Below are positions 1 through 64,000 of a stretch of 64,000 nt of DNA, one piece after another. Made by a program: the position numbers and the translations under genes. The notes beneath the pieces are model-generated. The model had not been told where the DNA came from and did no database searches. It saw only the letters and a program-made list of their open reading frames with translations. Numbering within the stretch: position 1 is the stretch's first letter; every line of letters begins with the position of its first letter. The stretch comes from Blastocatellia bacterium (GTDB taxonomy: Bacteria; Acidobacteriota; Blastocatellia; UBA7656). The stretch lies in contig CAVXWP010000009.1 of assembly GCA_963765495.1 (NCBI GenBank), forward strand, positions 269,653-333,652, written 5' to 3'.

Positions 1-303
1 ATCGCGATTGATCTTTGCCGGGTGCAGATGCAGAAATACGTTTGTGAGCACCCCGAGCGAGCGAGAGCGCGGCGTGGGTTCGTGCTTGACGCGGAAGATC
101 GATTTATAGACCTGAGTCCTGGTCGGGTCTTTGAGGTTCTCAAGCTCTTCCTTGACGTTACCCTTGTTGATCTTCTGCTTGAGCAGTTCCAGGTCTTCCT
201 TAAACCCGGTTTTTTCGTCCACAACTTCGACGCCCGCGACCGGCTTGTCATCAGGCTTTTTGATTTGCGGCTTATCAGGCTTATCAGGCTTATCAGGTTC
301 CAT
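1..303 (-). CDS. Cytochrome b subunit of a bc-type complex, N-terminal fragment running off the window edge (partial). Low-complexity PDKPDK N-terminus.
   Basis: Minus-strand reading frame starting at ATG 303..301 translates MEPDKPDKPDKPQIKKPDDKPVAGVEVVDEKTGFKEDLELLKQKINKGNVKEELENLKDPTRTQVYKSIFRVKHEPTPRSRSLGVLTNVFLHLHPAKINRD with no stop before position 1. It lies immediately downstream of a Rieske gene on the same strand (qcrA-qcrB order). The motif before the first TM region is cytochrome-b-like; the identification is tentative. Confidence 0.5.
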   Translation of the reverse strand, partial: MEPDKPDKPDKPQIKKPDDKPVAGVEVVDEKTGFKEDLELLKQKINKGNVKEELENLKDPTRTQVYKSIFRVKHEPTPRSRSLGVLTNVFLHLHPAKINRD

Positions 304-401
304 ACTTAACTCCCAGATGGCTTATTCGCCCAAAGATTCAGGATGCTTTTTGGCAAGAACAAATACTGCTGGAACAGCAGAGCCGATTTACACCAGTAGA
401 C

Positions 402-1133
402 TTACACCTGCAAGAACGCCCCGGGGTCGTTGAAGTGCGACGTCTCGCCTTTGGGCCATTGGTAGAGATGGCTCGTATCAACGACGATCTGGCCCGACGG
501 GTCAATCTCGACGTGCGCCCGGTCCATGGGCCGGGGCGCGGGCCCCTCGAAGTTTATGCCTTCGCTTGTATAGCCGCTGCCGTGACACGGGCATTTGAAC
601 TTGTTCTCGCTGGGCTTCCAATCAGGTGTGCATCCGAGGTGAGTGCAACGCGCATAGATGACAAAGAGCCGCTCGGCGTTGCGAACGACCCAGACGCGAT
701 AGTCCTGTTGGAATTTGGTGTCTACTCCGAAACCGAAGTCCGAGGGGTAACCGATGCGAAATACAGTACTGGGCTCGAAGAGTGTGCGCGGGAGGAAGAA
801 TCGCAGAAACATCAGGAAGCAGGTGGCAAGAAAACCACCTATAGAAATCCATATGATGCGGCGGCGCACCTTGTTTACGGGGTCCGGGGGCTCGGTCTCG
901 ACCGTTTTGGTCCTGGCACCTGCCGAAGTCCCGACCGCCTTTTGAGCGGGCTTAGCGGGTTTATCTGCGGTTGTTGCCGATGCCTTTGCCGCCGGTACCG
1001 GAGCTTTAGGCTTCACTTCAACCTTTGGCTTTTCTGCTGTTTTCGTCTCGCCTTCAACTGTTGGCGTTGCTACTTGCTTCTCCTCGACCGTCTGGTTTGT
1101 ATCTTGCTCGGTGTCCATGCCGGAGGTCTCCAA
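402..1133 (-). CDS. Rieske [2Fe-2S] iron-sulfur subunit of a cytochrome bc/b6f-type complex, with a long Pro/Lys/Ala-rich N-terminal extension
   Basis: 243 aa ORF with the two Rieske boxes CTHLGC and CPCHGS, one TM helix and an acidic/PK-rich N-terminus. A plausible SD (GGAGACC) lies upstream of the ATG at 1133. Confidence 0.85.
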   Translation of the reverse strand: METSGMDTEQDTNQTVEEKQVATPTVEGETKTAEKPKVEVKPKAPVPAAKASATTADKPAKPAQKAVGTSAGARTKTVETEPPDPVNKVRRRIIWISIGGFLATCFLMFLRFFLPRTLFEPSTVFRIGYPSDFGFGVDTKFQQDYRVWVVRNAERLFVIYARCTHLGCTPDWKPSENKFKCPCHGSGYTSEGINFEGPAPRPMDRAHVEIDPSGQIVVDTSHLYQWPKGETSHFNDPGAFLQV

Positions 1134-1472
1134 AAAGGCGTCTATAAAGACGATTATTACAAAAGTTCTGACCTGAGACGCAAGACGCGCCTCTTCGACC
1201 TATACTGTATGAAACCTGCATACCGACCATTCAACCTTTTCCTACTTTGTCGCTGTGACTTCGATATAATGAATTGCTAAGGCTTGTAACATGCGGCCAT
1301 TACCTTTGTCAAGCAACGCAAAATAGAGAACAGACCTGTATGTTCTGACACGCTTGCCAATGCGTGAGACGTGATGCGTGAAGAGTGATTCGTGACTTTC
1401 AGACAGGCCGCCTGTCAAAGACCTCTCGCAAGCCTGCTTGCGTCGCGGATCACTCTTCACGCATCACTCTTC

Positions 1473-1693
1473 CAGGGCCATTCAGTTTTTGAGTAGCGGA
1501 CAACAGACGGAAGAAATGTTAAAAGTTGTATTCAAGCAAAGGCGAGTTGAAATAGGCCGGGACGGACGCGGATGCGGCGGATTTTCGCGGATCTGACCCA
1601 ATTAGGTTTAATCCGCGAAAATCCGCCGCATCCGCGTCCGTCCCGGCCTATTCCCAGTTTCCTTATCTACACTTTGAAAACTGAATGGCCCTG
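1473..1693. mobile_element. MITE-like non-autonomous element copy 1 (~220 bp; terminal inverted repeats GGGCCATTCAGTTTTTG ... CAAAACTGAATGGCCC; internal ~93-bp perfect hairpin 1556-1648)
   Basis: Same architecture recurs at about 13448-13649, 15548-15750 and 33487-33707. A solo inner hairpin sits at about 21203-21244. This copy is inserted inside a CACGNATCACG-type palindromic unit. Confidence 0.7.
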
Positions 1694-1792
1694 TCACTCT
1701 TCACACATCACTCTTCACGCATCACGCATGCCCTTTTGAGATCGCGGCCCCCGTGCTATAAAGCCTCTGAGCCTCTATCAGGTTATTAACCC

Positions 1793-2737
1793 ATGTCGAA
1801 AATGCGAGAAAAAGCGCCTGAGCCGGGCACTGCCGCTGTGCTGGCGGCTATGGGGTTTGCCGTCATCGCGCTGGCCTTCTCTTCCATATTTATAAGACAA
1901 CTCGACCGGGCCGGAGTCGCTCCCCTAGCAATAGCTTTTCACCGCATGATGCTTGCCACGCTCCTGTTGATCCCGGCGGCGCTCCTGTTCAAGCGGCGCG
2001 AAATCATGAGTCTCAACCGTCGCGATCTTTTTCTGCTCGCTCTGGGAGGCTTCTTTCTTGCCGTCCATTTCGGCGCATGGATCACATCGCTCAGCTATAT
2101 CCCCATAGCCACTTCTGTAGTGCTGGTAAACAGCCATCCGCTCTTTGTAGTCGTTGCGTCTTATCTGTTTCTCGGAGAAAGACCCGGACGCCGCAGCCTG
2201 TTCGGGACGGCCACGGGGCTTGCGGGGATGATAATAATAAGCGGCGACGGGTTGAGGGATGTGCAGCAGGCGCTCGTGGGCGACGCGCTTGCGCTCGTGG
2301 GCGCTCTCGCCGTTGTAGGATATTTCATAATAGGTCGCAGCGTTCGCGCCCGCGTGAGCCTGCTCGGCTATGTCACACCGCTTTACGCCGTCTCGACGGT
2401 CTTCCTGCTGGGATGGGCTCTTGGGACATCCACCCGGCTTTATCCCTACGAGGCTAAAGAGTGGGCTCTGTTTGCGGCGCTTGCCGTGGTGCCGACGATA
2501 CTCGGGCACACCGTCTTCAACTGGGCGATCAAACACGTTCGGGCCTCGGCCATATCAATCGCCTTCTTAGGCGAGCCGGTCATTGCCTCGGCGCTCGCAC
2601 TGGCCTTCTTTGGCGAACGCCCGCCCCTTGCTACCTTTATCGGCGGGGCGCTTGTGCTTGCCGGGATATACCTGACCACGTCTTCTCCAAAATCGGCGCG
2701 CGCGCAATCGGATCGTCTCACCACGGCTACCGAATGA
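1793..2737 (+). CDS. EamA/DMT-family (drug/metabolite) transporter
   Basis: 314 aa, about 10 predicted TM helices, two EamA-like halves. The antisense ORFs overlapping it are judged spurious. Confidence 0.75.
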   Translation: MSKMREKAPEPGTAAVLAAMGFAVIALAFSSIFIRQLDRAGVAPLAIAFHRMMLATLLLIPAALLFKRREIMSLNRRDLFLLALGGFFLAVHFGAWITSLSYIPIATSVVLVNSHPLFVVVASYLFLGERPGRRSLFGTATGLAGMIIISGDGLRDVQQALVGDALALVGALAVVGYFIIGRSVRARVSLLGYVTPLYAVSTVFLLGWALGTSTRLYPYEAKEWALFAALAVVPTILGHTVFNWAIKHVRASAISIAFLGEPVIASALALAFFGERPPLATFIGGALVLAGIYLTTSSPKSARAQSDRLTTATE

Positions 2738-2805
2738 CCCGACGGGGCGCGGGCTATATGCGCCTGCCGTATGCTATTATTGCCCAAACAAAAAAGGAGG
2801 CTAAA

Positions 2806-3000
2806 ATGGCATCTGACAAAGCCGACCTCTCAAAATTGCGAGAGATTTTACACACTGCTATGGTCGAAGTAGAGGTGGCCCTTGATACAAACACCTACCC
2901 GGATTGGGCCGATACCAAAGAGAGCCTGCTCAGAGCAATCGAGATAGTTCGCAAACTTGAACGCGATCAGATGTGGACGATGCTCTCAAAGAAAAAATGA
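2806..3000 (+). CDS. Small hypothetical protein (64 aa), helical, acidic
   Basis: Strong SD AAAAAGGAGG 6-8 nt upstream of the ATG at 2806. It is the downstream part of the listed ORF 2461..3000. No recognisable domain. Confidence 0.5.
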   Translation: MASDKADLSKLREILHTAMVEVEVALDTNTYPDWADTKESLLRAIEIVRKLERDQMWTMLSKKK

Positions 3001-3034
3001 TCCGTTTTTTGATAAAGTGTTTTGCAAACTTCGC

Positions 3035-4615
3035 CTACAGATTAACCTGCTTGACCGAAATCACATCCGTAAGCGCCGTAAGCCCCGCAAGCGCTGCGTC
3101 AGGCATAGACTGGTCAATCTGTATGATCGCAAGCGCCGTTTCGCCTATTTTCTTGCGGCCCAGATACAGACGGCTTATGTTTATGCCGTTCTCGCCGATG
3201 AAAGTCGCTATGCGACCGAGCACGCCCGGCACATCGCGGTTGAAGATGATCAACATGTGCCCTCTCGGGATCGCTTCCAGATTGAATCCGTTTATGCGGA
3301 CTATGCGACCCTGATTGTTACCAAACAGCGCGCCGGCCACCTCGCTTTCGTGGTCGGTTGTGACGGCGCGCACTCTCATCATGCTCGTGAAATCGCGCGC
3401 CCGCCGCGAAGACGATACAGATACCTTTATGCCGCGCTCTTCGGCCACTATTGAAGCGTTGACCATATTGACCCGCTCAATCACCGGACCCAGCAACCCC
3501 GCCAGCACCGCCTGAGTTATCGGCTTGACATCGTGCGCGGTCACTTCGCCGGAATACTCTATATCAATAGCTCGCAGGTCGTGCCCGAAGACCTGCCCCT
3601 GAAAGAATCCTATCTTTTCGCCAAGCGTGATGTAAGGGCCGATGGCAGCGAGCAATTCCCCGCTGACGGCAGGAATATTGACCGCGCCTCGCACCGTCCC
3701 GGTCTTCAGATAATCCAGAACCTGTTCGGATATCATAGTCGCTACGCCGAGTTGAGCTTCCTGCGTAGAAGCCCCGAGATGCGGCGTTGTGATGACCTGA
3801 TCCATCGCAAGCAGCGGGTTATCGGCGGGGGTCGGTTCCTGCTCAAACACATCGAGCGCAGCGCCCGCAACCTGCCCCGAACCGATGGCTTCGGCAAGCG
3901 CCCGCTCTTCAATCAGACCGCCGCGAGCGCAGTTGATTATCCGCACGCCGGGCTTCATCTTTGCAATGGTCGAGGCGTCTATCATCCACCGGGTCGCATC
4001 AGTAAGCGGGGTATGCAGAGTTATGAAATCCGCCTGCGTGAATACCTCGTCAAGCGTGGTCATCTCGATGTCGAGGTCGCGCGCGGCTTCGGGTGTGAAG
4101 TAAGGGTCAAAGGCGACGATGTTCATGCCGAACCCGCGCGCCCGCAAAGCCACGGCAGAGCCTATACGACCCAGGCCGATAATGCCGAGCGTCTTTCCTC
4201 TCAACTCAACGCCCAGAAAACGGGTCTTTTCCCACCTACCCGCTTTCGTCGAAGCAACAGCCTGTGGAATCCGCCGGGCAAGCGACAAAAGCATTGCCAT
4301 CGTATGCTCGGCGGTAGTGACGGTATTTCCCGCTGCGGCATTCATAACGACTATGCCGCGCCGGGTGGCCGCCGCAACGTCTATGTTATCGACTCCGGTT
4401 CCCGCGCGCCCTACAACACGCAACCGAGCGGCGCGCTCGATCAACTCGGCGGTAACTTTTGTCTTGCTACGCACAATCAGCCCGTTGTAATCGCCTATTA
4501 TCTGAGCAATTTCCTCGGCGTTCAAGGAGGGGCGCTCGTCAATTTTCACGCCCTGGGCCTGGCGCAATATCTCGACACCCGTCTCTTCCAACCCATCGCA
4601 AACAAGTATTTTCAT
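3035..4615 (-). CDS. serA: D-3-phosphoglycerate dehydrogenase with C-terminal ACT domain
   Basis: 526 aa; starts MKILVCDGL; 2-hydroxyacid dehydrogenase NAD-binding G-x-G-x-x-G region; C-terminal ACT-like regulatory domain; SD AGGGG upstream. Confidence 0.9.
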   Translation of the reverse strand: MKILVCDGLEETGVEILRQAQGVKIDERPSLNAEEIAQIIGDYNGLIVRSKTKVTAELIERAARLRVVGRAGTGVDNIDVAAATRRGIVVMNAAAGNTVTTAEHTMAMLLSLARRIPQAVASTKAGRWEKTRFLGVELRGKTLGIIGLGRIGSAVALRARGFGMNIVAFDPYFTPEAARDLDIEMTTLDEVFTQADFITLHTPLTDATRWMIDASTIAKMKPGVRIINCARGGLIEERALAEAIGSGQVAGAALDVFEQEPTPADNPLLAMDQVITTPHLGASTQEAQLGVATMISEQVLDYLKTGTVRGAVNIPAVSGELLAAIGPYITLGEKIGFFQGQVFGHDLRAIDIEYSGEVTAHDVKPITQAVLAGLLGPVIERVNMVNASIVAEERGIKVSVSSSRRARDFTSMMRVRAVTTDHESEVAGALFGNNQGRIVRINGFNLEAIPRGHMLIIFNRDVPGVLGRIATFIGENGINISRLYLGRKKIGETALAIIQIDQSMPDAALAGLTALTDVISVKQVNL

Positions 4616-4633
4616 GAATTCTAACCCCTATCG

Positions 4634-4768
4634 GTGAATCGTAATACGTGATGCGTGACCGAACCTGTCAGGTAATCACCGATTGCTGATAATTCTGCTA
4701 TAAGTCACGAATCACGAATCACGGTTCACGTTTCCCGCATCACGCATCGCTCTTCACGAGTCACGGAA
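4634..4768. repeat. Representative unit of a dispersed intergenic palindromic repeat family: [GTGATNCGTGA]n - 40-60 nt spacer containing CCGRACCTGWCAG - [TCACGNATCACG]n
   Basis: Further copies at about 1366-1476 plus 1694-1735 (split by a MITE), 7082-7187, 22594-22693, 25271-25360, 33395-33486 plus 33708-33740 (split by a MITE), 40139-40234, 45585-45700 and 62455-62532. All are intergenic and occur in either orientation. Confidence 0.75.
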
Positions 4769-4843
4769 TTGTACCCGACAGACAGGCACGTCGCCACTCG
4801 AAGCCATAACCTGTGTTATATTAGGCGGCATCGGAGGTGTCTT

Positions 4844-5296
4844 ATGCCGTCAAAGTCGGAGTGTCGAATGGATGTGGTTCTGAAGGTTATCAGCGATCAA
4901 TGGACGCTCAGCATCATCCATAAACTCAGCGACGGACCGCGCCGCACATTGGAGCTTTTCGGCGCATTTACCGGAATGAGCACAAAGACATTGAACGCCC
5001 GTCTCAAGAAACTTGAGCGCGACGGCGTAGTGACGAGAATCTCTTACCCGGCATCGCCGCCGCGAGTCGAGTATTCGCTGACCGAAAAAGGGCGCGAGCT
5101 TATTCCTGTACTCGATGCGATAGCAAGGGTGGCATTCAAGTGGAGCGGGCCGTTTCAAACCGACAAAGCAGAAACGCCGTGCCGCGTGTGCGGCAGCTCT
5201 TACAACAGACTGGCATACGAAGAAAAAGCGTCACCCTCGCCCGAGCCTCCCCCCAGACCCCGGTCCCGCAAACTGACCGACGTGACACTACTTTAG
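4844..5296 (+). CDS. HxlR-family winged-helix transcriptional regulator with an unusual Cys/Pro-rich C-terminal tail
   Basis: HxlR-type HTH (VLKVISDQWTLSIIHKLSDGPRRTLELF...YSLTEKG). A GGAGG SD lies 7 nt before the ATG at 4844, so the listed ORF start at 4769 is probably an N-terminal over-extension. Confidence 0.75.
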   Translation: MPSKSECRMDVVLKVISDQWTLSIIHKLSDGPRRTLELFGAFTGMSTKTLNARLKKLERDGVVTRISYPASPPRVEYSLTEKGRELIPVLDAIARVAFKWSGPFQTDKAETPCRVCGSSYNRLAYEEKASPSPEPPPRPRSRKLTDVTLL

Positions 5297-5419
5297 AGGG
5301 ATGAGGGATGAGGGATGAAAAAGATTCTGGCGCATGATCTTGATTAAAAGCGGCTTGCTGATTATCAGAAGAGTTCCTGAGAGTCCTTTTCATCCCTCAT
5401 CCCTCATCCCTCATCCCTT
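5297..5419. repeat. Heptamer-armed palindromic element: (GGGATGA)3 - ~70 bp conserved spacer - (TCATCCC)3; likely bidirectional terminator between convergent hxlR-like and HD-GYP genes
   Basis: Perfect heptamer arms. The spacer is about 85% identical (in inverted orientation) to the spacer of the second copy at about 51703-51900. Confidence 0.7.
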
Positions 5420-6647
5420 AAGAGAGTTCTTCGATCATTGAATTGAGAATTTCGCTTATTTTGTCGTGGTCAAACCGGATGCCAATGGCTGGAAGCAAGA
5501 CCCGCTCGCGGGTAGTGCCGTCGATCTCTTTTAAGAGCAGGCGGCAAAAGGCTGCTACGATTTTGCCGTCGAATTGCTTGCCGGAACTGCGCCACAGGTC
5601 TTCGAGAGCTTTATCGAGCGCGAGCCGCGAGCGGTAAGGCCGGTCGGTCATCATCGCATCAAACGAGTCGGCCACCGTCACGATTCTTGAGCCTAGCGGA
5701 ATCTCTTCGCCTTTGAGCCCCTGCGGGTATCCCGTGCCGTCTACCTTTTCGTGATGGCATTTCGTCATGTAGGCGATCTCTTGCCACGGGTCGCGTATGT
5801 TGGAAAGTATCTCGTAGCCCGTGGTGACGTGCCTGTTCAACTCGGCAAATTCGCGGTCGGTCAGCGGTCGCGGATTGTTTATGATCGCTTTATCGACGAC
5901 TATCTTTCCTATGTCGTGCAGAAAACCGGCTACGCCGATATATTCCAGATCGCTGCCTGTAATGCCCATCTCGCGCGCGATTGCCTCCGAATATTTTGCC
6001 ACCCGCTCAGAATGGCCTTTAGTATAGGCATCTTTCAAATCAATCGCCGCTCCAAATGCGCGGACCGTGTCGTGATAAATCTGCCGCATATTCCGATACA
6101 TCCGGCGGTTCTCATCCGCGCGGCGTTTCAGCGATACCATTAAACGATGATTATGAAACGCCATCCCTATATGTTGCGAGATGGTGTTTATGATCTCCAG
6201 GTCTTCTGCGTCAAACTCTTCGCGGGTAAATTTTCCGGCCAGGAATATGACCCCGATCAGGTCGCCGCGCACGACCATCGGAATTGCCATATGCGCTTCC
6301 ATCAGATTGAACAGATCACGATTGCGCGAGACAAATTGCGACAGGCCGTTTTGTTCAGCCGCAAGCAGGATGGGATGCGCGTGAGAAGCGAGGCGGGCAA
6401 CATCATCGTCGCCCAAAATGATCTTTCGGCCTGCTGTGTCTTTCATCCCGCGAGCCGCGATTACCTTCAGTTGGCGAGGCTTTTCGCTGAAGCGCGATAT
6501 TGCGCCTCTGGTTATCGCGAGTGTGCCAAGCAAAGTGTACAAAGAAGCCCGGATCACTTCATCGAAATTGTGCGTCGAACTGATTTCGGTTCCCAGCTCT
6601 GTCAGAGCGCCCAGATTGTGCAGTATCTTCCTGGTTTCGAGGCTCAT
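5418..6647 (-). CDS. GAF-domain / HD-GYP domain protein (putative c-di-GMP phosphodiesterase)
   Basis: HD motif (FLHDIGK) and GYP motif (DGTGYPQGL) in the C-terminal half, GAF-like N-terminal half. The ATG at 6647 has SD AGGAGAA; the longer listed start at 6725 is less likely. Confidence 0.8.
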   Translation of the reverse strand: MSLETRKILHNLGALTELGTEISSTHNFDEVIRASLYTLLGTLAITRGAISRFSEKPRQLKVIAARGMKDTAGRKIILGDDDVARLASHAHPILLAAEQNGLSQFVSRNRDLFNLMEAHMAIPMVVRGDLIGVIFLAGKFTREEFDAEDLEIINTISQHIGMAFHNHRLMVSLKRRADENRRMYRNMRQIYHDTVRAFGAAIDLKDAYTKGHSERVAKYSEAIAREMGITGSDLEYIGVAGFLHDIGKIVVDKAIINNPRPLTDREFAELNRHVTTGYEILSNIRDPWQEIAYMTKCHHEKVDGTGYPQGLKGEEIPLGSRIVTVADSFDAMMTDRPYRSRLALDKALEDLWRSSGKQFDGKIVAAFCRLLLKEIDGTTRERVLLPAIGIRFDHDKISEILNSMIEELS

Positions 6648-6694
6648 TCTTGTTCTCCTGAATGGGTGCAGTCTATTTTGCAATTCTCTGCGGA

Positions 6695-7063
6695 TCAAAG
6701 CGCGGCAGGGGCAGCCCTCTCGCACATGCTGGCGAGCGCGCGCTCCTCGGTTTCGGCCATCCTTACGTGCGAGAGCAAACCCAGCATTTCAAAAAGTTCC
6801 CGGTTCGAGTCGTTCAGATTCGAGAGCATCAGCGTCCCGGAAGCTTCGTTGACCGCCTCTATCACGCCGAGCAAAATCGAGATGCCTATGCTGTTGACCA
6901 GTTCCGTCTCTTCGAAATTTATCACCAGATGTCTTACGCCCCGGGCGAGCAATTCCTGGCAACACTGCTCTATGCCTTCGCCCCTGAGCTGGTTCAGATA
7001 GGGACCGGGATAGATTATTCCGACCCCAGATACAAGCCTGGACCCTACTTCAATAGCTTTCAT
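6695..7063 (-). CDS. STAS-domain anti-sigma-factor antagonist (SpoIIAA/RsbV-like)
   Basis: 122 aa; STAS fold signature with the conserved phosphorylatable Ser region (NSIGISIL). Sits between the kinase-fusion gene and the HD-GYP gene on the same strand. Confidence 0.8.
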   Translation of the reverse strand: MKAIEVGSRLVSGVGIIYPGPYLNQLRGEGIEQCCQELLARGVRHLVINFEETELVNSIGISILLGVIEAVNEASGTLMLSNLNDSNRELFEMLGLLSHVRMAETEERALASMCERAAPAAL

Positions 7064-7188
7064 GAAGAATCCCCTGTTGAAAGTGATTCGTGACGAGTGA
7101 GGAGTGACGAGTGACGCAAGCAGGGTGGCAGGTTATCAAAAACCTGCGCCTTGCCCGATAGTCACGCATCGCGCATCACGCATCACTA

Positions 7189-9588
7189 TTATTCCTGCGG
7201 GCGTTTGAAGAACTTGGTCATCACGAGGCTTGTGCCGTCATCGGCACGCTCGAAACGCACCTCGTCCATCAATCTGCGGATTATATGCAATCCGCGTCCA
7301 CGCAATGCCACGGGCGAGGGGGCGCCGGCAGCCGCAAAACCATCTCCGTTTGCCGAGCCAAAGGTCTTGCCTTTGTTCGATACGGTGATCGTTATGCGGT
7401 CGTCTTGTATGGCAAAGCGCTGGTAAATCTTTCGGTCGGGGCTGTCGCTGTGCTCGGCGGCATTCAGACAGGCTTCGATCAACGCGGTCTTGATCTGATT
7501 GATCGCCTCCTGATCGAAATCAGCCGCGCGGGCTATCTGTTCTACCGTGCGGGCGGCGATCAACTCGGCATCCGCTTCGATAGGTATTACCAGTTCGAAT
7601 TCGCTCAGGGGCTGGCGGAAGGCGAACGATTCCGCAAGCTTGAGGATGTGATCGTAAAGCAGATCGAGTTGAGAATAAGTGGAACAGTAAGCGCGTATGG
7701 CTGATAACCTTTCGACTGTCGCAGCCGAAAAGCCTTCCTTGCTTATATACCATCGAATGATCCGCGCGTGCTGGTTGTTTCTGGCTGCCCGCGCGCCCGT
7801 CTCCAATCGTTGATCGAGACGGCTGAGGGTCTCAAGATCGAGCGGCTCTTTAGAGTTTATGAGCGCGATCAGCCATAAGACTTCGTTGGCTTCGCTGTAG
7901 ATGCCGCCTTCAAATCCGCTGCCCGCAAACAGACGCCAGCTTATTCCGGGCTGCTCGCCCGTGCCCAGGTTTGTGACCATCACTATTTGCGGCAGACGGA
8001 TTTTTTCCTGTTCGTCTTCGAGCGAGCGGCGCACCTGCACGCGACTCATGCCGCGATAGCGATTGTCGAAAGCGGGATGGTCGAGCAGGCTCGCCGGTAC
8101 ATTCTGAAAATCGAAGCTCGATAAAGTCTCTACCAGTTGAGATTCAATCGAGCGATTGTAGCGCGACATCATCAGGCGATAAGAGTGCTTCAGCTTCTCG
8201 CTCAAGAGTTCTTCGCCCGCCACTGGGCGGCGCGCCCCCGCGATCTCGCTGCGGTATTTGGCCCTGACGTAATCGGCGAGCACCGGGTCCGAGGACGGAT
8301 TTACAAACCCGTAACTGATCTCAAGAAATTCGCGCGCGTGCAATCGCCGGAGCAATTCGTCGGGGTCCGAAGCATATTCGCTCATACGCTCGGTGACGGC
8401 TTCAATCGGGACAGCCGTATTGGCTTCGATCACAAGACCGAGCGCTTCAAGCACCGCCCGGCGCGCGCGCGACTCCGGCGCTATGTCGCGCAACAGCGCC
8501 CCTATGTAATGGCAGATGCGACCGTTCAGAACATCTTCCGTATAGACGCGCTCAAACTCCATGAAGGTGCGCAGGTTCGACCCGCGAGAGGCTGTCGCTT
8601 CAAGCAGAGCGCGGATATAAAAAAGATCGCGGTTGAGTTGTTGCAGCATAAGCTCGGTCGTCGAATCGCTTATCTCTATTCGAAACATCGAAGCCGTCGA
8701 GCGAATCATCTGCTCAAGCGGTTCTTCGGCCATCGGCTCGATGCGGATCATCTCGAGTCGGCTGAAGAACTCTTCATCAGGCGGTATCAATTCGATCAGC
8801 GCCCGGCGCAATCCGCATAGCGCATAAACAGGCCCGGCAGGGCTTGCCCCTCCCAGAGTCCGGCTCAGATGGTCGTGCGTGCTGAGCGCCCGCAAGACTT
8901 CCGACCGCAACCCGGCAAGCGATGCGCGCTCGACGGAAGAAGTGAATCCTTGCTCGGCCCGGCCTCCCGCATCCGTCAGCACGTGAAAATTGTCGAGCAT
9001 CACAAAAGGCGCTACCTTTGTGCGCGAAGCCGCGACCATAGGCGCAGAGAGCGCCGAACGCACCATCAGGGCCGTGTCGTCTGATTGCGCCGCCCGCGCA
9101 AAGGCGTCTACAAGTGCCCGCACCCAGAAATAATCTTCGGGCAGGGCAAAGCGCGGCAAGAGGGCAAGCGGCTCGTCGGCCTCGGCTATGAGCTTTGGCT
9201 CGTTGCGGCGAAAGGCTATGAACTGCGCCAGAAATTGAGAAAGATAATCGCGCGCAAACCGATCCGCCTCCATCGAATAGGCCCTGAAGGCGTAATAAAC
9301 GGGCGCGACCTCGCTTGAATCGTTAAAGAGCCGGTCAAAATTTTTGCGGAGCAACTCGGTCTTGCCTACACGCGGAGCGCCGAGCACTAGCGCGTTGGCC
9401 GCTCGTCTGACCCGCGGGGTCGCTCGGAGTCTTTGAAGCTCGCCGGGCGAGTTTTCAGCCTCGCGCGAGGCTGCGGGCGCGCGACGCGCTGTCGCAAGCC
9501 CGCGAAGCTGTTCAAGCTCGGCCTCACGGTCGAAAAACTCGTCATCCGGGAGCCGGCTCAGTACCTGTCTCGGGTCAGAATCACGCAT
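7189..9588 (-). CDS. Fusion protein: N-terminal P-loop AAA/STAND-like ATPase + long helical middle region + C-terminal RsbW/SpoIIAB-like HATPase_c anti-sigma kinase domain
   Basis: 799 aa. Walker A GAPRVGKT and Walker B FVMLDNFH in the N-terminal third. The C-terminal ~140 aa (LIEACLNAAEHS...GRGLHIIRRLMDEV) match the GHKL ATPase of partner-switching serine kinases. Confidence 0.7.
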   Translation of the reverse strand: MRDSDPRQVLSRLPDDEFFDREAELEQLRGLATARRAPAASREAENSPGELQRLRATPRVRRAANALVLGAPRVGKTELLRKNFDRLFNDSSEVAPVYYAFRAYSMEADRFARDYLSQFLAQFIAFRRNEPKLIAEADEPLALLPRFALPEDYFWVRALVDAFARAAQSDDTALMVRSALSAPMVAASRTKVAPFVMLDNFHVLTDAGGRAEQGFTSSVERASLAGLRSEVLRALSTHDHLSRTLGGASPAGPVYALCGLRRALIELIPPDEEFFSRLEMIRIEPMAEEPLEQMIRSTASMFRIEISDSTTELMLQQLNRDLFYIRALLEATASRGSNLRTFMEFERVYTEDVLNGRICHYIGALLRDIAPESRARRAVLEALGLVIEANTAVPIEAVTERMSEYASDPDELLRRLHAREFLEISYGFVNPSSDPVLADYVRAKYRSEIAGARRPVAGEELLSEKLKHSYRLMMSRYNRSIESQLVETLSSFDFQNVPASLLDHPAFDNRYRGMSRVQVRRSLEDEQEKIRLPQIVMVTNLGTGEQPGISWRLFAGSGFEGGIYSEANEVLWLIALINSKEPLDLETLSRLDQRLETGARAARNNQHARIIRWYISKEGFSAATVERLSAIRAYCSTYSQLDLLYDHILKLAESFAFRQPLSEFELVIPIEADAELIAARTVEQIARAADFDQEAINQIKTALIEACLNAAEHSDSPDRKIYQRFAIQDDRITITVSNKGKTFGSANGDGFAAAGAPSPVALRGRGLHIIRRLMDEVRFERADDGTSLVMTKFFKRPQE

Positions 9589-9608
9589 CTGGGATTATCC
9601 TGCCAGGG

Positions 9609-11261
9609 CTACTGTCCTTCCGCTTTGGGCTCTTCATAAACCGCGACACAATTGCGTCCGAGTGTCTTCGCGTGGTAAAGGGCGCGGTCGGCTGTCTCGA
9701 TTATCGCGAGGGGGCTTTGCCTGGTGGGGCTGAAAGAAGAAACGCCTATGCTGATGGTAACCTTGCCCATAGTTTCGCCGTGTTCGGTGCGGTACTCAGT
9801 CTGATTTATCGCCTTCCGCAATCGCTCGGCAATGCGCCCGGCATCATTGATCTGTGTTTCGGGCAGCACTATGCAAAACTCATCGCCCGCAAAACGGGCC
9901 GACATATCAATGGCGCGAATGCCTCGCTTGAGCATATGCGCCGTTTTGACCAGCACGCGATCCGCGTTCGTGTGGCCGTAGATGTCGTTGTAACCCTTAA
10001 ACCTGTCCACGTCAATAATCATAAAAGAGAGCGGCGTGTCGTGGCGCTTCGACCGCTCGACCTCTTCATAAAGCCTCTCTTCGAGATAACGGCGATTTGG
10101 CAGCCCCGTAAGCGGGTCGGTCAAAGACATCTGCTGATAGGCTTCGGCCTTGCGGTGCCATTCGGTGCGCTCGATTATGAGCGCGAGTTGCGGAGCCATC
10201 AGTTCGAGCAGTGAGAGGTCTTCGTTTTCATAGGCCGAACCGTCCACACGATCAGACAGATTGATGACGCCCACCTTGCGCGGGCCGAGCGTGATCGGAT
10301 AGCTGATGAATGAGCCGGTCTTATACTGGCCCCGGCGCGGTCGCGGAATCCTCTGGTCGGTCTCTACGTCGCGGACCATAAGCGCCGCCCCGCTGGCAAG
10401 CACTTCCCCGGCAATGCCCTCGCCGAGCTTTACGCGAACCGGCCCGAATCTCTGAAAATCGGCCCCCACAGCCGCCTCGAGCGCAAGCTCGTTTGACTGC
10501 TCGTTGAGGATCATAAGCGAACTGCGCTCCGATCTCATGATCTCGCTGAATTTGGCCAGCACCGATGAGTAAACCTTTTGCGAATCGAGCGTAGCGGCTA
10601 CGCTGCGAAGAAAGTCGTAGAACTGAGATATGGCCCGATTCTTGTTTTCGAGTTGATCGGCGAGTCTTATTACTTCCAGATGCGCATCAAGCAGAGCCGG
10701 AGAAATATCGGTCTCCAGTTCCGGCTCGGCCTCGCGTTTTGGCGCGGATTTGAAGTTGTATTCGAGAGTAGAGGCGACAAGGCTCGCGGCCTGGCGCACC
10801 TCGCGCAGATCGGCAAATCTCATATTGGTCAGGGCTTCGCCGGTTCTTATCGCGTCTGTGTCGCCGTGTTCGCGGAGAAAGCGTGTGTATTCAGCCGAAG
10901 AGGTAAAGGCGCGTCCGCCAAGCACTGTCAGTTGCCTCCCGGCTATTTCGACCGGGACGGCGAAACATTGCAACCCCGCGTGGCAGCGAAACTCCGTCGC
11001 CTCGCCTGCTTCGGTTGCCCGGCTGTGAGCGCCTCCGCAGTCGGCCGCGCACAGTGGCGCGTATTCTGAAGTGCTCTGTAGCGAGCGGCAAATGCTGTTG
11101 TCGTTTTCAACCTGAGAGATTGGCTGGCCGTCAGAACCGATTGTCGTTAAAGCCAGCCCGGTCTTTTCAGCAAGTGTTCGCTGAAGGCGAAACCATACGA
11201 CAACGGGATCGTCCGTTTCGCGCCTTGAAACGCTTGTACTTCTGGCGATTTCTTTGCTCAA
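9609..11261 (-). CDS. Sensor diguanylate cyclase: PocR-like Cys/His sensor domain + GAF + GGDEF (motif variant AGDEF)
   Basis: 550 aa. N-terminal CxxxxGG...CHAGL pattern resembles PocR; central GAF; C-terminal GGDEF fold with RFAGDEF. It has a TTG start and no clear SD, so the start is uncertain. Confidence 0.7.
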   Translation of the reverse strand: MSKEIARSTSVSRRETDDPVVVWFRLQRTLAEKTGLALTTIGSDGQPISQVENDNSICRSLQSTSEYAPLCAADCGGAHSRATEAGEATEFRCHAGLQCFAVPVEIAGRQLTVLGGRAFTSSAEYTRFLREHGDTDAIRTGEALTNMRFADLREVRQAASLVASTLEYNFKSAPKREAEPELETDISPALLDAHLEVIRLADQLENKNRAISQFYDFLRSVAATLDSQKVYSSVLAKFSEIMRSERSSLMILNEQSNELALEAAVGADFQRFGPVRVKLGEGIAGEVLASGAALMVRDVETDQRIPRPRRGQYKTGSFISYPITLGPRKVGVINLSDRVDGSAYENEDLSLLELMAPQLALIIERTEWHRKAEAYQQMSLTDPLTGLPNRRYLEERLYEEVERSKRHDTPLSFMIIDVDRFKGYNDIYGHTNADRVLVKTAHMLKRGIRAIDMSARFAGDEFCIVLPETQINDAGRIAERLRKAINQTEYRTEHGETMGKVTISIGVSSFSPTRQSPLAIIETADRALYHAKTLGRNCVAVYEEPKAEGQ

Positions 11262-11957
11262 GCGTAGTCGGAATCTCGGGAGAGTTCCTTACCTCCGGTG
11301 TAATAGCCTGGCTGAAGGTCAATACAGCCGGGCCGCCGGTTCCTGCACCTGGCTAAACATCAGTTCTCAGAACTTGAGCGATTACCTGTCGCATATCCCC
11401 ACATCACAAGTTCGAGCATCTGGCTATTATTTTCGCTTTCAAAATTAACGCCGCCGGGGCTGGCTCAAGCTCAATTTCTTACATCTGGTTATCAAAGGCC
11501 AAAGTAGCATATAGCAAAGTACTTTGCAACAGAAACTTAAGGTACCCTATCAGGTAATAAGCCCCCTCTCCCGCCGGTCTGTTGGGGCAATTTAAAAGGC
11601 TGTGCAAGATAGATTACCAGCTTCACTCGCGGTCAAGGCTTGCCTCCCGGGGGTCTGTGGAATAAACTTGGGTTAGCGAAATTACCGGTTGAAACATACA
11701 AGGCTTTGACCCGAGCGGCGGAATTATTTTTGATTCCACGATGCCGAACAGGTCAACATTTCATACCGGGTGCCTCAGATATATTACCTCAATCGCTGCT
11801 TTTAGGGGCAAAGCCGTGGAGCGTGCGGGGCATTAAGCCACAGCGATAAGTTCGCCTCCGGGCTTTAACTCAACAAATGTGGTGATTTAAGATGACAGAT
11901 GAAACGGCACGGCTATTGCGATCTCCCTCTGTTGTAAAAAAAGGCTCGGGGGGTGTA

Positions 11958-13313
11958 ATGAAAGTACTTGTAATTGATGATGAGGATATGGTGCGGAATC
12001 TGGTCCGAGAGGCCATGTCAAATCAGGGATATGATGTCTACACCGCATCAAACGGCAGCCAGGCTTTGCAACTGGCCATAGCGCACGATTTTGATCTGGT
12101 CTTTTGTGATGTGGTAATGGACGGTCTTACGGGTTTCGACGTGCTCAAGGAGTTCCGGCAAAACTTGCAATCCAAGACGGAGATCGTCCTGATGACGGGG
12201 CAGGCATCGGTAGAGGCAGCCATCGAAGCGGTTCAGCAGGGAGCCAACGACTACATCTGTAAGCCTTTTTCAATCGGGGTGCTTCAGGCTATAGCCTCTT
12301 CGGTCGAGCAGCGCCGCTATCCGAGCAAACTCATCGAAGTTGGGGCCGAACAGGAGATTTCGCAAGAGATACTGGGCACCTCTCCGATCATGATTGAGGT
12401 AGTAAAGACGGCGGCGCGGGTCGCTTTGACCGAACTGCCCGTGATGATTCGGGGCGAGTCGGGGACAGGCAAGGAATTGATTGCGCGACTGATACACCGC
12501 AAGAGCACGCGAACCGATAAGTCGTTTGTAGCGGTCAACTGCGGCGCTCTGCCCGATACTCTGCTCGAAAGCGAGCTTTTCGGTCACACGCGAGGCGCAT
12601 TCACCGGGGCCGACAATGCCCGGCGCGGATTATTCGAAGAGGCCGACGGCGGCACGCTTCTGCTGGATGAAGTGACAGAGACCAGTCCGGCCTTTCAGGT
12701 AAAGCTTCTGAGGGTTCTGCAGGAAGGCGAATTCCGCCCGCTTGGAACCAGCAACAGAAAACGGGTAAACGTGCGTGTGCTTTCGGCTACAAATCGCGAC
12801 CCGCAGGCGCTTGTCGAACAGGGGTCATTTCGTCAGGACTTGCTCTATCGCCTGCAGGGCACATCCATTATGCTGCCGGCGCTCGTCGAGCGGCGCGAAG
12901 ACATTCGCCCGATGTCGCTCACCTTTCTTGCCAGGTTCAGCCCCGGGGGCCGCAAGCTTTCTATAACAAAGGAGGCTATGCTTGCGCTTGAGCGTCACAA
13001 CTGGCCGGGCAATGTCCGCGAGTTAAAACACCTCATGCAGAGGTTGGCGGCGCTCAGCAGCGGCGTGATAAGACTCGAAGACCTGCCATCGGAGATCGTA
13101 TCCAATCCAAAGATAACTTCGGTGATGAATGACTGCATCCCCGAAGGCGACCTTCCCACGCTTGAACAACTCGAATCGACCTATCTGCTTCGGGTGCTCA
13201 GCGCCGTCGGCGGTAATAAATCGCGGGCGGCCCAGATCATGGGCGTTGACCGCAAGACGCTTTATCGAATGATAGACAGACAGGTGAAGCAAACGGCCGA
13301 TAAAGTATCTTGA
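11958..13313 (+). CDS. Sigma-54-dependent NtrC/Fis-family response regulator (REC + AAA sigma54-interaction + HTH)
   Basis: REC domain (MKVLVIDDED...D), sigma-54 activator motifs GESGTGKE and ESELFGH, C-terminal Fis-type HTH. The ATG at 11958 is preceded by GGGGGG; the listed longer ORF begins at 11892. Confidence 0.85.
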   Translation: MKVLVIDDEDMVRNLVREAMSNQGYDVYTASNGSQALQLAIAHDFDLVFCDVVMDGLTGFDVLKEFRQNLQSKTEIVLMTGQASVEAAIEAVQQGANDYICKPFSIGVLQAIASSVEQRRYPSKLIEVGAEQEISQEILGTSPIMIEVVKTAARVALTELPVMIRGESGTGKELIARLIHRKSTRTDKSFVAVNCGALPDTLLESELFGHTRGAFTGADNARRGLFEEADGGTLLLDEVTETSPAFQVKLLRVLQEGEFRPLGTSNRKRVNVRVLSATNRDPQALVEQGSFRQDLLYRLQGTSIMLPALVERREDIRPMSLTFLARFSPGGRKLSITKEAMLALERHNWPGNVRELKHLMQRLAALSSGVIRLEDLPSEIVSNPKITSVMNDCIPEGDLPTLEQLESTYLLRVLSAVGGNKSRAAQIMGVDRKTLYRMIDRQVKQTADKVS

Positions 13314-13351
13314 GTCGGGGCCGTTGCGCGAAAAGCGAAACGGAATGAGAC

Positions 13352-13431
13352 AGGATAAACAGGATTAGATTGGATTAGACAAGAATTTTGTCTAATCCAA
13401 TCTAATCCTGTTTATCCTGTCTAAGAAAATT
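13352..13431. terminator. Perfect ~37-bp-arm inverted repeat (AGACAGGATAAACAGGATTAGATTGGATTAGACAAGAATTTTGTCTAATCCAATCTAATCCTGTTTATCCTGTCT), 40 bp downstream of the sigma-54 regulator stop
   Basis: Very stable hairpin with a 5-nt loop. Internally it is made of (GGATTAGAT / ATCTAATCC)-like repeats. Confidence 0.55.
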
Positions 13432-13447
13432 CAACTCTTCACACACT

Positions 13448-13649
13448 CAGGTCCATTCAGTTTTTGACTTGCGAGCTGTATGCGACAAAATTTTGCAGGT
13501 TAATTCGAACGAAAGGCGAGTGGGAATAGGCCGGGACGGACGCGGATCTGACACTATTTGGACGAATCCGTGCTAATCCGCCCGATCCGCGTCCGTCCCG
13601 GCCTATTTCTATTTTCCAATTCTACATTTTGGAAAACTGAATGGCCCTG
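13448..13649. mobile_element. MITE-like element copy 2 (TIR GTCCATTCAGTTTTTG ... AAAACTGAATGGCCC; inner hairpin 13530-13603)
   Basis: Conserved frame AAAGGCGAGTGGGAATAGGCCGGGACGGACGCGG ... CCGCGTCCGTCCCGGCCTATT as in copy 1, with a different loop. Confidence 0.7.
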
Positions 13650-13926
13650 TCACACACTGGATTAATCTCCATTCTTTGTAGAATATCCTACAAAACCAAT
13701 TTCGATTATGGTATGCTCGCTCACGAAATATCCGACAGGGTGTTGGGACTTGATCTACCGATTTTCAATTGAAGCAACTTGATAAACTATGCACGACGCG
13801 TGGCTCGCCGCAAATTCGTCAACGATGTATTGGACAATCTAGCGACACATTCCAACGCGCTTTGAGAACTAATACCGGCGGCCCTGCCGCAAGACAATTC
13901 ACCTACTTAGTGGAGGAACACGAAAC

Positions 13927-15522
13927 ATGGCTGATGAAAATATAGACGTTGCTATTGTGGGAGGCGGAGTTTCGGGTGTCTATAGCGCCTGGCGTTTAAG
14001 AAAGGCGAACCCGAAGCGCAAGATCGTCGTCTTCGAAGGCAGCAATCATATCGGCGGGCGGCTGCTATCGGTAACGCCGCCCGACATTCCGAACATGGTA
14101 GCCGAGCTTGGCGGGATGCGCATTCTTCCGGCGGTGCAGCCTCTAATCAAACGACTCATAGATGTATTGAATGAGGAGCTTCCGGCAAGTCAAAAGATCG
14201 AGCTATACGACTTTCCCGTAGACCAGCCGCAAAACATCGCCTACCTGCGAGGCATCTATTTGCGGCTCTCGGATTTCACCGCAAAGCCCGACAAGGTGCC
14301 CTATCATCTCTCTTTTCTGGAGCGCGGCCAGTCTCCCGGCAGCATCATCGTCAACGCCATCGAGCAGATCGTGCCCGGAATCACAAATCCCGATCTCGAC
14401 GAGTATCAACGCCGTCAGATGGTCAAGAATGCAAGTTTCGCCGGAGTGCCGCTCTATAAGCAGGGGTTCTGGAACGTTTTGATGCGCGTCATCAGCGGCG
14501 AGGCATATCAACTCGGCGTTGATGCGGGCGGTTACAACTCGACGCTTACCAACTGGAACGCTGCCGATGCTATCCCGTGGTATCTCTCCGACTTTGGCGT
14601 AGACCCGCAATACAAGGGTTTCAAGAAGGGATTTCAGCAAGTGCCGCAGTCGCTTGCGGAACTCTTCAAAAACACCAAAGACGATATTCGGCTGAAGACG
14701 CCGGTTGACGGATTTAACTGGACGAAGGGAGGGGTTCAGTTGCGAGTCAAAGGCAAGACGATCAACGCGAAGACGCTGATACTGGCCATGCCCCGCCGCT
14801 CGCTCGATCTCCTGGCTCCAAACAGCCCGCCGCTCAATGAGATCAGAGAGATGATTGCAAGCGTTACGCCGCGCCCGCTCTTCAAACTCTTCACGACCTA
14901 CAGCAACCCGTGGTGGCTCGCCGCCGGATACACTGCGCCCGACGGCACCTTCGTCCCCGTCGAAGCGGGACGCACGGTCACCGATCTTCCCGTGCGGCAG
15001 ACTTACTACTGGCCGGAGGATGACGGCTCTCCGGCAACCGATGGCCCGTCTATGTTGATGGCAAGTTATGATGACGGTACGAATATAGGCTTCTGGGACG
15101 GCCTGCGCCCGCGTCGTCGTGAAGCGTGGAAAACGGGGCTTGAGGTTGCGGAACTGGAAGATCCGTTCGTAAGCGAAGATCGAGAGAAGAGGCCGAAACT
15201 CTCCTGGTGGCAGTATAAAGCGCCGCGACGGATGGTCGCCGAAGTGGCGCGCCAGCTTGGGGTGATTCACGGACTCACATACACACCGGCTGTTCGCAAC
15301 GCGGCATTCCGAGATTGGGGAGATGATCCGTTTGGCGGCGGCTGGAACAGTTGGAACATCGGCGTGAAAAGCTGGGAAGTAAAACGGCAGATCATCCAGC
15401 CGTTTGACAAGCGCCCGCTCTACATTTGCGGCGAAGCCTATTCGGATGCTCAAGGGTGGGTCGAAGGCGCGCTGCAAACGGCAGATATGATGCTGGAAAA
15501 GATGGGAATCGGCTCGCTATAA
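13927..15522 (+). CDS. FAD-dependent amine oxidase-family oxidoreductase (flavin monoamine/L-amino-acid oxidase-like)
   Basis: 531 aa; N-terminal dinucleotide fold VAIVGGGVSGV; amine-oxidase-like length and C-terminal FAD region; SD GGAGGAAC upstream. No signal peptide. Embedded in AT-rich DNA between two MITE-like repeats. Confidence 0.7.
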   Translation: MADENIDVAIVGGGVSGVYSAWRLRKANPKRKIVVFEGSNHIGGRLLSVTPPDIPNMVAELGGMRILPAVQPLIKRLIDVLNEELPASQKIELYDFPVDQPQNIAYLRGIYLRLSDFTAKPDKVPYHLSFLERGQSPGSIIVNAIEQIVPGITNPDLDEYQRRQMVKNASFAGVPLYKQGFWNVLMRVISGEAYQLGVDAGGYNSTLTNWNAADAIPWYLSDFGVDPQYKGFKKGFQQVPQSLAELFKNTKDDIRLKTPVDGFNWTKGGVQLRVKGKTINAKTLILAMPRRSLDLLAPNSPPLNEIREMIASVTPRPLFKLFTTYSNPWWLAAGYTAPDGTFVPVEAGRTVTDLPVRQTYYWPEDDGSPATDGPSMLMASYDDGTNIGFWDGLRPRRREAWKTGLEVAELEDPFVSEDREKRPKLSWWQYKAPRRMVAEVARQLGVIHGLTYTPAVRNAAFRDWGDDPFGGGWNSWNIGVKSWEVKRQIIQPFDKRPLYICGEAYSDAQGWVEGALQTADMMLEKMGIGSL

Positions 15523-15547
15523 AGGCCTCAGGACCATTCAGTTTTTG

Positions 15548-15750
15548 GCCCGCGAGCATTTGGCGTCAAAAACCTTAAAGGTTAATTTGACCGAAGGGTT
15601 TCCGCTAATAGGCCACGGATGACACGAATCGGACGGATTTACGCGGATCGAGTCATATAAGCTTCAGATCAGTGTAAATCCGTCCGATTCGTGTCATCCG
15701 TGGCCTATTCCCATTTCCATTATTTATATTCTGAAAGCCGATTGGACCTG
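15548..15750. mobile_element. MITE-like element copy 3 (left TIR GACCATTCAGTTTTTG; degenerate right TIR; inner hairpin 15611-15705 with diverged stem sequence)
   Basis: Same framework and spacing as copies 1, 2 and 4. Together with copy 2 it flanks the FAD amine oxidase gene. Confidence 0.6.
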
Positions 15751-16003
15751 GCCGCCGACCCCGCATTCCCTGCTTCTATGACCGCTATCTTGACAATGCC
15801 TATGCAGTGATATAATTTCGGTACGGGAGAGTACTCCCAGACTCAACAGTTATCCGAGCAAGAGCAGCGGGCCATACTATCGTGCAAATCGAGATTGCTT
15901 GATTTGCGCGCACCCTTTTGAGATTGGCAGATGGCTTCTTTCGATCAGGGTTTTCAGCCTCAGCCGATTGAGTCTCACTGTTCGCCTTTTAAGATTCAAA
16001 AAC

Positions 16004-17323
16004 ATGAAGATTTGCCCACAATGCGCCGGCAGTTTTGATGATAAACTCACGATTTGCCCTAATGATAACGCCGAACTGATCCAGAGCACGGCCGGTCCCC
16101 CTGACCCTATGATCGGGAGAGTCCTTGCCGGGCGCTATCGCCTCACTCAAAAGATCGGCGAAGGCGGGATGGGCGTGATCTACAAAGCAATCCACGTGAT
16201 GATGGGCCGCACCTGCGCCATCAAGCTTCTCACAAACATCTCGGCGGACCACCAGACCGCCGTCGTCCGCTTCAACCGCGAGGCGAAGATGGCCAGCAGC
16301 ATAGATAACCCCCACGCGGTGACGATATTTGATTTCGGCGAAAATGAAGAAGGGGTGCTCTATCTGGTCATGGAGTTTATCGACGGCAAACCGCTTTCCC
16401 AGTTGATGATAAAGGAGAAGCAGGTTGATCCGAAACGAGCCGTCAATATAACGAGTCAGATAGCCGAAGCGCTGGAGGCCGCTCACCGCCTCGGGATAGT
16501 TCACCGCGATCTCAAACCCGACAATATAATGCTTTGTCAAAAGCCCGGCGAACCCGATTACGTCAAGGTGCTCGACTTCGGCATAGCCAAATCCGTCTCC
16601 GACGACGGATCAGACAATGTGACCAAAACGGGTTATGTCCTGGGCACGCCGGTCTATATGTCGCCCGAGCAACTGGCGGGCGAAAAGGTTGACGGTCGGT
16701 CGGACATTTATAGTCTTGCCATCATCGTCTACGAGATGATCTGCGGAGGTCTCCCCTTTGAAGGCGAAAACAGCCAGGCCATAATGATCAAGCGGATAAT
16801 GACCGATCCCGTTCCGCTCAGAGACCGCCTGCCCTCGGTAAACGATGCGCTCGAACGAGAGGTGATGGCGGCGCTTTCCCGCGATCCTGAAACCCGAACT
16901 CAAACGGTTCAGGCCTTCGCTTCTCAACTTCAAACGGCTCTCCAACTAAACACACAGATCATGGGCAGCCGCAACACTTCGGAGATAAGCGACGGCCAGA
17001 CAAGGGAATGGAGCAGCGCCAAACCTGATGGCGACAAAGCTACCGAACAGGCTACGGTGGCGGGCTCGGCCACGTCATTCGACACGCCGTCCTTTAATGA
17101 AAGCGCACGACGGCCCACGCAGGAAGATAGGGAAGTCAGCGGGCGCACACAGAATTTCACATCACAAAAAGGACCGGAACAGACAGGGCCTGCTCCGGTC
17201 GTAATTCCCACGTTGCTTGAAGACTCGCCCGCACCCCCCCCCCCGGGCCTCCCGAGAGCAGGCGCGCCGTTGTTGAGTCCCGATCCAGAAAGACGGGGCT
17301 TGGCTGGTGGGCAGGCGGCGTGA
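16004..17323 (+). CDS. Ser/Thr protein kinase with N-terminal zinc-ribbon and Pro-rich C-terminus
   Basis: Hanks kinase motifs (GEGGMGVIYKA, HRDLKPDN, DFG, SPE). N-terminal CPQC...CPND zinc ribbon. The ATG at 16004 is more plausible than the listed 15899. Confidence 0.85.
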   Translation: MKICPQCAGSFDDKLTICPNDNAELIQSTAGPPDPMIGRVLAGRYRLTQKIGEGGMGVIYKAIHVMMGRTCAIKLLTNISADHQTAVVRFNREAKMASSIDNPHAVTIFDFGENEEGVLYLVMEFIDGKPLSQLMIKEKQVDPKRAVNITSQIAEALEAAHRLGIVHRDLKPDNIMLCQKPGEPDYVKVLDFGIAKSVSDDGSDNVTKTGYVLGTPVYMSPEQLAGEKVDGRSDIYSLAIIVYEMICGGLPFEGENSQAIMIKRIMTDPVPLRDRLPSVNDALEREVMAALSRDPETRTQTVQAFASQLQTALQLNTQIMGSRNTSEISDGQTREWSSAKPDGDKATEQATVAGSATSFDTPSFNESARRPTQEDREVSGRTQNFTSQKGPEQTGPAPVVIPTLLEDSPAPPPPGLPRAGAPLLSPDPERRGLAGGQAA

Positions 17324-18345
17324 TTGGAGTAATCCTGCTCGCGCTGATCCTATATTTGCTCTTTTCCGGCTCATCGGGTTATCGGCTGACGGTCAAAGGC
17401 GCTCCGGCGGGCAGTGATGTCTTTATCAACAATGAACGCAAAGGCGCTATCTCAAACGACGGGACCCTGACTCTTTCCAATCTCGAACCGGGGCAGATGT
17501 CGCTGAGAATCTCGCGGCAGGGCTACGCCGATTTCACTGCTACGCTGACAGGCGAGAAAGGCGAAACGAGGGCTATCGAGGCGGCGCTTTTGCCCATGGA
17601 GGTTGATTATGACGGCCAGATGGCGCTCGTCCCGGCGGGCGAATTCAGCATGGGGGCCAACGATCATGACGCCAACGAGAAACCCGCGCATCAGGTCACG
17701 CTGCCCGCTTACTACATAGACAAATTCGAAGTCACAAACGCGCAATACAAGAAATTCTGCGATGAGGCCTCCCGGCCTTATCCGAAGAACGCCTTCGACG
17801 AGAACTATTTCAAAGACAACCCCAATGCGCCGGTCGTGGGAATAAGCTGGGATGATGCGGCGGCATACGCCAGATGGGCCGGCAAGCGATTGCCTACCGA
17901 AGCCGAATGGGAGAAAGCCGCCTCGTGGGACCCCGCCTCGCAGCAGAAGAGGCAATATCCGTGGGGCGACAACCCCGAGGGCGCAAGCGCGAATGTCGGG
18001 CGAAACCCGAGTCAGCCGAAATTCGTCGCCGTAGGCCAGTATGCCGGAGATGTCAGCGCCTACGGCGTTCACGACATGGCGGGCAATGCCCCCGAATGGG
18101 TTGATGCATATTATAAAGCTTATGAAGGCAACCCTACGGCTGACTCAAACTTCGGAACAAAGTACAAAGTGGTGCGTGGCGGCAGCAACATAGCGCAATT
18201 GAGCGATGCAAGGACCACTCACAGGTTTTCTCACCCCTGGGAAGCCGAGTCGGATCAAAAGCCTTACTGGCTGGTTGGGTTCCGGTGCGCGATCTCTGCC
18301 GATGACGCTAAAATCCAGGAACGCCTGCGCGCCCGTAGTCAGTAG
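17320..18345 (+). CDS. Membrane-anchored PEGA-domain + FGE-sulfatase (SUMF1-like) domain protein
   Basis: N-terminal TM helix, PEGA-like beta domain, then a formylglycine-generating-enzyme-like domain (GANDHDANEKPAHQV...YKVVRGGS). Its start overlaps the kinase stop (ATGA), implying translational coupling. Confidence 0.75.
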   Translation: MIGVILLALILYLLFSGSSGYRLTVKGAPAGSDVFINNERKGAISNDGTLTLSNLEPGQMSLRISRQGYADFTATLTGEKGETRAIEAALLPMEVDYDGQMALVPAGEFSMGANDHDANEKPAHQVTLPAYYIDKFEVTNAQYKKFCDEASRPYPKNAFDENYFKDNPNAPVVGISWDDAAAYARWAGKRLPTEAEWEKAASWDPASQQKRQYPWGDNPEGASANVGRNPSQPKFVAVGQYAGDVSAYGVHDMAGNAPEWVDAYYKAYEGNPTADSNFGTKYKVVRGGSNIAQLSDARTTHRFSHPWEAESDQKPYWLVGFRCAISADDAKIQERLRARSQ

Positions 18346-18355
18346 GAAAGCAACT

Positions 18356-19138
18356 ATGAGAATCGACCGAAAACTATTCAAGGCTGTAATGCTTGCAGTC
18401 TCAATCGGAGGCTTCGTCGCTCAGGCGATTATCACCACACCTGCGCTCGCGCAATCGAATAACCCGCTTGTCTGGGAACCCCCTCCCGCAAAGATCAAGC
18501 GGGTGAAGAAGGTTGATCGCAAGCCGAAGCGTGTCATACGTACAGGAACGGTTGAGAAAGCCACGCTGCTGACGCTTCAGTATCAGGTTTACAAACGCGG
18601 AGACGGAAACGTCAAAGAAGAGGTAGACCCGCAGACGGTCTTTCAAGAAGGAGACCAGGTAAAATTTGCAGTAGCCACGAATCAGGACGGGTACCTCTAT
18701 ATCATCAACCAGCCGGAAGGAAAAGACGGCGTAGTGCTGTTCCCAAGCCCGCAAATCAATCAGGGTCAAAACAAGGTTAAGAAAAACGAGTTGTTTCTTA
18801 TCCCCTCCTACTGTAAGGAAGTTGAAGGATTGCAGAAACCCGAAGATTGCTGGTTTGAGATGAGACCCCCGGCCGGACGCGAAAGAATAATTATCATCTT
18901 CAGCCGCGATGAGATAACCACGCTTCCCAATCAGGTCGCAAAGGCATACGGCGCGGTCAAAGGGGAAATAATCGCCGGACTTATTAAAAGCTCGGGGCAG
19001 AATAAGGTGCAGGAAACCGGCGAGCTTCGCATACCCGGTCTGAGCGAAACTATGATGTTTGCCACGCGGGTGCAAAATACGAACCTCAAAGACAACGAAG
19101 AACTCATCGCGACGTTTGATATCAATCACGGAGAGTGA
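18356..19138 (+). CDS. Secreted DUF4384-domain protein
   Basis: Signal peptide, then the DUF4384-like core GDQVKFAVATNQDGYLYIINQPEGKDGVVLFP. ATG at 18356. Confidence 0.6.
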   Translation: MRIDRKLFKAVMLAVSIGGFVAQAIITTPALAQSNNPLVWEPPPAKIKRVKKVDRKPKRVIRTGTVEKATLLTLQYQVYKRGDGNVKEEVDPQTVFQEGDQVKFAVATNQDGYLYIINQPEGKDGVVLFPSPQINQGQNKVKKNELFLIPSYCKEVEGLQKPEDCWFEMRPPAGRERIIIIFSRDEITTLPNQVAKAYGAVKGEIIAGLIKSSGQNKVQETGELRIPGLSETMMFATRVQNTNLKDNEELIATFDINHGE

Positions 19139-19163
19139 GTTGATTGATGAAAGGAGCTATGAA

Positions 19164-19922
19164 ATGAAAGCGATTATCAGATTAATCATCGCTTCGATAA
19201 TGACGGCCAGCCTCGCTACGGCCGTTTCGGCCACCTCACAAAAGGGAGCAGAAACCGGAGCAAGAAAAAGACAGACCCGCCGCAGCGACAGCGCGCGCGC
19301 GCGCTCTCTGTTTGTCAACAAGAGCGCCGATGCCATGCGCGTCGTGATATTGAAAGCCGACGGCGATACCTATGTGCCTACGGACCCAGGTCAGGAATTC
19401 AAGCAGGGCGATCAGATCAAGGTCGATTTCTACAGTAATTTCAAAGGCTATGTTTATATAGTCAATGTTGCGCCGAGCGGACAGAAATGCGTGCTCTTCC
19501 CTTACGCCGAAGAGGCAGACAACCAAATAGCCCCGGACAAGGCTTATACGCTGCCGCGAACCGGAGCCATACAATTCGATGAAGAGAAAGGCACAGAGGT
19601 GCTTCAGGTAATAATGTCTCGCGACCGCATCGCGTTTCTTGATGCCGCGACAAAGAATGAAAACGGCTGTATAACAGATTCGGCTTCAAGTGTTGCAAAC
19701 GAGCTTGCCGGGAATAAAGGCGGTCTCGAAGCCGAAAAGACCGTATCTGTTCTACCAAAATCGGGACCGCATGCCCTCCGGTCGCGCGATATCATTCTGG
19801 CAGCAGGCAAAGACAAAGAGCCGGAAGGTTCATACGTAGCCATTTCCGACAGCAACGGTTCAAACGGCACGCTAAAATCGGGCGAGGTCGTCGTCTTTGA
19901 TATCCGGCTCAAACACAATTGA
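19164..19922 (+). CDS. Secreted DUF4384-domain protein (paralog of the previous gene)
   Basis: Signal peptide, then GDQIKVDFYSNFKGYVYIVNVAPSGQKCVLFP. SD AAAGGAG before the ATG at 19164. Confidence 0.6.
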   Translation: MKAIIRLIIASIMTASLATAVSATSQKGAETGARKRQTRRSDSARARSLFVNKSADAMRVVILKADGDTYVPTDPGQEFKQGDQIKVDFYSNFKGYVYIVNVAPSGQKCVLFPYAEEADNQIAPDKAYTLPRTGAIQFDEEKGTEVLQVIMSRDRIAFLDAATKNENGCITDSASSVANELAGNKGGLEAEKTVSVLPKSGPHALRSRDIILAAGKDKEPEGSYVAISDSNGSNGTLKSGEVVVFDIRLKHN

Positions 19923-19936
19923 GAGGACAGCTTTAG

Positions 19937-21166
19937 TTGAAACTCGAATTCCTCACCAAGAAAACCGGGCAACTCAAGCTCGGCTCTGTTTGTCTATTTT
20001 TGGCAATCTCTTTTTCCGCCGCGCACGCGCGTCCGCAACGGGCCGGCCCGCCTCCGCCGGGGAAAAAGTCTGTCCGGGCCAGAAACCTGACGCCCGAAGC
20101 ACGCGCTCAAATCCGGCAGGCCGTCTCTGCGGTAGGTATGATTCTGATTCGCAGCGCAAACGATCCTCGCAACCCCGAACCGAAGCCGCGAGGGTCAGGT
20201 GTCATCGTGCGATCAGACGGTGTGGTGGTGACCAATTATCACGTCATCGCAGATGATAGTACCAATCATTTTTACCCCGAAATCTTCTTCAACCTCGCAT
20301 CCTCCGGCGCAGAGGCTACATCGACCTCGCACCGTTATCGCTTGAAACCGATTTTGACGAGCAAGGATTATGATCTGGCGCTGCTGCGCATAGAATCCGA
20401 TAGCGAGGGAAACCTTGTTCCGGGTTCTATGGTCTTTCCTACAATCGAACTGGGCGATTCCAAATCGGTAGAGTTGCTCGATGATTTGACGATAATCGGG
20501 TTCCCGGAAAAAGGCGGGTTGACCGTAACGGTCAACCCCGGGGTGGTCGAGGGCAAAGATATTCTTGGGAACTGGATAAAGACCGACGCGCGCGTGATAC
20601 ACGGCAACAGCGGCGGCGCGGCGGTCAATAATCAGGGCAAACTCGTTGGCATCCCCACAAAAGTCTACGCCGATGCGCGACCGATTGATAAGAACGGGGA
20701 CGGATTCCCCGATGAAGTTCAACAGTATGGAGCGGTCGGGTTTTTACGGCCCTCTAATCTGGTTGCGGCCATGCTCGGACAACTCGATAACAGCGATATG
20801 TCGGCTGCGCCAGCGCGACCGGCAGCGCCGGACAGAAGACTGAGCAGCGTAGTTCCTAAAGAGCTTCCTTCAACACCCGGGGTTGAAGTGCGCGGCATAG
20901 TCAGGACAATACCCGGCGGCAAAGTGCTTGCGGGCGTGCGAGTCGGGTTGATTCCGCTCGGCAGCGACACCGTGACTAAAGATAATCTGCTGACATGGGG
21001 CGGGACAAATGCCGACGGCGAATTCGTCCTGAATCAGCCGGTGCCGCCGGGCCGTTATACCCTGAAGGCAACCGCGCTCGGATTCAAACCCTATTCGAGC
21101 GATGTCGAGATAGGCACCGAGATCACGCGTATTCTGATCGAGATGCAGCCGTCGAATAAACGATAA
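19937..21166 (+). CDS. Secreted trypsin-like (S1/HtrA-type) serine protease with C-terminal carboxypeptidase-regulatory-like beta domain
   Basis: TTG start with signal peptide; catalytic triad context (TNYHV, D, GNSGGA); C-terminal Ig/CarboxypepD_reg-like segment. Confidence 0.75.
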   Translation: MKLEFLTKKTGQLKLGSVCLFLAISFSAAHARPQRAGPPPPGKKSVRARNLTPEARAQIRQAVSAVGMILIRSANDPRNPEPKPRGSGVIVRSDGVVVTNYHVIADDSTNHFYPEIFFNLASSGAEATSTSHRYRLKPILTSKDYDLALLRIESDSEGNLVPGSMVFPTIELGDSKSVELLDDLTIIGFPEKGGLTVTVNPGVVEGKDILGNWIKTDARVIHGNSGGAAVNNQGKLVGIPTKVYADARPIDKNGDGFPDEVQQYGAVGFLRPSNLVAAMLGQLDNSDMSAAPARPAAPDRRLSSVVPKELPSTPGVEVRGIVRTIPGGKVLAGVRVGLIPLGSDTVTKDNLLTWGGTNADGEFVLNQPVPPGRYTLKATALGFKPYSSDVEIGTEITRILIEMQPSNKR

Positions 21167-21202
21167 GCGATAGTCATCCGGTCTCCCGCAACAGGTAGTT
21201 CA

Positions 21203-21244
21203 GGCGAATAGAAATAGGCCGGGACGGCCTATTTCTATTCGCCT
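21203..21244. terminator. Solo copy of the MITE inner-hairpin base (GGCGAATAGAAATAGGCCGGGACGGCCTATTTCTATTCGCC) downstream of the protease gene
   Basis: Perfect 19-bp arms that share the AATAGGCCGGGACGG motif of the MITE inner stem. Lies 37 bp after the stop at 21166. Confidence 0.5.
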
Positions 21245-21394
21245 TTCGTTCAACTTCATCTCAACTGTTATCTGTGCCGGACAGATCGTAAAGCCCTTGC
21301 GTCGAGAGCTTGCGACCACTGAAACCGCCGTGTTAGATTGAGTTTCACTGTAATACTTTTCAATTCCGCCTTACGGCAATGGGGGTAAAACCAA

Positions 21395-22579
21395 ATGACA
21401 CAATCTGCCACAGCACAATCTGAAAACGCGCCGCGCCCGCTCACTTCGCTCACGGACGAAGAGATGCTGTTTCGCCAGTCGGTGCGCGAATTCGCGGAAC
21501 AGGAGATTCGCCCGCTCGCACACGAAATGGATGAAAAAGGTAAATTTTCTTCCGAACTTATAAAGCAATTTTTCGATCTCGGGCTTATGGGCATAGGCAT
21601 CCCGGAAGAGTACGGCGGGCAGGGCGGCAACTTCTTTAACGCGATCCTTGCCGTCGAAGAGCTATCGCGCGTAGACGCATCGGCAGGCGTAATAGTTGAT
21701 GTGCAAAACACTCTGGTAAACAATGCCATCCTGCTGTGGGGCAACGAGGATCAGAAGAAGCGGTACTGTCCAAAGCTCGCAACCGACACCGTAGGCGCTT
21801 ACGCGCTTTCAGAAGCCGGTTCGGGAAGCGATGCCTTCGGGCTTGCCACTCGCGCCGAAGACAAAGGCGATCACTTCCTGCTCAACGGTCAGAAACTCTG
21901 GATCACAAACGGAGCCGAAGCCGGTCTTTTTATAGTCTTTGCCAATATCAACCCCGAACAGGGTTATCGCGGCATCACGGCTTTTCTTGTCGAAAGAGAC
22001 TTTCCCGGCTTCACCGTAGGCAAGAAAGAAGACAAGCTAGGCATCCGCGCAAGCTCTACGTGCGAGCTTATACTTGAAAACTGTGAAGTAAAAAAAGAGA
22101 ACGTGCTCGGCGAAGTGGGACGCGGATACAAGATCGCCATCGAAACGCTCAACGAAGGCCGCATAGGCATCGGCTCGCAGATGGTAGGTCTCTCGCAGGG
22201 CGCGCTCGAATACGGCATCGCCTATACAAAGGAGCGCACGCAATTCGGTCGCCCGATTGCAAAGTTTCAGGGCGTGCAGTTTCAGATCGCCCAGATAGCG
22301 ACCGAGCTTGAAGCCGCGCGATTGATGGTCTATAACGCGGCTCGGCTAAAAGACGCGGGCGAAGATTACGTCACACAGGCGGCAATGGCCAAGCTTTTCA
22401 CCTCGCAGGTGGCAGAGCGCGTCACCTCGCAGGTCGTCGAACTTTACGGCGGATACGGATACACCAAAGATTACCCCGCCGAAAAATACTATCGCGATGC
22501 AAAGATCGGCAAGATTTACGAAGGCACATCAAACATGCAGCTTCAAACCATCGCCAAACAGATAATCGGCGATGTGTAA
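21395..22579 (+). CDS. Acyl-CoA dehydrogenase (short/branched-chain type)
   Basis: 394 aa, canonical ACAD N/M/C domains and C-terminal YEGTSNMQ motif. Confidence 0.9.
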   Translation: MTQSATAQSENAPRPLTSLTDEEMLFRQSVREFAEQEIRPLAHEMDEKGKFSSELIKQFFDLGLMGIGIPEEYGGQGGNFFNAILAVEELSRVDASAGVIVDVQNTLVNNAILLWGNEDQKKRYCPKLATDTVGAYALSEAGSGSDAFGLATRAEDKGDHFLLNGQKLWITNGAEAGLFIVFANINPEQGYRGITAFLVERDFPGFTVGKKEDKLGIRASSTCELILENCEVKKENVLGEVGRGYKIAIETLNEGRIGIGSQMVGLSQGALEYGIAYTKERTQFGRPIAKFQGVQFQIAQIATELEAARLMVYNAARLKDAGEDYVTQAAMAKLFTSQVAERVTSQVVELYGGYGYTKDYPAEKYYRDAKIGKIYEGTSNMQLQTIAKQIIGDV

Positions 22580-22760
22580 AAGCCCTGCCAATGCATGATG
22601 CGTGATTATCGTGATGCGTGATTCGTGATTTAGCAGGCTTGCAAGTCGTTTAAAATCGGCGGCCTGCCTGAAAGTCACGAATCACGCATCGTTTCCCCCA
22701 TCTTTGAAGCAAGTAATCACTCGTGTTAATATGCGTTTCAGGGTGTTTTGGGAGGATGAT

Positions 22761-23024
22761 ATGAAACGCGCACCGGGTATTTTTCTGGGTTTGGTGCTTG
22801 CCGCCGGAATTGTCATAGCCACCGCCGTAGAGCCTCACCCGTCATCAGCGACAGCAACGGTTTCCGCGTCGAATCTTGTCTACGCGGGTCCGACGAGTAA
22901 AACTTATCACGCTCAGGAATGCAAAGCGCTCCGGCGTGTTCGCCCGGCAAAACTCATCAGAATGAATCGAGACGATGCCGAAGCCGCGGGCTATATCGCC
23001 TGTAATGTCTGCTTTCGCCGGTAA
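22761..23024 (+). CDS. Small secreted Cys-containing hypothetical protein (87 aa)
   Basis: GGAGG SD before the ATG at 22761; signal-peptide-like N-terminus; C..C....CNVC pattern; followed by a perfect 24-bp-arm hairpin terminator. Confidence 0.5.
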   Translation: MKRAPGIFLGLVLAAGIVIATAVEPHPSSATATVSASNLVYAGPTSKTYHAQECKALRRVRPAKLIRMNRDDAEAAGYIACNVCFRR

Positions 23025-23054
23025 GCAATCAGCCCGAAAAAATTCGCCACAGAG

Positions 23055-23099
23055 GCACAAAGACACAGAGAAAAGATTTTGATAAACCTCTGTGTCTTT
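23055..23099. terminator. Strong hairpin, probable Rho-independent terminator after the small Cys protein gene
   Basis: 24-bp perfect arms CCACAGAGGCACAAAGACACAGAG / CTCTGTGTCTTTGTGCCTCTGTGG with a 17-nt loop. Confidence 0.55.
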
Positions 23100-23251
23100 G
23101 TGCCTCTGTGGCTATTTCGACCTTTTAGAGCCTTCACGCTTTTGTCAAAACCTTGCTTCTCAGGTTAAAATATATCTTACGATGCAACGAGCCTTGAACC
23201 CGGCCGATGCTGCTCTGTCCTGGCTTTTCATTTTTTGTTGAGGAGACTTAG

Positions 23252-25264
23252 ATGATTGAAAGTTTGATTCATCGGGAGGTTGAGAAACGCCCGTCCAAAG
23301 TTCAGATCAAGGGCAGGATTCTCTTTCTTGCCGAAGAAGCCGAACTGGTGAGAACCCAGATTGAAGGCAATGATTTAGACATAAATAATATCCCTTCGCT
23401 CAGGAATGACATTTCCACAGACGAGATCACGCCAGCCTATATTTGCTATCATTTTGATGAAAAGCTGGGCGAGTTTGTCTATATCGGGCTCAAGTGCGGC
23501 GATGAGTTCCCCATAAAACGCGGCGATGTGAAAAACGGAGGTTTCGAAGTCTCCGTATCGGGCAAGCGACGGGGCAAGGGCTCAAGCCGCGAACAATCCC
23601 CTTACGCTGAAATCGCCGCGGGCATTCGCCTCGTAATAGCCGAAAACATCGAACGGATTTACAGGCAGAACTGCCAGAACCTCGGCCTGCTCACCTCGAC
23701 CGATTTCAGCCTCATCCCTCGCATAGCCCGGGGTGAAGAGATACCGCTCGAAGAATTCACGCGCGGCGAAGACGAGATAACACGCCAGATCATCGAGTAC
23801 GGCGGGCTGTTTACTTTCAACGTAGCGCGGCTTCAGGGCAAAGTCTCTTTGCCTGAAATCACGACCCAAAAACGTCCGATGACGCTGGCCGAAAAAATCT
23901 TTGCGAATCGCTTTGTCACCGATCCGGCAAAAGGCGCTACGGGAGTCGAAGCGGTCAAGCCGGGCGACACAGGTTTTGTCCGTACCGATATTCGGTTCAG
24001 CCACGAATACGTAACGCCGATGGCGGCGATTTTTTATGAATCGCTGGTCGGCAACGAACCCGTCAACGATCCGTCGTCAATATACTTTTTCCAGGACCAC
24101 CTGACTTTTCTTGACGACGTGATGCCGCCCGAGCGGCGCGCTATGGGATTGCTCGATCTGGCGCACGAGCTTATACGCAAACAGGCGGAGTTTGCCGACA
24201 AGCAGGGCATACGTCTGCACGGACAACTCAAGGATCGCAAAGGCTCCGAGGCGATCTGCCATAGCCTTATCCTTCAAAACTACGCCCTGCCCGGCCAGAT
24301 CATCATCGGCTCGGATTCTCACACGCCGCACGCGGGAGCCGTCGGATGCATAGCCTTCGGCGTGGGAACTACCGATATATTCAATTCCTGGATCACGAAA
24401 GATGTCCGCGTACGCGTGCCCGAACAGGTGCAGATAAAAGTCACCGGACACAAGCCCGACAACATCACCGCGAAAGATTTCATGCTTGCGATACTCAGGA
24501 CCGACTTTGTCCGAAACGGCGACGCTATCGGCAAGATAGTCGAATACACGGGTGAAGCCGTAAGCGACCTCAACATTGACGAGCGCGCCACGATGACCAA
24601 CATGGCCGCCGAGGTAGGAGCCTTCACAGGGCTTGTCGGGGCCGATGAAAAGACCGTCGAATTTCTTATGGAGCGAGGTCTCTCGCCGGATGAAGCCGCT
24701 CGATTATGCGAGGGGATGCAAAGCGACCCCGATGCCCAGTATGCGCTTACCATAGAGATCGACGCGAACCAGTTGCGCCCGATGGTGGCGACTCCCGGCG
24801 ATCCCGGAAACGGCGTCTATATCGACGAGTTGCCCGGCACGGTCAAGGTTGACATCGCATACGGCGGGTCCTGCACGGCGGGCAAAAAAGAAGATATGGA
24901 TATGTATGCGCGGGTGTTTCGTGAAGCCCTCGTTCGCGGGCAGCGCGTTCACCCCGACACCCAGTGCTTTATTCAATTCGGCTCGCAGGAGGTTCGCAAG
25001 CACTGCGAGCAGCAGGGCTACATTGACATATTCGAGCAGGTCGGCGCGACGATAATAGAGCCGAGTTGCGGGGCCTGCATCAACGCCGGTCCCGGGGTCA
25101 GCACCTTGAAGGAGCAGGTAGTTATCAGCGCGCAGAATCGAAATTTCCCAGGGCGCAGCGGACCCGGTCAGATGTATCTGGCCTCGCCCTATACCGTGGC
25201 TGCCTCCGCGATAGCCGGGCACATAGTCGAATACCGTCCCGCTTCGGCAGCCTCTGTCAAGTAA
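23252..25264 (+). CDS. Aconitase-family hydro-lyase with N-terminal LeuD-like swivel domain fused to a LeuC-like catalytic domain
   Basis: 670 aa; SD GAGGAG; aconitase-family signatures GSDSHTP and the Cys ligand region; domain order is swivel first, then the catalytic domains. Confidence 0.75.
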   Translation: MIESLIHREVEKRPSKVQIKGRILFLAEEAELVRTQIEGNDLDINNIPSLRNDISTDEITPAYICYHFDEKLGEFVYIGLKCGDEFPIKRGDVKNGGFEVSVSGKRRGKGSSREQSPYAEIAAGIRLVIAENIERIYRQNCQNLGLLTSTDFSLIPRIARGEEIPLEEFTRGEDEITRQIIEYGGLFTFNVARLQGKVSLPEITTQKRPMTLAEKIFANRFVTDPAKGATGVEAVKPGDTGFVRTDIRFSHEYVTPMAAIFYESLVGNEPVNDPSSIYFFQDHLTFLDDVMPPERRAMGLLDLAHELIRKQAEFADKQGIRLHGQLKDRKGSEAICHSLILQNYALPGQIIIGSDSHTPHAGAVGCIAFGVGTTDIFNSWITKDVRVRVPEQVQIKVTGHKPDNITAKDFMLAILRTDFVRNGDAIGKIVEYTGEAVSDLNIDERATMTNMAAEVGAFTGLVGADEKTVEFLMERGLSPDEAARLCEGMQSDPDAQYALTIEIDANQLRPMVATPGDPGNGVYIDELPGTVKVDIAYGGSCTAGKKEDMDMYARVFREALVRGQRVHPDTQCFIQFGSQEVRKHCEQQGYIDIFEQVGATIIEPSCGACINAGPGVSTLKEQVVISAQNRNFPGRSGPGQMYLASPYTVAASAIAGHIVEYRPASAASVK

Positions 25265-25373
25265 TTAATGACACTTGATGCGTGATGCGTGAGATTTGCG
25301 ACGAGTTTTTAATCAGCTACCTACCTGAAAATCACGCATCACGCATCAAGTGTCACTCTGAGGAGATAACTCG

Positions 25374-27494
25374 ATGGCCGTTCAACCACAGGCAGAAAAG
25401 TATCACGGGCTGGACCGCGAGACCATGTTGAAGATTTACCGTCTGATGTACACCTCTCGGCGGGTAGACGATAAAGAGATTCAACTGAAGCGGCAGAACA
25501 AGATCTACTTCCAGATCTCCGGCGCGGGCCACGAAGCCGTTCTGGTCGCCGCCGGACTCGCGCTCAGGCCCGGATATGACTGGTTCTATCCCTACTACCG
25601 CGACCGCGCATTGTGCCTTGCGGTGGGAGTGACGGCGACCGACATGCTCATGCAGGGAACGGGCGCGGCGGCCGATCCGAGTTCGGGTGGCCGCCAGATG
25701 CCGAGCCACTGGGGACATAAAGACCTGAATATCGTCACGCAATCATCGCCTACGGGGACGCAGTTCCTGCAAGCCGTGGGCTGCGCCGAGGCCAATTACC
25801 GGGCCGAATTGATTGGCAACCCCGAAAAACTTATTCGGGGCTATAAACCTGACTCTGTGGTTTACGTATCGGCGGGGGACGGCACGACGAGCGAAGGCGA
25901 ATTTTATGAATCTCTGAATACGTCCTGCAATCTGAAACTCCCTGTGCTCTATGTGATTGAAGACAACGGTTACGCGATTTCGGTCCCCGTTGAAGTTCAG
26001 ACCGCGGGCGGGAGCATATCGAAACTCGTGAGCGGGTTCCCGAATTTGATGGTCGAAGAGGTGGACGGCTGCGATCCCATAGCGAGTTACGAAGTCCTGA
26101 AGCGCGCTGTCTCGTACTGCCGCGAGCGACGCGGTCCGGCGCTTGTTCACGCGCATGTTATCCGGCCTTATTCTCACTCTCTTTCCGACGACGAAATGCT
26201 TTACCGGCCCGCAACCGAGCGTGAACGCGAAGCCGAACGCGATCCGACCCGCACTTTCGCAGCTTATCTGATCAATGAAGGGCTTGCGACTGAGGAAGAT
26301 CTCAAACGCCTGACCGAAGAGGTTGATGAGGAAGTCAACCGGGCGGCAGATGCGGCAGACGCCGCGCCAAAACCGGGCAAGGAAACCGTTACTTTGTACG
26401 TTTACTCGCCCGATGTTGACCCGACATCGAAGGAGTTCGACTCGGAAACATCTGAGCCTCCATCGGGCGATCAAAAGACGATGGTCGATCTTATCAACGC
26501 GTGTCTGACCGACGAGATGGCCAGAGACGAACGAATTGTCGTCTTTGGCGAAGACGTAGCAGATTGCAGCCGCGAAGAGAATATCGAAACCGTCAAAGGC
26601 AAAGGCGGGGTCTTCAAGGTCACGCACAACCTGCAACGCCGGTACGGAAGCGACCGGGTATTCAATTCGCCTCTGGCCGAGGCCAACATCATCGGGCGCG
26701 CAACGGGAATGGCTACGCGGGGGCTGAAGCCCGTGCCCGAAATTCAATTTTTCGATTACATCTGGCCCGCGATGCATCAGCTTCGCAACGAGATCCCGCT
26801 CATACGCTGGCGCTCAAACAACAACTTCAAATGCCCTATGGTGATTCGCGTGGCCACGGGCGGATACCTGACGGGAGGGGCGGTCTATCACAGCCAGTGC
26901 GGTGAGAGCATCTTTACACACACGCCGGGGATGCGAGTGGTGATGCCCTCGAACGCGCTCGATGCAAACGGACTCTTGCGCACCGCGATTCGCTCGGATG
27001 ATCCGGTGATGTTCCTCGAACACAAACACCTCTACCGCCAGACCCACAACAAGGGGGCATATCCAGGACCGGATTATATGATTCCCTTTGGCAAGGCAAA
27101 GGTAGTGCGGGCGGGCACCGACATTTCGATCATCACTTATGGGGCTACGGTCTATCGCTCAATCGTGGCGGCAAGAAAAGCAGAAGAAGAACACGGCCTG
27201 AGCGTGGAAGTCATAGACCTCCGATGTCTTAGTCCCTACGATTGGGAGACCATAAGCGAATCCATCGGCAAGACGAACAAGGCGCTGGTCGTTCACGAAG
27301 ACACCCGGAGCTGGGGCTACGGCGCTGAGATAGCCGCCCGAATCGCCGATGAGTTATTCGAATATCTCGACGGACCCGTTCGCCGCGTGGCCGCGCTCGA
27401 TACGTTTGTGGCCTACTATCCGGGGCTGGAAGACGCGATATTGCCTCAGGCGGATACAATCAAATCGGCCCTCCTCGACCTCGCGCGTTATTGA
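25374..27494 (+). CDS. Fused E1 alpha-beta component of a 2-oxoacid (branched-chain keto acid/pyruvate-type) dehydrogenase
   Basis: 706 aa; N-terminal TPP-binding E1-alpha region, C-terminal transketolase-like E1-beta region; SD GAGGAG. Confidence 0.8.
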
Positions 27495-27545
27495 TCGGAA
27501 AGCGCCCGGTCGATGCTTTAGCCGGGCGCAACTTTCAAGGTAAAG

Positions 27546-27957
27546 ATGAAGAATTGCTGGCTGCTCAAATCTGATCCTGACGATTATACCTTTGACGCTC
27601 TCGAACGTGAGGGCGAGACCGTCTGGGACGGTGTGAGCAACAACCTCGCCCTTCAAAATCTGAGAAAGATCAAAATGGGCGACGATCTGTTGATCTATCA
27701 TACCGGCAGCGAAAAGGCGCTCGTCGGACTTGCCCGCGCCGCAAGCGACCCTTACCCCGATCCGAACGGCGACAATCCAAAACTCGTCGTAATAGATGTA
27801 AAACTATCTTCGCCGCGCAAAGCGCGCAGTTACGCTCGCAGAGATCAAACAGATGCCCGAATTTTCATCCTTTCAGCTTGTCCGACTGCCGAGGCTTTCG
27901 GTGGTTCCCGTTGATGAACAGGAACGAAAAAGTCTCTTCAAGATGGCCGGACTTTAA
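27546..27957 (+). pseudogene. EVE (PUA-like) domain protein gene with an apparent +1 frameshift near 27828
   Basis: Frame A (27546..27914) gives a typical EVE N-terminus and core but ends in non-EVE sequence. The +1 frame from about 27829 to the TAA at 27955-27957 gives a canonical EVE C-terminus VTLAEIKQMPEFSSFQLVRLPRLSVVPVDEQERK. Joining after codon AGT(27825-27827, Arg) by skipping A27828 restores a full EVE protein. Confidence 0.6.
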
Positions 27958-28067
27958 ACACTCCCCTAATTTTCACAGGCGCGAACCGCTTTGATCCGAA
28001 ACAGACATTTGGCGACTGCCTGCCGGTCTATGTTAGACTAACCGTCTTGATAGCGCGGGGCGAATCT

Positions 28068-28250
28068 ATGAAGATCAGTTTTATTCTCGCGGTGCTCGGA
28101 ATTGTGGCTTTGTTAATTGGCTATGTGCGAGTAGAAAAGCGAATAAATCAGAGGGCCTGTCCCAGTTGCAAATACGGTATTTCCGTAGATTCCGCCGACC
28201 GGCAATGCCCTCGCTGCGGCGCGATACTTGAAGAAGAAAACAACCTGTGA
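28068..28250 (+). CDS. Small membrane protein with C-terminal zinc-ribbon (CPSC...CPRC)
   Basis: One TM helix then CxxC-x15-CxxC. The start is uncertain (28047 or 28068) and the SD is weak. Confidence 0.4.
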   Translation: MKISFILAVLGIVALLIGYVRVEKRINQRACPSCKYGISVDSADRQCPRCGAILEEENNL

Positions 28251-28276
28251 GAGGAAAGCTCTCCAGCCTGGCGCAT

Positions 28277-28675
28277 ATGACTATGAAACGATTCATAAAT
28301 GCCATCCCGAAGCTTGCGTTCATTTATCTGCCGCTATGCATTATCGCAGTAGACGCGGCGGTGCTCGTTTCAGAGCGGCTGCAACCCGAAACGGAAAAGG
28401 CCATCAGAATGGTTCAGGAAAGCCCCTCGCGCAAAGAGGAATTCACCATTCAACAACATTTCTACACCACCGTCTATTATCAAAAATCGAAGGGAGAAGA
28501 CGTAACCATAGAAGGATGGGACGCCGATCAACCTGCGGGTCCGAACACTCCGGTGATGGTGGTATTCGGCTATGAAGACAGTCAGGGCGACCACACGGCC
28601 CTTTGGGAAGTAGACGTAAAAAAGAAAAAGATCACTCCGCGAAATGAAATGGCCGTCAACATATCTCGCCAATGA
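28277..28675 (+). CDS. Hypothetical secreted protein (~130 aa)
   Basis: Signal-peptide-like N-terminus (MTMKRFINAIPKLAFIYLPLCIIA). No recognisable domain. Start ambiguous among 28247, 28277 and 28283. Confidence 0.4.
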   Translation: MTMKRFINAIPKLAFIYLPLCIIAVDAAVLVSERLQPETEKAIRMVQESPSRKEEFTIQQHFYTTVYYQKSKGEDVTIEGWDADQPAGPNTPVMVVFGYEDSQGDHTALWEVDVKKKKITPRNEMAVNISRQ

Positions 28676-28931
28676 CAGCCGAGGCCATGCAGTTCTCAAA
28701 TTTCCCAGCCTGAATCGCAGAAAACTGCCGACAGCTTTAATTAAAAGCTTTGTGTTTCCCTGTTCACTTCACGTATTGGCGAGCTACAGGTTTTCAATCG
28801 AAATGCCCAAGCCCGGTCATGCCCGGGCTGTGCGCGCCGTCCCACTGGCCCGTGATCGCTCGGGGGCTGGAATTCGGCTGCGCGATGTGCAAGCATCCAC
28901 AGACAGCGCTCGACCTTCGAAGGGGACGCAG

Positions 28932-29786
28932 ATGATCGAAGTCGCAAATCTTCAGTTCACATACAGCAAGACCGATAAGCCCGCCGTCAGGGGCTTGACC
29001 TTTGATGTCAAGCAAGGCGAAGTATTCGGGTTCCTCGGCCCAAGCGGCGCGGGCAAATCGACTACGCAAAACATACTCATACGTCTGTTGAAAGATTATC
29101 AGGGCAACGTTTCGGTCTTCGGAAGAGACCTGACCTTGTGGAAATCCGATTATTATGAACGGGTGGGAATATCCTTCGAATTTCCCAATCACTATCAGAA
29201 GCTCACGGCCCTTGAAAACCTGACCTACTTCGGTTCGCTCTATAGCGGCAAGGTTGCCGCCCCGCAAACATTACTCGAACGGGTCGGTCTCGGCGCGGAT
29301 GCAAACCTTCCGGTGTCGCAGTTTTCAAAGGGCATGAAAGTGCGTTTGAGCGTCGCCCGCTCGCTCCTTCACGACCCGGAATTGATCTTTATGGATGAAC
29401 CGACATCGGGGCTCGATCCCCTGAATCAGCGGCTAATCAAAGAGTTGATCGGGGAACGGCAGCAGGCAGGCAAGACCATCTTTCTTACAACGCACAACAT
29501 GACGGTGGCCGATGAATTATGCGACCGCGTAGCCTTTATCGTGGACGGAGAGATACGACTCATAGACTCGCCTCGCCAGTTGAAGCTCCGCTATGGAGAG
29601 CGCAAAGTGCGAGTCGAGTATCAGCAAAACGGGCATACCAGGAACAAGGATTTCGCGCTCGAATCTCTCGGCGCGAACGCGGATTTCCTCTCCCTGCTTC
29701 GCGGCGGAAATATCCAGACCATACACACGCAGGAAGCTACGCTTGAAGACATTTTCATTCGCGTAACGGGCCGGAGGCTCCTATGA
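28932..29786 (+). CDS. ABC transporter ATP-binding protein (ABC-2 exporter type)
   Basis: Walker A GPSGAGKST, signature FSKGMKVRLSVA, Walker B IFMDEPTSGLD. The ATG at 28932 has a GAAGGGGA SD, so the listed ORF start at 28644 is over-extended. Confidence 0.85.
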   Translation: MIEVANLQFTYSKTDKPAVRGLTFDVKQGEVFGFLGPSGAGKSTTQNILIRLLKDYQGNVSVFGRDLTLWKSDYYERVGISFEFPNHYQKLTALENLTYFGSLYSGKVAAPQTLLERVGLGADANLPVSQFSKGMKVRLSVARSLLHDPELIFMDEPTSGLDPLNQRLIKELIGERQQAGKTIFLTTHNMTVADELCDRVAFIVDGEIRLIDSPRQLKLRYGERKVRVEYQQNGHTRNKDFALESLGANADFLSLLRGGNIQTIHTQEATLEDIFIRVTGRRLL

Positions 29787-30487
29787 AACGACTGGCGGCA
29801 ACCTTGCGCTGGGATGTTCAGCTACAGATACGAAACGGCTTTTACCACGCTACGGCCTTCGTGCTGATAGTCTGGGCAGCGATCATCTGGCGGCTTCCGG
29901 CTATAGACCTGGGATGGTTGCTTCCGGCGCTCGTGCTCGGCAACCTGATGATAAACACCTTCTATTTTATGAGCGGGCTTGTGCTGCTTGAAAAAGGCGA
30001 AGGGACGCTTGCGGCTCAGGTGGTCACTCCGTTAAGAACCTGGGAGTATCTTGCGGCCAAATTGATAACGCTCGGGGGGCTCGCGCTCGCGGAGAACATA
30101 TTGATTGTCTGTCTGTTTTACGGGTTTGGATTTAATCTACTGCCTATGATCGCGGCGATTATTCTGGCTTCGGTGATCTACACGCTAGCGGGGTTCATAG
30201 CCGTTGCCAGATTTGATTCAATCAACGAATTTCTGATGCCGTCGATTTTATACACCTCCCTGCTTACCGTGCCGCTTATGCCTTACCTTGCGCGGTGGGA
30301 AAGCCCGCTGATTTACCTCCACCCGGTCCAAGCGCCGCTCGTGCTCGCCGAGGCGGCCTTTCAAAGTGTTCCAATGTGGCAGATCGCCTACGGCGTATTC
30401 TATTCCGCGCTCTGGGGATTTCTGCTTTATCGCGCGAGCCTGCGGACATTTCACAGATTCATCATCGCGCGGGCAGGAGCGAATTAG
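29783..30487 (+). CDS. ABC-2 type transporter permease
   Basis: 6 TM helices; overlaps the ATPase stop (ATGA). Confidence 0.7.
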   Translation: MKRLAATLRWDVQLQIRNGFYHATAFVLIVWAAIIWRLPAIDLGWLLPALVLGNLMINTFYFMSGLVLLEKGEGTLAAQVVTPLRTWEYLAAKLITLGGLALAENILIVCLFYGFGFNLLPMIAAIILASVIYTLAGFIAVARFDSINEFLMPSILYTSLLTVPLMPYLARWESPLIYLHPVQAPLVLAEAAFQSVPMWQIAYGVFYSALWGFLLYRASLRTFHRFIIARAGAN

Positions 30488-30488
30488 G

Positions 30489-31229
30489 ATGTACGCGCTG
30501 AAGATCATCAAGGCGCTTGGGCCGATAGACGCCAAGAGCGTGAGCCGCGATTCGCTGCTTCGCTGGATGGCGATTGTGCCTCTGGGGCTGGCGCTTGCGG
30601 CCAGGTGGCTTTTGCCCACGCTCATCAGCCGGGTAGGTGAAAAGGCGGGGTTCGACCTTTTGCCTTACTATCCTTCCTTCATGAGCTATGCGCTCCTGCT
30701 TTTAGCGCCTTCCCTGTGCGGAATGGTCATCGGCTTTATTCTGCTCGACCAGCGCGACGACCGAACCCTGACCGCGTTGCAGGTCACGCCGATGTCGCTG
30801 AACAGTTATCTGGTTTACAGACTGGCTGCGCCGATGGTGTTGAGCGTGGCAATGACGCTCGTGGTTTTTCCTGTGGCCGGGTTAATGCTAATCAGTTTTC
30901 CCGCGCTCATAATCGCGGCTGTGGCGGCGGCTCCGACGGCTCCGATAATTGCGCTAGCGCTCGGGTCGTTTGCGTCAAACAAGGTACAGGGCTTTGCCTT
31001 GACCAAGGTGTCGGGCATTCTGATGATCGCGCCGATGATCGCCTATTTCGTCCATTCCGGCTGGCAATTGATGTTTGGGCTGGTTCCCACCTACTGGCCC
31101 GTGAAATTGTTCTGGACGCTCGAAGCAGGTCGGTCAAACGGGTGGATATACCTTGTGGCCGGTCTCGCATATCAGGGGGCACTGACGGGGCTGCTTGTGC
31201 GCCGATTCAACAGAGTGATGACACGGTGA
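30489..31229 (+). CDS. Second ABC-2 type transporter permease
   Basis: 6 TM helices; its ATG lies immediately after the TAG of the preceding permease gene. Confidence 0.65.
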   Translation: MYALKIIKALGPIDAKSVSRDSLLRWMAIVPLGLALAARWLLPTLISRVGEKAGFDLLPYYPSFMSYALLLLAPSLCGMVIGFILLDQRDDRTLTALQVTPMSLNSYLVYRLAAPMVLSVAMTLVVFPVAGLMLISFPALIIAAVAAAPTAPIIALALGSFASNKVQGFALTKVSGILMIAPMIAYFVHSGWQLMFGLVPTYWPVKLFWTLEAGRSNGWIYLVAGLAYQGALTGLLVRRFNRVMTR

Positions 31230-31288
31230 TTTGCCCGCAGGTTGGCGGATAAGGCGGGGTTTCAGGATAATACGAGCAGAGGGAAATA

Positions 31289-31990
31289 ATGAGCGAAACA
31301 CCTGTTATTGGAATAAGCGTCAGTCTTGATCACGGCAGGATCATAAAGAGAGATCACGATTATCTCTACATCAAGAGGGCCTATTCAAAAGCGGTCAGTA
31401 AGGCGGGCGGGCATCCCGTCCTGCTCACGCCTGATCTGGCGGTCGAGGCGGTTTCAAGGATCTGCAATGCGGTGATCATATCGGGCGGTGACGACATTGC
31501 GCCCGAGCTTTACGGCGAGCAGGCAAGTTCTCAGATAAATCCCGAATCGGCGGAAAGGATCGAGTGGGAGCGCCGCCTGCTTGATCTTTTTTCGGGGCGC
31601 GAGAAGCCTGTACTTGGAGTCTGTTACGGGATGCAGCTTATCAACGTACATTTCGGCGGCAGTCTTTATCAGGATATTTCCGATGCCTTCGACAATCCTC
31701 TCGATCACGGAGGAATGGGTAAGGCCACAACCCACGCTTTGAGGATCAATCAGGGATCGTCTCTCTTCCCCGTGCTGGGCTCCGAGGCTACGGTTTGCTC
31801 GACACACCATCAGGCGATAAAGCGGGTAGCGCCGGGGTTCAGCGTGGCCGCGACATCCGAGGATGAGATTATAGAAGCCATCGAGAGGGAAAACATTCTC
31901 GCCGTCGAGTGGCACCCGGAGGCCGACGCTACGGGAGAGCAGATTTATTCACTGCTCGTAGAGAGGGCGAAAAGATTCAGGCAGGCTTGA
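31289..31990 (+). CDS. Class I glutamine amidotransferase-like peptidase C26 (gamma-glutamyl hydrolase family)
   Basis: Catalytic Cys in VCYGMQL and the His/Glu region (HHQ) are present; 233 aa. Confidence 0.75.
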   Translation: MSETPVIGISVSLDHGRIIKRDHDYLYIKRAYSKAVSKAGGHPVLLTPDLAVEAVSRICNAVIISGGDDIAPELYGEQASSQINPESAERIEWERRLLDLFSGREKPVLGVCYGMQLINVHFGGSLYQDISDAFDNPLDHGGMGKATTHALRINQGSSLFPVLGSEATVCSTHHQAIKRVAPGFSVAATSEDEIIEAIERENILAVEWHPEADATGEQIYSLLVERAKRFRQA

Positions 31991-31993
31991 GTT

Positions 31994-32506
31994 TTAGTAT
32001 TTTATCTCCAGCCGCATGACGAAAGCGTCTTCGGTCGGCAGGCGATAATAGTCGCGGCGGCGGCCTACGTAGTTGAAACCCATCTTTTTATAGAGCAGTT
32101 GCGCCGCCTCATTCGAGGCCCGGACTTCGAGCAGTATAAAAGTGATGCCCCGGCGCTTCCCTTCTTCGACGCCCTCTTCCATCAGTGACTGGCCTATGCC
32201 GATTCTACGATAATCGGGATGCGCCGCGATGTTATTGATGTGCATTTCGTCTTCAACGGTCCAGCCCGCCAGAAAACCTACCACGCCGGGGCTGTAAGGG
32301 TCTCTGGCAAGGTTTCGCGCCACAAGCATCACCGACCCGGCATTCTTCAGCAGTTCGCGTCTGTAGGCGTCATAGCCCCATTTGTTCAACCCGCTCGCCT
32401 CTTCGATGTTCACTACTTCGAGGAGGTCCATCTCTCCCATCGGCTCTACACGGTAGGGCCGGATCATCGGCCACGGGTTCTGGTATACGGAATCACTTAA
32501 TGACAA
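31994..32506 (-). CDS. rimI: GNAT N-acetyltransferase, ribosomal-protein-alanine acetyltransferase RimI-like
   Basis: GNAT motif A region (RRIGIGQSLM). Lies downstream of tsaB, as is typical. TTG start with a GAGGAG SD. Confidence 0.65.
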   Translation of the reverse strand: MSLSDSVYQNPWPMIRPYRVEPMGEMDLLEVVNIEEASGLNKWGYDAYRRELLKNAGSVMLVARNLARDPYSPGVVGFLAGWTVEDEMHINNIAAHPDYRRIGIGQSLMEEGVEEGKRRGITFILLEVRASNEAAQLLYKKMGFNYVGRRRDYYRLPTEDAFVMRLEIKY

Positions 32507-32569
32507 GGCATCACTCCTCAGATTTTGTAACAGCTTTTGAGTGTAACTTGCAGACCGCGCTGATGCAAT

Positions 32570-33394
32570 CTATTCCCTGCCGGCCTCTCGTTTGACTTTG
32601 GACCCCAACAGCCCGAGCGACAGCTTAACCTCGGCTTCGGACGGGCGCACATAACAGGCGCGCAGGGTTTCAGCCGTTTCGGTATCGCCCTGCGAGAATT
32701 TCAAGAAAGCGAGCTGCGCGATGTGATCGGCGAGAAATTTCGGAGACGGCCTCAAGTCGGGTCTGAAGGATATTTGCGAAGAATCAGCCCGCCGGTGAAT
32801 CTCTTCCATAGAGGCGTTGACCGCGTCTCCGGCAAAGACGAGATCATCGAAGTGAGCCAGTCGCTCTACGGCCTCGGGCGCTCGCGTCACAGCAGGCTCA
32901 TCTTCGGCTACGGGAATGCCCGCCTCATCGAATGTGAATAGTTGGGAATAAACTTCGCCTTTGTACGCGCCCACGAGCGCGCAGACCCGTCTTGCAGGTC
33001 GGGCGGCAAAGGCCGCAGTTTCAAGCGAGGTCACACCGACGACGGGGCGAGCGGTTGCGGCGGCAAATCCCTTGATCGCGGCTATTCCAACTCTCAAGCC
33101 GGTGAAGCCCCCCGGCCCCACGCAAACGGAAAACAGCGATACATCTTTTATCGAGAATCCCGCTTCGCCAAACAGAAAATCAATCTCAGCCCATAGCCTT
33201 TCAGAACGCTTCTCTTCGGTCTCTACGCCGAAACTTGCGACAATCCGCTCGCCTCTCGCCAGAGCCATGCTTGTCACTTTGGTAGAGGTGTCGAGCGCAA
33301 GGATAAGCGGGTCGGTCTGTGTGATTGTGTTGCCGTTTGATTTATCAGCCATCGCTACAGGCAGATTATATATGCTGATGATTTGCGGGGCCAT
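32570..33394 (-). CDS. tsaB: tRNA threonylcarbamoyladenosine biosynthesis protein TsaB (YeaZ)
   Basis: ASKHA-fold N-terminus LILALDTST...VCVGPGGFTGLRVG. Start uncertain (33394 or about 33352). Confidence 0.8.
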   Translation of the reverse strand: MAPQIISIYNLPVAMADKSNGNTITQTDPLILALDTSTKVTSMALARGERIVASFGVETEEKRSERLWAEIDFLFGEAGFSIKDVSLFSVCVGPGGFTGLRVGIAAIKGFAAATARPVVGVTSLETAAFAARPARRVCALVGAYKGEVYSQLFTFDEAGIPVAEDEPAVTRAPEAVERLAHFDDLVFAGDAVNASMEEIHRRADSSQISFRPDLRPSPKFLADHIAQLAFLKFSQGDTETAETLRACYVRPSEAEVKLSLGLLGSKVKREAGRE

Positions 33395-33486
33395 TATGAT
33401 GCGTGATTATCAGGAAGGCTGTTTGTAAAGACCAACTCCCAAGCCTGCTTGCGTCACGCTTCACGCATCACGAATCACGAGTCACG

Positions 33487-33707
33487 CAGGGCCATTCAGT
33501 TCTTGAGTTGAGGGCAATAGGCGGAAAAAATATTAAAGGTTGAATTGACGCAAAGGCGAGTTGAAATAGGCCGCGGATGACGCGGATGCGGCGGATTTTC
33601 GCGGATCTGACCCAATTAGGTTTAATCCGCGTAGATCCGCTCGATCCGCGTTATCCGCCGCCTATTCCCCTTATCCTTTTCTACATATTGGAAAACTGAA
33701 TGACTCT
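33487..33707. mobile_element. MITE-like element copy 4 (TIR GGGCCATTCAGTTCTTG ... AAAACTGAATGACTC; inner hairpin ~33570-33662 nearly identical to copy 1)
   Basis: The inner-hairpin loop GCGGATCTGACCCAATTAGGTTTAATCCGCG is shared with copy 1. Like copy 1 it is inserted in a CACGNATCACG unit (between tsaB and mutS). Confidence 0.7.
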
Positions 33708-33819
33708 GCGAATCACGAATCACGCTCCGCGAATCACGCCAATGGCGCTGGCCATTCTTTCCTTCGCGGTTTAATATAAATTTCCTAAGCCGAAATACTC
33801 AGGACCTGTTCCGAATCTT

Positions 33820-36483
33820 ATGCCACAAAGTACACCAATGCTCAGGCAGTATCAGGAAATAAAACGCCAGCACCCGGGCACGCTTCTCTTTTTTCGCCTC
33901 GGCGATTTCTATGAACTTTTCTTCGACGACGCGGTGATCGGAGCCCGTGAACTTGAGATCACTCTGACAGCCCGCAATCGAGAGCACGGCGCGCCTGTGC
34001 CGATGTGCGGAGTCCCCTATCACGCGGCGAGCGGCTATATCGCAAAGCTCGTGCGCAAGGGGTATCGCGTGGCGATTTGCGAGCAGACCGAAGACCCGAA
34101 AAAGGCCACAAAGCTCGTACGCCGCGAAGTGGTCAGGATAGTCACGCCCGGCACGGCCATAGACGCGCAGTTACTAGAGGCTCGCGAGAACAACTATCTC
34201 GGGGCCATAGCGGGCGCGGGTCACGGATTCGGCGCGGCATTTCTGGACCTGTCCACGGGTGAGTTTGTGGCTACGGAGTTTTCAGGAGAGGCGGCCTGGG
34301 AGCGGGTGCTTGAGCAGTTGGATTGTTTCGCGCCGCGAGAGATCATCTTTGCGAAATCGCTTGAGCCCCTGTTCAAATCGGGCAAGCAGCGCGACGAGCA
34401 GTCAAACATAGTCACAGCCGATCAAACCGGCACGCAGTCGCCCTCGCTTTCGGGGCGCGAGACCTCGCTCAATCCGCTCGATGACTGGTTGTTTTCCTTC
34501 GAGCATTCAAGGGATTTGTTGCTCTCGCATTTTGATGTGGCCTCGCTTGACGGGTTCGGATTGAACAGGCGCGAGATGGCTACTTCGGCTGCGGGCGCGG
34601 TTCTCAGTTATGTGCGAGAGACGCAGAAGGAAGATGCAGATCACATAACGGGGCTTTCATATTTCGAGCCGGGCGATTTCCTGATCCTGGACGGGCCTAC
34701 GGTTCGAAATCTTGAGCTTGTAGAATCGCTCGACGGCACGCGCGCGCGCACACTGCTTGGCGTGCTCGATGAATGTGTAACGGGAATGGGGTCGCGGTTG
34801 CTCAAGCAATGGCTCCTGCGCCCTTCGATGAGGCTTGGCGAGCTTACGGCTCGGCTCGACGCGGTAGACGAATTGAAGACCGCGCTCATATTGCGCGACC
34901 GGCTGCGCGCAGAGCTAAAGAAAGTTTCGGACCTTGAACGGCTGATGGCGCGCATCAGCATGGGCCGGGCCATGCCGCGCGATCTGGTCTCGCTCAAGAA
35001 TTCAGCCGACTGCATACCCGACATCAAGGTATTATTGTCGGATGCGACCGCATCCTTACTTGAAATTCTGGCCGAAAACCTCGACGAATTGCCCGATCTG
35101 CGCGATCTGATCGGAGCGAGTCTCGACGATGAGCCCCCGGCAAGTCTGGCCGAAGGCGGTTACATACGCGCAGGCTACAACGCGGAGCTTGACGAGTTAC
35201 GCGAGCTTGCGACATCCAACAAGAGCGTCATCGCGCAGATCGAATCACGCGAGCGGGCGCGCACCGGGATAGCTTCGCTCAAGGTGAAGTTTAACAACGT
35301 CTTCGGCTATTTTATCGAGATCAGCAAGTCAAACCTTAAGAACGCGCCTGAGAATTACGAACGCCGCCAGACGCTCACGAATGCCGAGCGATTCACTACG
35401 CCCGAGCTAAAGGAATACGAGGGCAAGGTGCTGGGCGCGGAAGAGCGAATCTCGGAGCTTGAGCAACAGCTTTTCTCTACCATAAGGCAGGCGGTGGCAA
35501 TCGAGACCCGGCGCGTGCAGACCGTAGCATCTGCGCTTGCGATGCTCGACGTTTTGTTGTCGCTTGCCGAGATAGCGGCGCGGCGCAATTACTCGCGTCC
35601 TCTGCTTACGGAGGAAGATGAGATTTACATCAAGGCAGGCCGCCACCCGGTGATCGAAGCGACCGGCGAAAGGTTCATCCCCAACGACACTTATTTGAAC
35701 AACTCGACCGACCGGCTCGTGGTGCTGACGGGCGCGAATATGGGCGGCAAGAGCACCTATTTGCGCCAGATCGCGCTCATTTCGGTCCTTGCTCAGATAG
35801 GCTCTTTTGTGCCCGCCGAAGAGGCGCGGCTCGCGATAGTAGACCGCGTATTCACTCGCGTAGGCGCGTCGGACAATCTGGCGCGCGGGCGTTCGACCTT
35901 CATGGTCGAGATGACCGAAACGGCCAACATACTCAACACCGCGACTCCGCGCAGTCTGGTCCTTCTTGATGAAGTGGGGCGGGGCACGGCCACCTTTGAC
36001 GGGCTTTCGCTCGCGTGGGCGATAGCCGAATATCTTCACGACAACCCTCATCACGCGGGCAAAACGCTGTTTGCCACGCACTATCACGAGATGACCGAAC
36101 TTGCGAAGCTTCTGCCCGGAGTGCGCAACTATCAAATGGCGATCAAAGAGTCGGAAGGCTCTATAGTCTTTCTTCGGCGCGTAGTCGAAGGAAGCGCGTC
36201 AAAATCCTACGGCATAGAGGTAGCAAGGCTTGCGGGTCTTCCGCAAACGGTTATCGAGCGGGCAAGAGAAATACTCGGCAACCTCGAAGCCAACGAGTTG
36301 GATGTGACGGGGCGGCCCAAGCTTGCGCGCCATCTGCCTTCGCGCAAAGGCGCGCCCCAGCCTACGTTGTTTGAAGTAGCCAACGACGCGGTCATCGAAG
36401 AGCTACGAAACATCGACACGGAAGACCTTGACCCGGAGCAGGCAATGAAGGCCCTGAAGAAATTGAAAGAAGGGCTGGTTTAA
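33820..36483 (+). CDS. mutS: DNA mismatch repair protein MutS
   Basis: 887 aa; N-terminal mismatch-binding domain, Walker A GANMGGKST, C-terminal HTH region. Confidence 0.95.
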   Translation: MPQSTPMLRQYQEIKRQHPGTLLFFRLGDFYELFFDDAVIGARELEITLTARNREHGAPVPMCGVPYHAASGYIAKLVRKGYRVAICEQTEDPKKATKLVRREVVRIVTPGTAIDAQLLEARENNYLGAIAGAGHGFGAAFLDLSTGEFVATEFSGEAAWERVLEQLDCFAPREIIFAKSLEPLFKSGKQRDEQSNIVTADQTGTQSPSLSGRETSLNPLDDWLFSFEHSRDLLLSHFDVASLDGFGLNRREMATSAAGAVLSYVRETQKEDADHITGLSYFEPGDFLILDGPTVRNLELVESLDGTRARTLLGVLDECVTGMGSRLLKQWLLRPSMRLGELTARLDAVDELKTALILRDRLRAELKKVSDLERLMARISMGRAMPRDLVSLKNSADCIPDIKVLLSDATASLLEILAENLDELPDLRDLIGASLDDEPPASLAEGGYIRAGYNAELDELRELATSNKSVIAQIESRERARTGIASLKVKFNNVFGYFIEISKSNLKNAPENYERRQTLTNAERFTTPELKEYEGKVLGAEERISELEQQLFSTIRQAVAIETRRVQTVASALAMLDVLLSLAEIAARRNYSRPLLTEEDEIYIKAGRHPVIEATGERFIPNDTYLNNSTDRLVVLTGANMGGKSTYLRQIALISVLAQIGSFVPAEEARLAIVDRVFTRVGASDNLARGRSTFMVEMTETANILNTATPRSLVLLDEVGRGTATFDGLSLAWAIAEYLHDNPHHAGKTLFATHYHEMTELAKLLPGVRNYQMAIKESEGSIVFLRRVVEGSASKSYGIEVARLAGLPQTVIERAREILGNLEANELDVTGRPKLARHLPSRKGAPQPTLFEVANDAVIEELRNIDTEDLDPEQAMKALKKLKEGLV

Positions 36484-36523
36484 ATTGCTCTGGAAAGCGT
36501 GACGCATGGAGACCAAAACTCAC

Positions 36524-38020
36524 CTAAACCTTTACGATTTTTTTCACCGAAGCTAAATCGTCCGGCCCAAGTTCTCTAGTGAGCAAAAGCGCGCCCACGT
36601 AGATCAACGAAAGAACAACAAGCTCTATCAATATCACTGGTTTTGATGTCGAAGAATATGCCCGCGAGGCCAGATAGACTACTCCCGCGGAGGCGGCGAT
36701 TCGCAATACCGACAGCATCGGGATTATCGAGCCAAACTTGCTGATGAGATAAATGCTCCCAACGACCGTCCCCAATAACATTGCGGCAGTCGTAGCGATG
36801 GCCGCCCCCCTGAGCCCGTAAGCCGGTATCAAGACCGCGTTGAGCGCGGCGCTTGCCACAAGCGTCAAGGCCGCAAGCAGGACCGAAACCGCAGGCCGCC
36901 CGCTCGCAGATATTATAGTCGTCAAAACGTATAGCAACCCGAAAAGCAACATCCCGTAAGCGACTATCACAAGCGCGGGGCTGCCCGCCTGATAGTCCTC
37001 GGGCAAGGCGACTCGCAAAACCTCAGAGGCATTGGCCGAAAATAACGTCGCCACCAGAGCCATTATCATCAACGAATACCTGATCGTATTGGCTATGTAC
37101 CCCTGTGTTCTCTGTCGGTCGTTTGCAAAAGTAGATTCCGAGACGAGCGGAAAAATGACAAACGTTGCCGAGATTATTATCTGGTAGGTGATATTCGCGA
37201 TATTGATCGCCGCGCCGTAGGAGCCTACATTCGCGCTCGCGATTATCGGGTCGTCGGATGAAAGAGCCTTGATAAATAACGTGTCAACTTTCTGAAGCAG
37301 GTTCAGGATAAAGGTAAAGAGCAACAGATAACCCTGAAACCTGATCAGGTCCGAGGCGCGAACTTCTCCCGTTCGCTCAGCCCTGCCTGCCACGATCCAC
37401 GACACGGCGAGCACGCTTGCAGCAGCCAGCGCAAATCCTCCCACGCCGCCCATAACCCCATAGCCAAACCACACAAACGCGACTATGAAGATGAGTTTCA
37501 GAGTCGAATAAGTCATATCGAGCGCGGCCTGCGAAAGGAATCGTCTCTGCCCGTTGAAATAGCCCGTAAAGACCGCATAGAAGGAATACGAGAGCGTGAT
37601 CAGCGAAGCGAGGCGCAAGTAATTGACAAGGCTCGGGTCGTTGAGTTGATCGGCAATGAGCGGAGCGAGCAGAAAAAAGCCGAGCGAAGCCCCGCCGCCT
37701 ACAAGCGTCTGCAACCTGAACGCCTTCGCTTTCACAGCTCCGGCTTTTGTCGGTTCCTGCGAAATATATTTCGATACGGTCTGGTATGTGCCCGTGATGA
37801 TGACGGCATTTACGACGGAGACGGCCCCTATAACGACCTGATAATTCCCCACCTCCGCCTTGCTTATCAGGCGCGTCATTATCAGATAAATGCCGTACCC
37901 GCTCAGCATAAACCAGAGCTTTGCTGCCGTGATATAGATAGTTCCGCGCCCCGCGACTCTGGCTACATCAGTTGGCGGTGTTTGCGGTTCTACTCCCTTG
38001 ACGGTTGATAACTGGCTCAT
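36524..38020 (-). CDS. MOP-superfamily polysaccharide biosynthesis protein (Wzx-like oligosaccharide flippase)
   Basis: 498 aa, about 12-14 TM helices, SD GAGGAA. Confidence 0.7.
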   Translation of the reverse strand: MSQLSTVKGVEPQTPPTDVARVAGRGTIYITAAKLWFMLSGYGIYLIMTRLISKAEVGNYQVVIGAVSVVNAVIITGTYQTVSKYISQEPTKAGAVKAKAFRLQTLVGGGASLGFFLLAPLIADQLNDPSLVNYLRLASLITLSYSFYAVFTGYFNGQRRFLSQAALDMTYSTLKLIFIVAFVWFGYGVMGGVGGFALAAASVLAVSWIVAGRAERTGEVRASDLIRFQGYLLLFTFILNLLQKVDTLFIKALSSDDPIIASANVGSYGAAINIANITYQIIISATFVIFPLVSESTFANDRQRTQGYIANTIRYSLMIMALVATLFSANASEVLRVALPEDYQAGSPALVIVAYGMLLFGLLYVLTTIISASGRPAVSVLLAALTLVASAALNAVLIPAYGLRGAAIATTAAMLLGTVVGSIYLISKFGSIIPMLSVLRIAASAGVVYLASRAYSSTSKPVILIELVVLSLIYVGALLLTRELGPDDLASVKKIVKV

Positions 38021-38026
38021 TATTCC

Positions 38027-39343
38027 TCAATGTATTTTTATGATTTGCAAAAAACTCTCGCCCAGACGCGACCAGTCGTAAGCGGCAACCGTTTGCCTTG
38101 CGTTTTCGGCAAGCCGCAGGCCCATCTCGGGATTGCTCAAAATAAGGTTCAACTTATCGGCCAGCATCCGGTGATTCCCCGGCTCGAAAAGCAGGCCGTT
38201 CTGCCCCTCAACGATGATTTCGGCAAGCCCGCCCACATTTGATGCAATGACGGGACACCCCAGAGCCATAGCCTCAAGACAGACGACCGGCAATCCTTCG
38301 GTCCTTCCGCAGGGTAGCACAAGCGAAGGAATCACCACCACGTCGGAGGCGGAAACCAACCGTTCACGTTCATCCGCCCCGACCCTCCCCAAAAACGTCG
38401 CATCCACCGATAAGCGCCTTGCACGCGCTTCAAGCTTCTGCCTCAACTCCCCGTCACCCGCTACGATGAGCCGCGCACCATCAAGATATTGCAAGGCTTC
38501 GAGCAGCACCTCGACTCCCTTGATCTCAATCAATCGACCTATGAACAAAACATTTTTACCGGATGACGATTGATTGTAGGGGCGATTGACGCATGATGTG
38601 CTAACGCACGGCGCGGGCTTATCCCCGTCCGAATCCGCCGTTGGCGCGATGGCAGTCATCGCCCTTCGGGCGATCCGGGCAGGGACAAGCCCTGCCCCTA
38701 CATTCGCCTCGCATGGTTGATTTAGGTTTACGCCCATCGGCAGCACATCTATTTTATCGTCTGCATCGGGGCAGAGGCCGAGGAGTTTGTCTTTCAAATC
38801 TGCGCTCACGGTGATGACGCGGCGACTGGAATTGACTATGAAACGGGCGAGCAGGCGGCCCCCCTTCATTCGAATAAGCAGGTGCAGCGCGCCGGAATGT
38901 TCGATGACGATGTGGGGTTTTCGAGTGAGCCGGGCTATTACCGCACCCGTCAGACCCGAAGGCAGCATCCAGTGGGAACAGATCACATCTGCCGAAAGCG
39001 CCTCTCTGAAAGCTGCTATGAAGAAAGACAGAACAGAAACCAGCGCGGCGATTTTGACCGGCCAGCGCCTTCCGAGCGCGAGATTGAAATCCGCACTCGC
39101 CTGCAAAGGATCAAGAGCCCGGGGCAAAAGCGCGGGCGCGCGTGTCAGGGTGAAGACATCAGGCGGATGGCCATCCGCCTGATGGTCTTCCGCCCGATTA
39201 TCAGAGGGCGCGAGCACGCGGACCTGAAAATCCGAACCGATGCGGCGAGCAAATTCTCGAACATAGCCGCAGGTCTCATCCTCCGGCCCGCGCGGGAACG
39301 AACTGGTGAGGATGAGTATTTTAGGTCTTCTCTGGTTCTTCAA
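38027..39343 (-). CDS. GT4-family glycosyltransferase carrying a ~50-aa insertion encoded by a REP-like palindromic element in the interdomain linker
   Basis: C-terminal GT4 motif EGLPVVCLEAMALGCPVIASNVGG. The segment PCEANVGAGLVPARIA...VNRPYNQ is encoded by the palindrome at about 38640-38705, which recurs intergenically at about 47468-47553. TTG start. Confidence 0.75.
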   Translation of the reverse strand: MKNQRRPKILILTSSFPRGPEDETCGYVREFARRIGSDFQVRVLAPSDNRAEDHQADGHPPDVFTLTRAPALLPRALDPLQASADFNLALGRRWPVKIAALVSVLSFFIAAFREALSADVICSHWMLPSGLTGAVIARLTRKPHIVIEHSGALHLLIRMKGGRLLARFIVNSSRRVITVSADLKDKLLGLCPDADDKIDVLPMGVNLNQPCEANVGAGLVPARIARRAMTAIAPTADSDGDKPAPCVSTSCVNRPYNQSSSGKNVLFIGRLIEIKGVEVLLEALQYLDGARLIVAGDGELRQKLEARARRLSVDATFLGRVGADERERLVSASDVVVIPSLVLPCGRTEGLPVVCLEAMALGCPVIASNVGGLAEIIVEGQNGLLFEPGNHRMLADKLNLILSNPEMGLRLAENARQTVAAYDWSRLGESFLQIIKIH

Positions 39344-39347
39344 TCTC

Positions 39348-40115
39348 TTACTTTGCGCTGGTGCTTTCGCTCTTTTGCGGCAACAGAAAGCCCGGGGCCG
39401 GGTCAGATGACAGCTTGCTTCGAAAATAACTCTTCGCGATGAGATATATGATCGCAGGCACGGCCGTCAACGGATTGATGCCCGAGACCTCATCGCCGTA
39501 GATACACCTGACCGGCACGCTTTCGACCGCAAGCCCCGTTCGAGAAGCGGCAAAGACCATTTCGTTTGGGAAGCCATAGCGGTCATATAACTCGTCAAGC
39601 TCGATCTGTTCGAGCGCCGCCCGCCGAATGACCGTGTATCCGCATTGCGCGTCGAGCGGAATTTCGAATTCTGCCGCATGCCTTGTGAGCCAGCTAAAGA
39701 TCGTATTGCCGATGAACCGGGCCACGGGCATACAGCCTATGGTTTCAAGATGCAGGAAGCGATTGCCCTTCACATAATCGATTCCGCCGACGGCGCGATC
39801 AAGCAGCGCGCTCAAATCCCGTCCGTCCATCTGCCCGTCCCCATCCATTACGCCGATCAGATCGACATCCGCCCTCAGACAATATCTGTAACCTGTTTTC
39901 GTAGCCGCTCCCACACCGCGATTCGCCCCGTGACGAAGCCTGATCAGATTGCCGTTGTCGATCTCGGAGAGCCGCTGCCACGTATCGTCCGTACTTCCGT
40001 CATCAACGGCGACGATCAAATCAACAAAGGAGGGAACTCGACGGATGGCCCGCGCCAGATGATCCTGTTCGTTATGAATCGGCATCACAACCGCTATACG
40101 ATGACCTTTGTACAT
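39348..40115 (-). CDS. GT2-family glycosyltransferase (polyprenyl-phosphate sugar transferase-like)
   Basis: GT-A fold motifs (VVMPIHNEQD, DDGSTDDT, DGDGQ). The ATG at 40115 with a GGAG SD is preferred over the listed TTG at 40127. Confidence 0.75.
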   Translation of the reverse strand: MYKGHRIAVVMPIHNEQDHLARAIRRVPSFVDLIVAVDDGSTDDTWQRLSEIDNGNLIRLRHGANRGVGAATKTGYRYCLRADVDLIGVMDGDGQMDGRDLSALLDRAVGGIDYVKGNRFLHLETIGCMPVARFIGNTIFSWLTRHAAEFEIPLDAQCGYTVIRRAALEQIELDELYDRYGFPNEMVFAASRTGLAVESVPVRCIYGDEVSGINPLTAVPAIIYLIAKSYFRSKLSSDPAPGFLLPQKSESTSAK

Positions 40116-40229
40116 TCTTCGCTCCAAAGATAAGGGTAAGTGAATCGTGAATCGTGATTCGTGAAATAGCTGATTACCTGTTAATTGCCATCAGCCTGTC
40201 AGGTCCGGTCACGCATCACGCATCACGAT

Positions 40230-42023
40230 TCACTTCTCGCGTCTTTTATAAACCGCGATATCGGCTGTTTTTCCTATCTGATCATAGCCCGCGCTCACCA
40301 GATCGCGCACGTTTCTATCTTTCAATTTGTCTTCCATAAGAATCAATTTGAATTGCCTGCCTTCTATCTGCTCAAGCACGGCTTCTCTGTCGCCGCCCTT
40401 CAGACCCACTGAATGCCACCATACAAATCGAGTGGGATTGCTGCGGCCTGTAAGAAAATAAAATGCGGTGCCTCGCTTTGCAAAAGAGAAAATGTAATCA
40501 TCCGTCGAGCTATTGCTTTCAATCAAACTCGCCAGCCCCTCTATCAATTCCGCCTGTCTTCGTCTTACGAGTATTCCGCGCGCGCTATTGATTTGCAGCC
40601 CGGTTCGCTCAATAAAATGAAGGCTTGAATCGAAATGCGGCTGCCAGGTGTCTTTGATGCCCGTCGCAAAGAAAAATACCAGCGGAGCCGCCGCGCAAAG
40701 TAATGTCGCGCGTTTGGAGAGAGGCAAGCGCATTTGAAAATAAGCCAGCAATGCGGGCAGCAATCTTGCCGCAAACAAGGTTGCGAGAAGAAACACGAGA
40801 GGCAGCACTCGCACAAGATGATAGTAATCGGCTCGCGGGTAGAGTTCCAGATATGCGCCTATCGCAAAAAGAGCCGTGAAGACGATTGCTCCGTGCAAGC
40901 GCCACCAATCGCGCCTCAAAGCGTCATTTCGATAAATTCTCTTCAATTGAAAGAAGGCGATTATCACTGCCAGAAAGAATAGAAAGATCGGGAAATAAGC
41001 GACCGCCGCCGAAGCCGATGCTTTAATCCGGTAGAGGCGGCCGGGAATCAAAACGGCCACGGCTCCGGCGCAAACAGTTAAGCCCGCGTAAAGCATAAAG
41101 AGTTTTGGAGCTTTGGTGAGCACTATAAATCCACCCGCAATTATTACGAGCGAGGCGAGCGCAAACGCAGCGACCAGCTTGATCGAGGGAAGCGGAACCG
41201 ATTTCTCTTCCCCATATGCCAGCGCGTGATGCAGGAAATGATCTACCATAGCTCCCAGCGCATTGTTGAAAGCCAGATACAAAACCATCGCCCCGGCGAG
41301 AATCGCAAAGCCTATCCAGTAAATCGCAGCCCGCTTTATGACGACCGAAATCAATCGCGGACGGAAGGCTGATTCGCCCGCGATCATCGCCTCCCTGATC
41401 GCAATTGCCAGCGTGCCCGATCCAAGCAAAAAGATGCCCACGTTGTATTTGAAGACAAAGACTACGCCCGCCGCCATTCCGCCAAACAGTATCCAGCGCA
41501 TCTTTTCGCTCTCGTCATAGTTGAGCATAAAGATCAGACCGCACAGGATAAAGAGCATAGAATATTGAGTCGGAACTATGGCGTAGATGTAATTGTGACC
41601 TAGCCAGAAGAGTGTCAGAGCTACGGGGATGAGCGCGACCAGGGGCGAAGTCAATCTTTGCCCGATGTAAAACACCGCCACGAGCGTGCCCAGCTTGAAG
41701 GCAAAGAGCCCTGCTCTCGCTGTCATGACAGTTGCGCCAAACAGCTTCATAAGCAAGGCGTTTAACCACAGCAGGCCGGGCGTGTAGTTGTAGAGGAAAT
41801 CTCTGTAAGGGACTTCTCCGTTCAAGACTCGTTCGGCGGGCGCAAGGCTATAGCCTATGACCGAAAGCCACAGACCGCGATTTATAAAGATGCCGTAACA
41901 GACAATCCCGGCAAGGAGTGTTATCGCAAGCGGGACAACTCGATTTAAGCCTTTGAGCCGTTCCTGCTTTGTTGAGCGTTCATCCAAACGCGCGGGCTTG
42001 CTTTGCATCGTAGAGCTTTGCAT
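40230..42023 (-). CDS. GT-C fold membrane glycosyltransferase (ArnT/PMT family 39/83-like)
   Basis: 597 aa, more than 10 TM helices. The conserved N-terminal loop GEVPYRDF is shared with the downstream paralog. Confidence 0.55.
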   Translation of the reverse strand: MQSSTMQSKPARLDERSTKQERLKGLNRVVPLAITLLAGIVCYGIFINRGLWLSVIGYSLAPAERVLNGEVPYRDFLYNYTPGLLWLNALLMKLFGATVMTARAGLFAFKLGTLVAVFYIGQRLTSPLVALIPVALTLFWLGHNYIYAIVPTQYSMLFILCGLIFMLNYDESEKMRWILFGGMAAGVVFVFKYNVGIFLLGSGTLAIAIREAMIAGESAFRPRLISVVIKRAAIYWIGFAILAGAMVLYLAFNNALGAMVDHFLHHALAYGEEKSVPLPSIKLVAAFALASLVIIAGGFIVLTKAPKLFMLYAGLTVCAGAVAVLIPGRLYRIKASASAAVAYFPIFLFFLAVIIAFFQLKRIYRNDALRRDWWRLHGAIVFTALFAIGAYLELYPRADYYHLVRVLPLVFLLATLFAARLLPALLAYFQMRLPLSKRATLLCAAAPLVFFFATGIKDTWQPHFDSSLHFIERTGLQINSARGILVRRRQAELIEGLASLIESNSSTDDYIFSFAKRGTAFYFLTGRSNPTRFVWWHSVGLKGGDREAVLEQIEGRQFKLILMEDKLKDRNVRDLVSAGYDQIGKTADIAVYKRREK

Positions 42024-42053
42024 CAGATTCAGCGTCCGGGCATTCAGGCGAAA

Positions 42054-43757
42054 TCACTTTCGCTCGAATATGAGCATCTCGCCAAACTCTTTGCTCAGAG
42101 TGAAATTCTCGCTTATATAATTCCGCATAGGCGGATACTTTTCAGCATCCATGTCTTTTCGGCTCGTGACTATCAGGCAGACATCTTTTTCCTGCACCGA
42201 TCTCAGGGTCTCGGCCCGTTCCGTGTCGCTCACGCCGACGCCTCCCCAGAACTGCGCGCCCGATGGATTGTTTCTATCGGCGAGAAACAGAAGAGACGAA
42301 CCGGCATAGGATTGAGCAAAAAAGTACCCGTCCGGCGCTACCTGCTGTTGAATATAATTTACCGCCGAATCGATTTCGCTCGCTTTGTCTTCGGGAAAAT
42401 AGACACCTCGGCCACGCGCAACGGTCAACTCCGTATTGCTCTTAAATCGAAGGTGATCGTCAAAGTAAGTATTGAAAAACAGCCGCGCACCCATAAGCCA
42501 AAAGATCATCGGCAAGACGCTCAACACGAATCCGGCTCTCTTTGCCCCCCCGAAAAACTCAGGGATGGACGACCTGAAGATGTAGTGGAAGTAAAGTAAA
42601 AGCAGGACTACGAAAGGCATCGCGCCAACAGCTTGTTCGCGTGCAAATCGCGGAAACGATTCCATAAACGCCGCCGCCGCCGCCACAGTCACGGCGAGTA
42701 AAACGGATCGGTCTGTAACTCCGATTTTGCTGCCCAGTATGAACCCCGTAATCCCGGCAGCGATGACGATCATAGGCGCATAAAAAATAAGTCCGTCTAT
42801 CAAATCCTGATCTAAGACCAGTAGGGAAATAATTACAAGTGCAACAATCGAGGCCCAGATCAGGCTCGCTTCCTCGCGGTATCTGAACTTATAAGCAGCC
42901 CACACGCAGGTGGCCAGTAACAAGACAAACATCAAAGGAACCAGAGGCGAGGGCAACCCGGCTAGCCTGCTGACAAGGAACTCGCCCGGCCCGAAAAGCA
43001 GCGTCTTTGCCATTGCCCCGAGCGCCCCCTGAGTCTTCATGAAGATGAGCGCGGGTATGATCAAAACTGCGAATCCTGCCGAAAGCACAAGTGCGCGTCT
43101 GTAATTCTTTATCGCTCGCCTGAGGTTCAGACCTGTCTCTTCGGTATCGAACAGGACCACGGCGATTGATCCGATCAGCGCGTAACCGCCGATGTTATGT
43201 TTGAAGAGCGCGAGCGCGCCCAGCGCCACTCCTGTCGCAAAAAGATAAGCGCCCTTGTGATCGCGCAGAAACCGGATCAACAGATACAGACCCAGCGCGA
43301 GAAACAATTCGCCGTAATGCATGGGCACGGCCTTGAAAGGCCCGTTTGGCCTCAACCAGATGAGCGAATAGAGCGCGGCACTAAACGCCCAGCTTCGCGA
43401 CATTATCTGTCGCGCGCTCAGATAGATCATCAGCGTTGTGAGCGTTTTGAACAGGGCTACGCCAAGCATCGCGTTATACAAAGAGATACCCATTAATTTG
43501 AATATCGCCGCGTTGAGATAAATTATCGCGGGCGGGTAAAGAGTATGAAAATCTCTATACGGCACCTCTCCGGCAAGTATTCGTTCCGCGCCGAAAAGGT
43601 TATATCCGATTGAATAAGAGAGTCCGCTTTCGTGGTTGAAGAGTAATCCGAACAGCGTTCCGGCGAGAGCAAGCACGAGGAAGGCAGTCGCCACGTCCTT
43701 CAACTTTTCGGCGTGGGCAGGAACCCCATTTTCGATTTGCATAGCGCGCGAAATCAT
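42054..43757 (-). CDS. GT-C fold membrane glycosyltransferase paralog (ArnT/PMT-like)
   Basis: Loop GEVPYRDFHTLYPP; polytopic. The ATG at 43757 with a GGAAGAG SD, 14 nt after the upstream stop, is preferred over the listed 43961 start, which would overlap the upstream gene. Confidence 0.55.
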   Translation of the reverse strand: MISRAMQIENGVPAHAEKLKDVATAFLVLALAGTLFGLLFNHESGLSYSIGYNLFGAERILAGEVPYRDFHTLYPPAIIYLNAAIFKLMGISLYNAMLGVALFKTLTTLMIYLSARQIMSRSWAFSAALYSLIWLRPNGPFKAVPMHYGELFLALGLYLLIRFLRDHKGAYLFATGVALGALALFKHNIGGYALIGSIAVVLFDTEETGLNLRRAIKNYRRALVLSAGFAVLIIPALIFMKTQGALGAMAKTLLFGPGEFLVSRLAGLPSPLVPLMFVLLLATCVWAAYKFRYREEASLIWASIVALVIISLLVLDQDLIDGLIFYAPMIVIAAGITGFILGSKIGVTDRSVLLAVTVAAAAAFMESFPRFAREQAVGAMPFVVLLLLYFHYIFRSSIPEFFGGAKRAGFVLSVLPMIFWLMGARLFFNTYFDDHLRFKSNTELTVARGRGVYFPEDKASEIDSAVNYIQQQVAPDGYFFAQSYAGSSLLFLADRNNPSGAQFWGGVGVSDTERAETLRSVQEKDVCLIVTSRKDMDAEKYPPMRNYISENFTLSKEFGEMLIFERK

Positions 43758-43771
43758 CTGCTCTTCCGGGA

Positions 43772-44857
43772 TCAAACCTCGACGCCCTTGGCGGTCACAT
43801 CTCTGATAGGCCTCTCTGTGCGCACAAGGTCTGCGCGAGAGATATAGATAAATCCGCCCGCGATGGCGTTCAGCAATATGGGCGCGAAAGCCAGAAACGA
43901 AAACATTAGCGCCTGCTCGCGCGCGATGCCTGCGCCAGCAAACAGGACTATGAGGGCCCATTCGCGAACGCCAAGCCCGCCCACTGAAATCGGCATCATC
44001 CTGATCAAATCAACAAGCGAGATAAAAGCAAAGATCAGCGGCAATCCGAGCGGCAAGCCCATAGCCTCTGCCACCACGTAACATCCAAGACTCCAAACCA
44101 CCCTTATCAAGACCGATACCAGAACGGTCGAGACGAGCATCCACGGATATTTTCTGAGTTCCGATATTGCTTCAAGCGTGCGCGAGGCGGCTTCGCCAAG
44201 ACGCTCGGCCTTAAATCGCCCGGTCTTAAATCGCCCGGTCTTAAATCGCCCGCCCATCCATCTAAACAATCGCGCGAGCCGCGACGAGACGTAATCGCTC
44301 ATCAAAAGCGACAGCGCGAGGAAGGCGAGCGCGAGCAGCGCCTCGCCCAGGTAGATCAATCGCCCCTCGGGCAGACGACCGTGGCTTGCAACCATTGCGC
44401 CCAGACCTATCAGCAACAGAACGAACAGCCCAACCGTCCTCTCATACACAAGCGTAGAGAGCACGAATGCCTTGTCGTGTATTTCGCGATCTACATAGAC
44501 CAGCCGCGCCACATCGCCGCTTACGCTTCCGCCAGGCACAAAATTGCTGAAAAAGATTCCGATAAGATAATAAACAAAAAGCCGATTTGTATTGATCCTG
44601 TGGCCGCGAACCCTCAGTATCAGGCCCCAGCGATAGGCCATCAGCCAGTTGACCATCACAGTAGCAAGCACCGCAAGCGGCAAAAGCGACACCCGCGTAG
44701 CCCGTATCGCCTCGGCCAATCCGCGAGCATCGGACCTCAGTATGACAATCGCAAGCGCGGTTATGCCTACCGTGATTTGAAGCACTCCGCGCAGGTTCAA
44801 TCCGCGCCGCCGCTCTACTACGGCAACCTCGTTTTCAGAATGACTTTGCGTACTCAT
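43772..44857 (-). CDS. Flippase-like domain protein (UPF0104 / lysylphosphatidylglycerol-synthase TM-region family) carrying an in-frame TGRFK x3 tandem repeat
   Basis: 8 TM helices and the conserved GGSVSGD loop. A 15-bp unit CTTAAATCGCCCGGT repeated 3 times at about 44210-44254 encodes GRFKTGRFKTGRFK. Overlaps the upstream GT2 (ATGA). Confidence 0.65.
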   Translation of the reverse strand: MSTQSHSENEVAVVERRRGLNLRGVLQITVGITALAIVILRSDARGLAEAIRATRVSLLPLAVLATVMVNWLMAYRWGLILRVRGHRINTNRLFVYYLIGIFFSNFVPGGSVSGDVARLVYVDREIHDKAFVLSTLVYERTVGLFVLLLIGLGAMVASHGRLPEGRLIYLGEALLALAFLALSLLMSDYVSSRLARLFRWMGGRFKTGRFKTGRFKAERLGEAASRTLEAISELRKYPWMLVSTVLVSVLIRVVWSLGCYVVAEAMGLPLGLPLIFAFISLVDLIRMMPISVGGLGVREWALIVLFAGAGIAREQALMFSFLAFAPILLNAIAGGFIYISRADLVRTERPIRDVTAKGVEV

Positions 44858-45582
44858 TACTTTGACTGCTGCTTTCCGCGAGGCTTCGAATGAATGTTGA
44901 TCCAGATGCGCGCAAGCTCGGCAAGCGTAGAAAAAACATGACTCGGACGGATGGTTGAACGACCCGCCGGTCTCGGGTAATGCCGCACTCCTATTTCGGC
45001 CATCCTGAAACCGTAGTATCTGGCCTTTGCCAGCACCTCGGCATCGACAAAGAACTTCTTCGATTCGATCTTTATCCGATCAAATATTTCGCGGCGAAAC
45101 AGCTTGAACGCGCAATCAATGTCTCGCACCTTTATCCTGAAGATTATCCTCACAATCAGGTTGAATACCCAGCTTATCACGAGCCGGGTCAGGGGGTCGA
45201 AGCGGTATATGCGGAACCCGCAAACCAGATCGGCGTCCTCGATCAGCGGAAGTAAATCGGTAAGCTCTCGAACATCGAATTGATTATCCGAGTCGGTGTA
45301 AAAGATGAGTTGATGGCGGGCGCTTGTAAAGCCTGTCTTTAGCGCCTCGGCGTACCCTTTGTTTGGATTATGATGCAGCACGCGGATATGATCGGGGTCA
45401 TTACGCGCCAGATGGTCGGCGATCTCGCCCGTGCGATCCCGCGAGCCGTCATTTACTACGATAACCTCCCAATCCTTGAGCGGAAGCGACCGCAGCACAT
45501 CGGCCATTCGGGTTGTGGCCGTCTCGATATTCTCTTCTTCGTTATAGGCCGGAAGTACGGCTGAGATGCTGTCAAAAGGCAT
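44857..45582 (-). CDS. GT2-family glycosyltransferase (dolichyl-phosphate glucosyl/mannosyltransferase-like)
   Basis: AVLPAYNEEENI, VVNDGSRDRT and TDSDNQ motifs of GT-A polyprenyl-phosphate glycosyltransferases. Confidence 0.8.
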   Translation of the reverse strand: MPFDSISAVLPAYNEEENIETATTRMADVLRSLPLKDWEVIVVNDGSRDRTGEIADHLARNDPDHIRVLHHNPNKGYAEALKTGFTSARHQLIFYTDSDNQFDVRELTDLLPLIEDADLVCGFRIYRFDPLTRLVISWVFNLIVRIIFRIKVRDIDCAFKLFRREIFDRIKIESKKFFVDAEVLAKARYYGFRMAEIGVRHYPRPAGRSTIRPSHVFSTLAELARIWINIHSKPRGKQQSK

Positions 45583-45698
45583 AGAGTGATCCGTGATGCG
45601 CGATACGCGATACGTGATTCGTGATTCGTGACCGGACCTGACAGCCAGTCAGCGTTTCCCTGCTATCTCCCTATAAATCACGCATCACACATCACGCA

Positions 45699-47378
45699 TT
45701 ATCCAAGGTATCCCCAGCCGCGCAGACGCTCGCGTATCTCTTCGCTCTCTTCATCGGTCATCGCACCGGCTTTCTCGGCTTCCACTTCGGCAACGGCGTC
45801 GGAAATTCTCACGGGATTGGCCCGCATGTACTCTTCGGTGAAGATCTCTTCCAGCACGCGGCCGTCCATATCCGACGGCACTTCCACGCCAAAGCTGTGA
45901 AGGATGGTCGGCGCGTAATCGATTATTCGCGCTCCCTCAACCGTAGCGCCGCGACGAAGCTCCGGCCCGCGCCCAAGCATTATGCCGTGCATGCGGTGGT
46001 CGCCTGAATTGCCGTAGACCTGAGTGATGAATTTGTTCGATGTGAGATCGAGCGTGCCAAGAGGTTTGTTCGACATATCGGCGGGCAAAAACTGTATGTC
46101 GGGCGACTCGTCGCTGTGCGGCCCCGTGTAGAGGTCTTCGCGCCGCCAGATGGGGCCGATCAACGCCTGGCCGGTTTCGGGGTCCGAGAGCGCGCCAAGC
46201 TTGCCGATGATCGACTCCAGTGTGCGATCATACTCAGCGCCCGGCTCGACTATCCCGTGCTTTTCGCGCCCGCGCAGGTTGATAAATATCTGCCCGTAAT
46301 TGCCCTTTGAAAAGGCCGTTGTCCGCGACCAGTCTACGTCTTCGAGCGAAAGCATCAGCATATTGGCCAGCTTCATCAGGCTCGAGCGATTTGTCACGCC
46401 TACGGAAAGACGCAAGTGAGCAAGCCCCAGTTTCATAGCCGAGCGATAGGCCAGATCAGGCGTAAGCCCGAGCCTGAACAGCACCCGCTTCATCCGCGTC
46501 ATCGCATCGCGCTTCAACACAAGCAAGCCTTCGTTTATCAGCCACACGTTAAAGCAGAGGAATTTCTTTATAGGCCCGAATCCGTGATCCGATCCCATAT
46601 AAATAGTCGCGTCCTCGCCTGCTTCATCAAACATCTCGCCAAGCGTAGTGTCTACCGCGTGCCAGTATTCGTGAATGCGTCCGATGTGGGCCAGATGCTC
46701 TTTGCGATTAAAGAAAGGGTGCGTCTCGTCGAGCAGATGCCACAGTTCGTGCTGAAACCTGTCGGTCCCCCAGTAGTGAGTGGCAAAGACATCCCAGCCG
46801 TATTCGTTCATCAGGTAGCGGTTGACTTTGGTCTTATATTCGAGTTCTTCAAATAGCTGGTTGAGAATCTTATCCACATTGCCGGGCGTATAGACCTCGG
46901 TAATGTAAAGCTGGTACGGGCCGAATCGCGACTCGATTTCCTTTAGCAGGCTCTCGGGATAGGTGAAGTCCTGGCGGCCTCGCGGGGTGAGAAAATCCGA
47001 GACCATAAGTCCGTTTGCCATCATGGGCGGATAGGTGCAGGGCATATTCGTGACTATGGCCTGCCGACCCATGCGGCCAAGTATGTCCCAGAAAGGAAGC
47101 CCGTCGCGCGCCCTGGAACTGACGGGCATATCGGGCAGTTCGCCCGAATCCTTGCGCCGGAGCAAAAACTCGAATATGCCGTGTTTTCCGGGATTTTTGC
47201 CGGTCATCCACGACACCCAGGCGGTCGGCGTGATCGGCGGAATAGTGGTTTCAAGCAATCCGCGAACGCCTTCACTGATAAAGGCGGAGAGTCGGGGCAT
47301 CAAGCCCTCTTTCATCAACGGATCGAGAACGTCGAATGTCGAGCCATCAAGGCCGATGAATAGAACTTTTTTACTCAT
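45699..47378 (-). CDS. Cytoplasmic alkaline-phosphatase-superfamily enzyme (type I phosphodiesterase/NPP-like), paralog 1, with the C-terminal EE..RERLRGWGYLG tail
   Basis: AP-superfamily metal ligands: GLDG near the N-terminus, nucleophile region PPITPTAW and SDHGFG. No signal peptide. ATG at 47378 (MSKKVLFIGLDG). Confidence 0.7.
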   Translation of the reverse strand: MSKKVLFIGLDGSTFDVLDPLMKEGLMPRLSAFISEGVRGLLETTIPPITPTAWVSWMTGKNPGKHGIFEFLLRRKDSGELPDMPVSSRARDGLPFWDILGRMGRQAIVTNMPCTYPPMMANGLMVSDFLTPRGRQDFTYPESLLKEIESRFGPYQLYITEVYTPGNVDKILNQLFEELEYKTKVNRYLMNEYGWDVFATHYWGTDRFQHELWHLLDETHPFFNRKEHLAHIGRIHEYWHAVDTTLGEMFDEAGEDATIYMGSDHGFGPIKKFLCFNVWLINEGLLVLKRDAMTRMKRVLFRLGLTPDLAYRSAMKLGLAHLRLSVGVTNRSSLMKLANMLMLSLEDVDWSRTTAFSKGNYGQIFINLRGREKHGIVEPGAEYDRTLESIIGKLGALSDPETGQALIGPIWRREDLYTGPHSDESPDIQFLPADMSNKPLGTLDLTSNKFITQVYGNSGDHRMHGIMLGRGPELRRGATVEGARIIDYAPTILHSFGVEVPSDMDGRVLEEIFTEEYMRANPVRISDAVAEVEAEKAGAMTDEESEEIRERLRGWGYLG

Positions 47379-47439
47379 AACAAAAGACCGGAAAATATAA
47401 CTGATGAGTGCGCGGATTTCAACCGCACCCGTCCTGGCG

Positions 47440-47580
47440 ACAGGGCTGTAACAAAGTCGGGTGGAAATGTAGGGGCAGGGCTTGTCCCTGCCCGGATCGC
47501 CCAAAGGGCGATGACAGCGATTCGGGCAGGGACAAGCCCTGCCCCTACATTACATTTCAAGCTACTTTGTTATAGCCCTG
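47440..47580. repeat. Nested ~140-bp palindrome containing two inverted copies of the GGGCAGGGACAAGCCCTGCCC(CTACATT) REP-like hairpin plus a GATCGCCCAAAGGGCGATGAC mini-hairpin, bounded by CAGGGCTGTAACAAAGT / ACTTTGTTATAGCCCTG
   Basis: Intergenic, between AP-family paralog 1 (start 47378) and the Wzx stop (47669). The same REP-like unit occurs inside the GT4 coding sequence at about 38640-38705. Confidence 0.7.
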
Positions 47581-47668
47581 GTCTTGGCGAGAAGTTCAGT
47601 TTCCCGCAAAAAATTGATCAGGATTGTCACGTGATACGGGCAGGCTAAAAACTGACCTTCCCACCCAT

Positions 47669-49141
47669 TCAATCCTTCAATCCCAACTGGGTTTCATTCC
47701 AACTGCGATGCTTCAACAAAACCAGCGCCCGGCTCCAGTATTCCGACATCCGGCGCCGCTCTTTCTCGTCATAGAAACGCAAGCCGAAAAGCAGGAGCGG
47801 AAACGACAGCGCGAGCACTACCTTGATCAATATTGACAGATAGAGCCTGCCCCGGCTTTGCGTTTCGCCCCGCAGAAAATCTATCAGATAAAAGAGCGCC
47901 GTAATCCCTCCGCCAACCATCCCGATTGTAAATACCCTCCCCCACTCATAACGGACTTTGAAGAAAAGATTCGAGACCTTGTACCTCAAAACGCAAAAGA
48001 AGAGGTATGAGAGCAATGTAGCCACCGTAGCGCCCAGCACGGCATAACGCGGTATCAACAGAAAATTCAACGCTATGTTTACAAGCAGCGCGGCTGTCGT
48101 CACGATTGGCGCGTAGATGGTCCGCTTCCTGAGCGTTATGCCTATGTTCAGCACGCGAGTGGCGCTATCGAGCACGGCAGACATCGCAAGCAAGGGGATG
48201 ATGGTCGCGGCGGGCCAGTAGCTTTTCAGGCCATAGAGTCTCAGGCCGTCCCCGGCTACCGATGATATGCCGAGCGCCAGAAACATGCTGACGAGCGCGA
48301 TATAGGTGAGCACCCGCGAGTAATATTCTTCGGCTCCCTCTTCATTCATCACCGAAAATCGCATGACGGTCCAGACCTGGCTGAAGGGAACGGTCACAAG
48401 GATAGTCACTACCGAAATCAGCGTGTTCGACATGGCATAGACGCCAAGCTCTTTGTCGGTGCCGTATCGTTCGAGAAAGAAGCGGTCGATCATCATAAAG
48501 AGCGTGAACGATATCTGTCCGAATATCAGCGGCGTGCCAAAGGTGAGCATTCCGCGCAACTCTGAAAATGAAAAGGTGAGCCTCAACTCGCGCCAGACGA
48601 CAAGGAAAAATATCACCGCCTCAAAGATGGTTCCCGCAAGCCGGCCTATCAAAACATTTTCAACCGAGGCATCGACCACTACGACAAGGTAAGAGATCGC
48701 AAGCAACTGAAATACGAAGGCTATGATGTTGAGTATCGAATAGCGTGTCGAGCGAAAATTCACTCTCAGGATCGTATCTGGGATGAGCGTTATGATGTCG
48801 AAAAACCCTATATAAAAAATCAGGCGTAAGAGGTTTGCCCGGCTCGCGTCGCCCGAAAATACAAGCCAGGAAATCTGCGGCGCGAGCATGTATAATGCGC
48901 CTGTGAATAGCGCAGACGACAGGAGCAGAAAAATGAGCGTAGTGCCTACGATACGATGGCGATGCTCGGGGTCTTCCGTGTCATAGTAATGGCGGAAAAA
49001 TGCCTGATTCAGGCCGAATTTCAGCACTATGGTCTCAAGCGTCAGCACTATCATGACAAGCGACAGAATGCCGAACTCTCTGGCCGTCAGGTGCCGCGCA
49101 TAGATCGGGACCAGGACAAGGCCGAAGGCGCTGTTTACCAC
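47669..49141 (-). CDS. MOP-superfamily polysaccharide/O-antigen flippase (Wzx-like)
   Basis: 490 aa, about 14 TM helices, GTG start with a GGAAG SD. Confidence 0.7.
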   Translation of the reverse strand: MVNSAFGLVLVPIYARHLTAREFGILSLVMIVLTLETIVLKFGLNQAFFRHYYDTEDPEHRHRIVGTTLIFLLLSSALFTGALYMLAPQISWLVFSGDASRANLLRLIFYIGFFDIITLIPDTILRVNFRSTRYSILNIIAFVFQLLAISYLVVVVDASVENVLIGRLAGTIFEAVIFFLVVWRELRLTFSFSELRGMLTFGTPLIFGQISFTLFMMIDRFFLERYGTDKELGVYAMSNTLISVVTILVTVPFSQVWTVMRFSVMNEEGAEEYYSRVLTYIALVSMFLALGISSVAGDGLRLYGLKSYWPAATIIPLLAMSAVLDSATRVLNIGITLRKRTIYAPIVTTAALLVNIALNFLLIPRYAVLGATVATLLSYLFFCVLRYKVSNLFFKVRYEWGRVFTIGMVGGGITALFYLIDFLRGETQSRGRLYLSILIKVVLALSFPLLLFGLRFYDEKERRRMSEYWSRALVLLKHRSWNETQLGLKD

Positions 49142-49206
49142 GCTTCCGATCCCGAATATGAGCGTGTGCTTTACGGTCTTTTTTATCTTGTCGTAAATCG
49201 TAACCC

Positions 49207-51873
49207 TTACTCCTGTCGAGCCGCGCGTCTCTGTCTTCGCACAAACGCTATGATCAGAAACGCAAAGACGACTCCCGCCCCGGCCAGGCTCGCATAAACG
49301 GAAGACCAGAAGGCTGCGGGCGCAAATTGAAATGATACCACATGACCGCCGGGCGGCACTCTTACGGCCCGCATGGTGATATTGGCTTGCAGGATGTCGG
49401 CAGGCTCCCCGTCAATCGTAGCCCTCCAGCCGGGATAGTAATTATCGCTCAGCACCAGCAGGCCGCCCTGTTCGCTTTCCGTAGAGATCACAACCCGGTT
49501 GCGAGCGTCTTCGGTTATCCGAGCCTCGCCGCCGGATTTGAGATTTGAGATTTGAGATTTGAAATCTGGGGTTTCAGATTGCGAATTATCAGGCGCTTCG
49601 ATGACGGCAGTCGTGTGAGGGTCGAAACCCGGATCGTTCATCGCCGAGATCGCATACGAATGGTTGGGAACCGTCTCCGCCTGCTCCGCAAAGAACGCGC
49701 GCGGCAGGGCCTGTTTGTTCTCATAAACCGCGATTCCCTCTTCCGAGGCAATCAGGTCATAGCCTTCAAGAGGCGGGAGCGAACTGTGAGTCAGCACATA
49801 CCTGACATTCAACAGGTCGAAATATCGAGAGCGGGCCTGATCGAAGACTACGTGGCTCAAGTAGGGCTGTTTCTCGATGAGCGCGGCATACTGGCGATAC
49901 CACTTTGGAAACTGCTGATTCTTTCCCGTCACGGTCGAGATGCGATAGGGCAGCAGAGTGTTTGGCGGGGCGATGATCTTCTCTCTATCGGGCAAATCCG
50001 ACGCCCGGCGATTCGTGTCGAGATCGGAAGGGACTATGAGCACGCGGCCCGGTGGGAGCCGGTGCAACAATTCGGTTATCTTTGTTTCGGGAAAGACACG
50101 CGAGCGATCAAAGGTCGGGTTGAATTGCGCGCTGTTCCAGAAGAGGTCTACTAAAAGCATTAGCATCAACAGGGCAAAAAAAGCTCTGCTACTCAACTGC
50201 GACGAAGCGAATTTGCTCAGCAGGATTACAACTCCGACAATCAGCGCGAGCGGTATGATCAGCGCGGCATCGGGCGGCGTAAACTGAGCGGCAAGCGCGG
50301 CTGCCGATCTTCGCAGGAAAGCGATTTTACCCGATTGCTCGTTGTCCAGGGCGAATCCGGTTAGCTCTAACAGGTAAGACGCGATGACTCCTAAAATCAC
50401 AAATGCGATTGCTCCCCACAGAAACTTTCGAGCGATGCGGGCAAAAGAAGCTAGCAGGTCCGGCTTCGCACTCAAGAGCAAATCGATTCCAAACGCGGCA
50501 AGCACAGCCGCCGCGAATATGAACAGTACCCAGGCGCGAACTATCACGCGAATGACCTGCAAGACGGGGATAAACCTCGTCATATGAACATAAATCGGAG
50601 CCGCAATCATTATGACCAGAGCAAGGGCGGCAAGCAGGGCGAAGAAGACGACGCGGGGACGCTGAGACGCTGAGAGGCGGCGATTCTGTTTCAGCCAGAA
50701 AAGGCCGAAGCCGAGCGGGGCAAGCGCGGCAATGCCCATATACAGGATGTGGTCGTGCGAGACTCCGAGCGCGGTAAAGATTCTGACTATTTCGGCGTCG
50801 TCGGCCGTGCCAAAGAGATTAGGAAAAACCAGCGTAAACAGATACCACGGGGGCAAGTAGATGTAACCCAGTTCCGTTGGCACTATGCGCCGGTTTGAAA
50901 ATCTGAGCAATTGCATCACGGGAATCCACGCGGGGGCCGCAAGCAGGAAACCTACCACGAGAGTTACGGCAAGCATCCCGAGCGCATTCAAGTTTTTCTT
51001 TGACCGCCAGTTCTTGAATTCGAATGCAAAGAATAGGTAGTAGAGCGCAATCGCGCCTACGTAATAAATCTGGTTCTGCATCCATCCGCAATAAAATTGC
51101 AGCGCCAGGAAGACGCCCGCGATAATCGCCTGCGTGTAGCTCTGCTGCCTTGCGGCGCGGTCTACGAACAGCAGGATCAGCGGCAGCCACATAAGCCCGC
51201 CCCACCATCCAAGCCCCGTAACGTGTAATAACGAATGCGACGACAGAACGAATACGAGCGCGCCAAGCAGGCTGGCGGGCTCGCTCGCGCCCACTCCGAT
51301 AAGAAAGATGTACATGAAGATTGCCGCAAGCATCAGTTCAAAGATGCGGGCGAGTGAATAGCCTAGCGGCACGTCAAAGAATTTATAGAAAAGCAGAAAA
51401 GGCGAAAGCGTTCTGGTCACTCCGTCGGCATAGATGGGGTGCCCCGCCATCGTGTAGGGATTCCACAACGGCATCTCTCCATCGCGGTACGCCTGAACCA
51501 CAAAGTAATCGCGCGTTATATAGGTATCGGTCAGATCGCGGCGGTTGTAGTTGTAATCGATGCTCTCGCCCGCGTAGTACCCCCAGGGAAGCTGATTGTT
51601 GAGCGTGGCTACATCGACAAAAGTCTCGCCAAGAAAGAGCACCCGCCAGAACAGGGCTATGATAACCAGCGCGAGAAACGAGGCATTTACAGCGTGGCGC
51701 TGAAAGGATGAAGGATGAGGGATGAGGGATTTCAGGAGGGATAAGGGATGAGGGATGAGGGATTTCAGGAGGGATGAGGGATGAGGGATGAGGGATGAAA
51801 AGGACTCTGAGGAATTATCCTGATAACCAGCGGGCCGCTTTTCATCAGACTGTCGCGTCAGAATCTTTTTCAT
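49207..51873 (-). CDS. YfhO-like large polytopic membrane protein (putative GT-C glycosyltransferase); N-terminal boundary uncertain
   Basis: Multi-TM N-terminal body and the conserved YfhO-type C-terminal region LSDNYYPGWRATIDGEP...GGHVVSFQF plus a final TM. The 5-prime ~170 nt of the listed ORF is built from the GGGATGA heptamer-repeat element (SLIPHP repeats), so the true start may be downstream. An in-frame TTTGAGA heptamer block sits at about 49531-49565. Confidence 0.55.
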   Translation of the reverse strand: MKKILTRQSDEKRPAGYQDNSSESFSSLIPHPSSLLKSLIPHPLSLLKSLIPHPSSFQRHAVNASFLALVIIALFWRVLFLGETFVDVATLNNQLPWGYYAGESIDYNYNRRDLTDTYITRDYFVVQAYRDGEMPLWNPYTMAGHPIYADGVTRTLSPFLLFYKFFDVPLGYSLARIFELMLAAIFMYIFLIGVGASEPASLLGALVFVLSSHSLLHVTGLGWWGGLMWLPLILLFVDRAARQQSYTQAIIAGVFLALQFYCGWMQNQIYYVGAIALYYLFFAFEFKNWRSKKNLNALGMLAVTLVVGFLLAAPAWIPVMQLLRFSNRRIVPTELGYIYLPPWYLFTLVFPNLFGTADDAEIVRIFTALGVSHDHILYMGIAALAPLGFGLFWLKQNRRLSASQRPRVVFFALLAALALVIMIAAPIYVHMTRFIPVLQVIRVIVRAWVLFIFAAAVLAAFGIDLLLSAKPDLLASFARIARKFLWGAIAFVILGVIASYLLELTGFALDNEQSGKIAFLRRSAAALAAQFTPPDAALIIPLALIVGVVILLSKFASSQLSSRAFFALLMLMLLVDLFWNSAQFNPTFDRSRVFPETKITELLHRLPPGRVLIVPSDLDTNRRASDLPDREKIIAPPNTLLPYRISTVTGKNQQFPKWYRQYAALIEKQPYLSHVVFDQARSRYFDLLNVRYVLTHSSLPPLEGYDLIASEEGIAVYENKQALPRAFFAEQAETVPNHSYAISAMNDPGFDPHTTAVIEAPDNSQSETPDFKSQISNLKSGGEARITEDARNRVVISTESEQGGLLVLSDNYYPGWRATIDGEPADILQANITMRAVRVPPGGHVVSFQFAPAAFWSSVYASLAGAGVVFAFLIIAFVRRQRRAARQE

Positions 51874-51900
51874 CCCTCATCCCTCATCCCTCATCCCTCA
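51703..51900. repeat. Second, expanded copy of the GGGATGA-heptamer palindromic element (internally duplicated left arm)
   Basis: GGATGAAGGATGAGGGATGAGGGATTTCAGGAGGGATAAGGGATGAGGGATGAGGGATTTCAGGAGGGATGAGGGATGAGGGATGAGGGATGAAAA - spacer - TTTTTCATCCCTCATCCCTCATCCCTCATCCCTCA. Confidence 0.7.
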
Positions 51901-53541
51901 AAGGTATCCCAGGCTGCGTAGTTTTTCTTCGATTAATTTTTCTTCCGATTCGGTCAGCCTGCTTTCAGGCGCGGACGAAGTGGAAGCGGGTGAATCGGTT
52001 TGCAAAGGATGTTGAGCCAGAAAATCATCGGCGCAGGCTTCCGTTAAGACGCGCCCGTCGAGGTCGCCGGGTACGGGAAGCCCGGCCAGATACATAATCG
52101 TTGGAACAAGGTCGTAAACCGTGGGCGAAGCAATCGCGGCTTGCGGGCGTATGCCGGGCCCTTTGCAAATCAGGATGCCTTCCTGTCTGTGGTCGCCACT
52201 CCACCAGAACCCGCGAGCGCGCACCTCGTCGGGCGGCTCGCCAAGATTCGCCTGCGTATTCCAGTAAACATACAGGTCGCTTGCTCGGGTGGTGAACGGG
52301 CCTCGGTAGACCTCATCGCGCATGGCTACGCGCTCGACCACAGGGTTGCCGCGCGCATCGGTCCACTGGCTCAATTTTTCGATGATCTGTTTGCAGGTCT
52401 TTTTATAGTCTGCGGCAGGGACGCGGCCTTCCGCATTGCGTCCGGCAAGATTGATGTTTATAACGTGGCGGCCCGGTTCCGTGTAAGCCATGGTGCGCGA
52501 CCAGTCGATTGATGAGTAAAACGAATCTTTTTCAACCGCCTGCAATCTTTCGACGCGAGATGCGCCCATGCCCGATTTGATCTTTTCTCTGATCGAGGGA
52601 GGCAGCAGAGTGCGCGCCGCGCGTTTGCCCGCGCCTATCAAAGAGGCGCGAGTCTGAGCCTGATTGCTGCGCGTCATGAAGCCGTTTGATTCGAGCCATT
52701 CGGCCAGATGATAAGACGCGCCCGTGTGCGGTCCCATACCATGATCTGAAATGACGTAGACCTGAGTGCTGCTGTCTGCGTGCTTCAATAAAACGGCCAT
52801 CGCAGAATCGAGCGCCTTATAGATCGAAAGCAACGCATCGCCCGACCCAACGGCCCCGGCCTTTTCAGGCTCGTCTTGATTATGGTCGAGATACCTCCAG
52901 AGGTTATGGCCGCCCCAGTCGCTTGCGGTGTAAACGGTCATGAAAAAATCTGTGGAGCGCGACTCCAAGAGGTATTCGGCGGCGGCGGTCTGAGCTTCGA
53001 TCAGCTTCATCCAGAGGGCTATCGCATCATCGATCCGACCCGCGCTCATCAAATCGCCAAGCCCCTGCGGCGTGAAGTGATAATCGGGAACGCGCGCGAG
53101 CAACTGAGAGCGAAGCTCTGCGGGAGAGAACGCATCTTCATTTAGTGCCGGAGCATCGAGACCACTCACAAGGAATCCGCCCGGCGCGCACTCGGCCGGG
53201 TAAGTCATCGGCACGTTGAGAAACCCCGAGGTCAAACCGTGTCGGTGAAGGTGCGCGCCTACGAGTTCGCCGTGCCGGTCTCCGCCTTTGAAAAAGACCT
53301 GGCGGCCTGTCTCGAAATCCCGATCCGAAAAGACAAACAATCCGTGGCGACCGGGATTGAGTCCCGTAAGAATGGAGGTCCACGCCGATGCGCTGTGCAT
53401 ATTCGGGGTTGATAGAAAACGCGAGCTTGCGCCTTCCTCGATCAACCCGGCGATGACAGGCAACTGGCCCGCCCGACACCACGGCTCAATCAAATCCATC
53501 GTAGCCGCATCGAGTCCGATGACTAAAATCTTTGGCTTCAT
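51898..53541 (-). CDS. Cytoplasmic AP-superfamily (phosphodiesterase/NPP-like) enzyme, paralog 2, ending ...SEEKLIEEKLRSLGYL
   Basis: MKPKILVIGLDAAT, nucleophile region STPNMHSASAW and SDHGMG. No signal peptide. Confidence 0.7.
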   Translation of the reverse strand: MKPKILVIGLDAATMDLIEPWCRAGQLPVIAGLIEEGASSRFLSTPNMHSASAWTSILTGLNPGRHGLFVFSDRDFETGRQVFFKGGDRHGELVGAHLHRHGLTSGFLNVPMTYPAECAPGGFLVSGLDAPALNEDAFSPAELRSQLLARVPDYHFTPQGLGDLMSAGRIDDAIALWMKLIEAQTAAAEYLLESRSTDFFMTVYTASDWGGHNLWRYLDHNQDEPEKAGAVGSGDALLSIYKALDSAMAVLLKHADSSTQVYVISDHGMGPHTGASYHLAEWLESNGFMTRSNQAQTRASLIGAGKRAARTLLPPSIREKIKSGMGASRVERLQAVEKDSFYSSIDWSRTMAYTEPGRHVININLAGRNAEGRVPAADYKKTCKQIIEKLSQWTDARGNPVVERVAMRDEVYRGPFTTRASDLYVYWNTQANLGEPPDEVRARGFWWSGDHRQEGILICKGPGIRPQAAIASPTVYDLVPTIMYLAGLPVPGDLDGRVLTEACADDFLAQHPLQTDSPASTSSAPESRLTESEEKLIEEKLRSLGYL

Positions 53542-53582
53542 AGAAAACTTCGGGTCTCAAATCTCAAATCTCAAACCTGAGA

Positions 53583-55196
53583 TCATTCGATGTATCCGAG
53601 TGCTCGCAATCGCTCGCGCAATTCGGCCTCTTCACCTTCCTTGTAAACCGGCTCAGACTCGGGGCCGTCTTTTCCGCCCTGCCTGTATGAACTCCCCTGC
53701 CGCGCAAGTTCTTGATGGTCGGTGAAGATTTCTGTGAGCGCCCGCCCGTCCATGTCTTCGGTGAGCGGAGAGCCGAGCGAGTAAAGCGCCGTCGGGCCTA
53801 CATCGCGGAGGTTTGGCAAAGGGTCGAAATCGGTCTGACTCTTTATGCCCCGGCCCCAGGCGATAAATATCCCGTCGCGCGAGTGCGTACCCGTAGTCGA
53901 ATCGGCCGGGACTATCAGGTCGCCATAGCTCGGGCGTTCGTTGTATACGTATTCGTCTCGTCTGGGGATCATCACAAGATCGGGCAGGCGGTCGGCCCAT
54001 CGCCCTCGAAATGCTTCCTTGCGGCTCATTACTTTCTCAAATACCGGCTCGCCGTCTTCGGGCGAGATCAATTTTTTTAACGCCGCTCGCGCTTCTTCAA
54101 GCACTTCATCAAACCGGCTTTCGCTCACCCTTCCCTGCGGCTCGCGTCCCGCCAGATTTACCCACACGCCCTTGTCTTGAGCGAAAAAGGCGCGGGTGCG
54201 TTTCCAGTCGATTTCGTCCAGGAACGCGCTGCCGTAAGCTACCTTGCGATCGAGCACGCTGCCCGAGGGGGTCGAGGGCAAGAGCCGCCGCGAGATTTTT
54301 TCTTTTAGCGATCTCACCTTTGCCCGGCCTTTTCTTGAAGCCGGGGTCTTGAATGCTAGCAACCCCGCAGATGCCAGCACTTCATTTACGCGCACCTCGA
54401 ATAGCTCCGAGCAGAAACCGTGATCCGACACTATGAAGACCCGCGCATCGGCGGGTAAACGTTCGATCAGGCGACCGAGCGCCGCGTCGAGTTGTTCGTA
54501 TGTCTCGTGGATAAACGAGCGAAACTCGCGTGGCGCGTTTGGGTCGTGGCGCGGATGCAAAGGGTCCATGTCGGCCCAGTAATCGTGCTGCGCGCGGTCG
54601 AGCACGGAAAAGACCATCATCAGAAAATCCCATTCGCCCTTATCCATCAAAAATTGAGTGACGCGCTCGTGCATAAGTGTTGCTCGACGGAATTCGTCGG
54701 CGCGGGCGCGTTTATCGGGGTTTCGAGTCGGCTCTATGATGTAATCGGGCAGTCGGGCCAGTATCTCTTCCTTAAGCGAGTGCGGGTGCGTGTAATCCGA
54801 TGACGCGCCGGGCGTGAGCATCCCCGTGACCATAAAGCCGTTTATCGCTTCGGGCGGATAAGTGGTCGGAACGTTTACCACGATTGAACGCCCTCCGCCG
54901 CGCTCGGTCAGCAAATCCCAGACGGGCCGGGTCATTATATCGCGCCCGCTCATGGCGTGTACGCCGTAGCTTGCCCTGTCTTTTATAAAAGGCGAAAAGA
55001 CGCCGTGCATCCCTTCGCTTGTTCCCGTAGTGCAGCTTGCCCAGCCCGGAAAGCTGTTTGGCAGAATGGTCGAACGAAGCGGCGCGTGACACCCTTCTGC
55101 CATCAGGCGAGACAAAACGGGCAGGCGTCCCGCTTCCGCTAGAGGCGTGATCAGATCAAAAGTCGCGCCGTCGAGTCCTAAGATTACTGTCTTCAT
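53583..55196 (-). CDS. Cytoplasmic AP-superfamily (phosphodiesterase/NPP-like) enzyme, paralog 3, ending ...EGEEAELRERLRALGYIE
   Basis: MKTVILGLDGATFD, STILPNSFPGW and SDHGF motifs. Overlaps the stop of paralog 4 by 4 nt. Confidence 0.7.
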   Translation of the reverse strand: MKTVILGLDGATFDLITPLAEAGRLPVLSRLMAEGCHAPLRSTILPNSFPGWASCTTGTSEGMHGVFSPFIKDRASYGVHAMSGRDIMTRPVWDLLTERGGGRSIVVNVPTTYPPEAINGFMVTGMLTPGASSDYTHPHSLKEEILARLPDYIIEPTRNPDKRARADEFRRATLMHERVTQFLMDKGEWDFLMMVFSVLDRAQHDYWADMDPLHPRHDPNAPREFRSFIHETYEQLDAALGRLIERLPADARVFIVSDHGFCSELFEVRVNEVLASAGLLAFKTPASRKGRAKVRSLKEKISRRLLPSTPSGSVLDRKVAYGSAFLDEIDWKRTRAFFAQDKGVWVNLAGREPQGRVSESRFDEVLEEARAALKKLISPEDGEPVFEKVMSRKEAFRGRWADRLPDLVMIPRRDEYVYNERPSYGDLIVPADSTTGTHSRDGIFIAWGRGIKSQTDFDPLPNLRDVGPTALYSLGSPLTEDMDGRALTEIFTDHQELARQGSSYRQGGKDGPESEPVYKEGEEAELRERLRALGYIE

Positions 55197-56539
55197 TTAT
55201 ACATCGAGCGCCCATCCATCCCGGCAGGCACCTGAAGCCCCATCGAGGAGAGCAAAGTCGGAGCAACATCCGTTATGTGAGGCTTATCAGAGCGCAGTTC
55301 GCCGGCCTGCGAGCTTATGAATAGCGTAGCGTCATCCTGCGTGTGCATCCCCGTAAAGATTTCGCGGTCCATCAACTCCGTCTTATTTACCGCGCCCTTC
55401 AGATCGTAGCCGTAGACGGGCTGCGCGCACAGATCGGGGGCCGACAAAAGAGCGGGGCCTCGAAATAACTCGTCGCGTTCGTAAACCCGACCGACTACCC
55501 TCTGCCCTTCATCGCTTATCTCCGAAAGCCCCTGCTTTATCTCTTGGATCAGCCTTCCCGCATCCTCAGGGTCGACCGTGCCGCCCGGATACCTGCCCTT
55601 CAGATTTATGTAGACGCGACCGGGGTCCATAGCAAATGCCCGCGAGCCTTCGGCTATCTCTTCAATCGAGCGCGCATTATCTTTGAGGTTGAGATAGCCG
55701 TGATCGGCAAGCCATCGGTTCAAATAGACCTGTTTCTTTATCCCCGTAAAACCGTGATCGCTCATCAGCATAACGGTCTCGTCGCGCAATCGTTCGCCAA
55801 TCTGCCCGATAAAATGATCTACGCGGCTGTAAAACTCTCTGAAGGCCGAATGGTATTTGTGATTCTCGTCTTCAATCGCGTCCATGAAGAAATGCTGCAA
55901 GCGGTCGGTTTCGGTCACTACGCCTACAAACAGGTCCCACGGCTCGTTGTCATACAGATCGAGCATCACAGCCACGCGGCGTTCGAGCGCCTTAAGGATG
56001 TCGTCCATCAGCGCATCGTGCGACTGCTGCACTTTGCGCGCATCAACGTCGATGCGATAATCCATCCGTTCGAGCTTTGGAACAAGCTCTGCCGGGTAGG
56101 TGGCTTTCTTTATATCAATAGCCACAAACCCTGAAATGAGTATGCCGTTCAAAGGCTTTGCCGGATAAGTCGAAGGCACGTTGATGACGATTGAGCGGCG
56201 GCCCTGACTGCCCACGGCGTCCCAAAGCGTCTGGCTCTTGATGTGGCGCGAATTTGGGAAATAGATTTTGTAGCTGTTCGGCTGAAGATCGAGAAATCCG
56301 TAAATACCGTGGCGTCCGGGGTTTGCGCCGGTCATAAAAGATGTCCACGCCACAGATGAGATGTCCGGGATGGAAGTGTCCATCTGGAGCAGGGTTCCGC
56401 GCCGGGCCATCTCACCCATTCGCGGCATGGTGCCGTCTTCGATAAAGCGGCGCATCAGCGTGCAGGGAGTGCCGTCGAGCCCGAGAAGTACGGCGCGGCG
56501 CGGCGACTCCTTTGATTTGAATCTGTCAAACAGTCCCAT
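55193..56539 (-). CDS. Cytoplasmic AP-superfamily (phosphodiesterase/NPP-like) enzyme, paralog 4, lacking the C-terminal tail
   Basis: LLGLDGTP, TSIPDISSVAW and SDHGF motifs. Ends ...GRSMYK. Confidence 0.7.
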   Translation of the reverse strand: MGLFDRFKSKESPRRAVLLGLDGTPCTLMRRFIEDGTMPRMGEMARRGTLLQMDTSIPDISSVAWTSFMTGANPGRHGIYGFLDLQPNSYKIYFPNSRHIKSQTLWDAVGSQGRRSIVINVPSTYPAKPLNGILISGFVAIDIKKATYPAELVPKLERMDYRIDVDARKVQQSHDALMDDILKALERRVAVMLDLYDNEPWDLFVGVVTETDRLQHFFMDAIEDENHKYHSAFREFYSRVDHFIGQIGERLRDETVMLMSDHGFTGIKKQVYLNRWLADHGYLNLKDNARSIEEIAEGSRAFAMDPGRVYINLKGRYPGGTVDPEDAGRLIQEIKQGLSEISDEGQRVVGRVYERDELFRGPALLSAPDLCAQPVYGYDLKGAVNKTELMDREIFTGMHTQDDATLFISSQAGELRSDKPHITDVAPTLLSSMGLQVPAGMDGRSMYK

Positions 56540-56545
56540 GCTAAA

Positions 56546-56604
56546 ATCCAGAGTTTTGAGTTTTGAGTTTTGAGTTTTGAATTAACTCAAAATTCAAAAC
56601 TCAA
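56546..56604. repeat. Heptamer-armed hairpin (GAGTTTT)4 GAATTAA CTCAAAATTCAAAACTCAAAACT between AP-family paralog 4 and cysC
   Basis: Near-perfect inverted repeat of tandem heptamers. A sister copy at about 57351-57416 lies upstream of cysC. Confidence 0.7.
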
Positions 56605-56611
56605 AACTTGC

Positions 56612-57217
56612 TTAAACGTAGCCGAGAGATTCGAGGCGGCGGCGCACTTCCTCGTCGTCATCTTCGGAGTAGATTTCAGACTCGACATAAGGAATCAGCA
56701 TCATCTCTTCGAGTTTGTTGATGATGCGAAGGGCGCTTTGTTCCGGCGTCTCCAGATTTGTTTCGACGATCACATCGGGCGAGAGAGGCTCTTCGTAAGG
56801 GTCGTCGATGCCTGTGAAATTCTTGATCTCGCCCGCGAGAGCTTTTTTATAAAGGCCCTTTACATCGCGGTCGGCCAGCACGTCAATCGGGCATTTAACA
56901 AAGACCTCTACGAAATCGCCGATCATCTGACGCACCTCATCGCGCACGGCGCTGTAAGGCGAGATCGCCGCCGCTATGGCTACGACATCATTGCGTGTCA
57001 GCAGGTTGCAGACAAACCCTATGCGGCGGATGTTTGTGTCGCGGTCCTCTTTTGAAAAACCGAGCCCCTTTGAAAGATTGGTGCGAACTATATCGCCGTC
57101 AAGGACTTCGACCTTATGATCGCGCCTTTTCAACTCGGCTTCGATTCTGCGCGCAAGCGTAGTCTTGCCCGCCCCTGAAAGCCCTGTAAACCAGATAGTA
57201 AATCCTCTTTGTGCCAT
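56612..57217 (-). CDS. cysC: Adenylyl-sulfate (APS) kinase with an appended C-terminal tail ...[17 protein letters not shown]
   Basis: P-loop GLSGAGKTT and canonical APS kinase core over ~170 aa, then a ~30 aa extension. The ATG at 57217 with a GGAGATTAT SD is preferred over the listed 57295. Confidence 0.85.
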
Positions 57218-57350
57218 ATAATCTCCGTAAAAAAATTCCGGGCCCCTAAATTCTATTAGCGAAGCCCCCTTTATGCAAAGCTGCTGAATATACACGAACC
57301 CGCGAGATTACGAAAGTCCACGGCAGGCAGCAACGGATTAAGAGATGATT

Positions 57351-57416
57351 AGTTTTGAGTTTTGAGTTTTAGGTTTTGAGTTAATTCAAAACTTAAAACT
57401 CAAAACTCAAAACTTA
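57351..57416. repeat. Second GAGTTTT-heptamer hairpin (TTTTGAGTTTTGAGTTTTAGGTTTTGAG TTAATT CAAAACTTAAAACTCAAAACTCAAAAC)
   Basis: Same family as 56546-56604. The two copies bracket cysC. Confidence 0.7.
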
Positions 57417-57506
57417 ATTGCGCTTGACATGCCAGCGGCTCGAAGTTAATAATCGCGGCGCTTCCTTAAATTTACCCGTGCAAAACCTCTGAGGGGAAAA
57501 GATCGA

Positions 57507-59459
57507 ATGGAGACCAAACAGGCTGACAAGACGGGCGTGGACGTTATGACTTTTCGCGGCTTGTTTCGCATCAAGACGCTCGATTCCATTCTTGCAGACG
57601 CCGAAGAGCCTGAGCATCAGTTGAAACGGGCTCTCGGCCCGTTGCAATTGATACTGTTCGGCGTCGGCGCGGTCATCGGAGCAGGCATATTCGCCACAAT
57701 AGGCACTGCCGCGGCGGGCGATTCGGCTCGTCCGGGCGCGGGTCCGGCGCTGATGATCTCTTTCGTAATCACGGCAATCGTCTGTGGATTTACCGCGCTC
57801 TGCTATGCCGAATTCGCCTCGATGGTTCCAATATCGGGTTCGGCTTATACCTACTCATACGCGACGCTTGGCGAAGTCGTGGCCTGGATAATCGGGTGGG
57901 ATTTGATCATCGAATACGCCGTCGGAAACATCGCGGTCGCCATAAGCTGGGCAAACTATTTCAAGACCCTTATGAAGGGCATAAAGATTCAGGCCATCGG
58001 CCTAAACGGGATCAATATCCCCGACTGGATTTCGATGGATTATCGCACGGCGGCCAAAGTGCCCGGCGTCTATGAAAACGCCCCGCATATTTTCGGCGTG
58101 CCGATAATCTTCAACTTTCTCGCCGTATTCATAGTCGCCGCCATAACGCTCGTCCTGATCTGGGGCATACGCGAAAGCGCCCGATTCAACGCCATAATGG
58201 TCGGGATAAAAATCATAGTGCTGACCTTTTTCGTCATAATCGGATTCACTTATGTGCAGCCCGCAAACTACACGCCGTTTGCGCCAAACGGATGGGCGGG
58301 CATAAGCGCCGGGGCGGCTATAATCTTTTTCGCCTACATTGGCTTTGACGCCGTTTCGACCGTCGCCGAAGAGACCAGAGACCCGCAGCGCAACATGCCT
58401 ATAGGGATAATAGGCTCGCTCATCGTCTGCACGATCTTCTACATCGTCGTGGCCGCCGTCTTCACGGGGCTGATCTCTTACCCCGACCTTCAGGCAAAGC
58501 TTGCGACCGAGCAGGCCGAACCGCTCACGATGGCCCTCGATCACGCGGGACAGGTCTTTAACACCGATCTCGGATGGGCCGTCGGGCTTGTGGCCTTCGG
58601 ATCGGTCGTAGCTCACACGGCCGTTCTGTTTGTATTTCAACTCGGGCAGCCGCGCATCTTCTTTTCGATGGCCCGCGACGGGTTGCTTCCAAAGACCTTC
58701 AGCAAGGTTCATCCCAAGTATCGAACCCCGCACGTCTCCACGATACTGACCGGCGTATTCGTAGCCTCGTTTGCCGCCGTCGCAAGCATTGACGAAATGG
58801 TGGACCTCACCAATATCGGCACGCTCTTCGCCTTTATACTGGTCTGCGCCGGAATAATCGTCCTGCGCGTGAAAGACCCCGACCGGCCCCGCCCGTTCAG
58901 AGTTCCCGGCGGCCTGATCATTCCTGTGCTGGGCATAATCTCGTGCCTTTACCTGATCTACTTCCTGCCGCCTACATCGTGGCTCAGATTCGCCGCGTGG
59001 CTCAATTTCGGATTTGTGATCTATGTAGGCTACGGATCGGTGCACAGCCGTCTGACCGGCAGGCACCATACCGAGGCAATAGCGGAGCACAACGCGCATA
59101 CGGCTTTCACGGGCGCGTGGCTCGGGGCCGTCGGCACCTTGCTGCTTTTCTTTATGCGAGGTTTCGATCTGTGGCTGCTTGCGCGGTCCGAACAGGAATC
59201 GAGCGGGCGAGCGTTTGGAGACTTATTCAATTCAGAGCCGTGGCTTGAGAAGTCATGGTTTTTGATAATCCCGCTTGCCTTGAACGCTCTTGTGCTTTGC
59301 CCCATCGTAATCCGGCGCTCGCTTACGGCAAAGCGGCAGAGCGATTCCGAAAAGGTGGCCGCGAGCGCAACAATAAGTCTGATCGTCGCAGTGATTCTCG
59401 CGGTCCTGAGCCTTGGCTATTTACTGATGGTATTTCTGCACAACCCCGGCGCAAGGTGA
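57507..59459 (+). CDS. APC-superfamily amino acid permease (cationic amino acid transporter-like) with C-terminal extension
   Basis: 650 aa, 12 core TM helices plus 2 extra, APC consensus GAGIFA. SD GAGGGGAAAAG. Confidence 0.8.
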   Translation: METKQADKTGVDVMTFRGLFRIKTLDSILADAEEPEHQLKRALGPLQLILFGVGAVIGAGIFATIGTAAAGDSARPGAGPALMISFVITAIVCGFTALCYAEFASMVPISGSAYTYSYATLGEVVAWIIGWDLIIEYAVGNIAVAISWANYFKTLMKGIKIQAIGLNGINIPDWISMDYRTAAKVPGVYENAPHIFGVPIIFNFLAVFIVAAITLVLIWGIRESARFNAIMVGIKIIVLTFFVIIGFTYVQPANYTPFAPNGWAGISAGAAIIFFAYIGFDAVSTVAEETRDPQRNMPIGIIGSLIVCTIFYIVVAAVFTGLISYPDLQAKLATEQAEPLTMALDHAGQVFNTDLGWAVGLVAFGSVVAHTAVLFVFQLGQPRIFFSMARDGLLPKTFSKVHPKYRTPHVSTILTGVFVASFAAVASIDEMVDLTNIGTLFAFILVCAGIIVLRVKDPDRPRPFRVPGGLIIPVLGIISCLYLIYFLPPTSWLRFAAWLNFGFVIYVGYGSVHSRLTGRHHTEAIAEHNAHTAFTGAWLGAVGTLLLFFMRGFDLWLLARSEQESSGRAFGDLFNSEPWLEKSWFLIIPLALNALVLCPIVIRRSLTAKRQSDSEKVAASATISLIVAVILAVLSLGYLLMVFLHNPGAR

Positions 59460-59670
59460 TTTGATTTTCACCCGTCGAACTATTAGTATTCAGGTACCCG
59501 GTGAAGCGGGTTGAGCAGATGGGTCTTGCAAGCATCAAACATCAGTGAAAGATTGAATCTTTTGTCAACGCTGCCTATGAAAGACGCGCAACAGATCGGC
59601 TTGATCCATTTTGCCGGCAGAGTGTACTATAGCCTCCCTTCAGGTCTTACTGAGAAAGGACACGAGCGAT

Positions 59671-60513
59671 ATGGCTGAGGTAAAGACTATTCTCTTTCCG
59701 ACGGATTTCTCCGAGCATTCAAACAAGGCATTTCCTTACGCGACCTCGCTTGCGCAGGGGTACGGCGCAAAGATCGTCATGATGCACGTAGCCGAGCTTG
59801 AAGAAGAAGACCCGGCAAACCCCGCGCATACTTTTCCCGCGCTCGACTCTTATGACGGAGTGGTCGAGACGGAGCGCGTTATTATCCGAGGCCACGCGCC
59901 CTACAAAGATATTCTCGATGTATCGCGAAGCAGGAATTGCGACCTGATAGTAATGGCTACGCACGGGCGTTCCTCGCTCTCACAATTCTTTCTCGGCGGA
60001 AGCATTGCCGAAGACGTGGCGCGGTTCTCGAAGATACCCGTGCTCATCGTCAAGATAGAGCACGATGAGCCTGCCGAAAGCTACACGGGGCGGTTGAAAG
60101 AGATACTCTTTACCACCGATTTTTCAGAAGCCGCAGACAGCGCGCTTCCCTTCGCCGTGTCGTTTGCTCAGAAATTCGGCTCAAAACTCTTTGCCCTGCA
60201 TGTCATCGATGACGACAGCGTAGAGTTCTACAAAGCGGCGGGGATAAACAAAGACGAGGGTTTCAAAGACAGGATCGAAGAATTCCTGAAGACTCGTCTG
60301 GCATCTCTGCCGGGCGGTGAAGCAATCGCTTCCGTAAACGTGGCGGAAGGGCGCGCCGAACGCGAGATCGTAAAATTCGCCGACGAAAATGAGATAGACA
60401 TGATCGTTATGGCTACGCAGGGACACGGTATTCTCGAAGACGAGATACTGGGCACAACCACGGATCGCGTGATCCGCCACGCGTCCTGCCCGGTCTTGAC
60501 CGTGCGAAGCTGA
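59671..60513 (+). CDS. Tandem-domain universal stress protein (UspA x2)
   Basis: Two Usp domains, each with a terminal ATP-binding G-x2-G-x9-G(S/T) region (VMATHGRS...GS). ATG at 59671. Confidence 0.8.
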   Translation: MAEVKTILFPTDFSEHSNKAFPYATSLAQGYGAKIVMMHVAELEEEDPANPAHTFPALDSYDGVVETERVIIRGHAPYKDILDVSRSRNCDLIVMATHGRSSLSQFFLGGSIAEDVARFSKIPVLIVKIEHDEPAESYTGRLKEILFTTDFSEAADSALPFAVSFAQKFGSKLFALHVIDDDSVEFYKAAGINKDEGFKDRIEEFLKTRLASLPGGEAIASVNVAEGRAEREIVKFADENEIDMIVMATQGHGILEDEILGTTTDRVIRHASCPVLTVRS

Positions 60514-60587
60514 ATAACTCGACTGGATAACTCGACTGGATAACTCGACTGGATAACTCGACTGGATAACTCGACTGGATAACTCTA
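60514..60587. repeat. Tandem array of a 13-bp direct repeat ATAACTCGACTGG (5 full copies + partial) between the usp gene and the NSS transporter gene
   Basis: Perfect 13-bp periodicity, starting 1 nt after the usp stop codon. Confidence 0.8.
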
Positions 60588-60617
60588 GCCCGCAAATTCG
60601 AGAGGAGATATTGATTT

Positions 60618-62294
60618 ATGGCCATAGAGACCAATGCGCCGCCTGATTCACGAGAAAGCTGGGGATCACAACTCGGCCTCGTGCTGGCGATGGCAGGCAA
60701 CGCCGTGGGGTTGGGTAACTTCCTGCGCTTCCCGGCCCTTGCCGCAAAAAACGGCGGCGGCACCTTCATGATTCCTTACTTCATATCGCTTTTGCTTCTC
60801 GGCATACCGCTGATGTGGATCGAATGGGGCATAGGCCGTTACGGCGGGAAATTCGGCTACTCGACCTCGCCCGGCATGTTCCAGAAACTCTGGAATCACC
60901 CTATGGCCAAATACCTGGGCGCGCTCGGCGTCTTCATCCCTCTGGCCTTCGTAATCTATTACACCTATATCGAATCCTGGACCCTGGGCTATGCGGTGCG
61001 GTCATTCACAAACCAGATTCCGAGCATCGAGGGGCAGACTCCTGCGCAGGCTTTCGATACCATGGGAAATTATCTGGCCAGCTATCAGGGAACAAACAAC
61101 GCCTCGCACCTGTCGGGCACGTGGACAAGCTGGATATTTTTCGCCATCACGCTTTTCTGCAACGTCTTTGTCATCTCGCGCGGCGTAGCAGCCGGGATCG
61201 AGAAGATGGCTAAGATTGCCATGCCGCTTTTGATACTGTTTGCCATCATCGTAGGGATAAGAGTGCTGTCGCTTCCGGGCGCGATGGGCGGCGTCGCGTT
61301 TGTGTGGAACCCGGATTTTTCAAAGATCACAGACGGCGCGATATGGCTTGCGGCGGCGGGGCAGATATTCTTCACCCTCTCGCTTGGGACCGGATCGATT
61401 GAGACCTATGCCAGCTATCTGAAAGAGAACGACGACATAGTGCTTACGGGTCTGGCCACCTCTTCGATGAACGAGTTCTGCGAAGTGATCCTTGGCGGTT
61501 CGATAGCGATCCCGGCGGCGGCGGCCTTTTATGGAGCGGGCGCGGCGACGGCCATCGCCAATTCGGGCACATTCAATCTGGGATTTCAGACCATGCCCGC
61601 GGTCTTTTCAGGCATACCGGGCGGGTTCCTCTTCGGCGGCATCTTCTTTACGCTCCTCTTTTTCGCGGGCATAACCTCTTCGCTCGCGCTCGCGCAGCCG
61701 GCTATGGCTTTCCTGCAGGACGAGATGAAGCTGACGCGCAAGAAGGCGGCGTTGTTTGTCGGAGCCGTTATGCTCGCCGGGGCTACACCGATCATACTCT
61801 GGCTGCAATACGGCTTCCTGGACGAGTTCGATTTCTGGGCGGGAGCGCTTCTGCTGCTGGTCTTTTCGCTCATAGAATCGATTCTCTTCTTCTGGGTATT
61901 CGGCGGGCGAAAGGCGTGGGAAGAGATCCGCAAGGGACAGCAGATAAACCTGCCTTCGTTCTTCTACCCGATCATGAAATTCGTCGTGCCTATCCTGCTT
62001 GTGGTCATCCTCATCAAAGGCATAATCGACGACATGTTGCCGCGCATAACATTCCAGAAGTGGGAAGACTTGCCGGGATGGAGCAAAGTCACGGCCTCGG
62101 CCGGAGAGCGCATCGCGTATGAATTCGGCATGGCGGGCCGACATCTGGTCGAAAATACCGATGAGATTGGAAACTTCTGGTTTCACTGGGGGGCGCGGAT
62201 CGAGATGCTCGCGCTTTACGTTATGTTTATCGTAATGGTTGCCATCGCCTGGCGAAAATACAGGCGGGGCGAAACCGATAAAGTGGAGGCATGA
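60618..62294 (+). CDS. Sodium-dependent transporter of the NSS (SNF) family
   Basis: N-terminal NSS signature LAMAGNAVGLGNFLRFP; 12 TM helices; GAGG SD. Confidence 0.85.
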   Translation: MAIETNAPPDSRESWGSQLGLVLAMAGNAVGLGNFLRFPALAAKNGGGTFMIPYFISLLLLGIPLMWIEWGIGRYGGKFGYSTSPGMFQKLWNHPMAKYLGALGVFIPLAFVIYYTYIESWTLGYAVRSFTNQIPSIEGQTPAQAFDTMGNYLASYQGTNNASHLSGTWTSWIFFAITLFCNVFVISRGVAAGIEKMAKIAMPLLILFAIIVGIRVLSLPGAMGGVAFVWNPDFSKITDGAIWLAAAGQIFFTLSLGTGSIETYASYLKENDDIVLTGLATSSMNEFCEVILGGSIAIPAAAAFYGAGAATAIANSGTFNLGFQTMPAVFSGIPGGFLFGGIFFTLLFFAGITSSLALAQPAMAFLQDEMKLTRKKAALFVGAVMLAGATPIILWLQYGFLDEFDFWAGALLLLVFSLIESILFFWVFGGRKAWEEIRKGQQINLPSFFYPIMKFVVPILLVVILIKGIIDDMLPRITFQKWEDLPGWSKVTASAGERIAYEFGMAGRHLVENTDEIGNFWFHWGARIEMLALYVMFIVMVAIAWRKYRRGETDKVEA

Positions 62295-62449
62295 TGACTT
62301 TTATTCCGGGTCTGTTACTGGCTCTTCAACAGCAAGCGGCCGAACAACCGCCGATGACAGCGGGCGGATGGGTCTTCATGGCCTGCGCGTGGTTTTTCAT
62401 CCTGACGCTGGTTATCTACACGTTTTCGAAGATACTACGCGGAAATTGA
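62291..62449 (+). CDS. MetS-like small membrane subunit (52 aa) coupled to the NSS transporter
   Basis: Not in the ORF track because it is shorter than 60 aa. Its ATG overlaps the NSS stop (ATGA). It has a single TM helix (WVFMACAWFFILTLVIYTF). Small subunits of this kind are typically encoded directly after NSS-family methionine/alanine importers. Confidence 0.55.
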   Translation: MMTFIPGLLLALQQQAAEQPPMTAGGWVFMACAWFFILTLVIYTFSKILRGN

Positions 62450-62550
62450 TAATTGATGAGTGATTCGTGATTTGTGATTCGTGACCGGACATAGCAGTCT
62501 ATCAAAACAACGGATCACGCATCACTCATCAAGCTTCTCGCACCTTGAGC

Positions 62551-63144
62551 ATGTCGAGCGCAAATACAAGGACAGGCAGGCAAAAAACACGGCGCAATCT
62601 TCCAGCAGATGCCGACACTCTGCTCAATCTGCTCATAAAGGAGATCGAAGCGCCTGCCGACATGCAGACCCTCCTCGAACAAATGCCCGCAACGACCAAC
62701 TGCCGTGAAGAGGCCAGCCAGCTTCTTAAGGCAAAAGACCGCTTCAATCGCCGCGAGTCTTATCTCAAAAGCGAGCCCATGTGGTTCAATAAATACGGCT
62801 GGTTTATGGCCCGAATAGTCGGGTTGTTTGGCATACTGGTTTTCATCTACGCAATGTTTACTCGCGGCGTGGGAGTCGATTTCACCATATCCATGATATT
62901 GGGCGCGGCCTGCTATTATCTGTTGCTTGTCACTCTATCAAACATCAAATACCGCGACAAAAACAGAAAGCGACAAAAACTCGTCCAGCGAGAAGAACAA
63001 CGATATCAAAGAGATATAGTCCCCATAGCCGCCGCGCTCATGAAGCGATTCGATATTGACCCGCAAACCTATCCCCTGACCAATCCCACAAATAAGGCGG
63101 GGCTTGAAGAGAACGAAAAAGGCATCTTCATTCCTGTAGATTAA
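62551..63144 (+). CDS. Hypothetical membrane protein (2 TM helices, basic C-terminal half)
   Basis: ORF with no recognisable domain; start at ATG 62551 or TTG 62545. Confidence 0.45.
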   Translation: MSSANTRTGRQKTRRNLPADADTLLNLLIKEIEAPADMQTLLEQMPATTNCREEASQLLKAKDRFNRRESYLKSEPMWFNKYGWFMARIVGLFGILVFIYAMFTRGVGVDFTISMILGAACYYLLLVTLSNIKYRDKNRKRQKLVQREEQRYQRDIVPIAAALMKRFDIDPQTYPLTNPTNKAGLEENEKGIFIPVD

Positions 63145-63807
63145 GTGCCTGTGCTATCTGGTGACTTGACCGTATAGGAAAGAAATCAAATGCGACACCT
63201 GGTTTCATCCTCTCTACCCGCCCTTTATTCTTACGGCCCGGTTTATCTCTCCCCTCGCGCTTTGTAATAATGCATGTTACGTCAAAGTGACGGCATATTG
63301 TGGCCGAGTTCGGGCAATGTTAACGATTCTATAAGTTTTATCTGTCGGGATTTTCTCCATTACGTCACTACAAGAGCAAGACTACCTTATGAACTTCCTG
63401 ATATGTGTACCAACCACGACCCGATTTAACTCAACGAAATAGTTGAATTATTACATTTTATCTAATATATAAATACCAATGGCTTTGATATATTCTATTA
63501 ATTTTACATGTACAATAATATTAACAACTCACAAAGAGATCGTGACTGGATCAACAGGTATAAAAATTCGATCTTTTTGATTTCCGTTCTTAACTGGTAC
63601 GATCTTTGCTGATTGCAGATGCGTTAACCGTATGATGCCCTCGGCCCGAAATAGCTGATGTTTTCAAGCTAAATATTTTGAATGAAGCTCCTCGCAGCAA
63701 GCTGCGAGGTATCGCGCAAGAGGGGAGGAAATGGAGCCGCAGCAAGCTGCGGGGAATTGCCTGACCCTCCTCAGATTAAATTCGTTGACCCTGTTTAGGA
63801 AACGCCT

Positions 63808-64000
63808 ATGCGGAATACTTTATCTACGATAGAGCAGGACATATTTGCAAAAAGCCGGTTGGATGATTTGCGATTTGTGATCGACTCCATCAGGTCGCCC
63901 ATTCTGGTACTTGATTGTGGAGGCAGGGTAGCAGGTTTTAATCAAGCGGCTAAAGCGATTATTCACCTTTCGGACGAAGCTATTCAGGGGCAGCCCATCG
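63808..64000 (+). CDS. PAS-domain sensor protein, N-terminal fragment (partial, continues past the window end)
   Basis: PAS-like start (FVIDSIRSPILVLDCGGRVAGFNQAA). Preceded by a ~650 bp AT-rich region. Confidence 0.5.
   Translation, partial: MRNTLSTIEQDIFAKSRLDDLRFVIDSIRSPILVLDCGGRVAGFNQAAKAIIHLSDEAIQGQPI

Follow-up and report, generated by a model that had tools for sequence, protein, structure and literature searches.

Bacterial genomes carry several families of non-coding, non-autonomous DNA transposons (MITEs), including Correia of Neisseria, ERIC/IRU, the MaeMITEs of Microcystis and Nezha of cyanobacteria. These are small, intergenic and multi-copy, are bounded by terminal inverted repeats (TIRs) and a target-site duplication, and fold back on themselves as whole elements. 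Among insertion sequences, ends that start with CAGGG, together with a duplication of 8-10 bp (the range given by ISfinder), are the hallmark of the ISAs1 family. For ISAs1, inverted repeats of 14-22 bp that start with CAGGG and a direct repeat of about 10 bp have been described (PMC11946415), and the family member ISArsp11 has the inverted repeat CAGGGCTGATGCAAAGTCG and a 10-bp direct repeat (PMC6305408). A shallow literature search found no published MITE attributed to ISAs1. The repeats described here are MITEs with ISAs1-type ends; the kind is known and the family is new. They are best explained as elements moved in trans by a DDE transposase of the ISAs1 family, a reading to which a probability of roughly 0.87 is assigned.

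The window, meaning the whole 64-kb stretch of DNA that was analysed, is unremarkable chromosomal DNA of a Blastocatellia-like acidobacterium. Alignment identified four full copies of the repeat in it, all on the plus strand, all intergenic and scattered between housekeeping genes:

1473..1693, plus strand: MITE copy 1, 221 bp, with left TIR CAGGGCCATTCAGTTTTTG and right end ...AAAACTGAATGGCCCTG
13448..13649, plus strand: MITE copy 2, 202 bp, its left hairpin arm shortened by a 19-nt deletion
15529..15750, plus strand: MITE copy 3, 222 bp, the most divergent, with a degenerate right TIR
33487..33708, plus strand: MITE copy 4, 222 bp

A four-copy family had been reported at these sites by the initial annotation, and the copies there are indeed homologous, with pairwise identities of 66-84% over their 202-222 bp; a profile built from them regains all four in the window at E 1e-59 to 1e-73 (nhmmer). 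The start first given for copy 3 (15548) lay 19 nt too far in and omitted the left TIR, the true start being 15529. Beyond the four copies, the profile matches only a region around 21200 within the 64-kb window (nhmmer).

The inverted repeats that had been noted at the termini are real, reaching CAGG.../...CCTG for a total of 19 bp (CAGGNCCATTCAGTTTTTG / CAAAACTGAATGGNCCTG), as is typical of a MITE. The left TIR is the best-kept part of the element (89-95%), while the right TIR is conserved at 63-95%; copies 1 and 4 start with CAGGG, copy 2 with CAGGT and copy 3 with CAGGA. A 14-nt core of the TIR, allowing up to 3 mismatches, occurs 14 times in the window against 5.0 expected, and the eight best matches are both ends of the four copies. 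From left to right, the 19-bp left end CAGGNCCATTCAGTTTTTG is followed by a 59-nt A-rich spacer ending in AATAGGCC and by a long hairpin, after which come GGCCTATT, a 24-nt spacer and the right end CAAAACTGAATGGNCCTG. The entire element folds at -138 kcal/mol (z -16) in copy 1 and at -108 kcal/mol (z -11) in copy 3, confirming the long inner hairpins that had been described. Folding of the element as a whole is shared with the bacterial MITEs named above; unlike in those, the inner stem is a separate 42-bp near-perfect palindrome of tandem 9-mers, nested between asymmetric 59- and 24-nt spacers. The longest open reading frame touching any copy is 55 aa and extends into the flank, stops occur in all six frames, and translated MITE frames used as a protein query for spurious ORFs returned nothing at E <= 0.1. 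At 202-222 bp, the repeats lie within the limit of about 600 bp for such short, non-coding elements, and with four full copies and one degenerate copy in 64 kb they are dispersed and multi-copy.

Duplications of fixed length, 9 bp, border three of the four copies:

1464..1472 and 1694-1702, no strand: target-site duplication of copy 1, TCACTCTTC / TCACTCTTC, 9/9
13439-13447 and 13650-13658, no strand: target-site duplication of copy 2, TCACACACT / TCACACACT, 9/9
33478-33486 and 33709-33717, no strand: target-site duplication of copy 4, CGAGTCACG / CGAATCACG, 8/9

Direct repeats were likewise sought just outside the ends of copy 3, and no target-site duplication was found. Since the flanks of copy 1 are 7-periodic and a 9-nt offset would mismatch, the identity of the 9-mers there reflects a true duplication. 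Inspection of the flanks had been suggested as a check on mobility, and its outcome (perfect duplications at copies 1 and 2, one of 8/9 at copy 4, none at copy 3), together with the 19-bp TIRs and the scattered, non-coding, intergenic copies, bears out the designation as a MITE-like family.

The nature of the ends points to the transposase. Inverted repeats of 19 bp that begin with CAGGG (copies 1 and 4) and a 9-bp direct repeat are features of an ISAs1 derivative. When JGI metagenomes were scanned with the left TIR alone, 26 loci were recovered, which is about the chance expectation for 18 specified bases; the free position was G in 20 of the 26. In five of these loci (L034, L027, L024, L033 and L012) the TIR adjoins an ISAs1-type transposase gene (tblastn). 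The transposase of L034 (103-1221, 372 aa) contains Pfam domains PF13808 (DDE_Tnp_1_assoc) and PF01609 (DDE_Tnp_1) and scores 237.9 bits against NCBIfam NF033564 'ISAs1 family transposase', for which the cut-off is 70. The L034 element is 1390 bp long with right end GGAAAACTGAATGACCCTG, and the L033 element is 1378 bp long with right end CGAAAACTGAATGGCCCTG. These right ends were outside the query, which held the left end only, and they match the MITE right end at 18/19 positions, the left/right asymmetry included, so that both MITE ends recur nearly base for base in the two elements. Ends in common with an autonomous element, as expected for a MITE, are therefore provided by metagenomic elements of 1378-1390 bp that carry an ISAs1 transposase. 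A further locus (L032, 675-848, minus strand) holds a distinct 174-bp non-coding MITE with the same ends and a perfect duplication, CTTCACAGG, of the same 9-bp length; its internal sequence is unrelated to that of the window MITE and forms a long hairpin of its own (-90 kcal/mol, z -7.8).

The window MITE thus resembles the ISAs1 insertion sequences (ISAs1 and ISArsp11; L034, L027/L024, L033 and L012) in its 19-bp CAGGG-type TIR and in the length of its duplication. It differs from them in that its copies measure 202-222 bp and encode nothing, in that the similarity is confined to the 19-bp ends, and in that two copies start with CAGGT or CAGGA instead of CAGGG. A likeness seen by eye between the MITE spacers and the subterminal regions of the metagenomic insertion sequences was rejected (shuffle p 0.04-0.98). 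As there is no significant similarity past the 19-bp ends, what is claimed is a set of shared recognition ends and not descent by deletion from these particular elements. Within the 64-kb window no ISAs1 transposase was found (tblastn), nor any transposase, integrase or recombinase among its 47 ORFs; the search for an insertion sequence with the same TIRs, proposed at the outset, therefore succeeded in metagenomes and not in the window. In the proposed mechanism, an ISAs1-type transposase would recognise the 19-bp TIRs CAGGGCCATTCAGTTTTTG and cut the target with a 9-bp stagger, the repair of which would leave the 9-bp duplication.

A separate observation concerns L027, where on minus strand 1-70 the right end of one element, CAAAACTGAACAGCCCTG, is followed by GGT and then by the left end of another, CAGGGCC...; the right flank of L034 also begins with GGT. 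The end-GGT-end arrangement of L027 may represent two elements in tandem, the junction of a circular form or a wrap-around in the assembly.

Insertion sequences that reproducibly enter one position of an intergenic hairpin family are known, namely IS1397 and ISKpn1, which insert into BIMEs, and elements of the IS110/IS1111 type, which insert into REPs. Copies 1 and 4 behave similarly, although here the transposase family is another, the target is a TCAC-heptamer array and only 3-4 events are at hand. TCAC, in the orientation of the element, is present in 3/4 of the window duplications and in the L032 duplication, whereas it is found in 9.6% of the intergenic 9-mers of the window on either strand (binomial p ~0.003 for 3/4). 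Two host structures took copies of the element:

1364..1728, no strand: host heptamer-arm hairpin, (GTGANNN)n - loop - (TCACNNN)n, the right arm of which took copy 1
33397..33740, no strand: homologous heptamer-arm hairpin, loop 74-80% identical to 1364-1728, the right arm of which took copy 4

Two copies had been described as lying in repeat units, which is correct for copies 1 and 4 inside TCAC-heptamer arrays, and the suggested target-site preference is upheld both by the frequency of TCAC in the duplications and by this pair of homologous hairpins. The two copies entered equivalent positions, 3 nt apart, with different duplications. Insertion would accordingly prefer TCAC-containing sequence, above all the right arm of host heptamer-repeat hairpins.

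The same pair of loci invites the reading that an intergenic block was copied by local segmental duplication instead of transposition, as the flanks of copies 1 and 4 are homologous, at 74-80% over ~100 nt on the left and in their heptamer arrays on the right. This is very improbable. The duplications agree within each locus and differ between the loci (TCACTCTTC vs CGAGTCACG), with a 3-nt shift between the two junctions, a pattern that a single insertion followed by divergence would not give and that indicates independent insertions rather than one duplicated block. Further, copies 2 and 3 have unrelated flanks, the homology between the flanks of copies 1 and 4 is that of a hairpin family distinct from the MITE, which occurs without it about 9 times in the window, and elsewhere the same TIRs enclose transposase genes.

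The host hairpins form a family in their own right, intergenic, with tandem GTGANNN in the left arm, inverted TCACNNN in the right arm and a loop of 40-45 nt. They are seen at 1364-1728, 4634-4767, 7083-7189, 22611-22691, 25269-25355, 33397-33740, 40140-40236, 45586-45698 and 62460-62543, with homologous loops at 1396-1445, 33420-33450 and 22631-22675 (inverted). Because they occupy co-directional and divergent gaps alike, they are not simply terminators. Hairpins of the same architecture are built from other units, GGGATGA at 5296-5418 and 51706-51900 and AGTTTTG at 56552-56608 and 57351-57417, and further repeat-built hairpins lie at 13348-13422 (unit GGATTAGA) and 23041-23117. Of 17 heptamer-periodic arrays, at least 7 have an inverted counterpart no more than 200 nt away. 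That one architecture is built from differing units suggests a process peculiar to the lineage or a system of protein-binding repeats. Heptamer-arm hairpins were also found in the contig with the closest MutS (L008, GCA_975196295.1, MutS 84% aa), at 9470-9550 and 1069-1170 with units CCATCAG/CTGATGG and of the TCAGC type, and none were found in three other Blastocatellia-like contigs (L004-L006).

The region around 21200 that the profile matched contains what had been listed as a solo hairpin:

about 21170-21321, minus strand: probable degenerate fifth copy, frame hairpin 21202-21244 kept, inner hairpin absent

The hairpin at 21202-21244 exists (perfect, 20 bp, matching the frame at 19/21 positions on the minus strand), but it is not solo, forming instead the core of a probable degenerate fifth copy. 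Two collinear minus-strand matches to the profile were obtained (nhmmer), model positions 44-88 at 21269-21225 (E 0.0016) and 168-217 at 21226-21174 (E 0.053), the second of which reaches a degenerate right end. Of the TIRs, the right one can be made out in degenerate form and the left one hardly at all; model positions 89-167, corresponding to the inner hairpin, are absent, cut exactly at the stem base. Judged from these matches, the region is probably an old inverted fifth copy that has lost its palindrome. Long palindromes are loss-prone. As this copy is inverted and lacks the inner hairpin, the element needs neither a fixed orientation nor that hairpin.

Palindromes are known to be corrected from arm to arm by quasipalindrome template switching. 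Such correction and the Foldback elements offer the nearest likeness to the inner hairpin, since there as here perfect arms differ between copies, adjacent double changes are mirrored on the opposite arm and the arms consist of short tandem units. Foldback elements are eukaryotic and unrelated to the window MITE, the likeness being structural only. The inner hairpins of the four copies are as follows:

1551..1652, plus strand: inner hairpin of copy 1, a perfect stem of 42 pairs topped by a small apical stem
13525-13548 / 13584-13607, plus strand: inner hairpin of copy 2, a 24-bp perfect stem with a 35-nt loop
15607-15709, plus strand: inner hairpin of copy 3, 2 mismatches in 42
33565-33666, plus strand: inner hairpin of copy 4, 7 mismatches in 42

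Stem mismatches in copies 1-4 therefore number 0/42, 0/24, 2/42 and 7/42. Each arm comprises about four tandem 9-mers, (G/A)CGGATNNN, and the 19 nt missing from the left arm of copy 2 were deleted between two CGCGGAT repeats; copies 2 and 3 had been said to keep equal length and structure, which the short stem and large loop of copy 2 contradict. The picture of a variable hairpin inside an invariant frame is also not upheld. The hairpin arms are 61-89% identical between copies (excluding the copy 2 deletion), the spacers 50-76% and the apex 32-100%, so that the arms are not more variable than the spacers, and the frame sequence AAAGGCGAGTTGAAATAGGCC is kept at only 12/21 positions in copy 3, 9/21 differing from copies 1 and 4. 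The constant part of the frame is only the stem base, AATAGGCC / GGCCTATT. Near identity of copies 1 and 4 holds for the left inner arm and the apex and fails for the outer stem and for the right arm, where 10/33 positions differ.

The copies are in fact mosaics. The outer stem is GGGACGGAC in copies 1 and 2 and GCGGATGAC / ACGGATGAC in copies 4 / 3, so that copies 1 and 4, in other respects the closest pair, are divided by this variant. The left arm of copy 4 is of the copy 1 type (ATGC) and stands opposite a right arm of the copy 2/3 type (CGAT), and the clash gives G.G and C.C mismatches where CG and GC are swapped; in copy 1, the right arm is a perfect mirror of the left. Eight pairs are changed on both sides, and paired cells make up 96.8%, compared with 90.5% in shuffles. 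The observed pairing or covariation score was reached by 0/500 shuffles, a result drawn from four related sequences and of a kind that a DNA palindrome can also give. Sliding the partners by 1-3 columns lowers pairing to 30-45%.

Arm complementarity is actively kept, as seen in the mirrored changes in eight pairs and the few stem mismatches, and the hairpins differ from one another by one deletion, by the mosaic distribution of two variants of the outer stem and by substitutions that are mirrored. The mirrored substitutions fit either arm-to-arm templated correction with exchange between copies or selection on the hairpin, and four copies cannot separate these. Under the preferred explanation, the inner hairpin would be cargo of the element and not a gene, and its complementarity would be kept during drift, most likely by quasipalindrome template switching and exchange between copies. 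Alternatively, selection may act for a stable DNA hairpin or a read-through RNA hairpin serving as terminator, insulator or 3'-end stabiliser.

A more active role for the inner hairpin is unlikely but deserves some weight. In that case it would not be passive cargo; the lineage would make and preserve intergenic foldback hairpins with arms of short tandem repeats, and the MITE would have captured one of them, would carry it to new sites as a mobile module that terminates transcription, insulates or binds protein, and would home back to such hairpins. The hairpin arms of this lineage (the TCACGNA, GGGATGA and AGTTTTG heptamers and the MITE 9-mers (G/A)CGGATNNN) all have the same polarity, GAT on the left and ATC on the right. 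If this were true, the mirrored substitutions would result from selection on a structure that the host recognises, or from a process dedicated to homogenising hairpins.

The palindrome also recalls an integron attC-like or recombination cassette site, or a REP/BIME- or IS200/IS605-type palindrome moved by a Y1 (HUH) transposase, being imperfect, intergenic, conserved in its outer bases and variable at its centre, and lying in a genome rich in REP-like hairpins. Such an origin is scarcely credible, given that the 47 ORFs of the window include no tyrosine recombinase, RAYT or TnpA(Y1), that RYYYAAC / GTTRRRY cores are absent and that the copies do not lie in cassette arrays; moreover, Y1-moved elements have neither TIRs nor a duplication, and the window element has both.

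The position of the copies relative to genes is regular. Every full copy lies 100-278 nt upstream of a plus-strand gene and in the same direction as that gene:

1793, plus strand: gene 3' of copy 1, EamA transporter, 100 nt downstream of the copy
13927-15522, plus strand: gene 3' of copy 2, amine oxidase
3' of copy 3, plus strand: Ser/Thr kinase gene
3' of copy 4, plus strand: mutS, 112 nt downstream of the copy

Copy 3 begins 6 nt past the amine oxidase stop codon. In general, a copy has the end of one gene on one side and the promoter region of the following gene on the other, and good -35/-10 boxes were seen by eye downstream of copies 1 and 3. These are positions where insertions are tolerated, and a strong hairpin there could terminate or insulate transcription. 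Copies 2 and 3 bracket the flavin amine oxidase gene (13927-15522). The closest homologues of this gene (91-77% aa) lie in wholly different neighbourhoods, usually behind a TPP-enzyme gene; at the DNA level, similarity to the nearest one (L004) ends exactly at the stop codon. The gene was possibly brought in or rearranged via recombination at the MITE copies. That copies 2 and 3 form a composite transposon with the amine oxidase gene between them was considered and rejected, because copy 2 has its own two-sided duplication.

Other repeats and paralogues were recorded in the window. Six tandem copies of the 13-mer CTGGATAACTCGA lie at 60497-60598, just upstream of a sodium:neurotransmitter symporter gene (60618). 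A 35-nt GC-rich repeat, GCGAT(C/T)CGGGCAGGGACAAGCCCTGCCCCTACATT, which is unrelated to the MITE, is found at 38670-38704 and, as a 35-bp inverted pair, at 47466-47551. A large minus-strand polysaccharide/glycosyltransferase cluster (36524-57295) contains four paralogous genes for type I phosphodiesterase / nucleotide pyrophosphatase (53583-56539, 51898-53541, 45699-47504).

The shared orientation of all four full copies with the gene 100-278 nt downstream, the compensatory changes in eight stem pairs and the very stable fold could be taken to indicate a structured non-coding RNA gene family or a cis-regulatory RNA module, with the frame as scaffold, a covarying functional stem and a transcript in the plus orientation. 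Across the four copies the stem mismatches comprise 4 G.T and 0 A.C, which favours a plus-strand RNA weakly (one-sided p ~0.06); this strand asymmetry was dropped as evidence, the numbers being too small. An RNA of this kind is improbable. The spread of the element is already explained by its TIRs, its 9-bp duplications and the identity of its TIRs with those of ISAs1 insertion sequences. Rfam gave 0 matches at gathering score, those far below threshold being generic long hairpins (eukaryotic miRNA precursors). The copies have no promoter or terminator in common, and no T-run follows the stem: in searches for promoter-like sites, none were found at copy 1 and copy 2 gave two weak 9/12 matches, one per end and strand and unshared. 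A sigma-54 / sigma-70 promoter in the right end was also entertained and rejected, since by eye the GG/GC spacing is off by one and scans gave no conserved match. Unlike in most RNA genes, the loop and the single-stranded spacers are the least conserved parts (32-76%). Half of one arm is lost in copy 2, the fifth copy is inverted and has no inner hairpin, and a mutational mechanism can preserve the complementarity of a palindrome without selection. The structured RNA gene or cassette envisaged by the initial annotation thus finds no Rfam family, no conserved promoter or terminator, no integrase in the window and a fifth copy that lacks the hairpin; the mirrored substitutions are the sole surviving part of that intuition.

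Returning to the ISAs1-mobilised MITE, copies outside the window were sought in several collections. Two Logan contigs (run ERR11718635) are identical to the window and come from the same organism. One ends 29 nt inside copy 4; the other starts with the last 30 nt of copy 2 and breaks off in the middle of the copy 3 palindrome. Logan assemblies use k = 31. Since the contigs break about k deep in the copies and the terminal 30-mers are unmatched among the window copies, further copies with exactly these ends probably lie elsewhere in the genome. In the GTDB species-representative genomes, a search with the TIR and AATAGGCC gave only two chance matches, in Arthrobacter and in a Promethearchaeia MAG, and in the JGI metagenomes the TIR with both frame boxes gave 0 matches, so the MITE family itself is absent there. 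No copy was detected by nhmmer in contigs with amine oxidase homologues (L004-L007, 91-82% aa) or in L008 with the closest MutS, and none of the contigs L004-L008 has synteny usable for an empty-site comparison. A 17-mer scan of viral contigs gave 18 matches in phage coding sequence, none with a second end or with similarity past the ends. As the family was seen in no other genome or metagenome, its mobility rests on 4-5 copies only; with the nearest MutS only 84% identical, the lineage is poorly sampled.

In summary, the family is ordinary selfish DNA, notable only for its self-complementary core and its insertion into repeat-built hairpins. Its description allows a repeat overlooked by gene callers and RNA-family libraries to be cleanly annotated in Blastocatellia-like Acidobacteriota, connects a MITE to the ISAs1 family, and accounts for the breaks in short-read assemblies of this organism at MITE sites. 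Hundreds of copies from a full genome would make a natural data set for weighing palindrome-templated correction against RNA-level selection, and the MITE may be used for studying how insertions are targeted into repeat-built hairpins.

Follow-up and report, generated by a model that had tools for sequence, protein, structure and literature searches.

Repeat units in the window

The window, which is the whole stretch of DNA that was analysed (64 kb), carries nine copies of a repeat-armed unit with a fixed layout, 5'-(CGTGANN)n – core – (NNTCACG)n-3'. The units and their neighbouring genes are listed below; A and B denote the two families of core sequence.

1364-1729: unit 1, type A core; left arm 1364-1395, core 1396-1442, right arm 1443-1472 and 1694-1729; between divergent Rieske (402-1133, minus strand) and EamA (1793-2737, plus strand) genes; predicted RNA fold -62.6 kcal/mol, z -9.5
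4634-4764: unit 2, type B core; left arm 4634-4658 (4 heptamers), core 4659-4704, right arm 4705-4764 (partly degenerate, 9 heptamers); flanked by the divergently transcribed serA (start 4615) and hxlR (4868)
7083-7186: unit 3, type A core, reversed; arms 7083-7114 and 7162-7186; between two minus-strand genes, one for a kinase (stop 7189) and one for a STAS protein (start 7063); fold z -5.3
22595-22692: unit 4, type A core, reversed; arms 22595-22628 and 22675-22692; begins about 15 nt past the stop codon of an acyl-CoA dehydrogenase gene; fold z -6.3
25269-25355: unit 5, shortened type A core, reversed; arms 25269-25292 and 25332-25355, 24 nt each and perfectly complementary; follows an aconitase-family gene (stop 25264) and precedes that for PDH E1 (start 25374); fold z -7.5
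33396-33737: unit 6, type A core; short left arm 33396-33409, core 33410-33453, right arm 33454-33486 and 33709-33737; between divergent tsaB-like and mutS genes
40138-40235: unit 7, type B core, reversed; arms 40138-40164 and 40209-40235; fold z -7.4
45586-45699: unit 8, type B core; left arm 45586-45631 (7 heptamers), core 45632-45677, right arm 45678-45699; takes up the entire space separating two minus-strand genes (stop 45699, start 45582)
62453-62532: unit 9, short B-like core (30 nt); arms 62453-62484 and 62515-62532; between tandem plus-strand genes; fold z -6.9

That these copies form a real family, as the preliminary description of this DNA had proposed, is borne out by the census of the motif GTGATNCGTGA, which at up to one mismatch gives 51 matches in the window against 4.16 ± 2.15 in shuffled sequences (largest count 10). 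The matches cluster at the nine listed sites, the sole exception being a lone one-mismatch match at 24914. A search for period-7 chains of GTGA or TCAC returned 19 arrays, every one of them at the nine sites, and at all nine the TCAC array lies to the right of the GTGA array. Units 2 and 5 were recovered at 100% identity in two Logan assemblies of one sequencing run and are therefore not artefacts of the assembly of the window; contigs of the same strain from metagenomes end within these repeats.

The tandem repetition of the arms, likewise described earlier, stands, with a period of 7 instead of the 11-mer first taken as the unit: according to both Tandem Repeats Finder (TRF) and the chain search, the arms at all nine sites are head-to-tail heptamers, 2-9 per array, in which CGTGA is invariant and the two remaining bases vary. 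Tandem tracts of period 7 number 18 in the window, and there is one tract each of periods 5 and 9 and none of periods 6, 8, 10, 11 and 12. The control loci (936 kb) contain three heptamer tracts and no CGTGA array, compared with 10 arrays in the 64-kb window. The spacer between the arms measures 30-47 nt across the nine units, not 40-60 nt.

A single arm is a direct repeat without self-complementarity, and pairing is possible only between one arm and the other. The predicted stems reach -36 to -63 kcal/mol, with z from -5 to -9.5 for most units; nine hairpin-forming units in 64 kb agree with the REP/BIME-like density that had been claimed. The variable positions of the heptamers mirror each other from arm to arm at 0.39, against 0.36 ± 0.024 when the order is shuffled. 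Since this does not exceed what shared composition gives, perfect pairing is not maintained, and the conserved 5-nt core CGTGA could instead be a mark of protein recognition.

Two families of core

The spacers fall into two unrelated, oriented families. Type A has five copies, forward in units 1 and 6 and as the reverse complement in units 3, 4 and 5; type B has four, forward in units 2 and 8, as the reverse complement in unit 7 and only weakly recognizable in unit 9. Homology of cores within a genome is evident for type A (z 4.8-13.9), for type B (z 3.3) and for two units of the related Blastocatellia lineage L190 (z 9.5). Between genomes it is not significant, with one of 36 comparisons reaching p 0.003. 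Arms and a genome-specific, oriented core have been copied together as whole units, five of type A and four of type B. A spacer beginning with CCGRACCTGWCAG and ending with CCTGAAARTCACG had been reported; both motifs are present, the latter being the reverse complement of the start of the type A core, and they belong to two spacer families, not one. Nor is the spacer structured in a conserved way, as both core families are genome-specific and have no conserved structure.

Placement relative to genes and insertion of a MITE

All nine units in the window are strictly intergenic, as was first noted, and among 112 units in 106 sequences 111 are intergenic and one lies within a long ORF. With neighbour genes checked against Pfam, the context in the window is tandem for six units, divergent for three and convergent for none, so that the convergent placement also described earlier is not found. 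The distance from the upstream stop codon to the unit has a median of 14 nt and is at most 20 nt in 49 of 90 cases. Two minus-strand genes (40230-42023 and 51898-53541) take their stop codon from the TGA of an array; in the first, it is supplied by the outermost heptamer of unit 7.

The insertion of a MITE-like element into two units is also real. In unit 1 the right arm is interrupted by 221 bp (1473-1693) with the 9-bp duplication TCACTCTTC, and in unit 6 the right arm is interrupted at 33487-33708 with the duplication CGAGTCACG/CGAATCACG; the units are insertion targets for the MITE. At the flanks of the nine units themselves neither a target-site duplication nor a terminal motif beyond the arrays was found.

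Other heptamer-armed hairpins

At least three families of heptamer-armed hairpins share the window: CGTGANN, GGGATGA and GAGTTTT. Members of the latter two are as follows.

5296-5418: (GGGATGA)n – 70-nt core – (TCATCCC)n; exactly fills a convergent gene gap; fold z -8.6
51704-51901: another unit with GGGATGA arms; in its core the homologue of the 5296-5418 core is inverted; its array provides the stop codon of gene 51898-53541 (minus strand)
56549-56609: (GAGTTTT)4 – 7-nt loop – (AAAACTC)n, without a core; between two minus-strand genes; fold z -8.7
57348-57418: another hairpin with GAGTTTT arms; between divergent genes; fold z -12.4

A TGA-bearing 5' arm was considered as a rule for all heptamer hairpins. 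It holds for all families of the window, but for only about five or six of nine independent families overall, and is a property of the CGTGANN family only.

Orthologous junctions in related Blastocatellia

The junction between the aconitase and PDH-E1 genes, occupied by unit 5 in the window, was compared in eight Blastocatellia lineages. It contains a repeat-armed hairpin in seven of the eight and is empty in one (L188/L191), where a 13-nt gap separates the two genes. The arm units found there are CGTGATG, CGTGAAC, TTTTRGA (two lineages), GAGGATC (two lineages) and GCAGAGG; those of L190 and of L192-L196 differ from the unit 5 repeat of the window. The Shine-Dalgarno sequence is retained in every lineage. 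The window, L188, L190, L192, L193 and L194 are approximately equidistant, with 81-83.5% amino-acid identity across these six lineages (L195 and L196 left out); protein sequences in the junction comparison have diverged by about 17%. L190 is, like the window, rich in arrays; the L188 species is poor in them, with one tract in 22 kb. At the site orthologous to unit 4, L190 carries a CGTGAAC-armed unit. At orthologous junctions, related Blastocatellia have acquired units, lost them or exchanged one for another. The occupancy of seven out of eight exceeds the expectation from general density, which points to a selected hairpin or to targeting, not to neutral spread.

Distribution and polarity in other genomes

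Inverted CGTGANN arrays were found at no fewer than 105 loci in other genomes, from about nine phyla, and among 2.9 million viral contigs there was no match. Because the arms recur so widely, they are not binding sites of one local regulator, which had been named as a way in which the family might prove to be a local feature. The recurrent neighbour genes in the 105 loci are only ABC ATPases and response regulators, both ubiquitous, and neither a conserved neighbour gene nor a recurrent transposase was found across them. Polarity is constant: all nine units of the window and all eight extra units in the other loci examined have the same arrangement, and none is reversed (17:0). Across loci, the array pairs are convergent in 78 cases and divergent in none, with gaps of 2-61 nt. 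Close relatives were sought in metagenomes by way of MutS, where the best match, truncated and 78% identical, was uninformative.

Relation to described repeats

The arms had been noted as not matching familiar repeat families. Tandem heptanucleotide repeats are a described bacterial class (PMC4692102, PMC2700814), to which the CGTGANN hairpins belong as a newly found family. Close parallels are the GGGAATC repeats of Xanthomonas, intergenic tandem heptamers of which many occur as close opposite-strand arrays able to form a stem-loop, with about 70-75 convergent pairs per genome (Rehm et al. 2015, PMC4692102). In both cases two complementary arrays of intergenic tandem heptamers stand in convergent orientation. 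In Xanthomonas the type of repeat is usually kept between related species and the repeat length varies (PMC4692102). The heptamer here is a different one, in an acidobacterial host. Quadruplex-forming G-run units are specific to the GGGAATC/GGGGAYT subtype; as CGTGANN is free of G-runs, no quadruplex is expected from it. CGTGATK has no GG run, and in the window only the GGGATGA family would qualify. The genome-specific cores, the strict polarity and the spread across phyla documented here go beyond what is described in Xanthomonas.

In Geobacter metallireducens, 4-5 tandem heptanucleotides of the MTYCTGA class, mostly paired, were annotated from sequence only as putative global regulator binding sites and drawn looping between strands (PMC2700814). 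They share with the CGTGANN units the multicopy, paired arrangement and a TGA in the repeat; they differ in the heptamer and in a copy number fixed at 4-5, and no cores, polarity or cross-genome comparison were reported for them. More generally, heptanucleotides are over-represented among long simple sequence repeats, which are mainly intergenic and phylogenetically scattered and for which slippage has been proposed (Mrazek, Guo and Shah 2007, as related in PMC4679880 and PMC4692102). The excess of period 7 and the intergenic placement are shared. As far as that work is represented in the papers citing it, the arrays are treated as simple repeats, and paired, polar units with cores and their orthologous replacement are not described.

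The STRR sequences of Calothrix and Nostoc are cyanobacterial heptamer repeats. TTTTGAA heptamers are found in Nostoc (bioRxiv 10.1101/2022.06.06.494920), and TAACTGA heptamers in Beggiatoaceae, where one of 170 sets is an indirect repeat (PMC4679880). These too are intergenic tandem heptamers, often adjoining start or stop codons, and some of their units resemble second families of the window (TTTTGAG, GATTTGA). They are mostly single direct arrays, unlike the units studied here, and the window is without HIP1 and not cyanobacterial. An STRR/HIP1 origin was rejected, as GCGATCGC occurs zero times in the window and the homologues are from Blastocatellia.

The comparison with REP, BIME and REPIN elements made at the outset is justified in part. 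The CGTGANN units are dense and extragenic, and they form inverted doublets that favour a single arrangement and fold into one long hairpin. For about half of them a stop codon is no more than 15-20 nt away, and target duplications are absent. The share of REPs at most 15 nt from a stop codon in E. coli is similar, 260 of 496 (PMC12306157), and REPs are likewise targets of IS insertion (PMC3116915, refs 41-42). The REP itself, however, is one imperfectly palindromic unit, 20-40 nt long and tagged with GTAG or CGTC (PMC3116915, PMC12306157). Each arm here, in contrast, consists of direct tandem repeats and is not self-palindromic; GTAG and CGTC are absent, and degenerate heptamers form the outer ends (..AATGC|GTGA.., TTGATG..). 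REP families also have a cognate RAYT gene, encoding a Y1 transposase, in the genome, most often with repeats on its flanks. Density, intergenic hairpins and the role of insertion target therefore hold; the self-palindromic unit and the tag do not. With MITEs and foldback elements the units share short length, lack of coding capacity, inverted ends and multiple copies with a common internal sequence. They differ from MITEs in having no target-site duplication and in ending in tandem arrays of variable length instead of defined terminal inverted repeats; the separate 221-bp MITE of the window, in contrast, does have 9-bp duplications.

Several other identities were discarded. A terminator role, suggested earlier, is not found in canonical form, as no CGTGATK unit has a T/U tract or a terminator-like call on either strand. 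One promoter-like match, at background level, lies in the core of unit 2. Rfam gave no match at the gathering score, and at E ≤ 1 only sub-threshold hairpins of eukaryotic miRNA precursors, none at CGTGATK units. CRP-like sites (TGTGA-N6-TCACA) and parS-like sites (GTTTCAC|GTGAAAC) are both incompatible with the unconstrained arm spacing of 2-61 nt, and arms arranged as in parS would have the one polarity that is never encountered.

Interpretation

What kind of element are these hairpins? The explanation that we favour, at a probability of about one half, is that they are REP/REPIN-like non-coding hairpins which are copied whole, have their arms resized by slippage and act as intercistronic RNA hairpins. 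Copying would probably proceed through a single-stranded hairpin intermediate, with the enzyme encoded elsewhere; among the approximately 55 ORFs of the window no mobilising enzyme, transposase or RAYT was found. Since target duplications are absent, that enzyme may be RAYT/HUH-like rather than DDE-like. After copying, the arms would grow and shrink by replication slippage in 7-nt steps, which could account for the range of 2-9 heptamers per arm and for an excess of period 7 only. On either strand, the 5' arm would offer a TGA in each reading frame; translation then could not enter the element, and an insertion beside or into a stop codon would be harmless. When co-transcribed, a unit is predicted to fold into a stem of 20-35 bp that starts a few bases past the stop codon and ends before the Shine-Dalgarno sequence of the next gene. 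Such a stem might act in the manner of REPs, as a hairpin protecting or processing the 3' end and, within operons, as a barrier to ribosomes and polymerase. Against this explanation, neither a transposition intermediate nor presence/absence polymorphism at strain level was seen, and three of the nine units lie between divergent genes, where no 3' hairpin action is possible.

The orthologous junction also gives some weight to a second, possible though less probable explanation, in which the hairpins are selected RNA structures and not selfish DNA: operon junctions would need a long stem-loop lacking a U-tract for processing, stabilising or terminating, and since any hairpin built of repeats would suffice, sequence could turn over while the hairpin persists. 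This would explain why the aconitase|PDH-E1 junction is filled by five repeat units in seven of eight lineages, always between stop codon and Shine-Dalgarno sequence, why units adjoin stop codons, and why most junctions of the minus-strand glycosylation cluster (39-57 kb) have such a hairpin. Canonical terminator-like sites are at mere shuffle level in most of the window, so another type of terminator may be in use. Yet L188/L191 manage with a 13-nt gap and no hairpin, divergent promoter regions contain three of the nine units as well as one GAGTTTT hairpin, covariation between the arms is absent, and genome-specific cores in 4-5 copies indicate copy-and-paste, not local evolution. It is even less probable, though conceivable, that the arms are arrays bound by a sequence-specific protein, be it a global regulator or a nucleoid- or RNA-binding protein, that reads CGTGA every 7 nt. 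On the one hand, the 5-nt core is invariant while the two variable positions are uncompensated between arms, polarity is strict, the same CGTGA occurs in about nine phyla despite differing inter-arm cores, and similar proposals have been published, for example for Geobacter and Nostoc (PMC2700814; bioRxiv 10.1101/2022.06.06.494920; PMC4679880). On the other hand, neither the number of copies per arm (2-9) nor the arm-to-arm distance (2-61 nt) is constrained, the neighbouring genes have no function in common, unrelated heptamers occupy the same junction in related genomes, and no candidate protein is known.

The idea of a pure mutational by-product, generated by polymerase slippage in place without copying between sites and without function, is the least probable of all and is already largely refuted by the shared cores. 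The variable arm lengths suit it, as does the heptamer-specific excess, which fits the long simple sequence repeats ascribed to slippage (Mrazek 2007, as related in PMC4679880). In-place slippage, however, could not produce the same oriented 45-nt core at 4-5 loci or paired inverted arrays of one polarity (17:0), and it leaves the same heptamer in many phyla unexplained. A bolder proposal, which we consider rather unlikely, is that dedicated machinery recognises or writes heptamer arrays, perhaps by way of a hairpin-targeting enzyme able to install, lengthen or replace them. It is suggested by the same 5-nt core, 7-nt period and single polarity in about nine phyla despite genome-specific cores, and by the different heptamer hairpins at the same junction in related genomes. 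If true, such machinery would define a mobile or 'self-rewriting' element of a new kind and would explain the bacterial heptanucleotide excess that has long been noted.

Among the long simple repeats of bacteria, heptanucleotides are the most over-represented, as has been known since 2007, and their origin and role are poorly understood. The window offers a compact and well-defined case, with copy-and-paste cores, strict polarity, a heptamer shared across phyla and a junction filled many times. In practical terms, such repeats break short-read assemblies and give stop codons to annotated genes. The case turns a statistical excess into testable questions, namely which agent copies the units, whether hairpins are selected at the junction, and whether they serve as U-less terminators or processing sites in phyla where canonical terminators are scarce. 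As two cultured isolates, Lysobacter changpingensis CM-3-T8 and Chiayiivirga flava DSM 24163, have the same arms, these questions are open to experiment.

Architecture and copying of the units

The repeat family that the preliminary description placed at nine sites is borne out by the motif GTGATNCGTGA (at most one mismatch), which has 51 matches in the window against 4.16 ± 2.15 expected from dinucleotide-preserving shuffles (largest 10); all of them lie at the nine units listed below except one lone one-mismatch match at 24914. The arms consist of a 7-nt unit repeated head-to-tail (GTGATGC, GTGATTC, GTGAATC etc.), with CGTGA invariant and two variable bases, and chaining GTGA at exact 7-nt spacing gives 19 arrays of 2-9 units each, all at the same sites. 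The tandem-motif arms described earlier thus stand, as period-7 heptamers, and the spacers between them measure 30-47 nt, not 40-60 nt. On the + strand every unit has its GTGA array on the 5' side and its TCAC array on the 3' side. Nor did a single spacer type with a typical start and end survive alignment, which separates the spacers into two oriented core families.

Core families of the window units (unit starts in brackets)
Type A, consensus CTTTCAGGCAGGCCGCC…GCAAGCCTGCTTGCG: units 1 (1364) and 6 (33396); reverse-complemented in units 3 (7083), 4 (22595) and 5 (25269)
Type B, CCGGACCTGACAG…CTAT..TATAAA: units 2 (4634) and 8 (45586); reverse-complemented in unit 7 (40138); weakly in unit 9 (62453)

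Within families the similarity of the cores is far over that of shuffles (z 4.8-13.9 for type A, 3.3 for type B), and the two types bear no relation to each other. No fold is conserved among the cores of the window units, and no such core was found in the fetched loci of other genomes. Because oriented cores are shared, it is the whole unit, arms plus core together, that gets copied, with the core in either direction between the arms; slippage in place alone is ruled out by the same observation. Two Logan assemblies of run ERR11718635, identical (100%) to window 1664-5324 and 23049-25427, take in units 2 and 5, which are therefore no artefact of the window's assembly, and three of the four ends of these two sequences lie within repeats, so their repetitiveness is sufficient to interrupt assembly from short reads.

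Gene context, stop codons and folding

The genes flanking the nine units are ordinary chromosomal genes, and no transposase was found among the approximately 55 window ORFs scanned. An NtrC-like protein of the window has 84% identity to one from a Blastocatellia MAG. Six of the nine units separate co-oriented genes and the other three divergent ones, so that of the tandem, divergent and convergent settings first proposed the convergent one is not represented (0 of 9). The units almost fill their intergenic gaps: 0-3 nt are left on each side of unit 8, and unit 5 begins 5 nt past the preceding stop codon, its end being 18 nt short of the following gene's start, where GAGGAG remains as the ribosome-binding site. 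The TGA of the outermost heptamer is itself the stop codon of the genes at 40230-42023 (- strand) and 51898-53541 (- strand). As the sequence itself shows, an array of three or more CGTGANN units has a TGA in each of the three frames, and the complementary arm is without stop codons; since the polarity is fixed, a ribosome arriving on either strand meets the all-frame TGA.

In RNA folding most units form a single long stem (-36 to -63 kcal/mol, z -5 to -9.5), and units 2, 6 and 8, with unequal or degenerate arms, fold more weakly (z -1.2 to -2.6). The suggestion that the units may be terminators was not upheld for canonical terminators, as no T-tract follows any of the nine and not one of them is called terminator-like, whichever strand is read. 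Of the three 20-kb window stretches scanned, two have no more terminator-like sites than shuffles, and the first has a modest excess (37 vs 23.5 ± 5.3). Rfam gave no match at the gathering score and just generic miRNA-hairpin noise at E ≤ 1; target-site duplications are absent at the units.

The same arms in other genomes

The GTDB species set, scanned with the self-complementary pattern CGTGATKCGTGA-N{30,60}-TCACGMATCACG, holds at least 105 matching loci against about 0.3 expected (calculated for uniform base composition), so the earlier view of a dispersed family, not merely a local site, was right. The same pattern has no match in 2.9 million viral contigs.

Matching loci by label of the record, among the matches listed
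Chloroflexota: 41
Acidobacteriota: 26
Verrucomicrobiota: 12
Pseudomonadota: 8, including the isolates Chiayiivirga flava DSM 24163 and Lysobacter changpingensis CM-3-T8
Rhodothermia/Bacteroidota: 7
Gemmatimonadota: 2
Planctomycetota: 2
Nitrospirota: 1
Desulfobacterota: 1
Actinobacterial labels on MAG contigs: 2
Unlabelled: 3

At these loci the arrays run well past the pattern ends, and the spacers, which vary in size between tiny loops and some 60 nt, show no relation between genomes; core families can occur within one genome, TAGTGCGGAGTAAGCC being common to three loci of one Chloroflexia MAG. All eight extra paired units in the fetched loci share the polarity of the window units, with no reversed case, which gives 17:0 for the window together with units away from the selecting match, a polarity established within genomes only. 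Among the matches listed no protein family recurs beside the units, just ubiquitous ABC ATPases and response regulators. Only 1 of 112 units examined lies inside a long ORF; the classifiable ones (44 tandem, 23 convergent and 14 divergent gene pairs) do not differ significantly from background gene pairs, and an upstream stop codon is at a median distance of 14 nt (at most 20 nt in 49 of 90). The variable dinucleotides are more similar between the two arms of one unit than between arms of different units (0.39 vs 0.24 ± 0.03), and their order is not mirrored between arms beyond shared composition (0.39 vs 0.36 ± 0.024). The related Blastocatellia locus L190 (1588-1677 and 5758-5781) has another family with a GTGA core, (GTGACAA)n…(TTGTCAC)n; what several families in these loci have in common is GTGA, the other three bases varying by family and genome.

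Turnover at an orthologous junction

The aconitase/PDH E1 junction was fetched from seven other Blastocatellia lineages (L190, L192 to L196, and L188 with L191 counted as one) via 82-85% identical relatives of the window's aconitase-family protein. Six lineages (window, L188, L190, L192, L193 and L194) are roughly equidistant in two proteins (80.8-83.5% identity).

Content of the aconitase/PDH E1 junction
Window: (CGTGATG)n unit, shortened type A core
L188/L191: empty, 13 nt, TGA-TCTGGAGGAACGC-ATG
L190: (CGTGAAC/CGTAAAC)n, own core
L192: (TTTTRGA)n
L193: (TTTTRGA)n, core unlike that of L192
L194: (GAGGATC)n
L195: (GAGGATC)n
L196: GCAGAGG-type arms, 8-9-mer

This comparison shows that units are gained, lost or replaced at one site, and also that a unit persists vertically within the clade L194/L195. 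The L190 core recurs at that lineage's ACAD/aconitase junction, the site of unit 4 in the window. In every filled junction the hairpin starts 0-10 nt past the stop codon and stops right before the Shine-Dalgarno sequence. Occupancy, in seven of eight lineages, is higher than expected from the general array density, other 22-kb loci having just 0-7 strict tracts each.

Two further features of this neighbourhood were observed. Upstream of the aconitase-family gene, a promoter-like TTGTCA-N18-TAAAAT (window 23142-23171, L188 ~9892-9921, L190 ~9921-9950, also L192 and L193) is conserved in sequence and position in at least five Blastocatellia lineages. Just 3' of the aconitase-PDH pair, some relatives carry defence-type genes (HamA with a DEAD helicase, XisH/XisI, AbiEii, TIR; L194 14461-19151, and downstream of PDH E1 in L195 and L196), so a variable island adjoins the junction.

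Other repeats and the MITE

A wider survey of the window, Tandem Repeats Finder and our own period scan included, revealed further repeats.

Other repeats in the window
5296-5418: (GGGATGA)n…(TCATCCC)n, same architecture as the CGTGANN units
51704-51901: (GGGATGA)n…(TCATCCC)n, same architecture, 33-nt higher-order repeat in left arm
56549-56609 and 57348-57418: (GAGTTTT)n…(AAAACTC)n hairpins, tiny loop
53553-53580: single GATTTGA array, also grouped with GAGTTTT/TCTCAAA hairpins
49533-49568: (GATTTGA)5 array inside an uninterrupted 888-aa YfhO-like ORF (49207-51873, - strand)
23041-23117: intergenic hairpin with 8-mer-repeat arms, not heptamer-built
13348-13422: long intergenic palindrome, perfect 35-nt arms, not heptamer-built
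47466-47551: long intergenic palindrome, 35-nt arms 97% complementary, not heptamer-built
60510-60585: 13-mer tandem repeat CTGGATAACTCGA, 5.8 copies, filling the usp/SNF-transporter gap
44202-44252: 15-mer tandem repeat, 3.4 copies, within an LPG-synthase-like ORF

There are 18 strict tracts of period 7 in the window, compared with 1, 0, 0, 1, 0, 0 and 0 for periods 5, 6, 8, 9, 10, 11 and 12. The 64-kb window holds 10 CGTGA arrays of at least three units; control loci of diverse bacteria (936 kb, fetched via MutS) hold 3 heptamer tracts and no CGTGA array. By our own count a repeat-built hairpin or MITE occupies about 20 of the 27 window intergenic gaps of at least 40 nt. The two GGGATGA units have a common core of about 70 nt in opposite orientation; their GGA/GGAUG may be reminiscent of CsrA-type motifs. 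The hairpins at 53553-53580, 56549-56609 and 57348-57418 separate consecutive genes of a - strand cluster (39-57 kb) that encodes glycosyltransferases along with four to five paralogues of a type I phosphodiesterase. One GATTTGA unit more or fewer would shift the frame of the YfhO-like ORF, which makes this a possible phase-variable gene.

The separate MITE (221 bp, ends CAGGGCCATTCAG…CTGAATGGCCCTG, long internal palindrome with 63-nt arms) has four copies in the window.

MITE copies
1473-1693: 9-bp duplication TCACTCTTC, in 3' arm of unit 1
33487-33708: duplication CGAGTCACG/CGAATCACG, in 3' arm of unit 6
13448-13649: duplication TCACACACT
15529-15750: no clear duplication
21202-21244: fragment

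That two units serve as its insertion site, as first noticed, is confirmed by the copies with duplications in units 1 and 6; a third copy lies in TCAC-type sequence. Since the 9-bp target duplications (three of four copies) each start with or contain TCAC(G), the MITE appears, from its insertion sites, to target 3'-arm heptamer arrays, a parallel to the IS elements that target REPs (as cited in PMC3116915, refs 41-42). Separately, CGATCG occurs once in the window (at 54247) vs 46 ± 7 expected and GCGATCGC not at all, with GATC plentiful (362); such strong avoidance suggests a PvuI-type restriction system.

Origin and affinities of the family

The units form a dispersed intergenic hairpin family of fixed polarity, in which tandem-heptamer arms are copied together with cores specific to each genome; they lie close to stop codons and turn over at an orthologous junction. 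On this reading, arm length would alter through slippage, and an enzyme whose gene lies elsewhere would copy the units by a single-strand route through a hairpin. TGA in all frames would make insertion next to stop codons tolerable, and the units may act as REP-like intercistronic or 3'-end RNA hairpins. Of 496 REPs in E. coli, 260 lie no more than 15 nt from a stop codon, and REPs at that distance stall ribosomes (PMC12306157).

The main alternative would have selection maintain a hairpin as such at operon junctions, with turnover of its sequence, and the occupancy of one junction in seven of eight lineages favours this; as the whole story we regard it as rather unlikely, given that the L188 site is empty, that some units lie in divergent regions and that cores are shared between units. 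Protein-binding arrays would be consistent with a 5-nt core that does not vary, with variable positions that are not compensated between arms and with the spread across phyla; we hold this explanation to be decidedly improbable.

The copied hairpin family works like REP/REPIN, and to that extent the REP/BIME-like label was apt. However, its repeat is not self-palindromic and its units are without the GTAG/CGTC tag; with two defining features failed, it should not be filed as REP. To our knowledge, the mechanism is known for none of the heptamer repeats of Mrazek, Xanthomonas, Geobacter, Nostoc or Beggiatoaceae. These are the closest described objects: heptanucleotide long simple sequence repeats (Mrazek 2007, as cited in PMC4679880), inverted GGGAATC pairs of Xanthomonas (PMC4692102), paired heptanucleotide 'regulator sites' of Geobacter (PMC2700814), and the Nostoc and Beggiatoaceae heptamers (bioRxiv 10.1101/2022.06.06.494920; PMC4679880). 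The heptamer-hairpin kind, which the preliminary description had not recognized in the arms, was thus already described, the Xanthomonas pairs being an example. A full-text literature search with dimers of the window heptamer returned just two matches, both unrelated, from a plant paper and a fungus paper. We rate the family as a previously undescribed member of the heptamer-hairpin kind. It adds to heptamer repeats a cross-phylum core, polarity and junction turnover, which make the old question of why heptamers testable.

Follow-up and report, generated by a model that had tools for sequence, protein, structure and literature searches.

A glycan operon of a soil acidobacterium with an APS kinase and four AP-superfamily paralogs as candidate sugar-sulfating enzymes

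Introduction

Sulfation of glycans by AP-superfamily proteins has been described in Halobacterium salinarum, where deletion and heterologous expression showed that Agl30 (VNG1056C) and Agl31 (VNG1057C) sulfate a DolP-linked glycan (PMC11980604, 2025). These N-glycan enzymes are sulfotransferases, not hydrolases, as we propose below for the proteins described here. In both systems several paralogs share a glycan cluster, each serving a different sugar or position (in our case a proposed division), and Agl31, a soluble cytosolic protein acting on the lipid-linked glycan before it is flipped, likewise resembles our proposal (PMC11980604). In Haloferax, Agl7 is required for the sulfation of DolP-hexose (PMC3892788). 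Genes of PAPS synthesis placed inside a polysaccharide cluster are characteristic of sulfated glycans, as in the CPS cluster of Vibrio KMM 8419, which carries cysNDC (PMC11641403).

Other described systems share single features with the locus. Canonical PAPS-dependent carbohydrate sulfotransferases (Pfam Sulfotransfer families), among them those of the Vibrio KMM 8419 cluster, use the donor and acceptor class that we predict for the present proteins but have an entirely different fold. They transfer the group directly, with no covalent enzyme intermediate. LtaS, EptA/MCR-1 and OpgB use the Thr nucleophile of an AP-type metal site for transfer through a covalent intermediate instead of hydrolysis; these enzymes are membrane-anchored, extracytoplasmic, and move phospho-alcohols from phospholipid donors, whereas the present proteins are soluble and lie in the cytoplasm. 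In three-component extracytoplasmic glycosylation, a GtrB/ArnC-like GT2 is combined with a flippase and a GT-C or YfhO protein, and we know of no such system with a CysC and AP-paralog module for modifying the lipid-linked sugar before flipping.

Here we analyse an operon within a 64,000-nucleotide stretch of a Blastocatellia genome (the window). A preliminary description of this DNA regarded arrays of cytoplasmic AP-superfamily paralogs as uncharacterised. This now holds in part: Agl30 and Agl31 have been established genetically as AP-superfamily sulfotransferases (PMC11980604), but they represent a different branch of the superfamily.

Results

Gene content of the operon

The genome belongs to a soil acidobacterium, and the locus is a sugar-polymer operon of 14 co-directional minus-strand genes (36524-57217) with cysC at its head, flanked by mutS and a divergent amino-acid permease gene. 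Genes were called from the ORF listing and annotated with Pfam and NCBIfam; all gene types named in the preliminary description were recovered on the minus strand. The features, in the direction of transcription, are as follows.

57250..57279, minus strand: sigma-70-like promoter match TTTGCA-18-TAGAAT, a weak match to consensus only, about 33 nt upstream of the cysC ATG
56612..57217, minus strand: cysC, APS kinase (PF01583, E=9e-62; NF002059, 280 bits against a cutoff of 244)
55193..56539, minus strand: AP4, short (448 aa), COG3379, tail-less (PF01663, E=2e-46)
53583..55196, minus strand: AP3, long (537 aa), tailed (PF01663, E=2e-43)
51898..53541, minus strand: AP2, long (547 aa), tailed (PF01663, E=6e-30)
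49207..51873, minus strand: YfhO-like polytopic membrane protein, about 10 TM-like segments (PF09586, 64.6 bits)
47669..49141, minus strand: Wzx-like MOP flippase 2, 11 TM-like segments (Polysacc_synt_3, E=3e-27)
45699..47378, minus strand: AP1, long (559 aa), tailed (PF01663, E=7e-34)
44857..45582, minus strand: GT2b, polyprenyl-phosphate sugar synthase-like (PF00535, E=2e-31)
43772..44857, minus strand: UPF0104/MprF-type flippase-like membrane protein, LPG_synthase_TM (PF03706, E=3e-38; TIGR00374, 66.6 bits against a cutoff of 43.2)
42054..43961, minus strand: GT-C paralog 2, PMT_2-like, 9 TM-like segments (PF13231, 31.5 bits against a cutoff of 26.1)
40230..42023, minus strand: GT-C paralog 1, PMT_2-like (PF13231)
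39348..40127, minus strand: GT2a, a second polyprenyl-phosphate sugar synthase-like GT2 (PF00535, E=2e-18)
38027..39343, minus strand: GT4 glycosyltransferase (PF00534, E=8e-39)
36524..38020, minus strand: Wzx-like MOP flippase 1, the final operon gene (Polysacc_synt, E=2e-21)

The mutS gene (33820-36483) is convergent with the last flippase gene, and the AP4 stop and the AP3 start share 4 nt. In its downstream half, the operon contains exactly the components of three-component glycosylation: two GT2 enzymes, the UPF0104 flippase, two GT-C proteins and YfhO. By their sequences the two GT-C genes are clear paralogs, as previously described (26% mutual identity, E=8e-40). GT-C paralog 1 is just sub-threshold because it scores 25.4 bits against a cutoff of 26.1; the true start of paralog 2 probably lies downstream of 43961, since the ORF shares 190 nt with the gene before it. 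The YfhO-like gene is syntenic across Blastocatellia, and its product, in which only the C-terminal ~85 residues match the PF09586 model, is a putative extracytoplasmic glycosyltransferase. The best NCBIfam matches of GT2b (ArnC, DolP-hexose transferase, AglJ and PpgS) and of GT2a (PpgS and AglJ) are all sub-threshold. GT2b neighbours AP1 in every case, even in the distant Blastocatellia loci L027 and L029, and AP1 orthologs beside GT2b are 83-87% identical.

Among the scanned ORFs of the window, none matched a Pfam sulfotransferase domain, in agreement with the preliminary description, and none did in the gene tables of loci L001 and L002. The FGE-domain gene at 17320-18345, mentioned earlier as a doubtful hint of sulfatase-related chemistry, is real but unrelated to the glycan locus; its product also has a PEGA domain, and the gene overlaps a Ser/Thr kinase gene at the end of the latter.

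Active sites and structure of the AP paralogs

AP1-AP4 match PF01663/COG3379 with E-values from 6e-30 to 2e-46 and share 28-33% pairwise identity. The NPP-type ligands are intact in all four: the Asp of the GLDG motif, the Ser/Thr nucleophile (Ser61 in AP4, Thr in AP1), D..H, DH and H. The GLDG motif begins at residue 7-22, and no 19-residue Kyte-Doolittle window in the four proteins exceeds 1.31; they therefore have no signal peptide or TM segment and are cytoplasmic. Ligand alignment and hydropathy thus bear out what had been read from the letters alone. The longest AP1 ORF extends to 47504, with the Met at 47378 backed by orthologs.

The known NPP/ENPP and PhnA enzymes (PDB 2gsn, 4gtw, 1ei6, 3szy) have the same two-metal ligands, and their Thr/Ser nucleophile aligns with that of the present proteins. 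They are secreted or catabolic hydrolases, whereas the present paralogs are cytoplasmic and differ further in an extra insertion (at about residues 285-326 in AP3), a C-terminal tail in three of the four, and a glycan/PAPS operon setting. PhnA and NPP are the best Foldseek matches of the AP4 AF2 model (pLDDT 94.5); the solved structures nearest to the four proteins reach E ~1e-17 and TM 0.6-0.66 at 15-17% identity. Assignment to canonical PhnA was rejected (TIGR02335, top score 36 bits, cutoff 407), and the paralogs do not belong to the canonical catabolic enzymes for phosphonates or phosphodiesters.

Conserved neighbourhoods of cysC

In all 36 Blastocatellia-type loci, cysC immediately precedes an AP4-type gene on its own strand, while the genes upstream of cysC differ between these loci (permease, Zip and others). 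Since the adjacency holds as the upstream neighbours vary, cysC belongs to the module. As the first gene of the operon, beside a divergent permease, it is not part of an assimilatory operon continuing beyond the window. The same adjacency recurs in Thermodesulfobacteriota-type loci (L053, L059, L065), in Nitrospirota (L073) and in two classes of Chloroflexota, namely Anaerolineae (L080) and Ktedonobacterales (L081); in the last, Sat is encoded two genes away (567 bits against a cutoff of 387). In four further Nitrospirota loci (L040, L044, L048, L052), a PAPS_reduct-domain gene (E=2.5e-23), CysD-like at the N-terminus of its product and CysH-like at the C-terminus, adjoins the start of the AP4-type gene or runs into it. 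In anammox bacteria, about 22 orthologs of the AP4 type (41-46% identity) occupy a conserved but different context of radical-SAM MqnE-like, OYE-type reductase, MBL-fold and isochorismatase-like genes, with no cysC, glycan genes or tailed neighbour.

A C-terminal tail shared by CysC and AP proteins

The C-termini of CysC, AP1, AP2 and AP3 consist of an acidic stretch and then RLxxLGY[LIV]. In CysC, whose orthologs are 201 aa long, the tail comprises the final 16 protein letters (~56615-56662); the corresponding termini are ...EEAELRERLRALGYIE in AP3, ...EEKLIEEKLRSLGYL in AP2 and ...EEIRERLRGWGYLG in AP1. These four are the only proteins with such an ending among the 440 ORFs of the window. 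Across the loci compared, the tail is present on CysC (31 of 32 in the main cluster and 5 of 6 loci in other phyla), on nearly all long AP proteins, on the PAPS_reduct-like protein (4/4) and on Thr-type sulfatase-like proteins (2/2); it occurs on none of the 75 AP4-type proteins, and about 840 other ORFs gave only about two chance matches. The tailed proteins represent four distinct folds, each of them linked with activated sulfate. A profile built from the four window tails retrieved 70 proteins at E<=1e-3 among 1.84 billion, mostly PF01663 proteins or their C-terminal fragments, with all matches but one within 4 residues of the C-terminus. The Gly-Tyr after the acidic run is invariant. In the AF2 model of AP3 the tail forms a helix at 520-532 on a low-confidence flexible linker and does not dock confidently onto the body of AP3 itself. 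Its sequence makes the tail common to CysC and three of the four APs a candidate docking element. Together with the cross-phylum synteny of CysC, Sat and PAPS-reductase-like genes, it ties the AP paralogs to activated sulfate more firmly than the preliminary description could see.

Discussion

The reading that we favour, and to which we give about an even chance of being right as a whole, is that the operon is one unit that builds and decorates a cell-surface glycan with its own sulfation module, the APs being APS/PAPS-dependent sulfotransferases whose acceptors are cytoplasmic or lipid-linked sugars and which associate physically with CysC. CysC would convert APS to PAPS, and the four cytoplasmic COG3379 (NPP-like) paralogs would take APS or PAPS as the sulfuryl donor, each sulfating a different position or sugar of a cytoplasmic intermediate. 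The acceptor, probably polyprenyl-phosphate-linked, would be made by the two DPM1/ArnC-like GT2 enzymes and GT4. A ping-pong mechanism is envisaged in which the Ser/Thr nucleophile at the two-metal site takes the sulfuryl group and passes it to a sugar hydroxyl, much as LtaS and EptA, transferases of the AP fold, move phospho-groups. The modified lipid-linked sugars would next be flipped by UPF0104 and the Wzx-like proteins and then transferred outside the membrane by the two GT-C paralogs and YfhO. The acidic linker and helix ending CysC, AP1, AP2 and AP3 may tether donor synthesis and transferases in one assembly, most likely by docking on the tail-less AP4-type protein. Gene content, conservation of the active sites, location in the cytoplasm, synteny and the common tail are what the analysis shows; the sulfotransfer itself, the acceptor, the order of steps and the tail partner are inferred.

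Several observations speak against sulfotransfer. The APs have an ordinary NPP-type active site for phosphoryl transfer, and the closest structures are phosphonoacetate hydrolase and nucleotide pyrophosphatases. The genes around the anammox orthologs are unrelated to those of the present locus, the Halobacterium precedents come from the sulfatase-like branch outside PF01663, and a canonical sulfotransferase could be encoded elsewhere in the genome. The preliminary description had left a choice between sulfo- and phospho-group transferases or hydrolases, and the link to sulfate supports the former in part, phospho-transfer and hydrolysis being less likely. On the latter view the paralogs might be phosphodiesterases or phosphomutases, or else transferases by which phospho-substituents of nucleotide-sugars or lipid-linked sugars are added or trimmed, with the PAPS of CysC serving a conventional sulfotransferase elsewhere or sulfur assimilation. 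PF01663 membership with all NPP ligands and the Ser/Thr nucleophile, the kinship to PhnA and NPPs, the COG3379 label 'phosphohydrolase/phosphomutase' and the anammox orthologs without a sulfur-gene neighbour fit this explanation, but it leaves unexplained why CysC and APs carry the same tail, why CysC, Sat or PAPS_reduct-like genes stand beside AP4-type genes in four phyla, why the locus should need as many as four paralogs, and why the operons examined contain no sulfotransferase; we consider it unlikely.

A narrower version, in our judgement decidedly unlikely, confines transfer to the long tailed paralogs or other proteins and makes the AP4-type protein a housekeeping enzyme of sulfation, which would either act like CysQ as a PAP 3'-phosphatase or hydrolyse APS/PAPS, and so clear the inhibitory by-product or control the donor level. 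Enzymes of this fold natively hydrolyse phosphomonoesters or diesters, NPPs hydrolyse nucleotide phosphosulfates, and the AP4-type protein always adjoins CysC and is never tailed. However, the Nitrospirota AP4-type gene coupled to a PAPS_reduct/CysD-like protein has no CysC nearby and so no local source of PAP, and the Thermodesulfobacteriota modules, consisting of CysC and tail-less APs only, would be left with no transferase. It is very improbable that the tail Tyr is itself modified, for example sulfated by the AP4-type protein with PAPS, to act as a swinging-arm aryl-sulfate donor or a regulatory mark for AP-fold enzymes. The invariant Gly-Tyr on a flexible linker would suit such a role, an acidic run before Tyr is typical of Tyr-sulfation sites, and AP-fold enzymes handle aryl sulfates well; but the idea is purely inferential, we know of no analogue, the amphipathic helix ExxLxxRLxxL is more simply a docking helix, and the same arm on CysC would have no obvious role. 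The presence of cysC by chance, or for assimilatory sulfate reduction alone, beside an unrelated AP array is strongly disfavoured: the NCBIfam match marks the catalytic core as that of an ordinary APS kinase and the window has no sat or cysDN gene, but the 36/36 adjacency persists despite changing upstream neighbours, recurs in other phyla, and involves a CysC that has acquired the AP-type tail.

Because the docking-like tail is common to CysC and three of the APs, the AP paralogs are the best candidates for the sulfation step. If sulfotransfer by these proteins is true, they would represent a new bacterial kind of sugar-sulfating enzyme, built on the AP fold.

Operon organization and gene content

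The 14 genes between 36524 and 57217 are all encoded on the minus strand, run in the same direction and, according to the ORF listing, are separated by small gaps. The operon is delimited by a convergent mutS on one side and by a divergent amino-acid permease gene on the cysC side, and a sigma-70-like match is located about 33 nt 5' of the cysC ATG (57217). Pfam and NCBIfam matches give the transcription order CysC, AP4, AP3, AP2, YfhO-like, Wzx-like, AP1, GT2, UPF0104/MprF-type, GT-C (two genes), GT2, GT4, Wzx-like. The genes named in the text are as follows.

57507-59459, divergent, amino-acid permease, boundary on the cysC side
56612-57217 (-), CysC, APS kinase
55193-56539 (-), AP4, short AP-superfamily paralog
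53583-55196 (-), AP3, long AP-superfamily paralog
51898-53541 (-), AP2, long AP-superfamily paralog
45699-47378 (-), AP1, long AP-superfamily paralog
44857-45582 (-), GT2b, the GT2 beside AP1
39348-40127 (-), GT2a, the second GT2
33820-36483, convergent, mutS, boundary on the other side

CysC exceeds the curated adenylyl-sulfate kinase cutoffs (NF002059, 280 bits against 244; TIGR00455, 231 bits against 139). The best NCBIfam matches of GT2b, all sub-threshold, are polyprenyl-phosphate sugar synthases (ArnC, DolP-hexose transferase, AglJ, PpgS), and GT2a resembles PpgS and AglJ, also below threshold; the GT2 scores against ArnC, PpgS and AglJ are far under the equivalog cutoffs. The two PMT_2-type GT-C paralogs share 26% identity with each other (E=8e-40). 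Candidates for all the parts of a polyprenyl-phosphate sugar synthase, flippase and GT-C/YfhO system are co-located in the operon, the YfhO and PMT_2 matches being partial and the GT2 matches sub-threshold. GT-C paralog 2, taken as its longest ORF (42054-43961), shares 190 nt (43772-43961) with the end of the UPF0104 gene, and the first ~60 residues of this ORF appear non-genic; the true start of this gene is probably located further downstream.

The plus-strand cluster at 15899-21166 encodes a Ser/Thr kinase, a PEGA and FGE-sulfatase-domain protein, two DUF4384 paralogs and a trypsin-like protease with a CarboxypepD_reg domain, with the start of the PEGA and FGE-sulfatase-domain gene overlapping the kinase stop. 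This cluster is unrelated to the glycan locus. A signalling cluster at 5418-13313 comprises a GAF and HD_5 (HD-GYP-like) protein, a 799-aa HATPase_c_2 protein, a PocR-GAF-GGDEF diguanylate cyclase and a sigma-54 response regulator, and could regulate surface polysaccharide production.

Family, active site and predicted fold of the AP paralogs

The four AP paralogs belong to PF01663 (Phosphodiest), scoring 118, 105, 150 and 160 bits for AP1 to AP4 against a cutoff of 23, and their orthologs are named by JGI 'predicted AlkP superfamily phosphohydrolase/phosphomutase', that is, COG3379. Pairwise identity among the paralogs is 28-33%. All four retain the NPP-type two-metal ligands (Asp; Asp-His; Asp-His; His), corresponding to D53, D248, H252, D306, H307 and H503 in AP1 numbering, and the nucleophile column, aligned with Thr64 of the phosphonoacetate hydrolase PhnA, reads T/S/S/S from AP1 to AP4. 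Since the GLDG motif starts 7-22 residues from the N-terminus and no TM-like segment is present in any of the four, the proteins are cytoplasmic. The preliminary description of a glycan locus with four cytoplasmic AP paralogs and cysC is confirmed by these data. The AF2 model of AP4 (pLDDT 94.5) has PhnA, ENPP1 and the Xanthomonas NPP as its closest solved structures, with TM values of 0.6-0.66 and 15-17% identity, in agreement with a profile search of PDB sequences.

Several better-known identities were considered and rejected. The preliminary description had named canonical phosphonate or phosphodiester catabolic enzymes as one case that would undo the sulfation idea; the best score against the PhnA model TIGR02335 is 36 bits, against an equivalog cutoff of 407.55, and covers only the N-terminal ~100 residues. 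No PglZ Pfam match was found for AP1-AP4 at E<=0.01. A formylglycine sulfatase identity is excluded by the Ser/Thr nucleophile, with no PF00884 match and no CxPxR motif in the paralogs; AP1 has a weak SGSH_C match of 18 bits. FGE/sulfatase chemistry is rejected both on account of the nucleophile and because the FGE-domain gene (17320-18345) belongs to the kinase/PEGA cluster, as its early assessment as likely unrelated had anticipated. The ORFs scanned in the window contain no canonical PAPS sulfotransferase domain (Pfam Sulfotransfer_1-5 and related), which bears out the initial impression that none is visible there, and Pfam sulfotransferase domains are likewise absent from the annotated gene tables of two of the compared loci (L001, L002).

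A shared C-terminal tail

CysC, AP1, AP2 and AP3 have similar C-termini, made up of an acidic run, then an amphipathic helix and Gly-Tyr, with the motif [IVL]xxRLxxLGY[LIVM] at the extreme end; AP4 lacks the tail.

56615-56662 (-), CysC tail, ...[16 protein letters not shown]
53586-53633 (-), AP3 tail, ...ELRERLRALGYIE
51901-51945 (-), AP2 tail, ...EEKLRSLGYL
45702-45743 (-), AP1 tail, ...EEIRERLRGWGYLG

Among the 440 stop-to-stop ORFs of at least 60 aa in the window, these four are the only ones with such an ending. The tail was also surveyed across 82 loci.

Occurrence of the C-terminal tail in 82 loci, by protein type
Long AP proteins (AP1/AP2/AP3-like): nearly all
AP4-type proteins (orthologs of AP4): 0/75
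CysC, main cluster: 31/32
CysC, loci of other phyla: 5/6
PAPS_reduct-like proteins: 4/4
Sulfatase-family proteins with Thr at the formylglycine position: 2/2 intact ORFs, and a frameshifted one in L082
Remaining ORFs (about 840): about 2 chance matches

A 32-position profile built from the four window tails was searched against 1.84 billion representative proteins. It returned 70 matches at E<=1e-3, all but one of them ending no more than 4 residues from the C-terminus, and mostly representing full-length PF01663 proteins or, for most of the short ones, C-terminal fragments of such proteins. The profile also matched a ribbon-helix-helix protein that carries the motif twice, internally and at the C-terminus, and a tailed DUF4214 protein (P0246 and P0272), a hint that use of the motif is not confined to AP-fold enzymes.

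The cytoplasmic sulfatase-family proteins of related loci (L001, 18759-20156; L030, 15390-17015; L082, 11323-12753) carry Thr-x-P-x-His in place of the Cys/Ser-x-P-x-Arg of formylglycine sulfatases, as well as the LGY tail, and may be nearer counterparts of archaeal sulfotransferases of the Agl31 type.

The pattern ExxLxxRLxxL of the tail resembles, at the level of sequence, a docking helix. In the AF2 model of AP3 the tail helix (520-532) has a pLDDT of about 60 and sits on a low-confidence linker, and an insertion at 285-326 is modelled with a pLDDT below 50; because the tail is not confidently placed, the model speaks neither for nor against its docking in cis. The smallest recurring unit consists of a tailed APS/PAPS-binding protein adjoining a tail-less AP4-type protein, so that the latter is the likeliest candidate for the docking partner of the tail.

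Synteny of AP4-type genes with cysC and other sulfur genes

No stretch of the joint alignment of the four paralogs was conserved enough to seed a locus scan; the scan was accordingly seeded with AP4 orthologs only, at one genome per species, and window proteins were then mapped onto the resulting 80 loci (34 Blastocatellia-type and 46 more distant, at 41-51% identity). Without exception, the 34 Blastocatellia-type loci and two metagenomic relatives (36 of 36) have a co-directional cysC as the gene next upstream of AP4-type. The closer clade preserves the full order cysC-AP4-AP3-AP2-YfhO-Wzx-AP1-GT2, including the adjacency of AP1 and GT2b, and the two metagenomic relatives keep cysC-AP-AP-AP with different genes upstream of cysC. 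The persistence of the cysC-AP order while upstream genes vary indicates that cysC belongs to the AP module. Membership of cysC in an assimilatory operon, raised in the preliminary description as a case against the sulfation idea, is rejected on the grounds of this synteny and of the divergent permease that bounds the operon. Homolog searches with CysC, and likewise with AP3, returned only Blastocatellia orthologs (75-83% identity for CysC). The names attached to orthologs of 70-80% identity place the window in a Blastocatellia acidobacterium. Loci from MAGs titled 'uncultured Clostridia bacterium' (L006, L030, L031, L034) match the Blastocatellia module at 53-78% identity and with full synteny, and the taxonomy of these records is probably wrong.

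The pairing extends to six of the 46 distant loci, where cysC is again directly upstream of the AP4-type gene: three of Thermodesulfobacteriota type (L053, L059, L065) and one each from Nitrospirota (L073), Anaerolineae (L080) and Ktedonobacterales (L081). The Ktedonobacterales locus also encodes a bona fide sat two genes downstream (567 bits against a cutoff of 387). In four Nitrospirota loci the place of cysC is taken by a gene with a PAPS_reduct domain that abuts or overlaps the start of the AP4-type gene:

L040, 545-1378
L044, 9105-9965
L048, 9156-9980
L052, 6950-7696

The encoded protein is CysD-like at the N-terminus and CysH-like at the C-terminus, and by eye lacks the C-terminal catalytic Cys motif. 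In three Nitrospirota loci (L037 and L038, 7719-12753; L073, 6684-12631) the AP4-type gene is located between prsK and prsR, the two-component regulators of XrtA/PEP-CTERM exopolysaccharide, both regulator models being over their equivalog cutoffs; in L073 this arrangement also includes cysC. Wzx, Wzy, GT4 or sugar-transferase genes occur in other non-anammox loci.

About 22 AP4-type orthologs from anammox bacteria (Brocadiales) share a conserved five-gene block, ordered radical-SAM MqnE/CofH-like, OYE-type flavin reductase, AP4-type, MBL-fold hydrolase and isochorismatase-like (L039, L043, L046, L049, L051 and about 17 more, roughly at 6800-12700 in each). No cysC and no sulfur or glycan gene stands beside the AP4-type gene in these blocks. 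Because this conserved context is unrelated, the AP4-type family is not uniformly tied to sulfation, and its function in anammox bacteria is probably different.

Discussion

The reading we favour, at about even probability, is that the AP paralogs are APS/PAPS-dependent sulfotransferases acting on cytoplasmic, probably polyprenyl-phosphate-linked sugars, with CysC providing the donor, the tails coupling the enzymes, and the products being flipped and transferred outside. CysC would supply PAPS, and the AP paralogs would place sulfate on sugars that the two GT2s and the GT4 produce, by ping-pong transfer through the Ser/Thr nucleophile analogous to LtaS or EptA. The sulfated products would then be flipped, after which the GT-C paralogs and YfhO would transfer them outside the membrane. 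The tails would keep the enzymes that make the donor beside those that use it. Modification of a lipid-linked monosaccharide would agree with the conserved pairing of AP1 and GT2b. The sulfation idea of the preliminary description, still a hypothesis, is strengthened by the synteny with cysC and sulfur genes and by the shared tail.

The AP proteins have an ordinary active site for phosphoryl transfer, as would suit phosphodiesterase, phosphomutase or phospho-transfer roles of the paralogs; such roles leave unexplained the tail of CysC and the cross-phylum synteny with sulfur genes, and we consider them unlikely. Less likely still, in our view, AP4-type proteins dephosphorylate PAP or hydrolyse APS/PAPS; the Nitrospirota pairing, where CysC is absent, speaks against a role specific to PAP. 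Sulfation of the tail Tyr itself is an exotic reading to which we give hardly any weight. Taking sulfotransfer by the AP paralogs beyond this operon, we tentatively propose that COG3379 may be a large bacterial family of glycan sulfotransferases, so far unrecognised as such, that depend on APS/PAPS and act through a covalent sulfo-Ser/Thr intermediate, forming a complex with CysC or a CysD/CysH-like protein through binding of the tail helix (ExxLxxRLxxLGY-COOH) to the AP4-type protein.

In Haloferax, Agl7 (HVO_2046) is required for DolP-hexose sulfation (PMC3892788), and PAPS genes within a polysaccharide cluster are regarded as a hallmark of sulfated glycans (PMC11641403). Like the AP-superfamily glycan sulfotransferases of the Agl30/Agl31 type, the proteins described here have an AP-like core domain and are encoded in a glycan cluster, with an AP/NPP fold in the AF2 model of AP4; unlike Agl30/Agl31, whose closest structures are sulfatases, the AP4 model is closest to PhnA and NPP. 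Our literature search found no paper tying COG3379/PF01663 proteins to sulfation, and nothing bacterial for AP-superfamily or COG3379 proteins together with sulfotransferase. The system is best filed as a candidate bacterial, NPP-like-branch, CysC-coupled and tail-linked form of the recently recognised 'AP-superfamily glycan sulfotransferase'.

Little is known of the polysaccharide sulfotransferases of bacteria, and sulfated glycans are in demand for biotechnology. If the sulfation reading is true, COG3379, with thousands of uncharacterised members annotated as 'alkaline phosphatase family protein', would gain a testable function, and AP-fold sulfotransfer, with one archaeal case so far, would reach bacteria and another branch of the superfamily. 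The tail would offer a handle for finding further components and for testing substrate channelling from PAPS synthesis to use. The sulfation reading would also suggest that surface glycans are sulfated, in ways invisible to current annotation, in soil Acidobacteria (Blastocatellia), Chloroflexota, Nitrospirota and Thermodesulfobacteriota.
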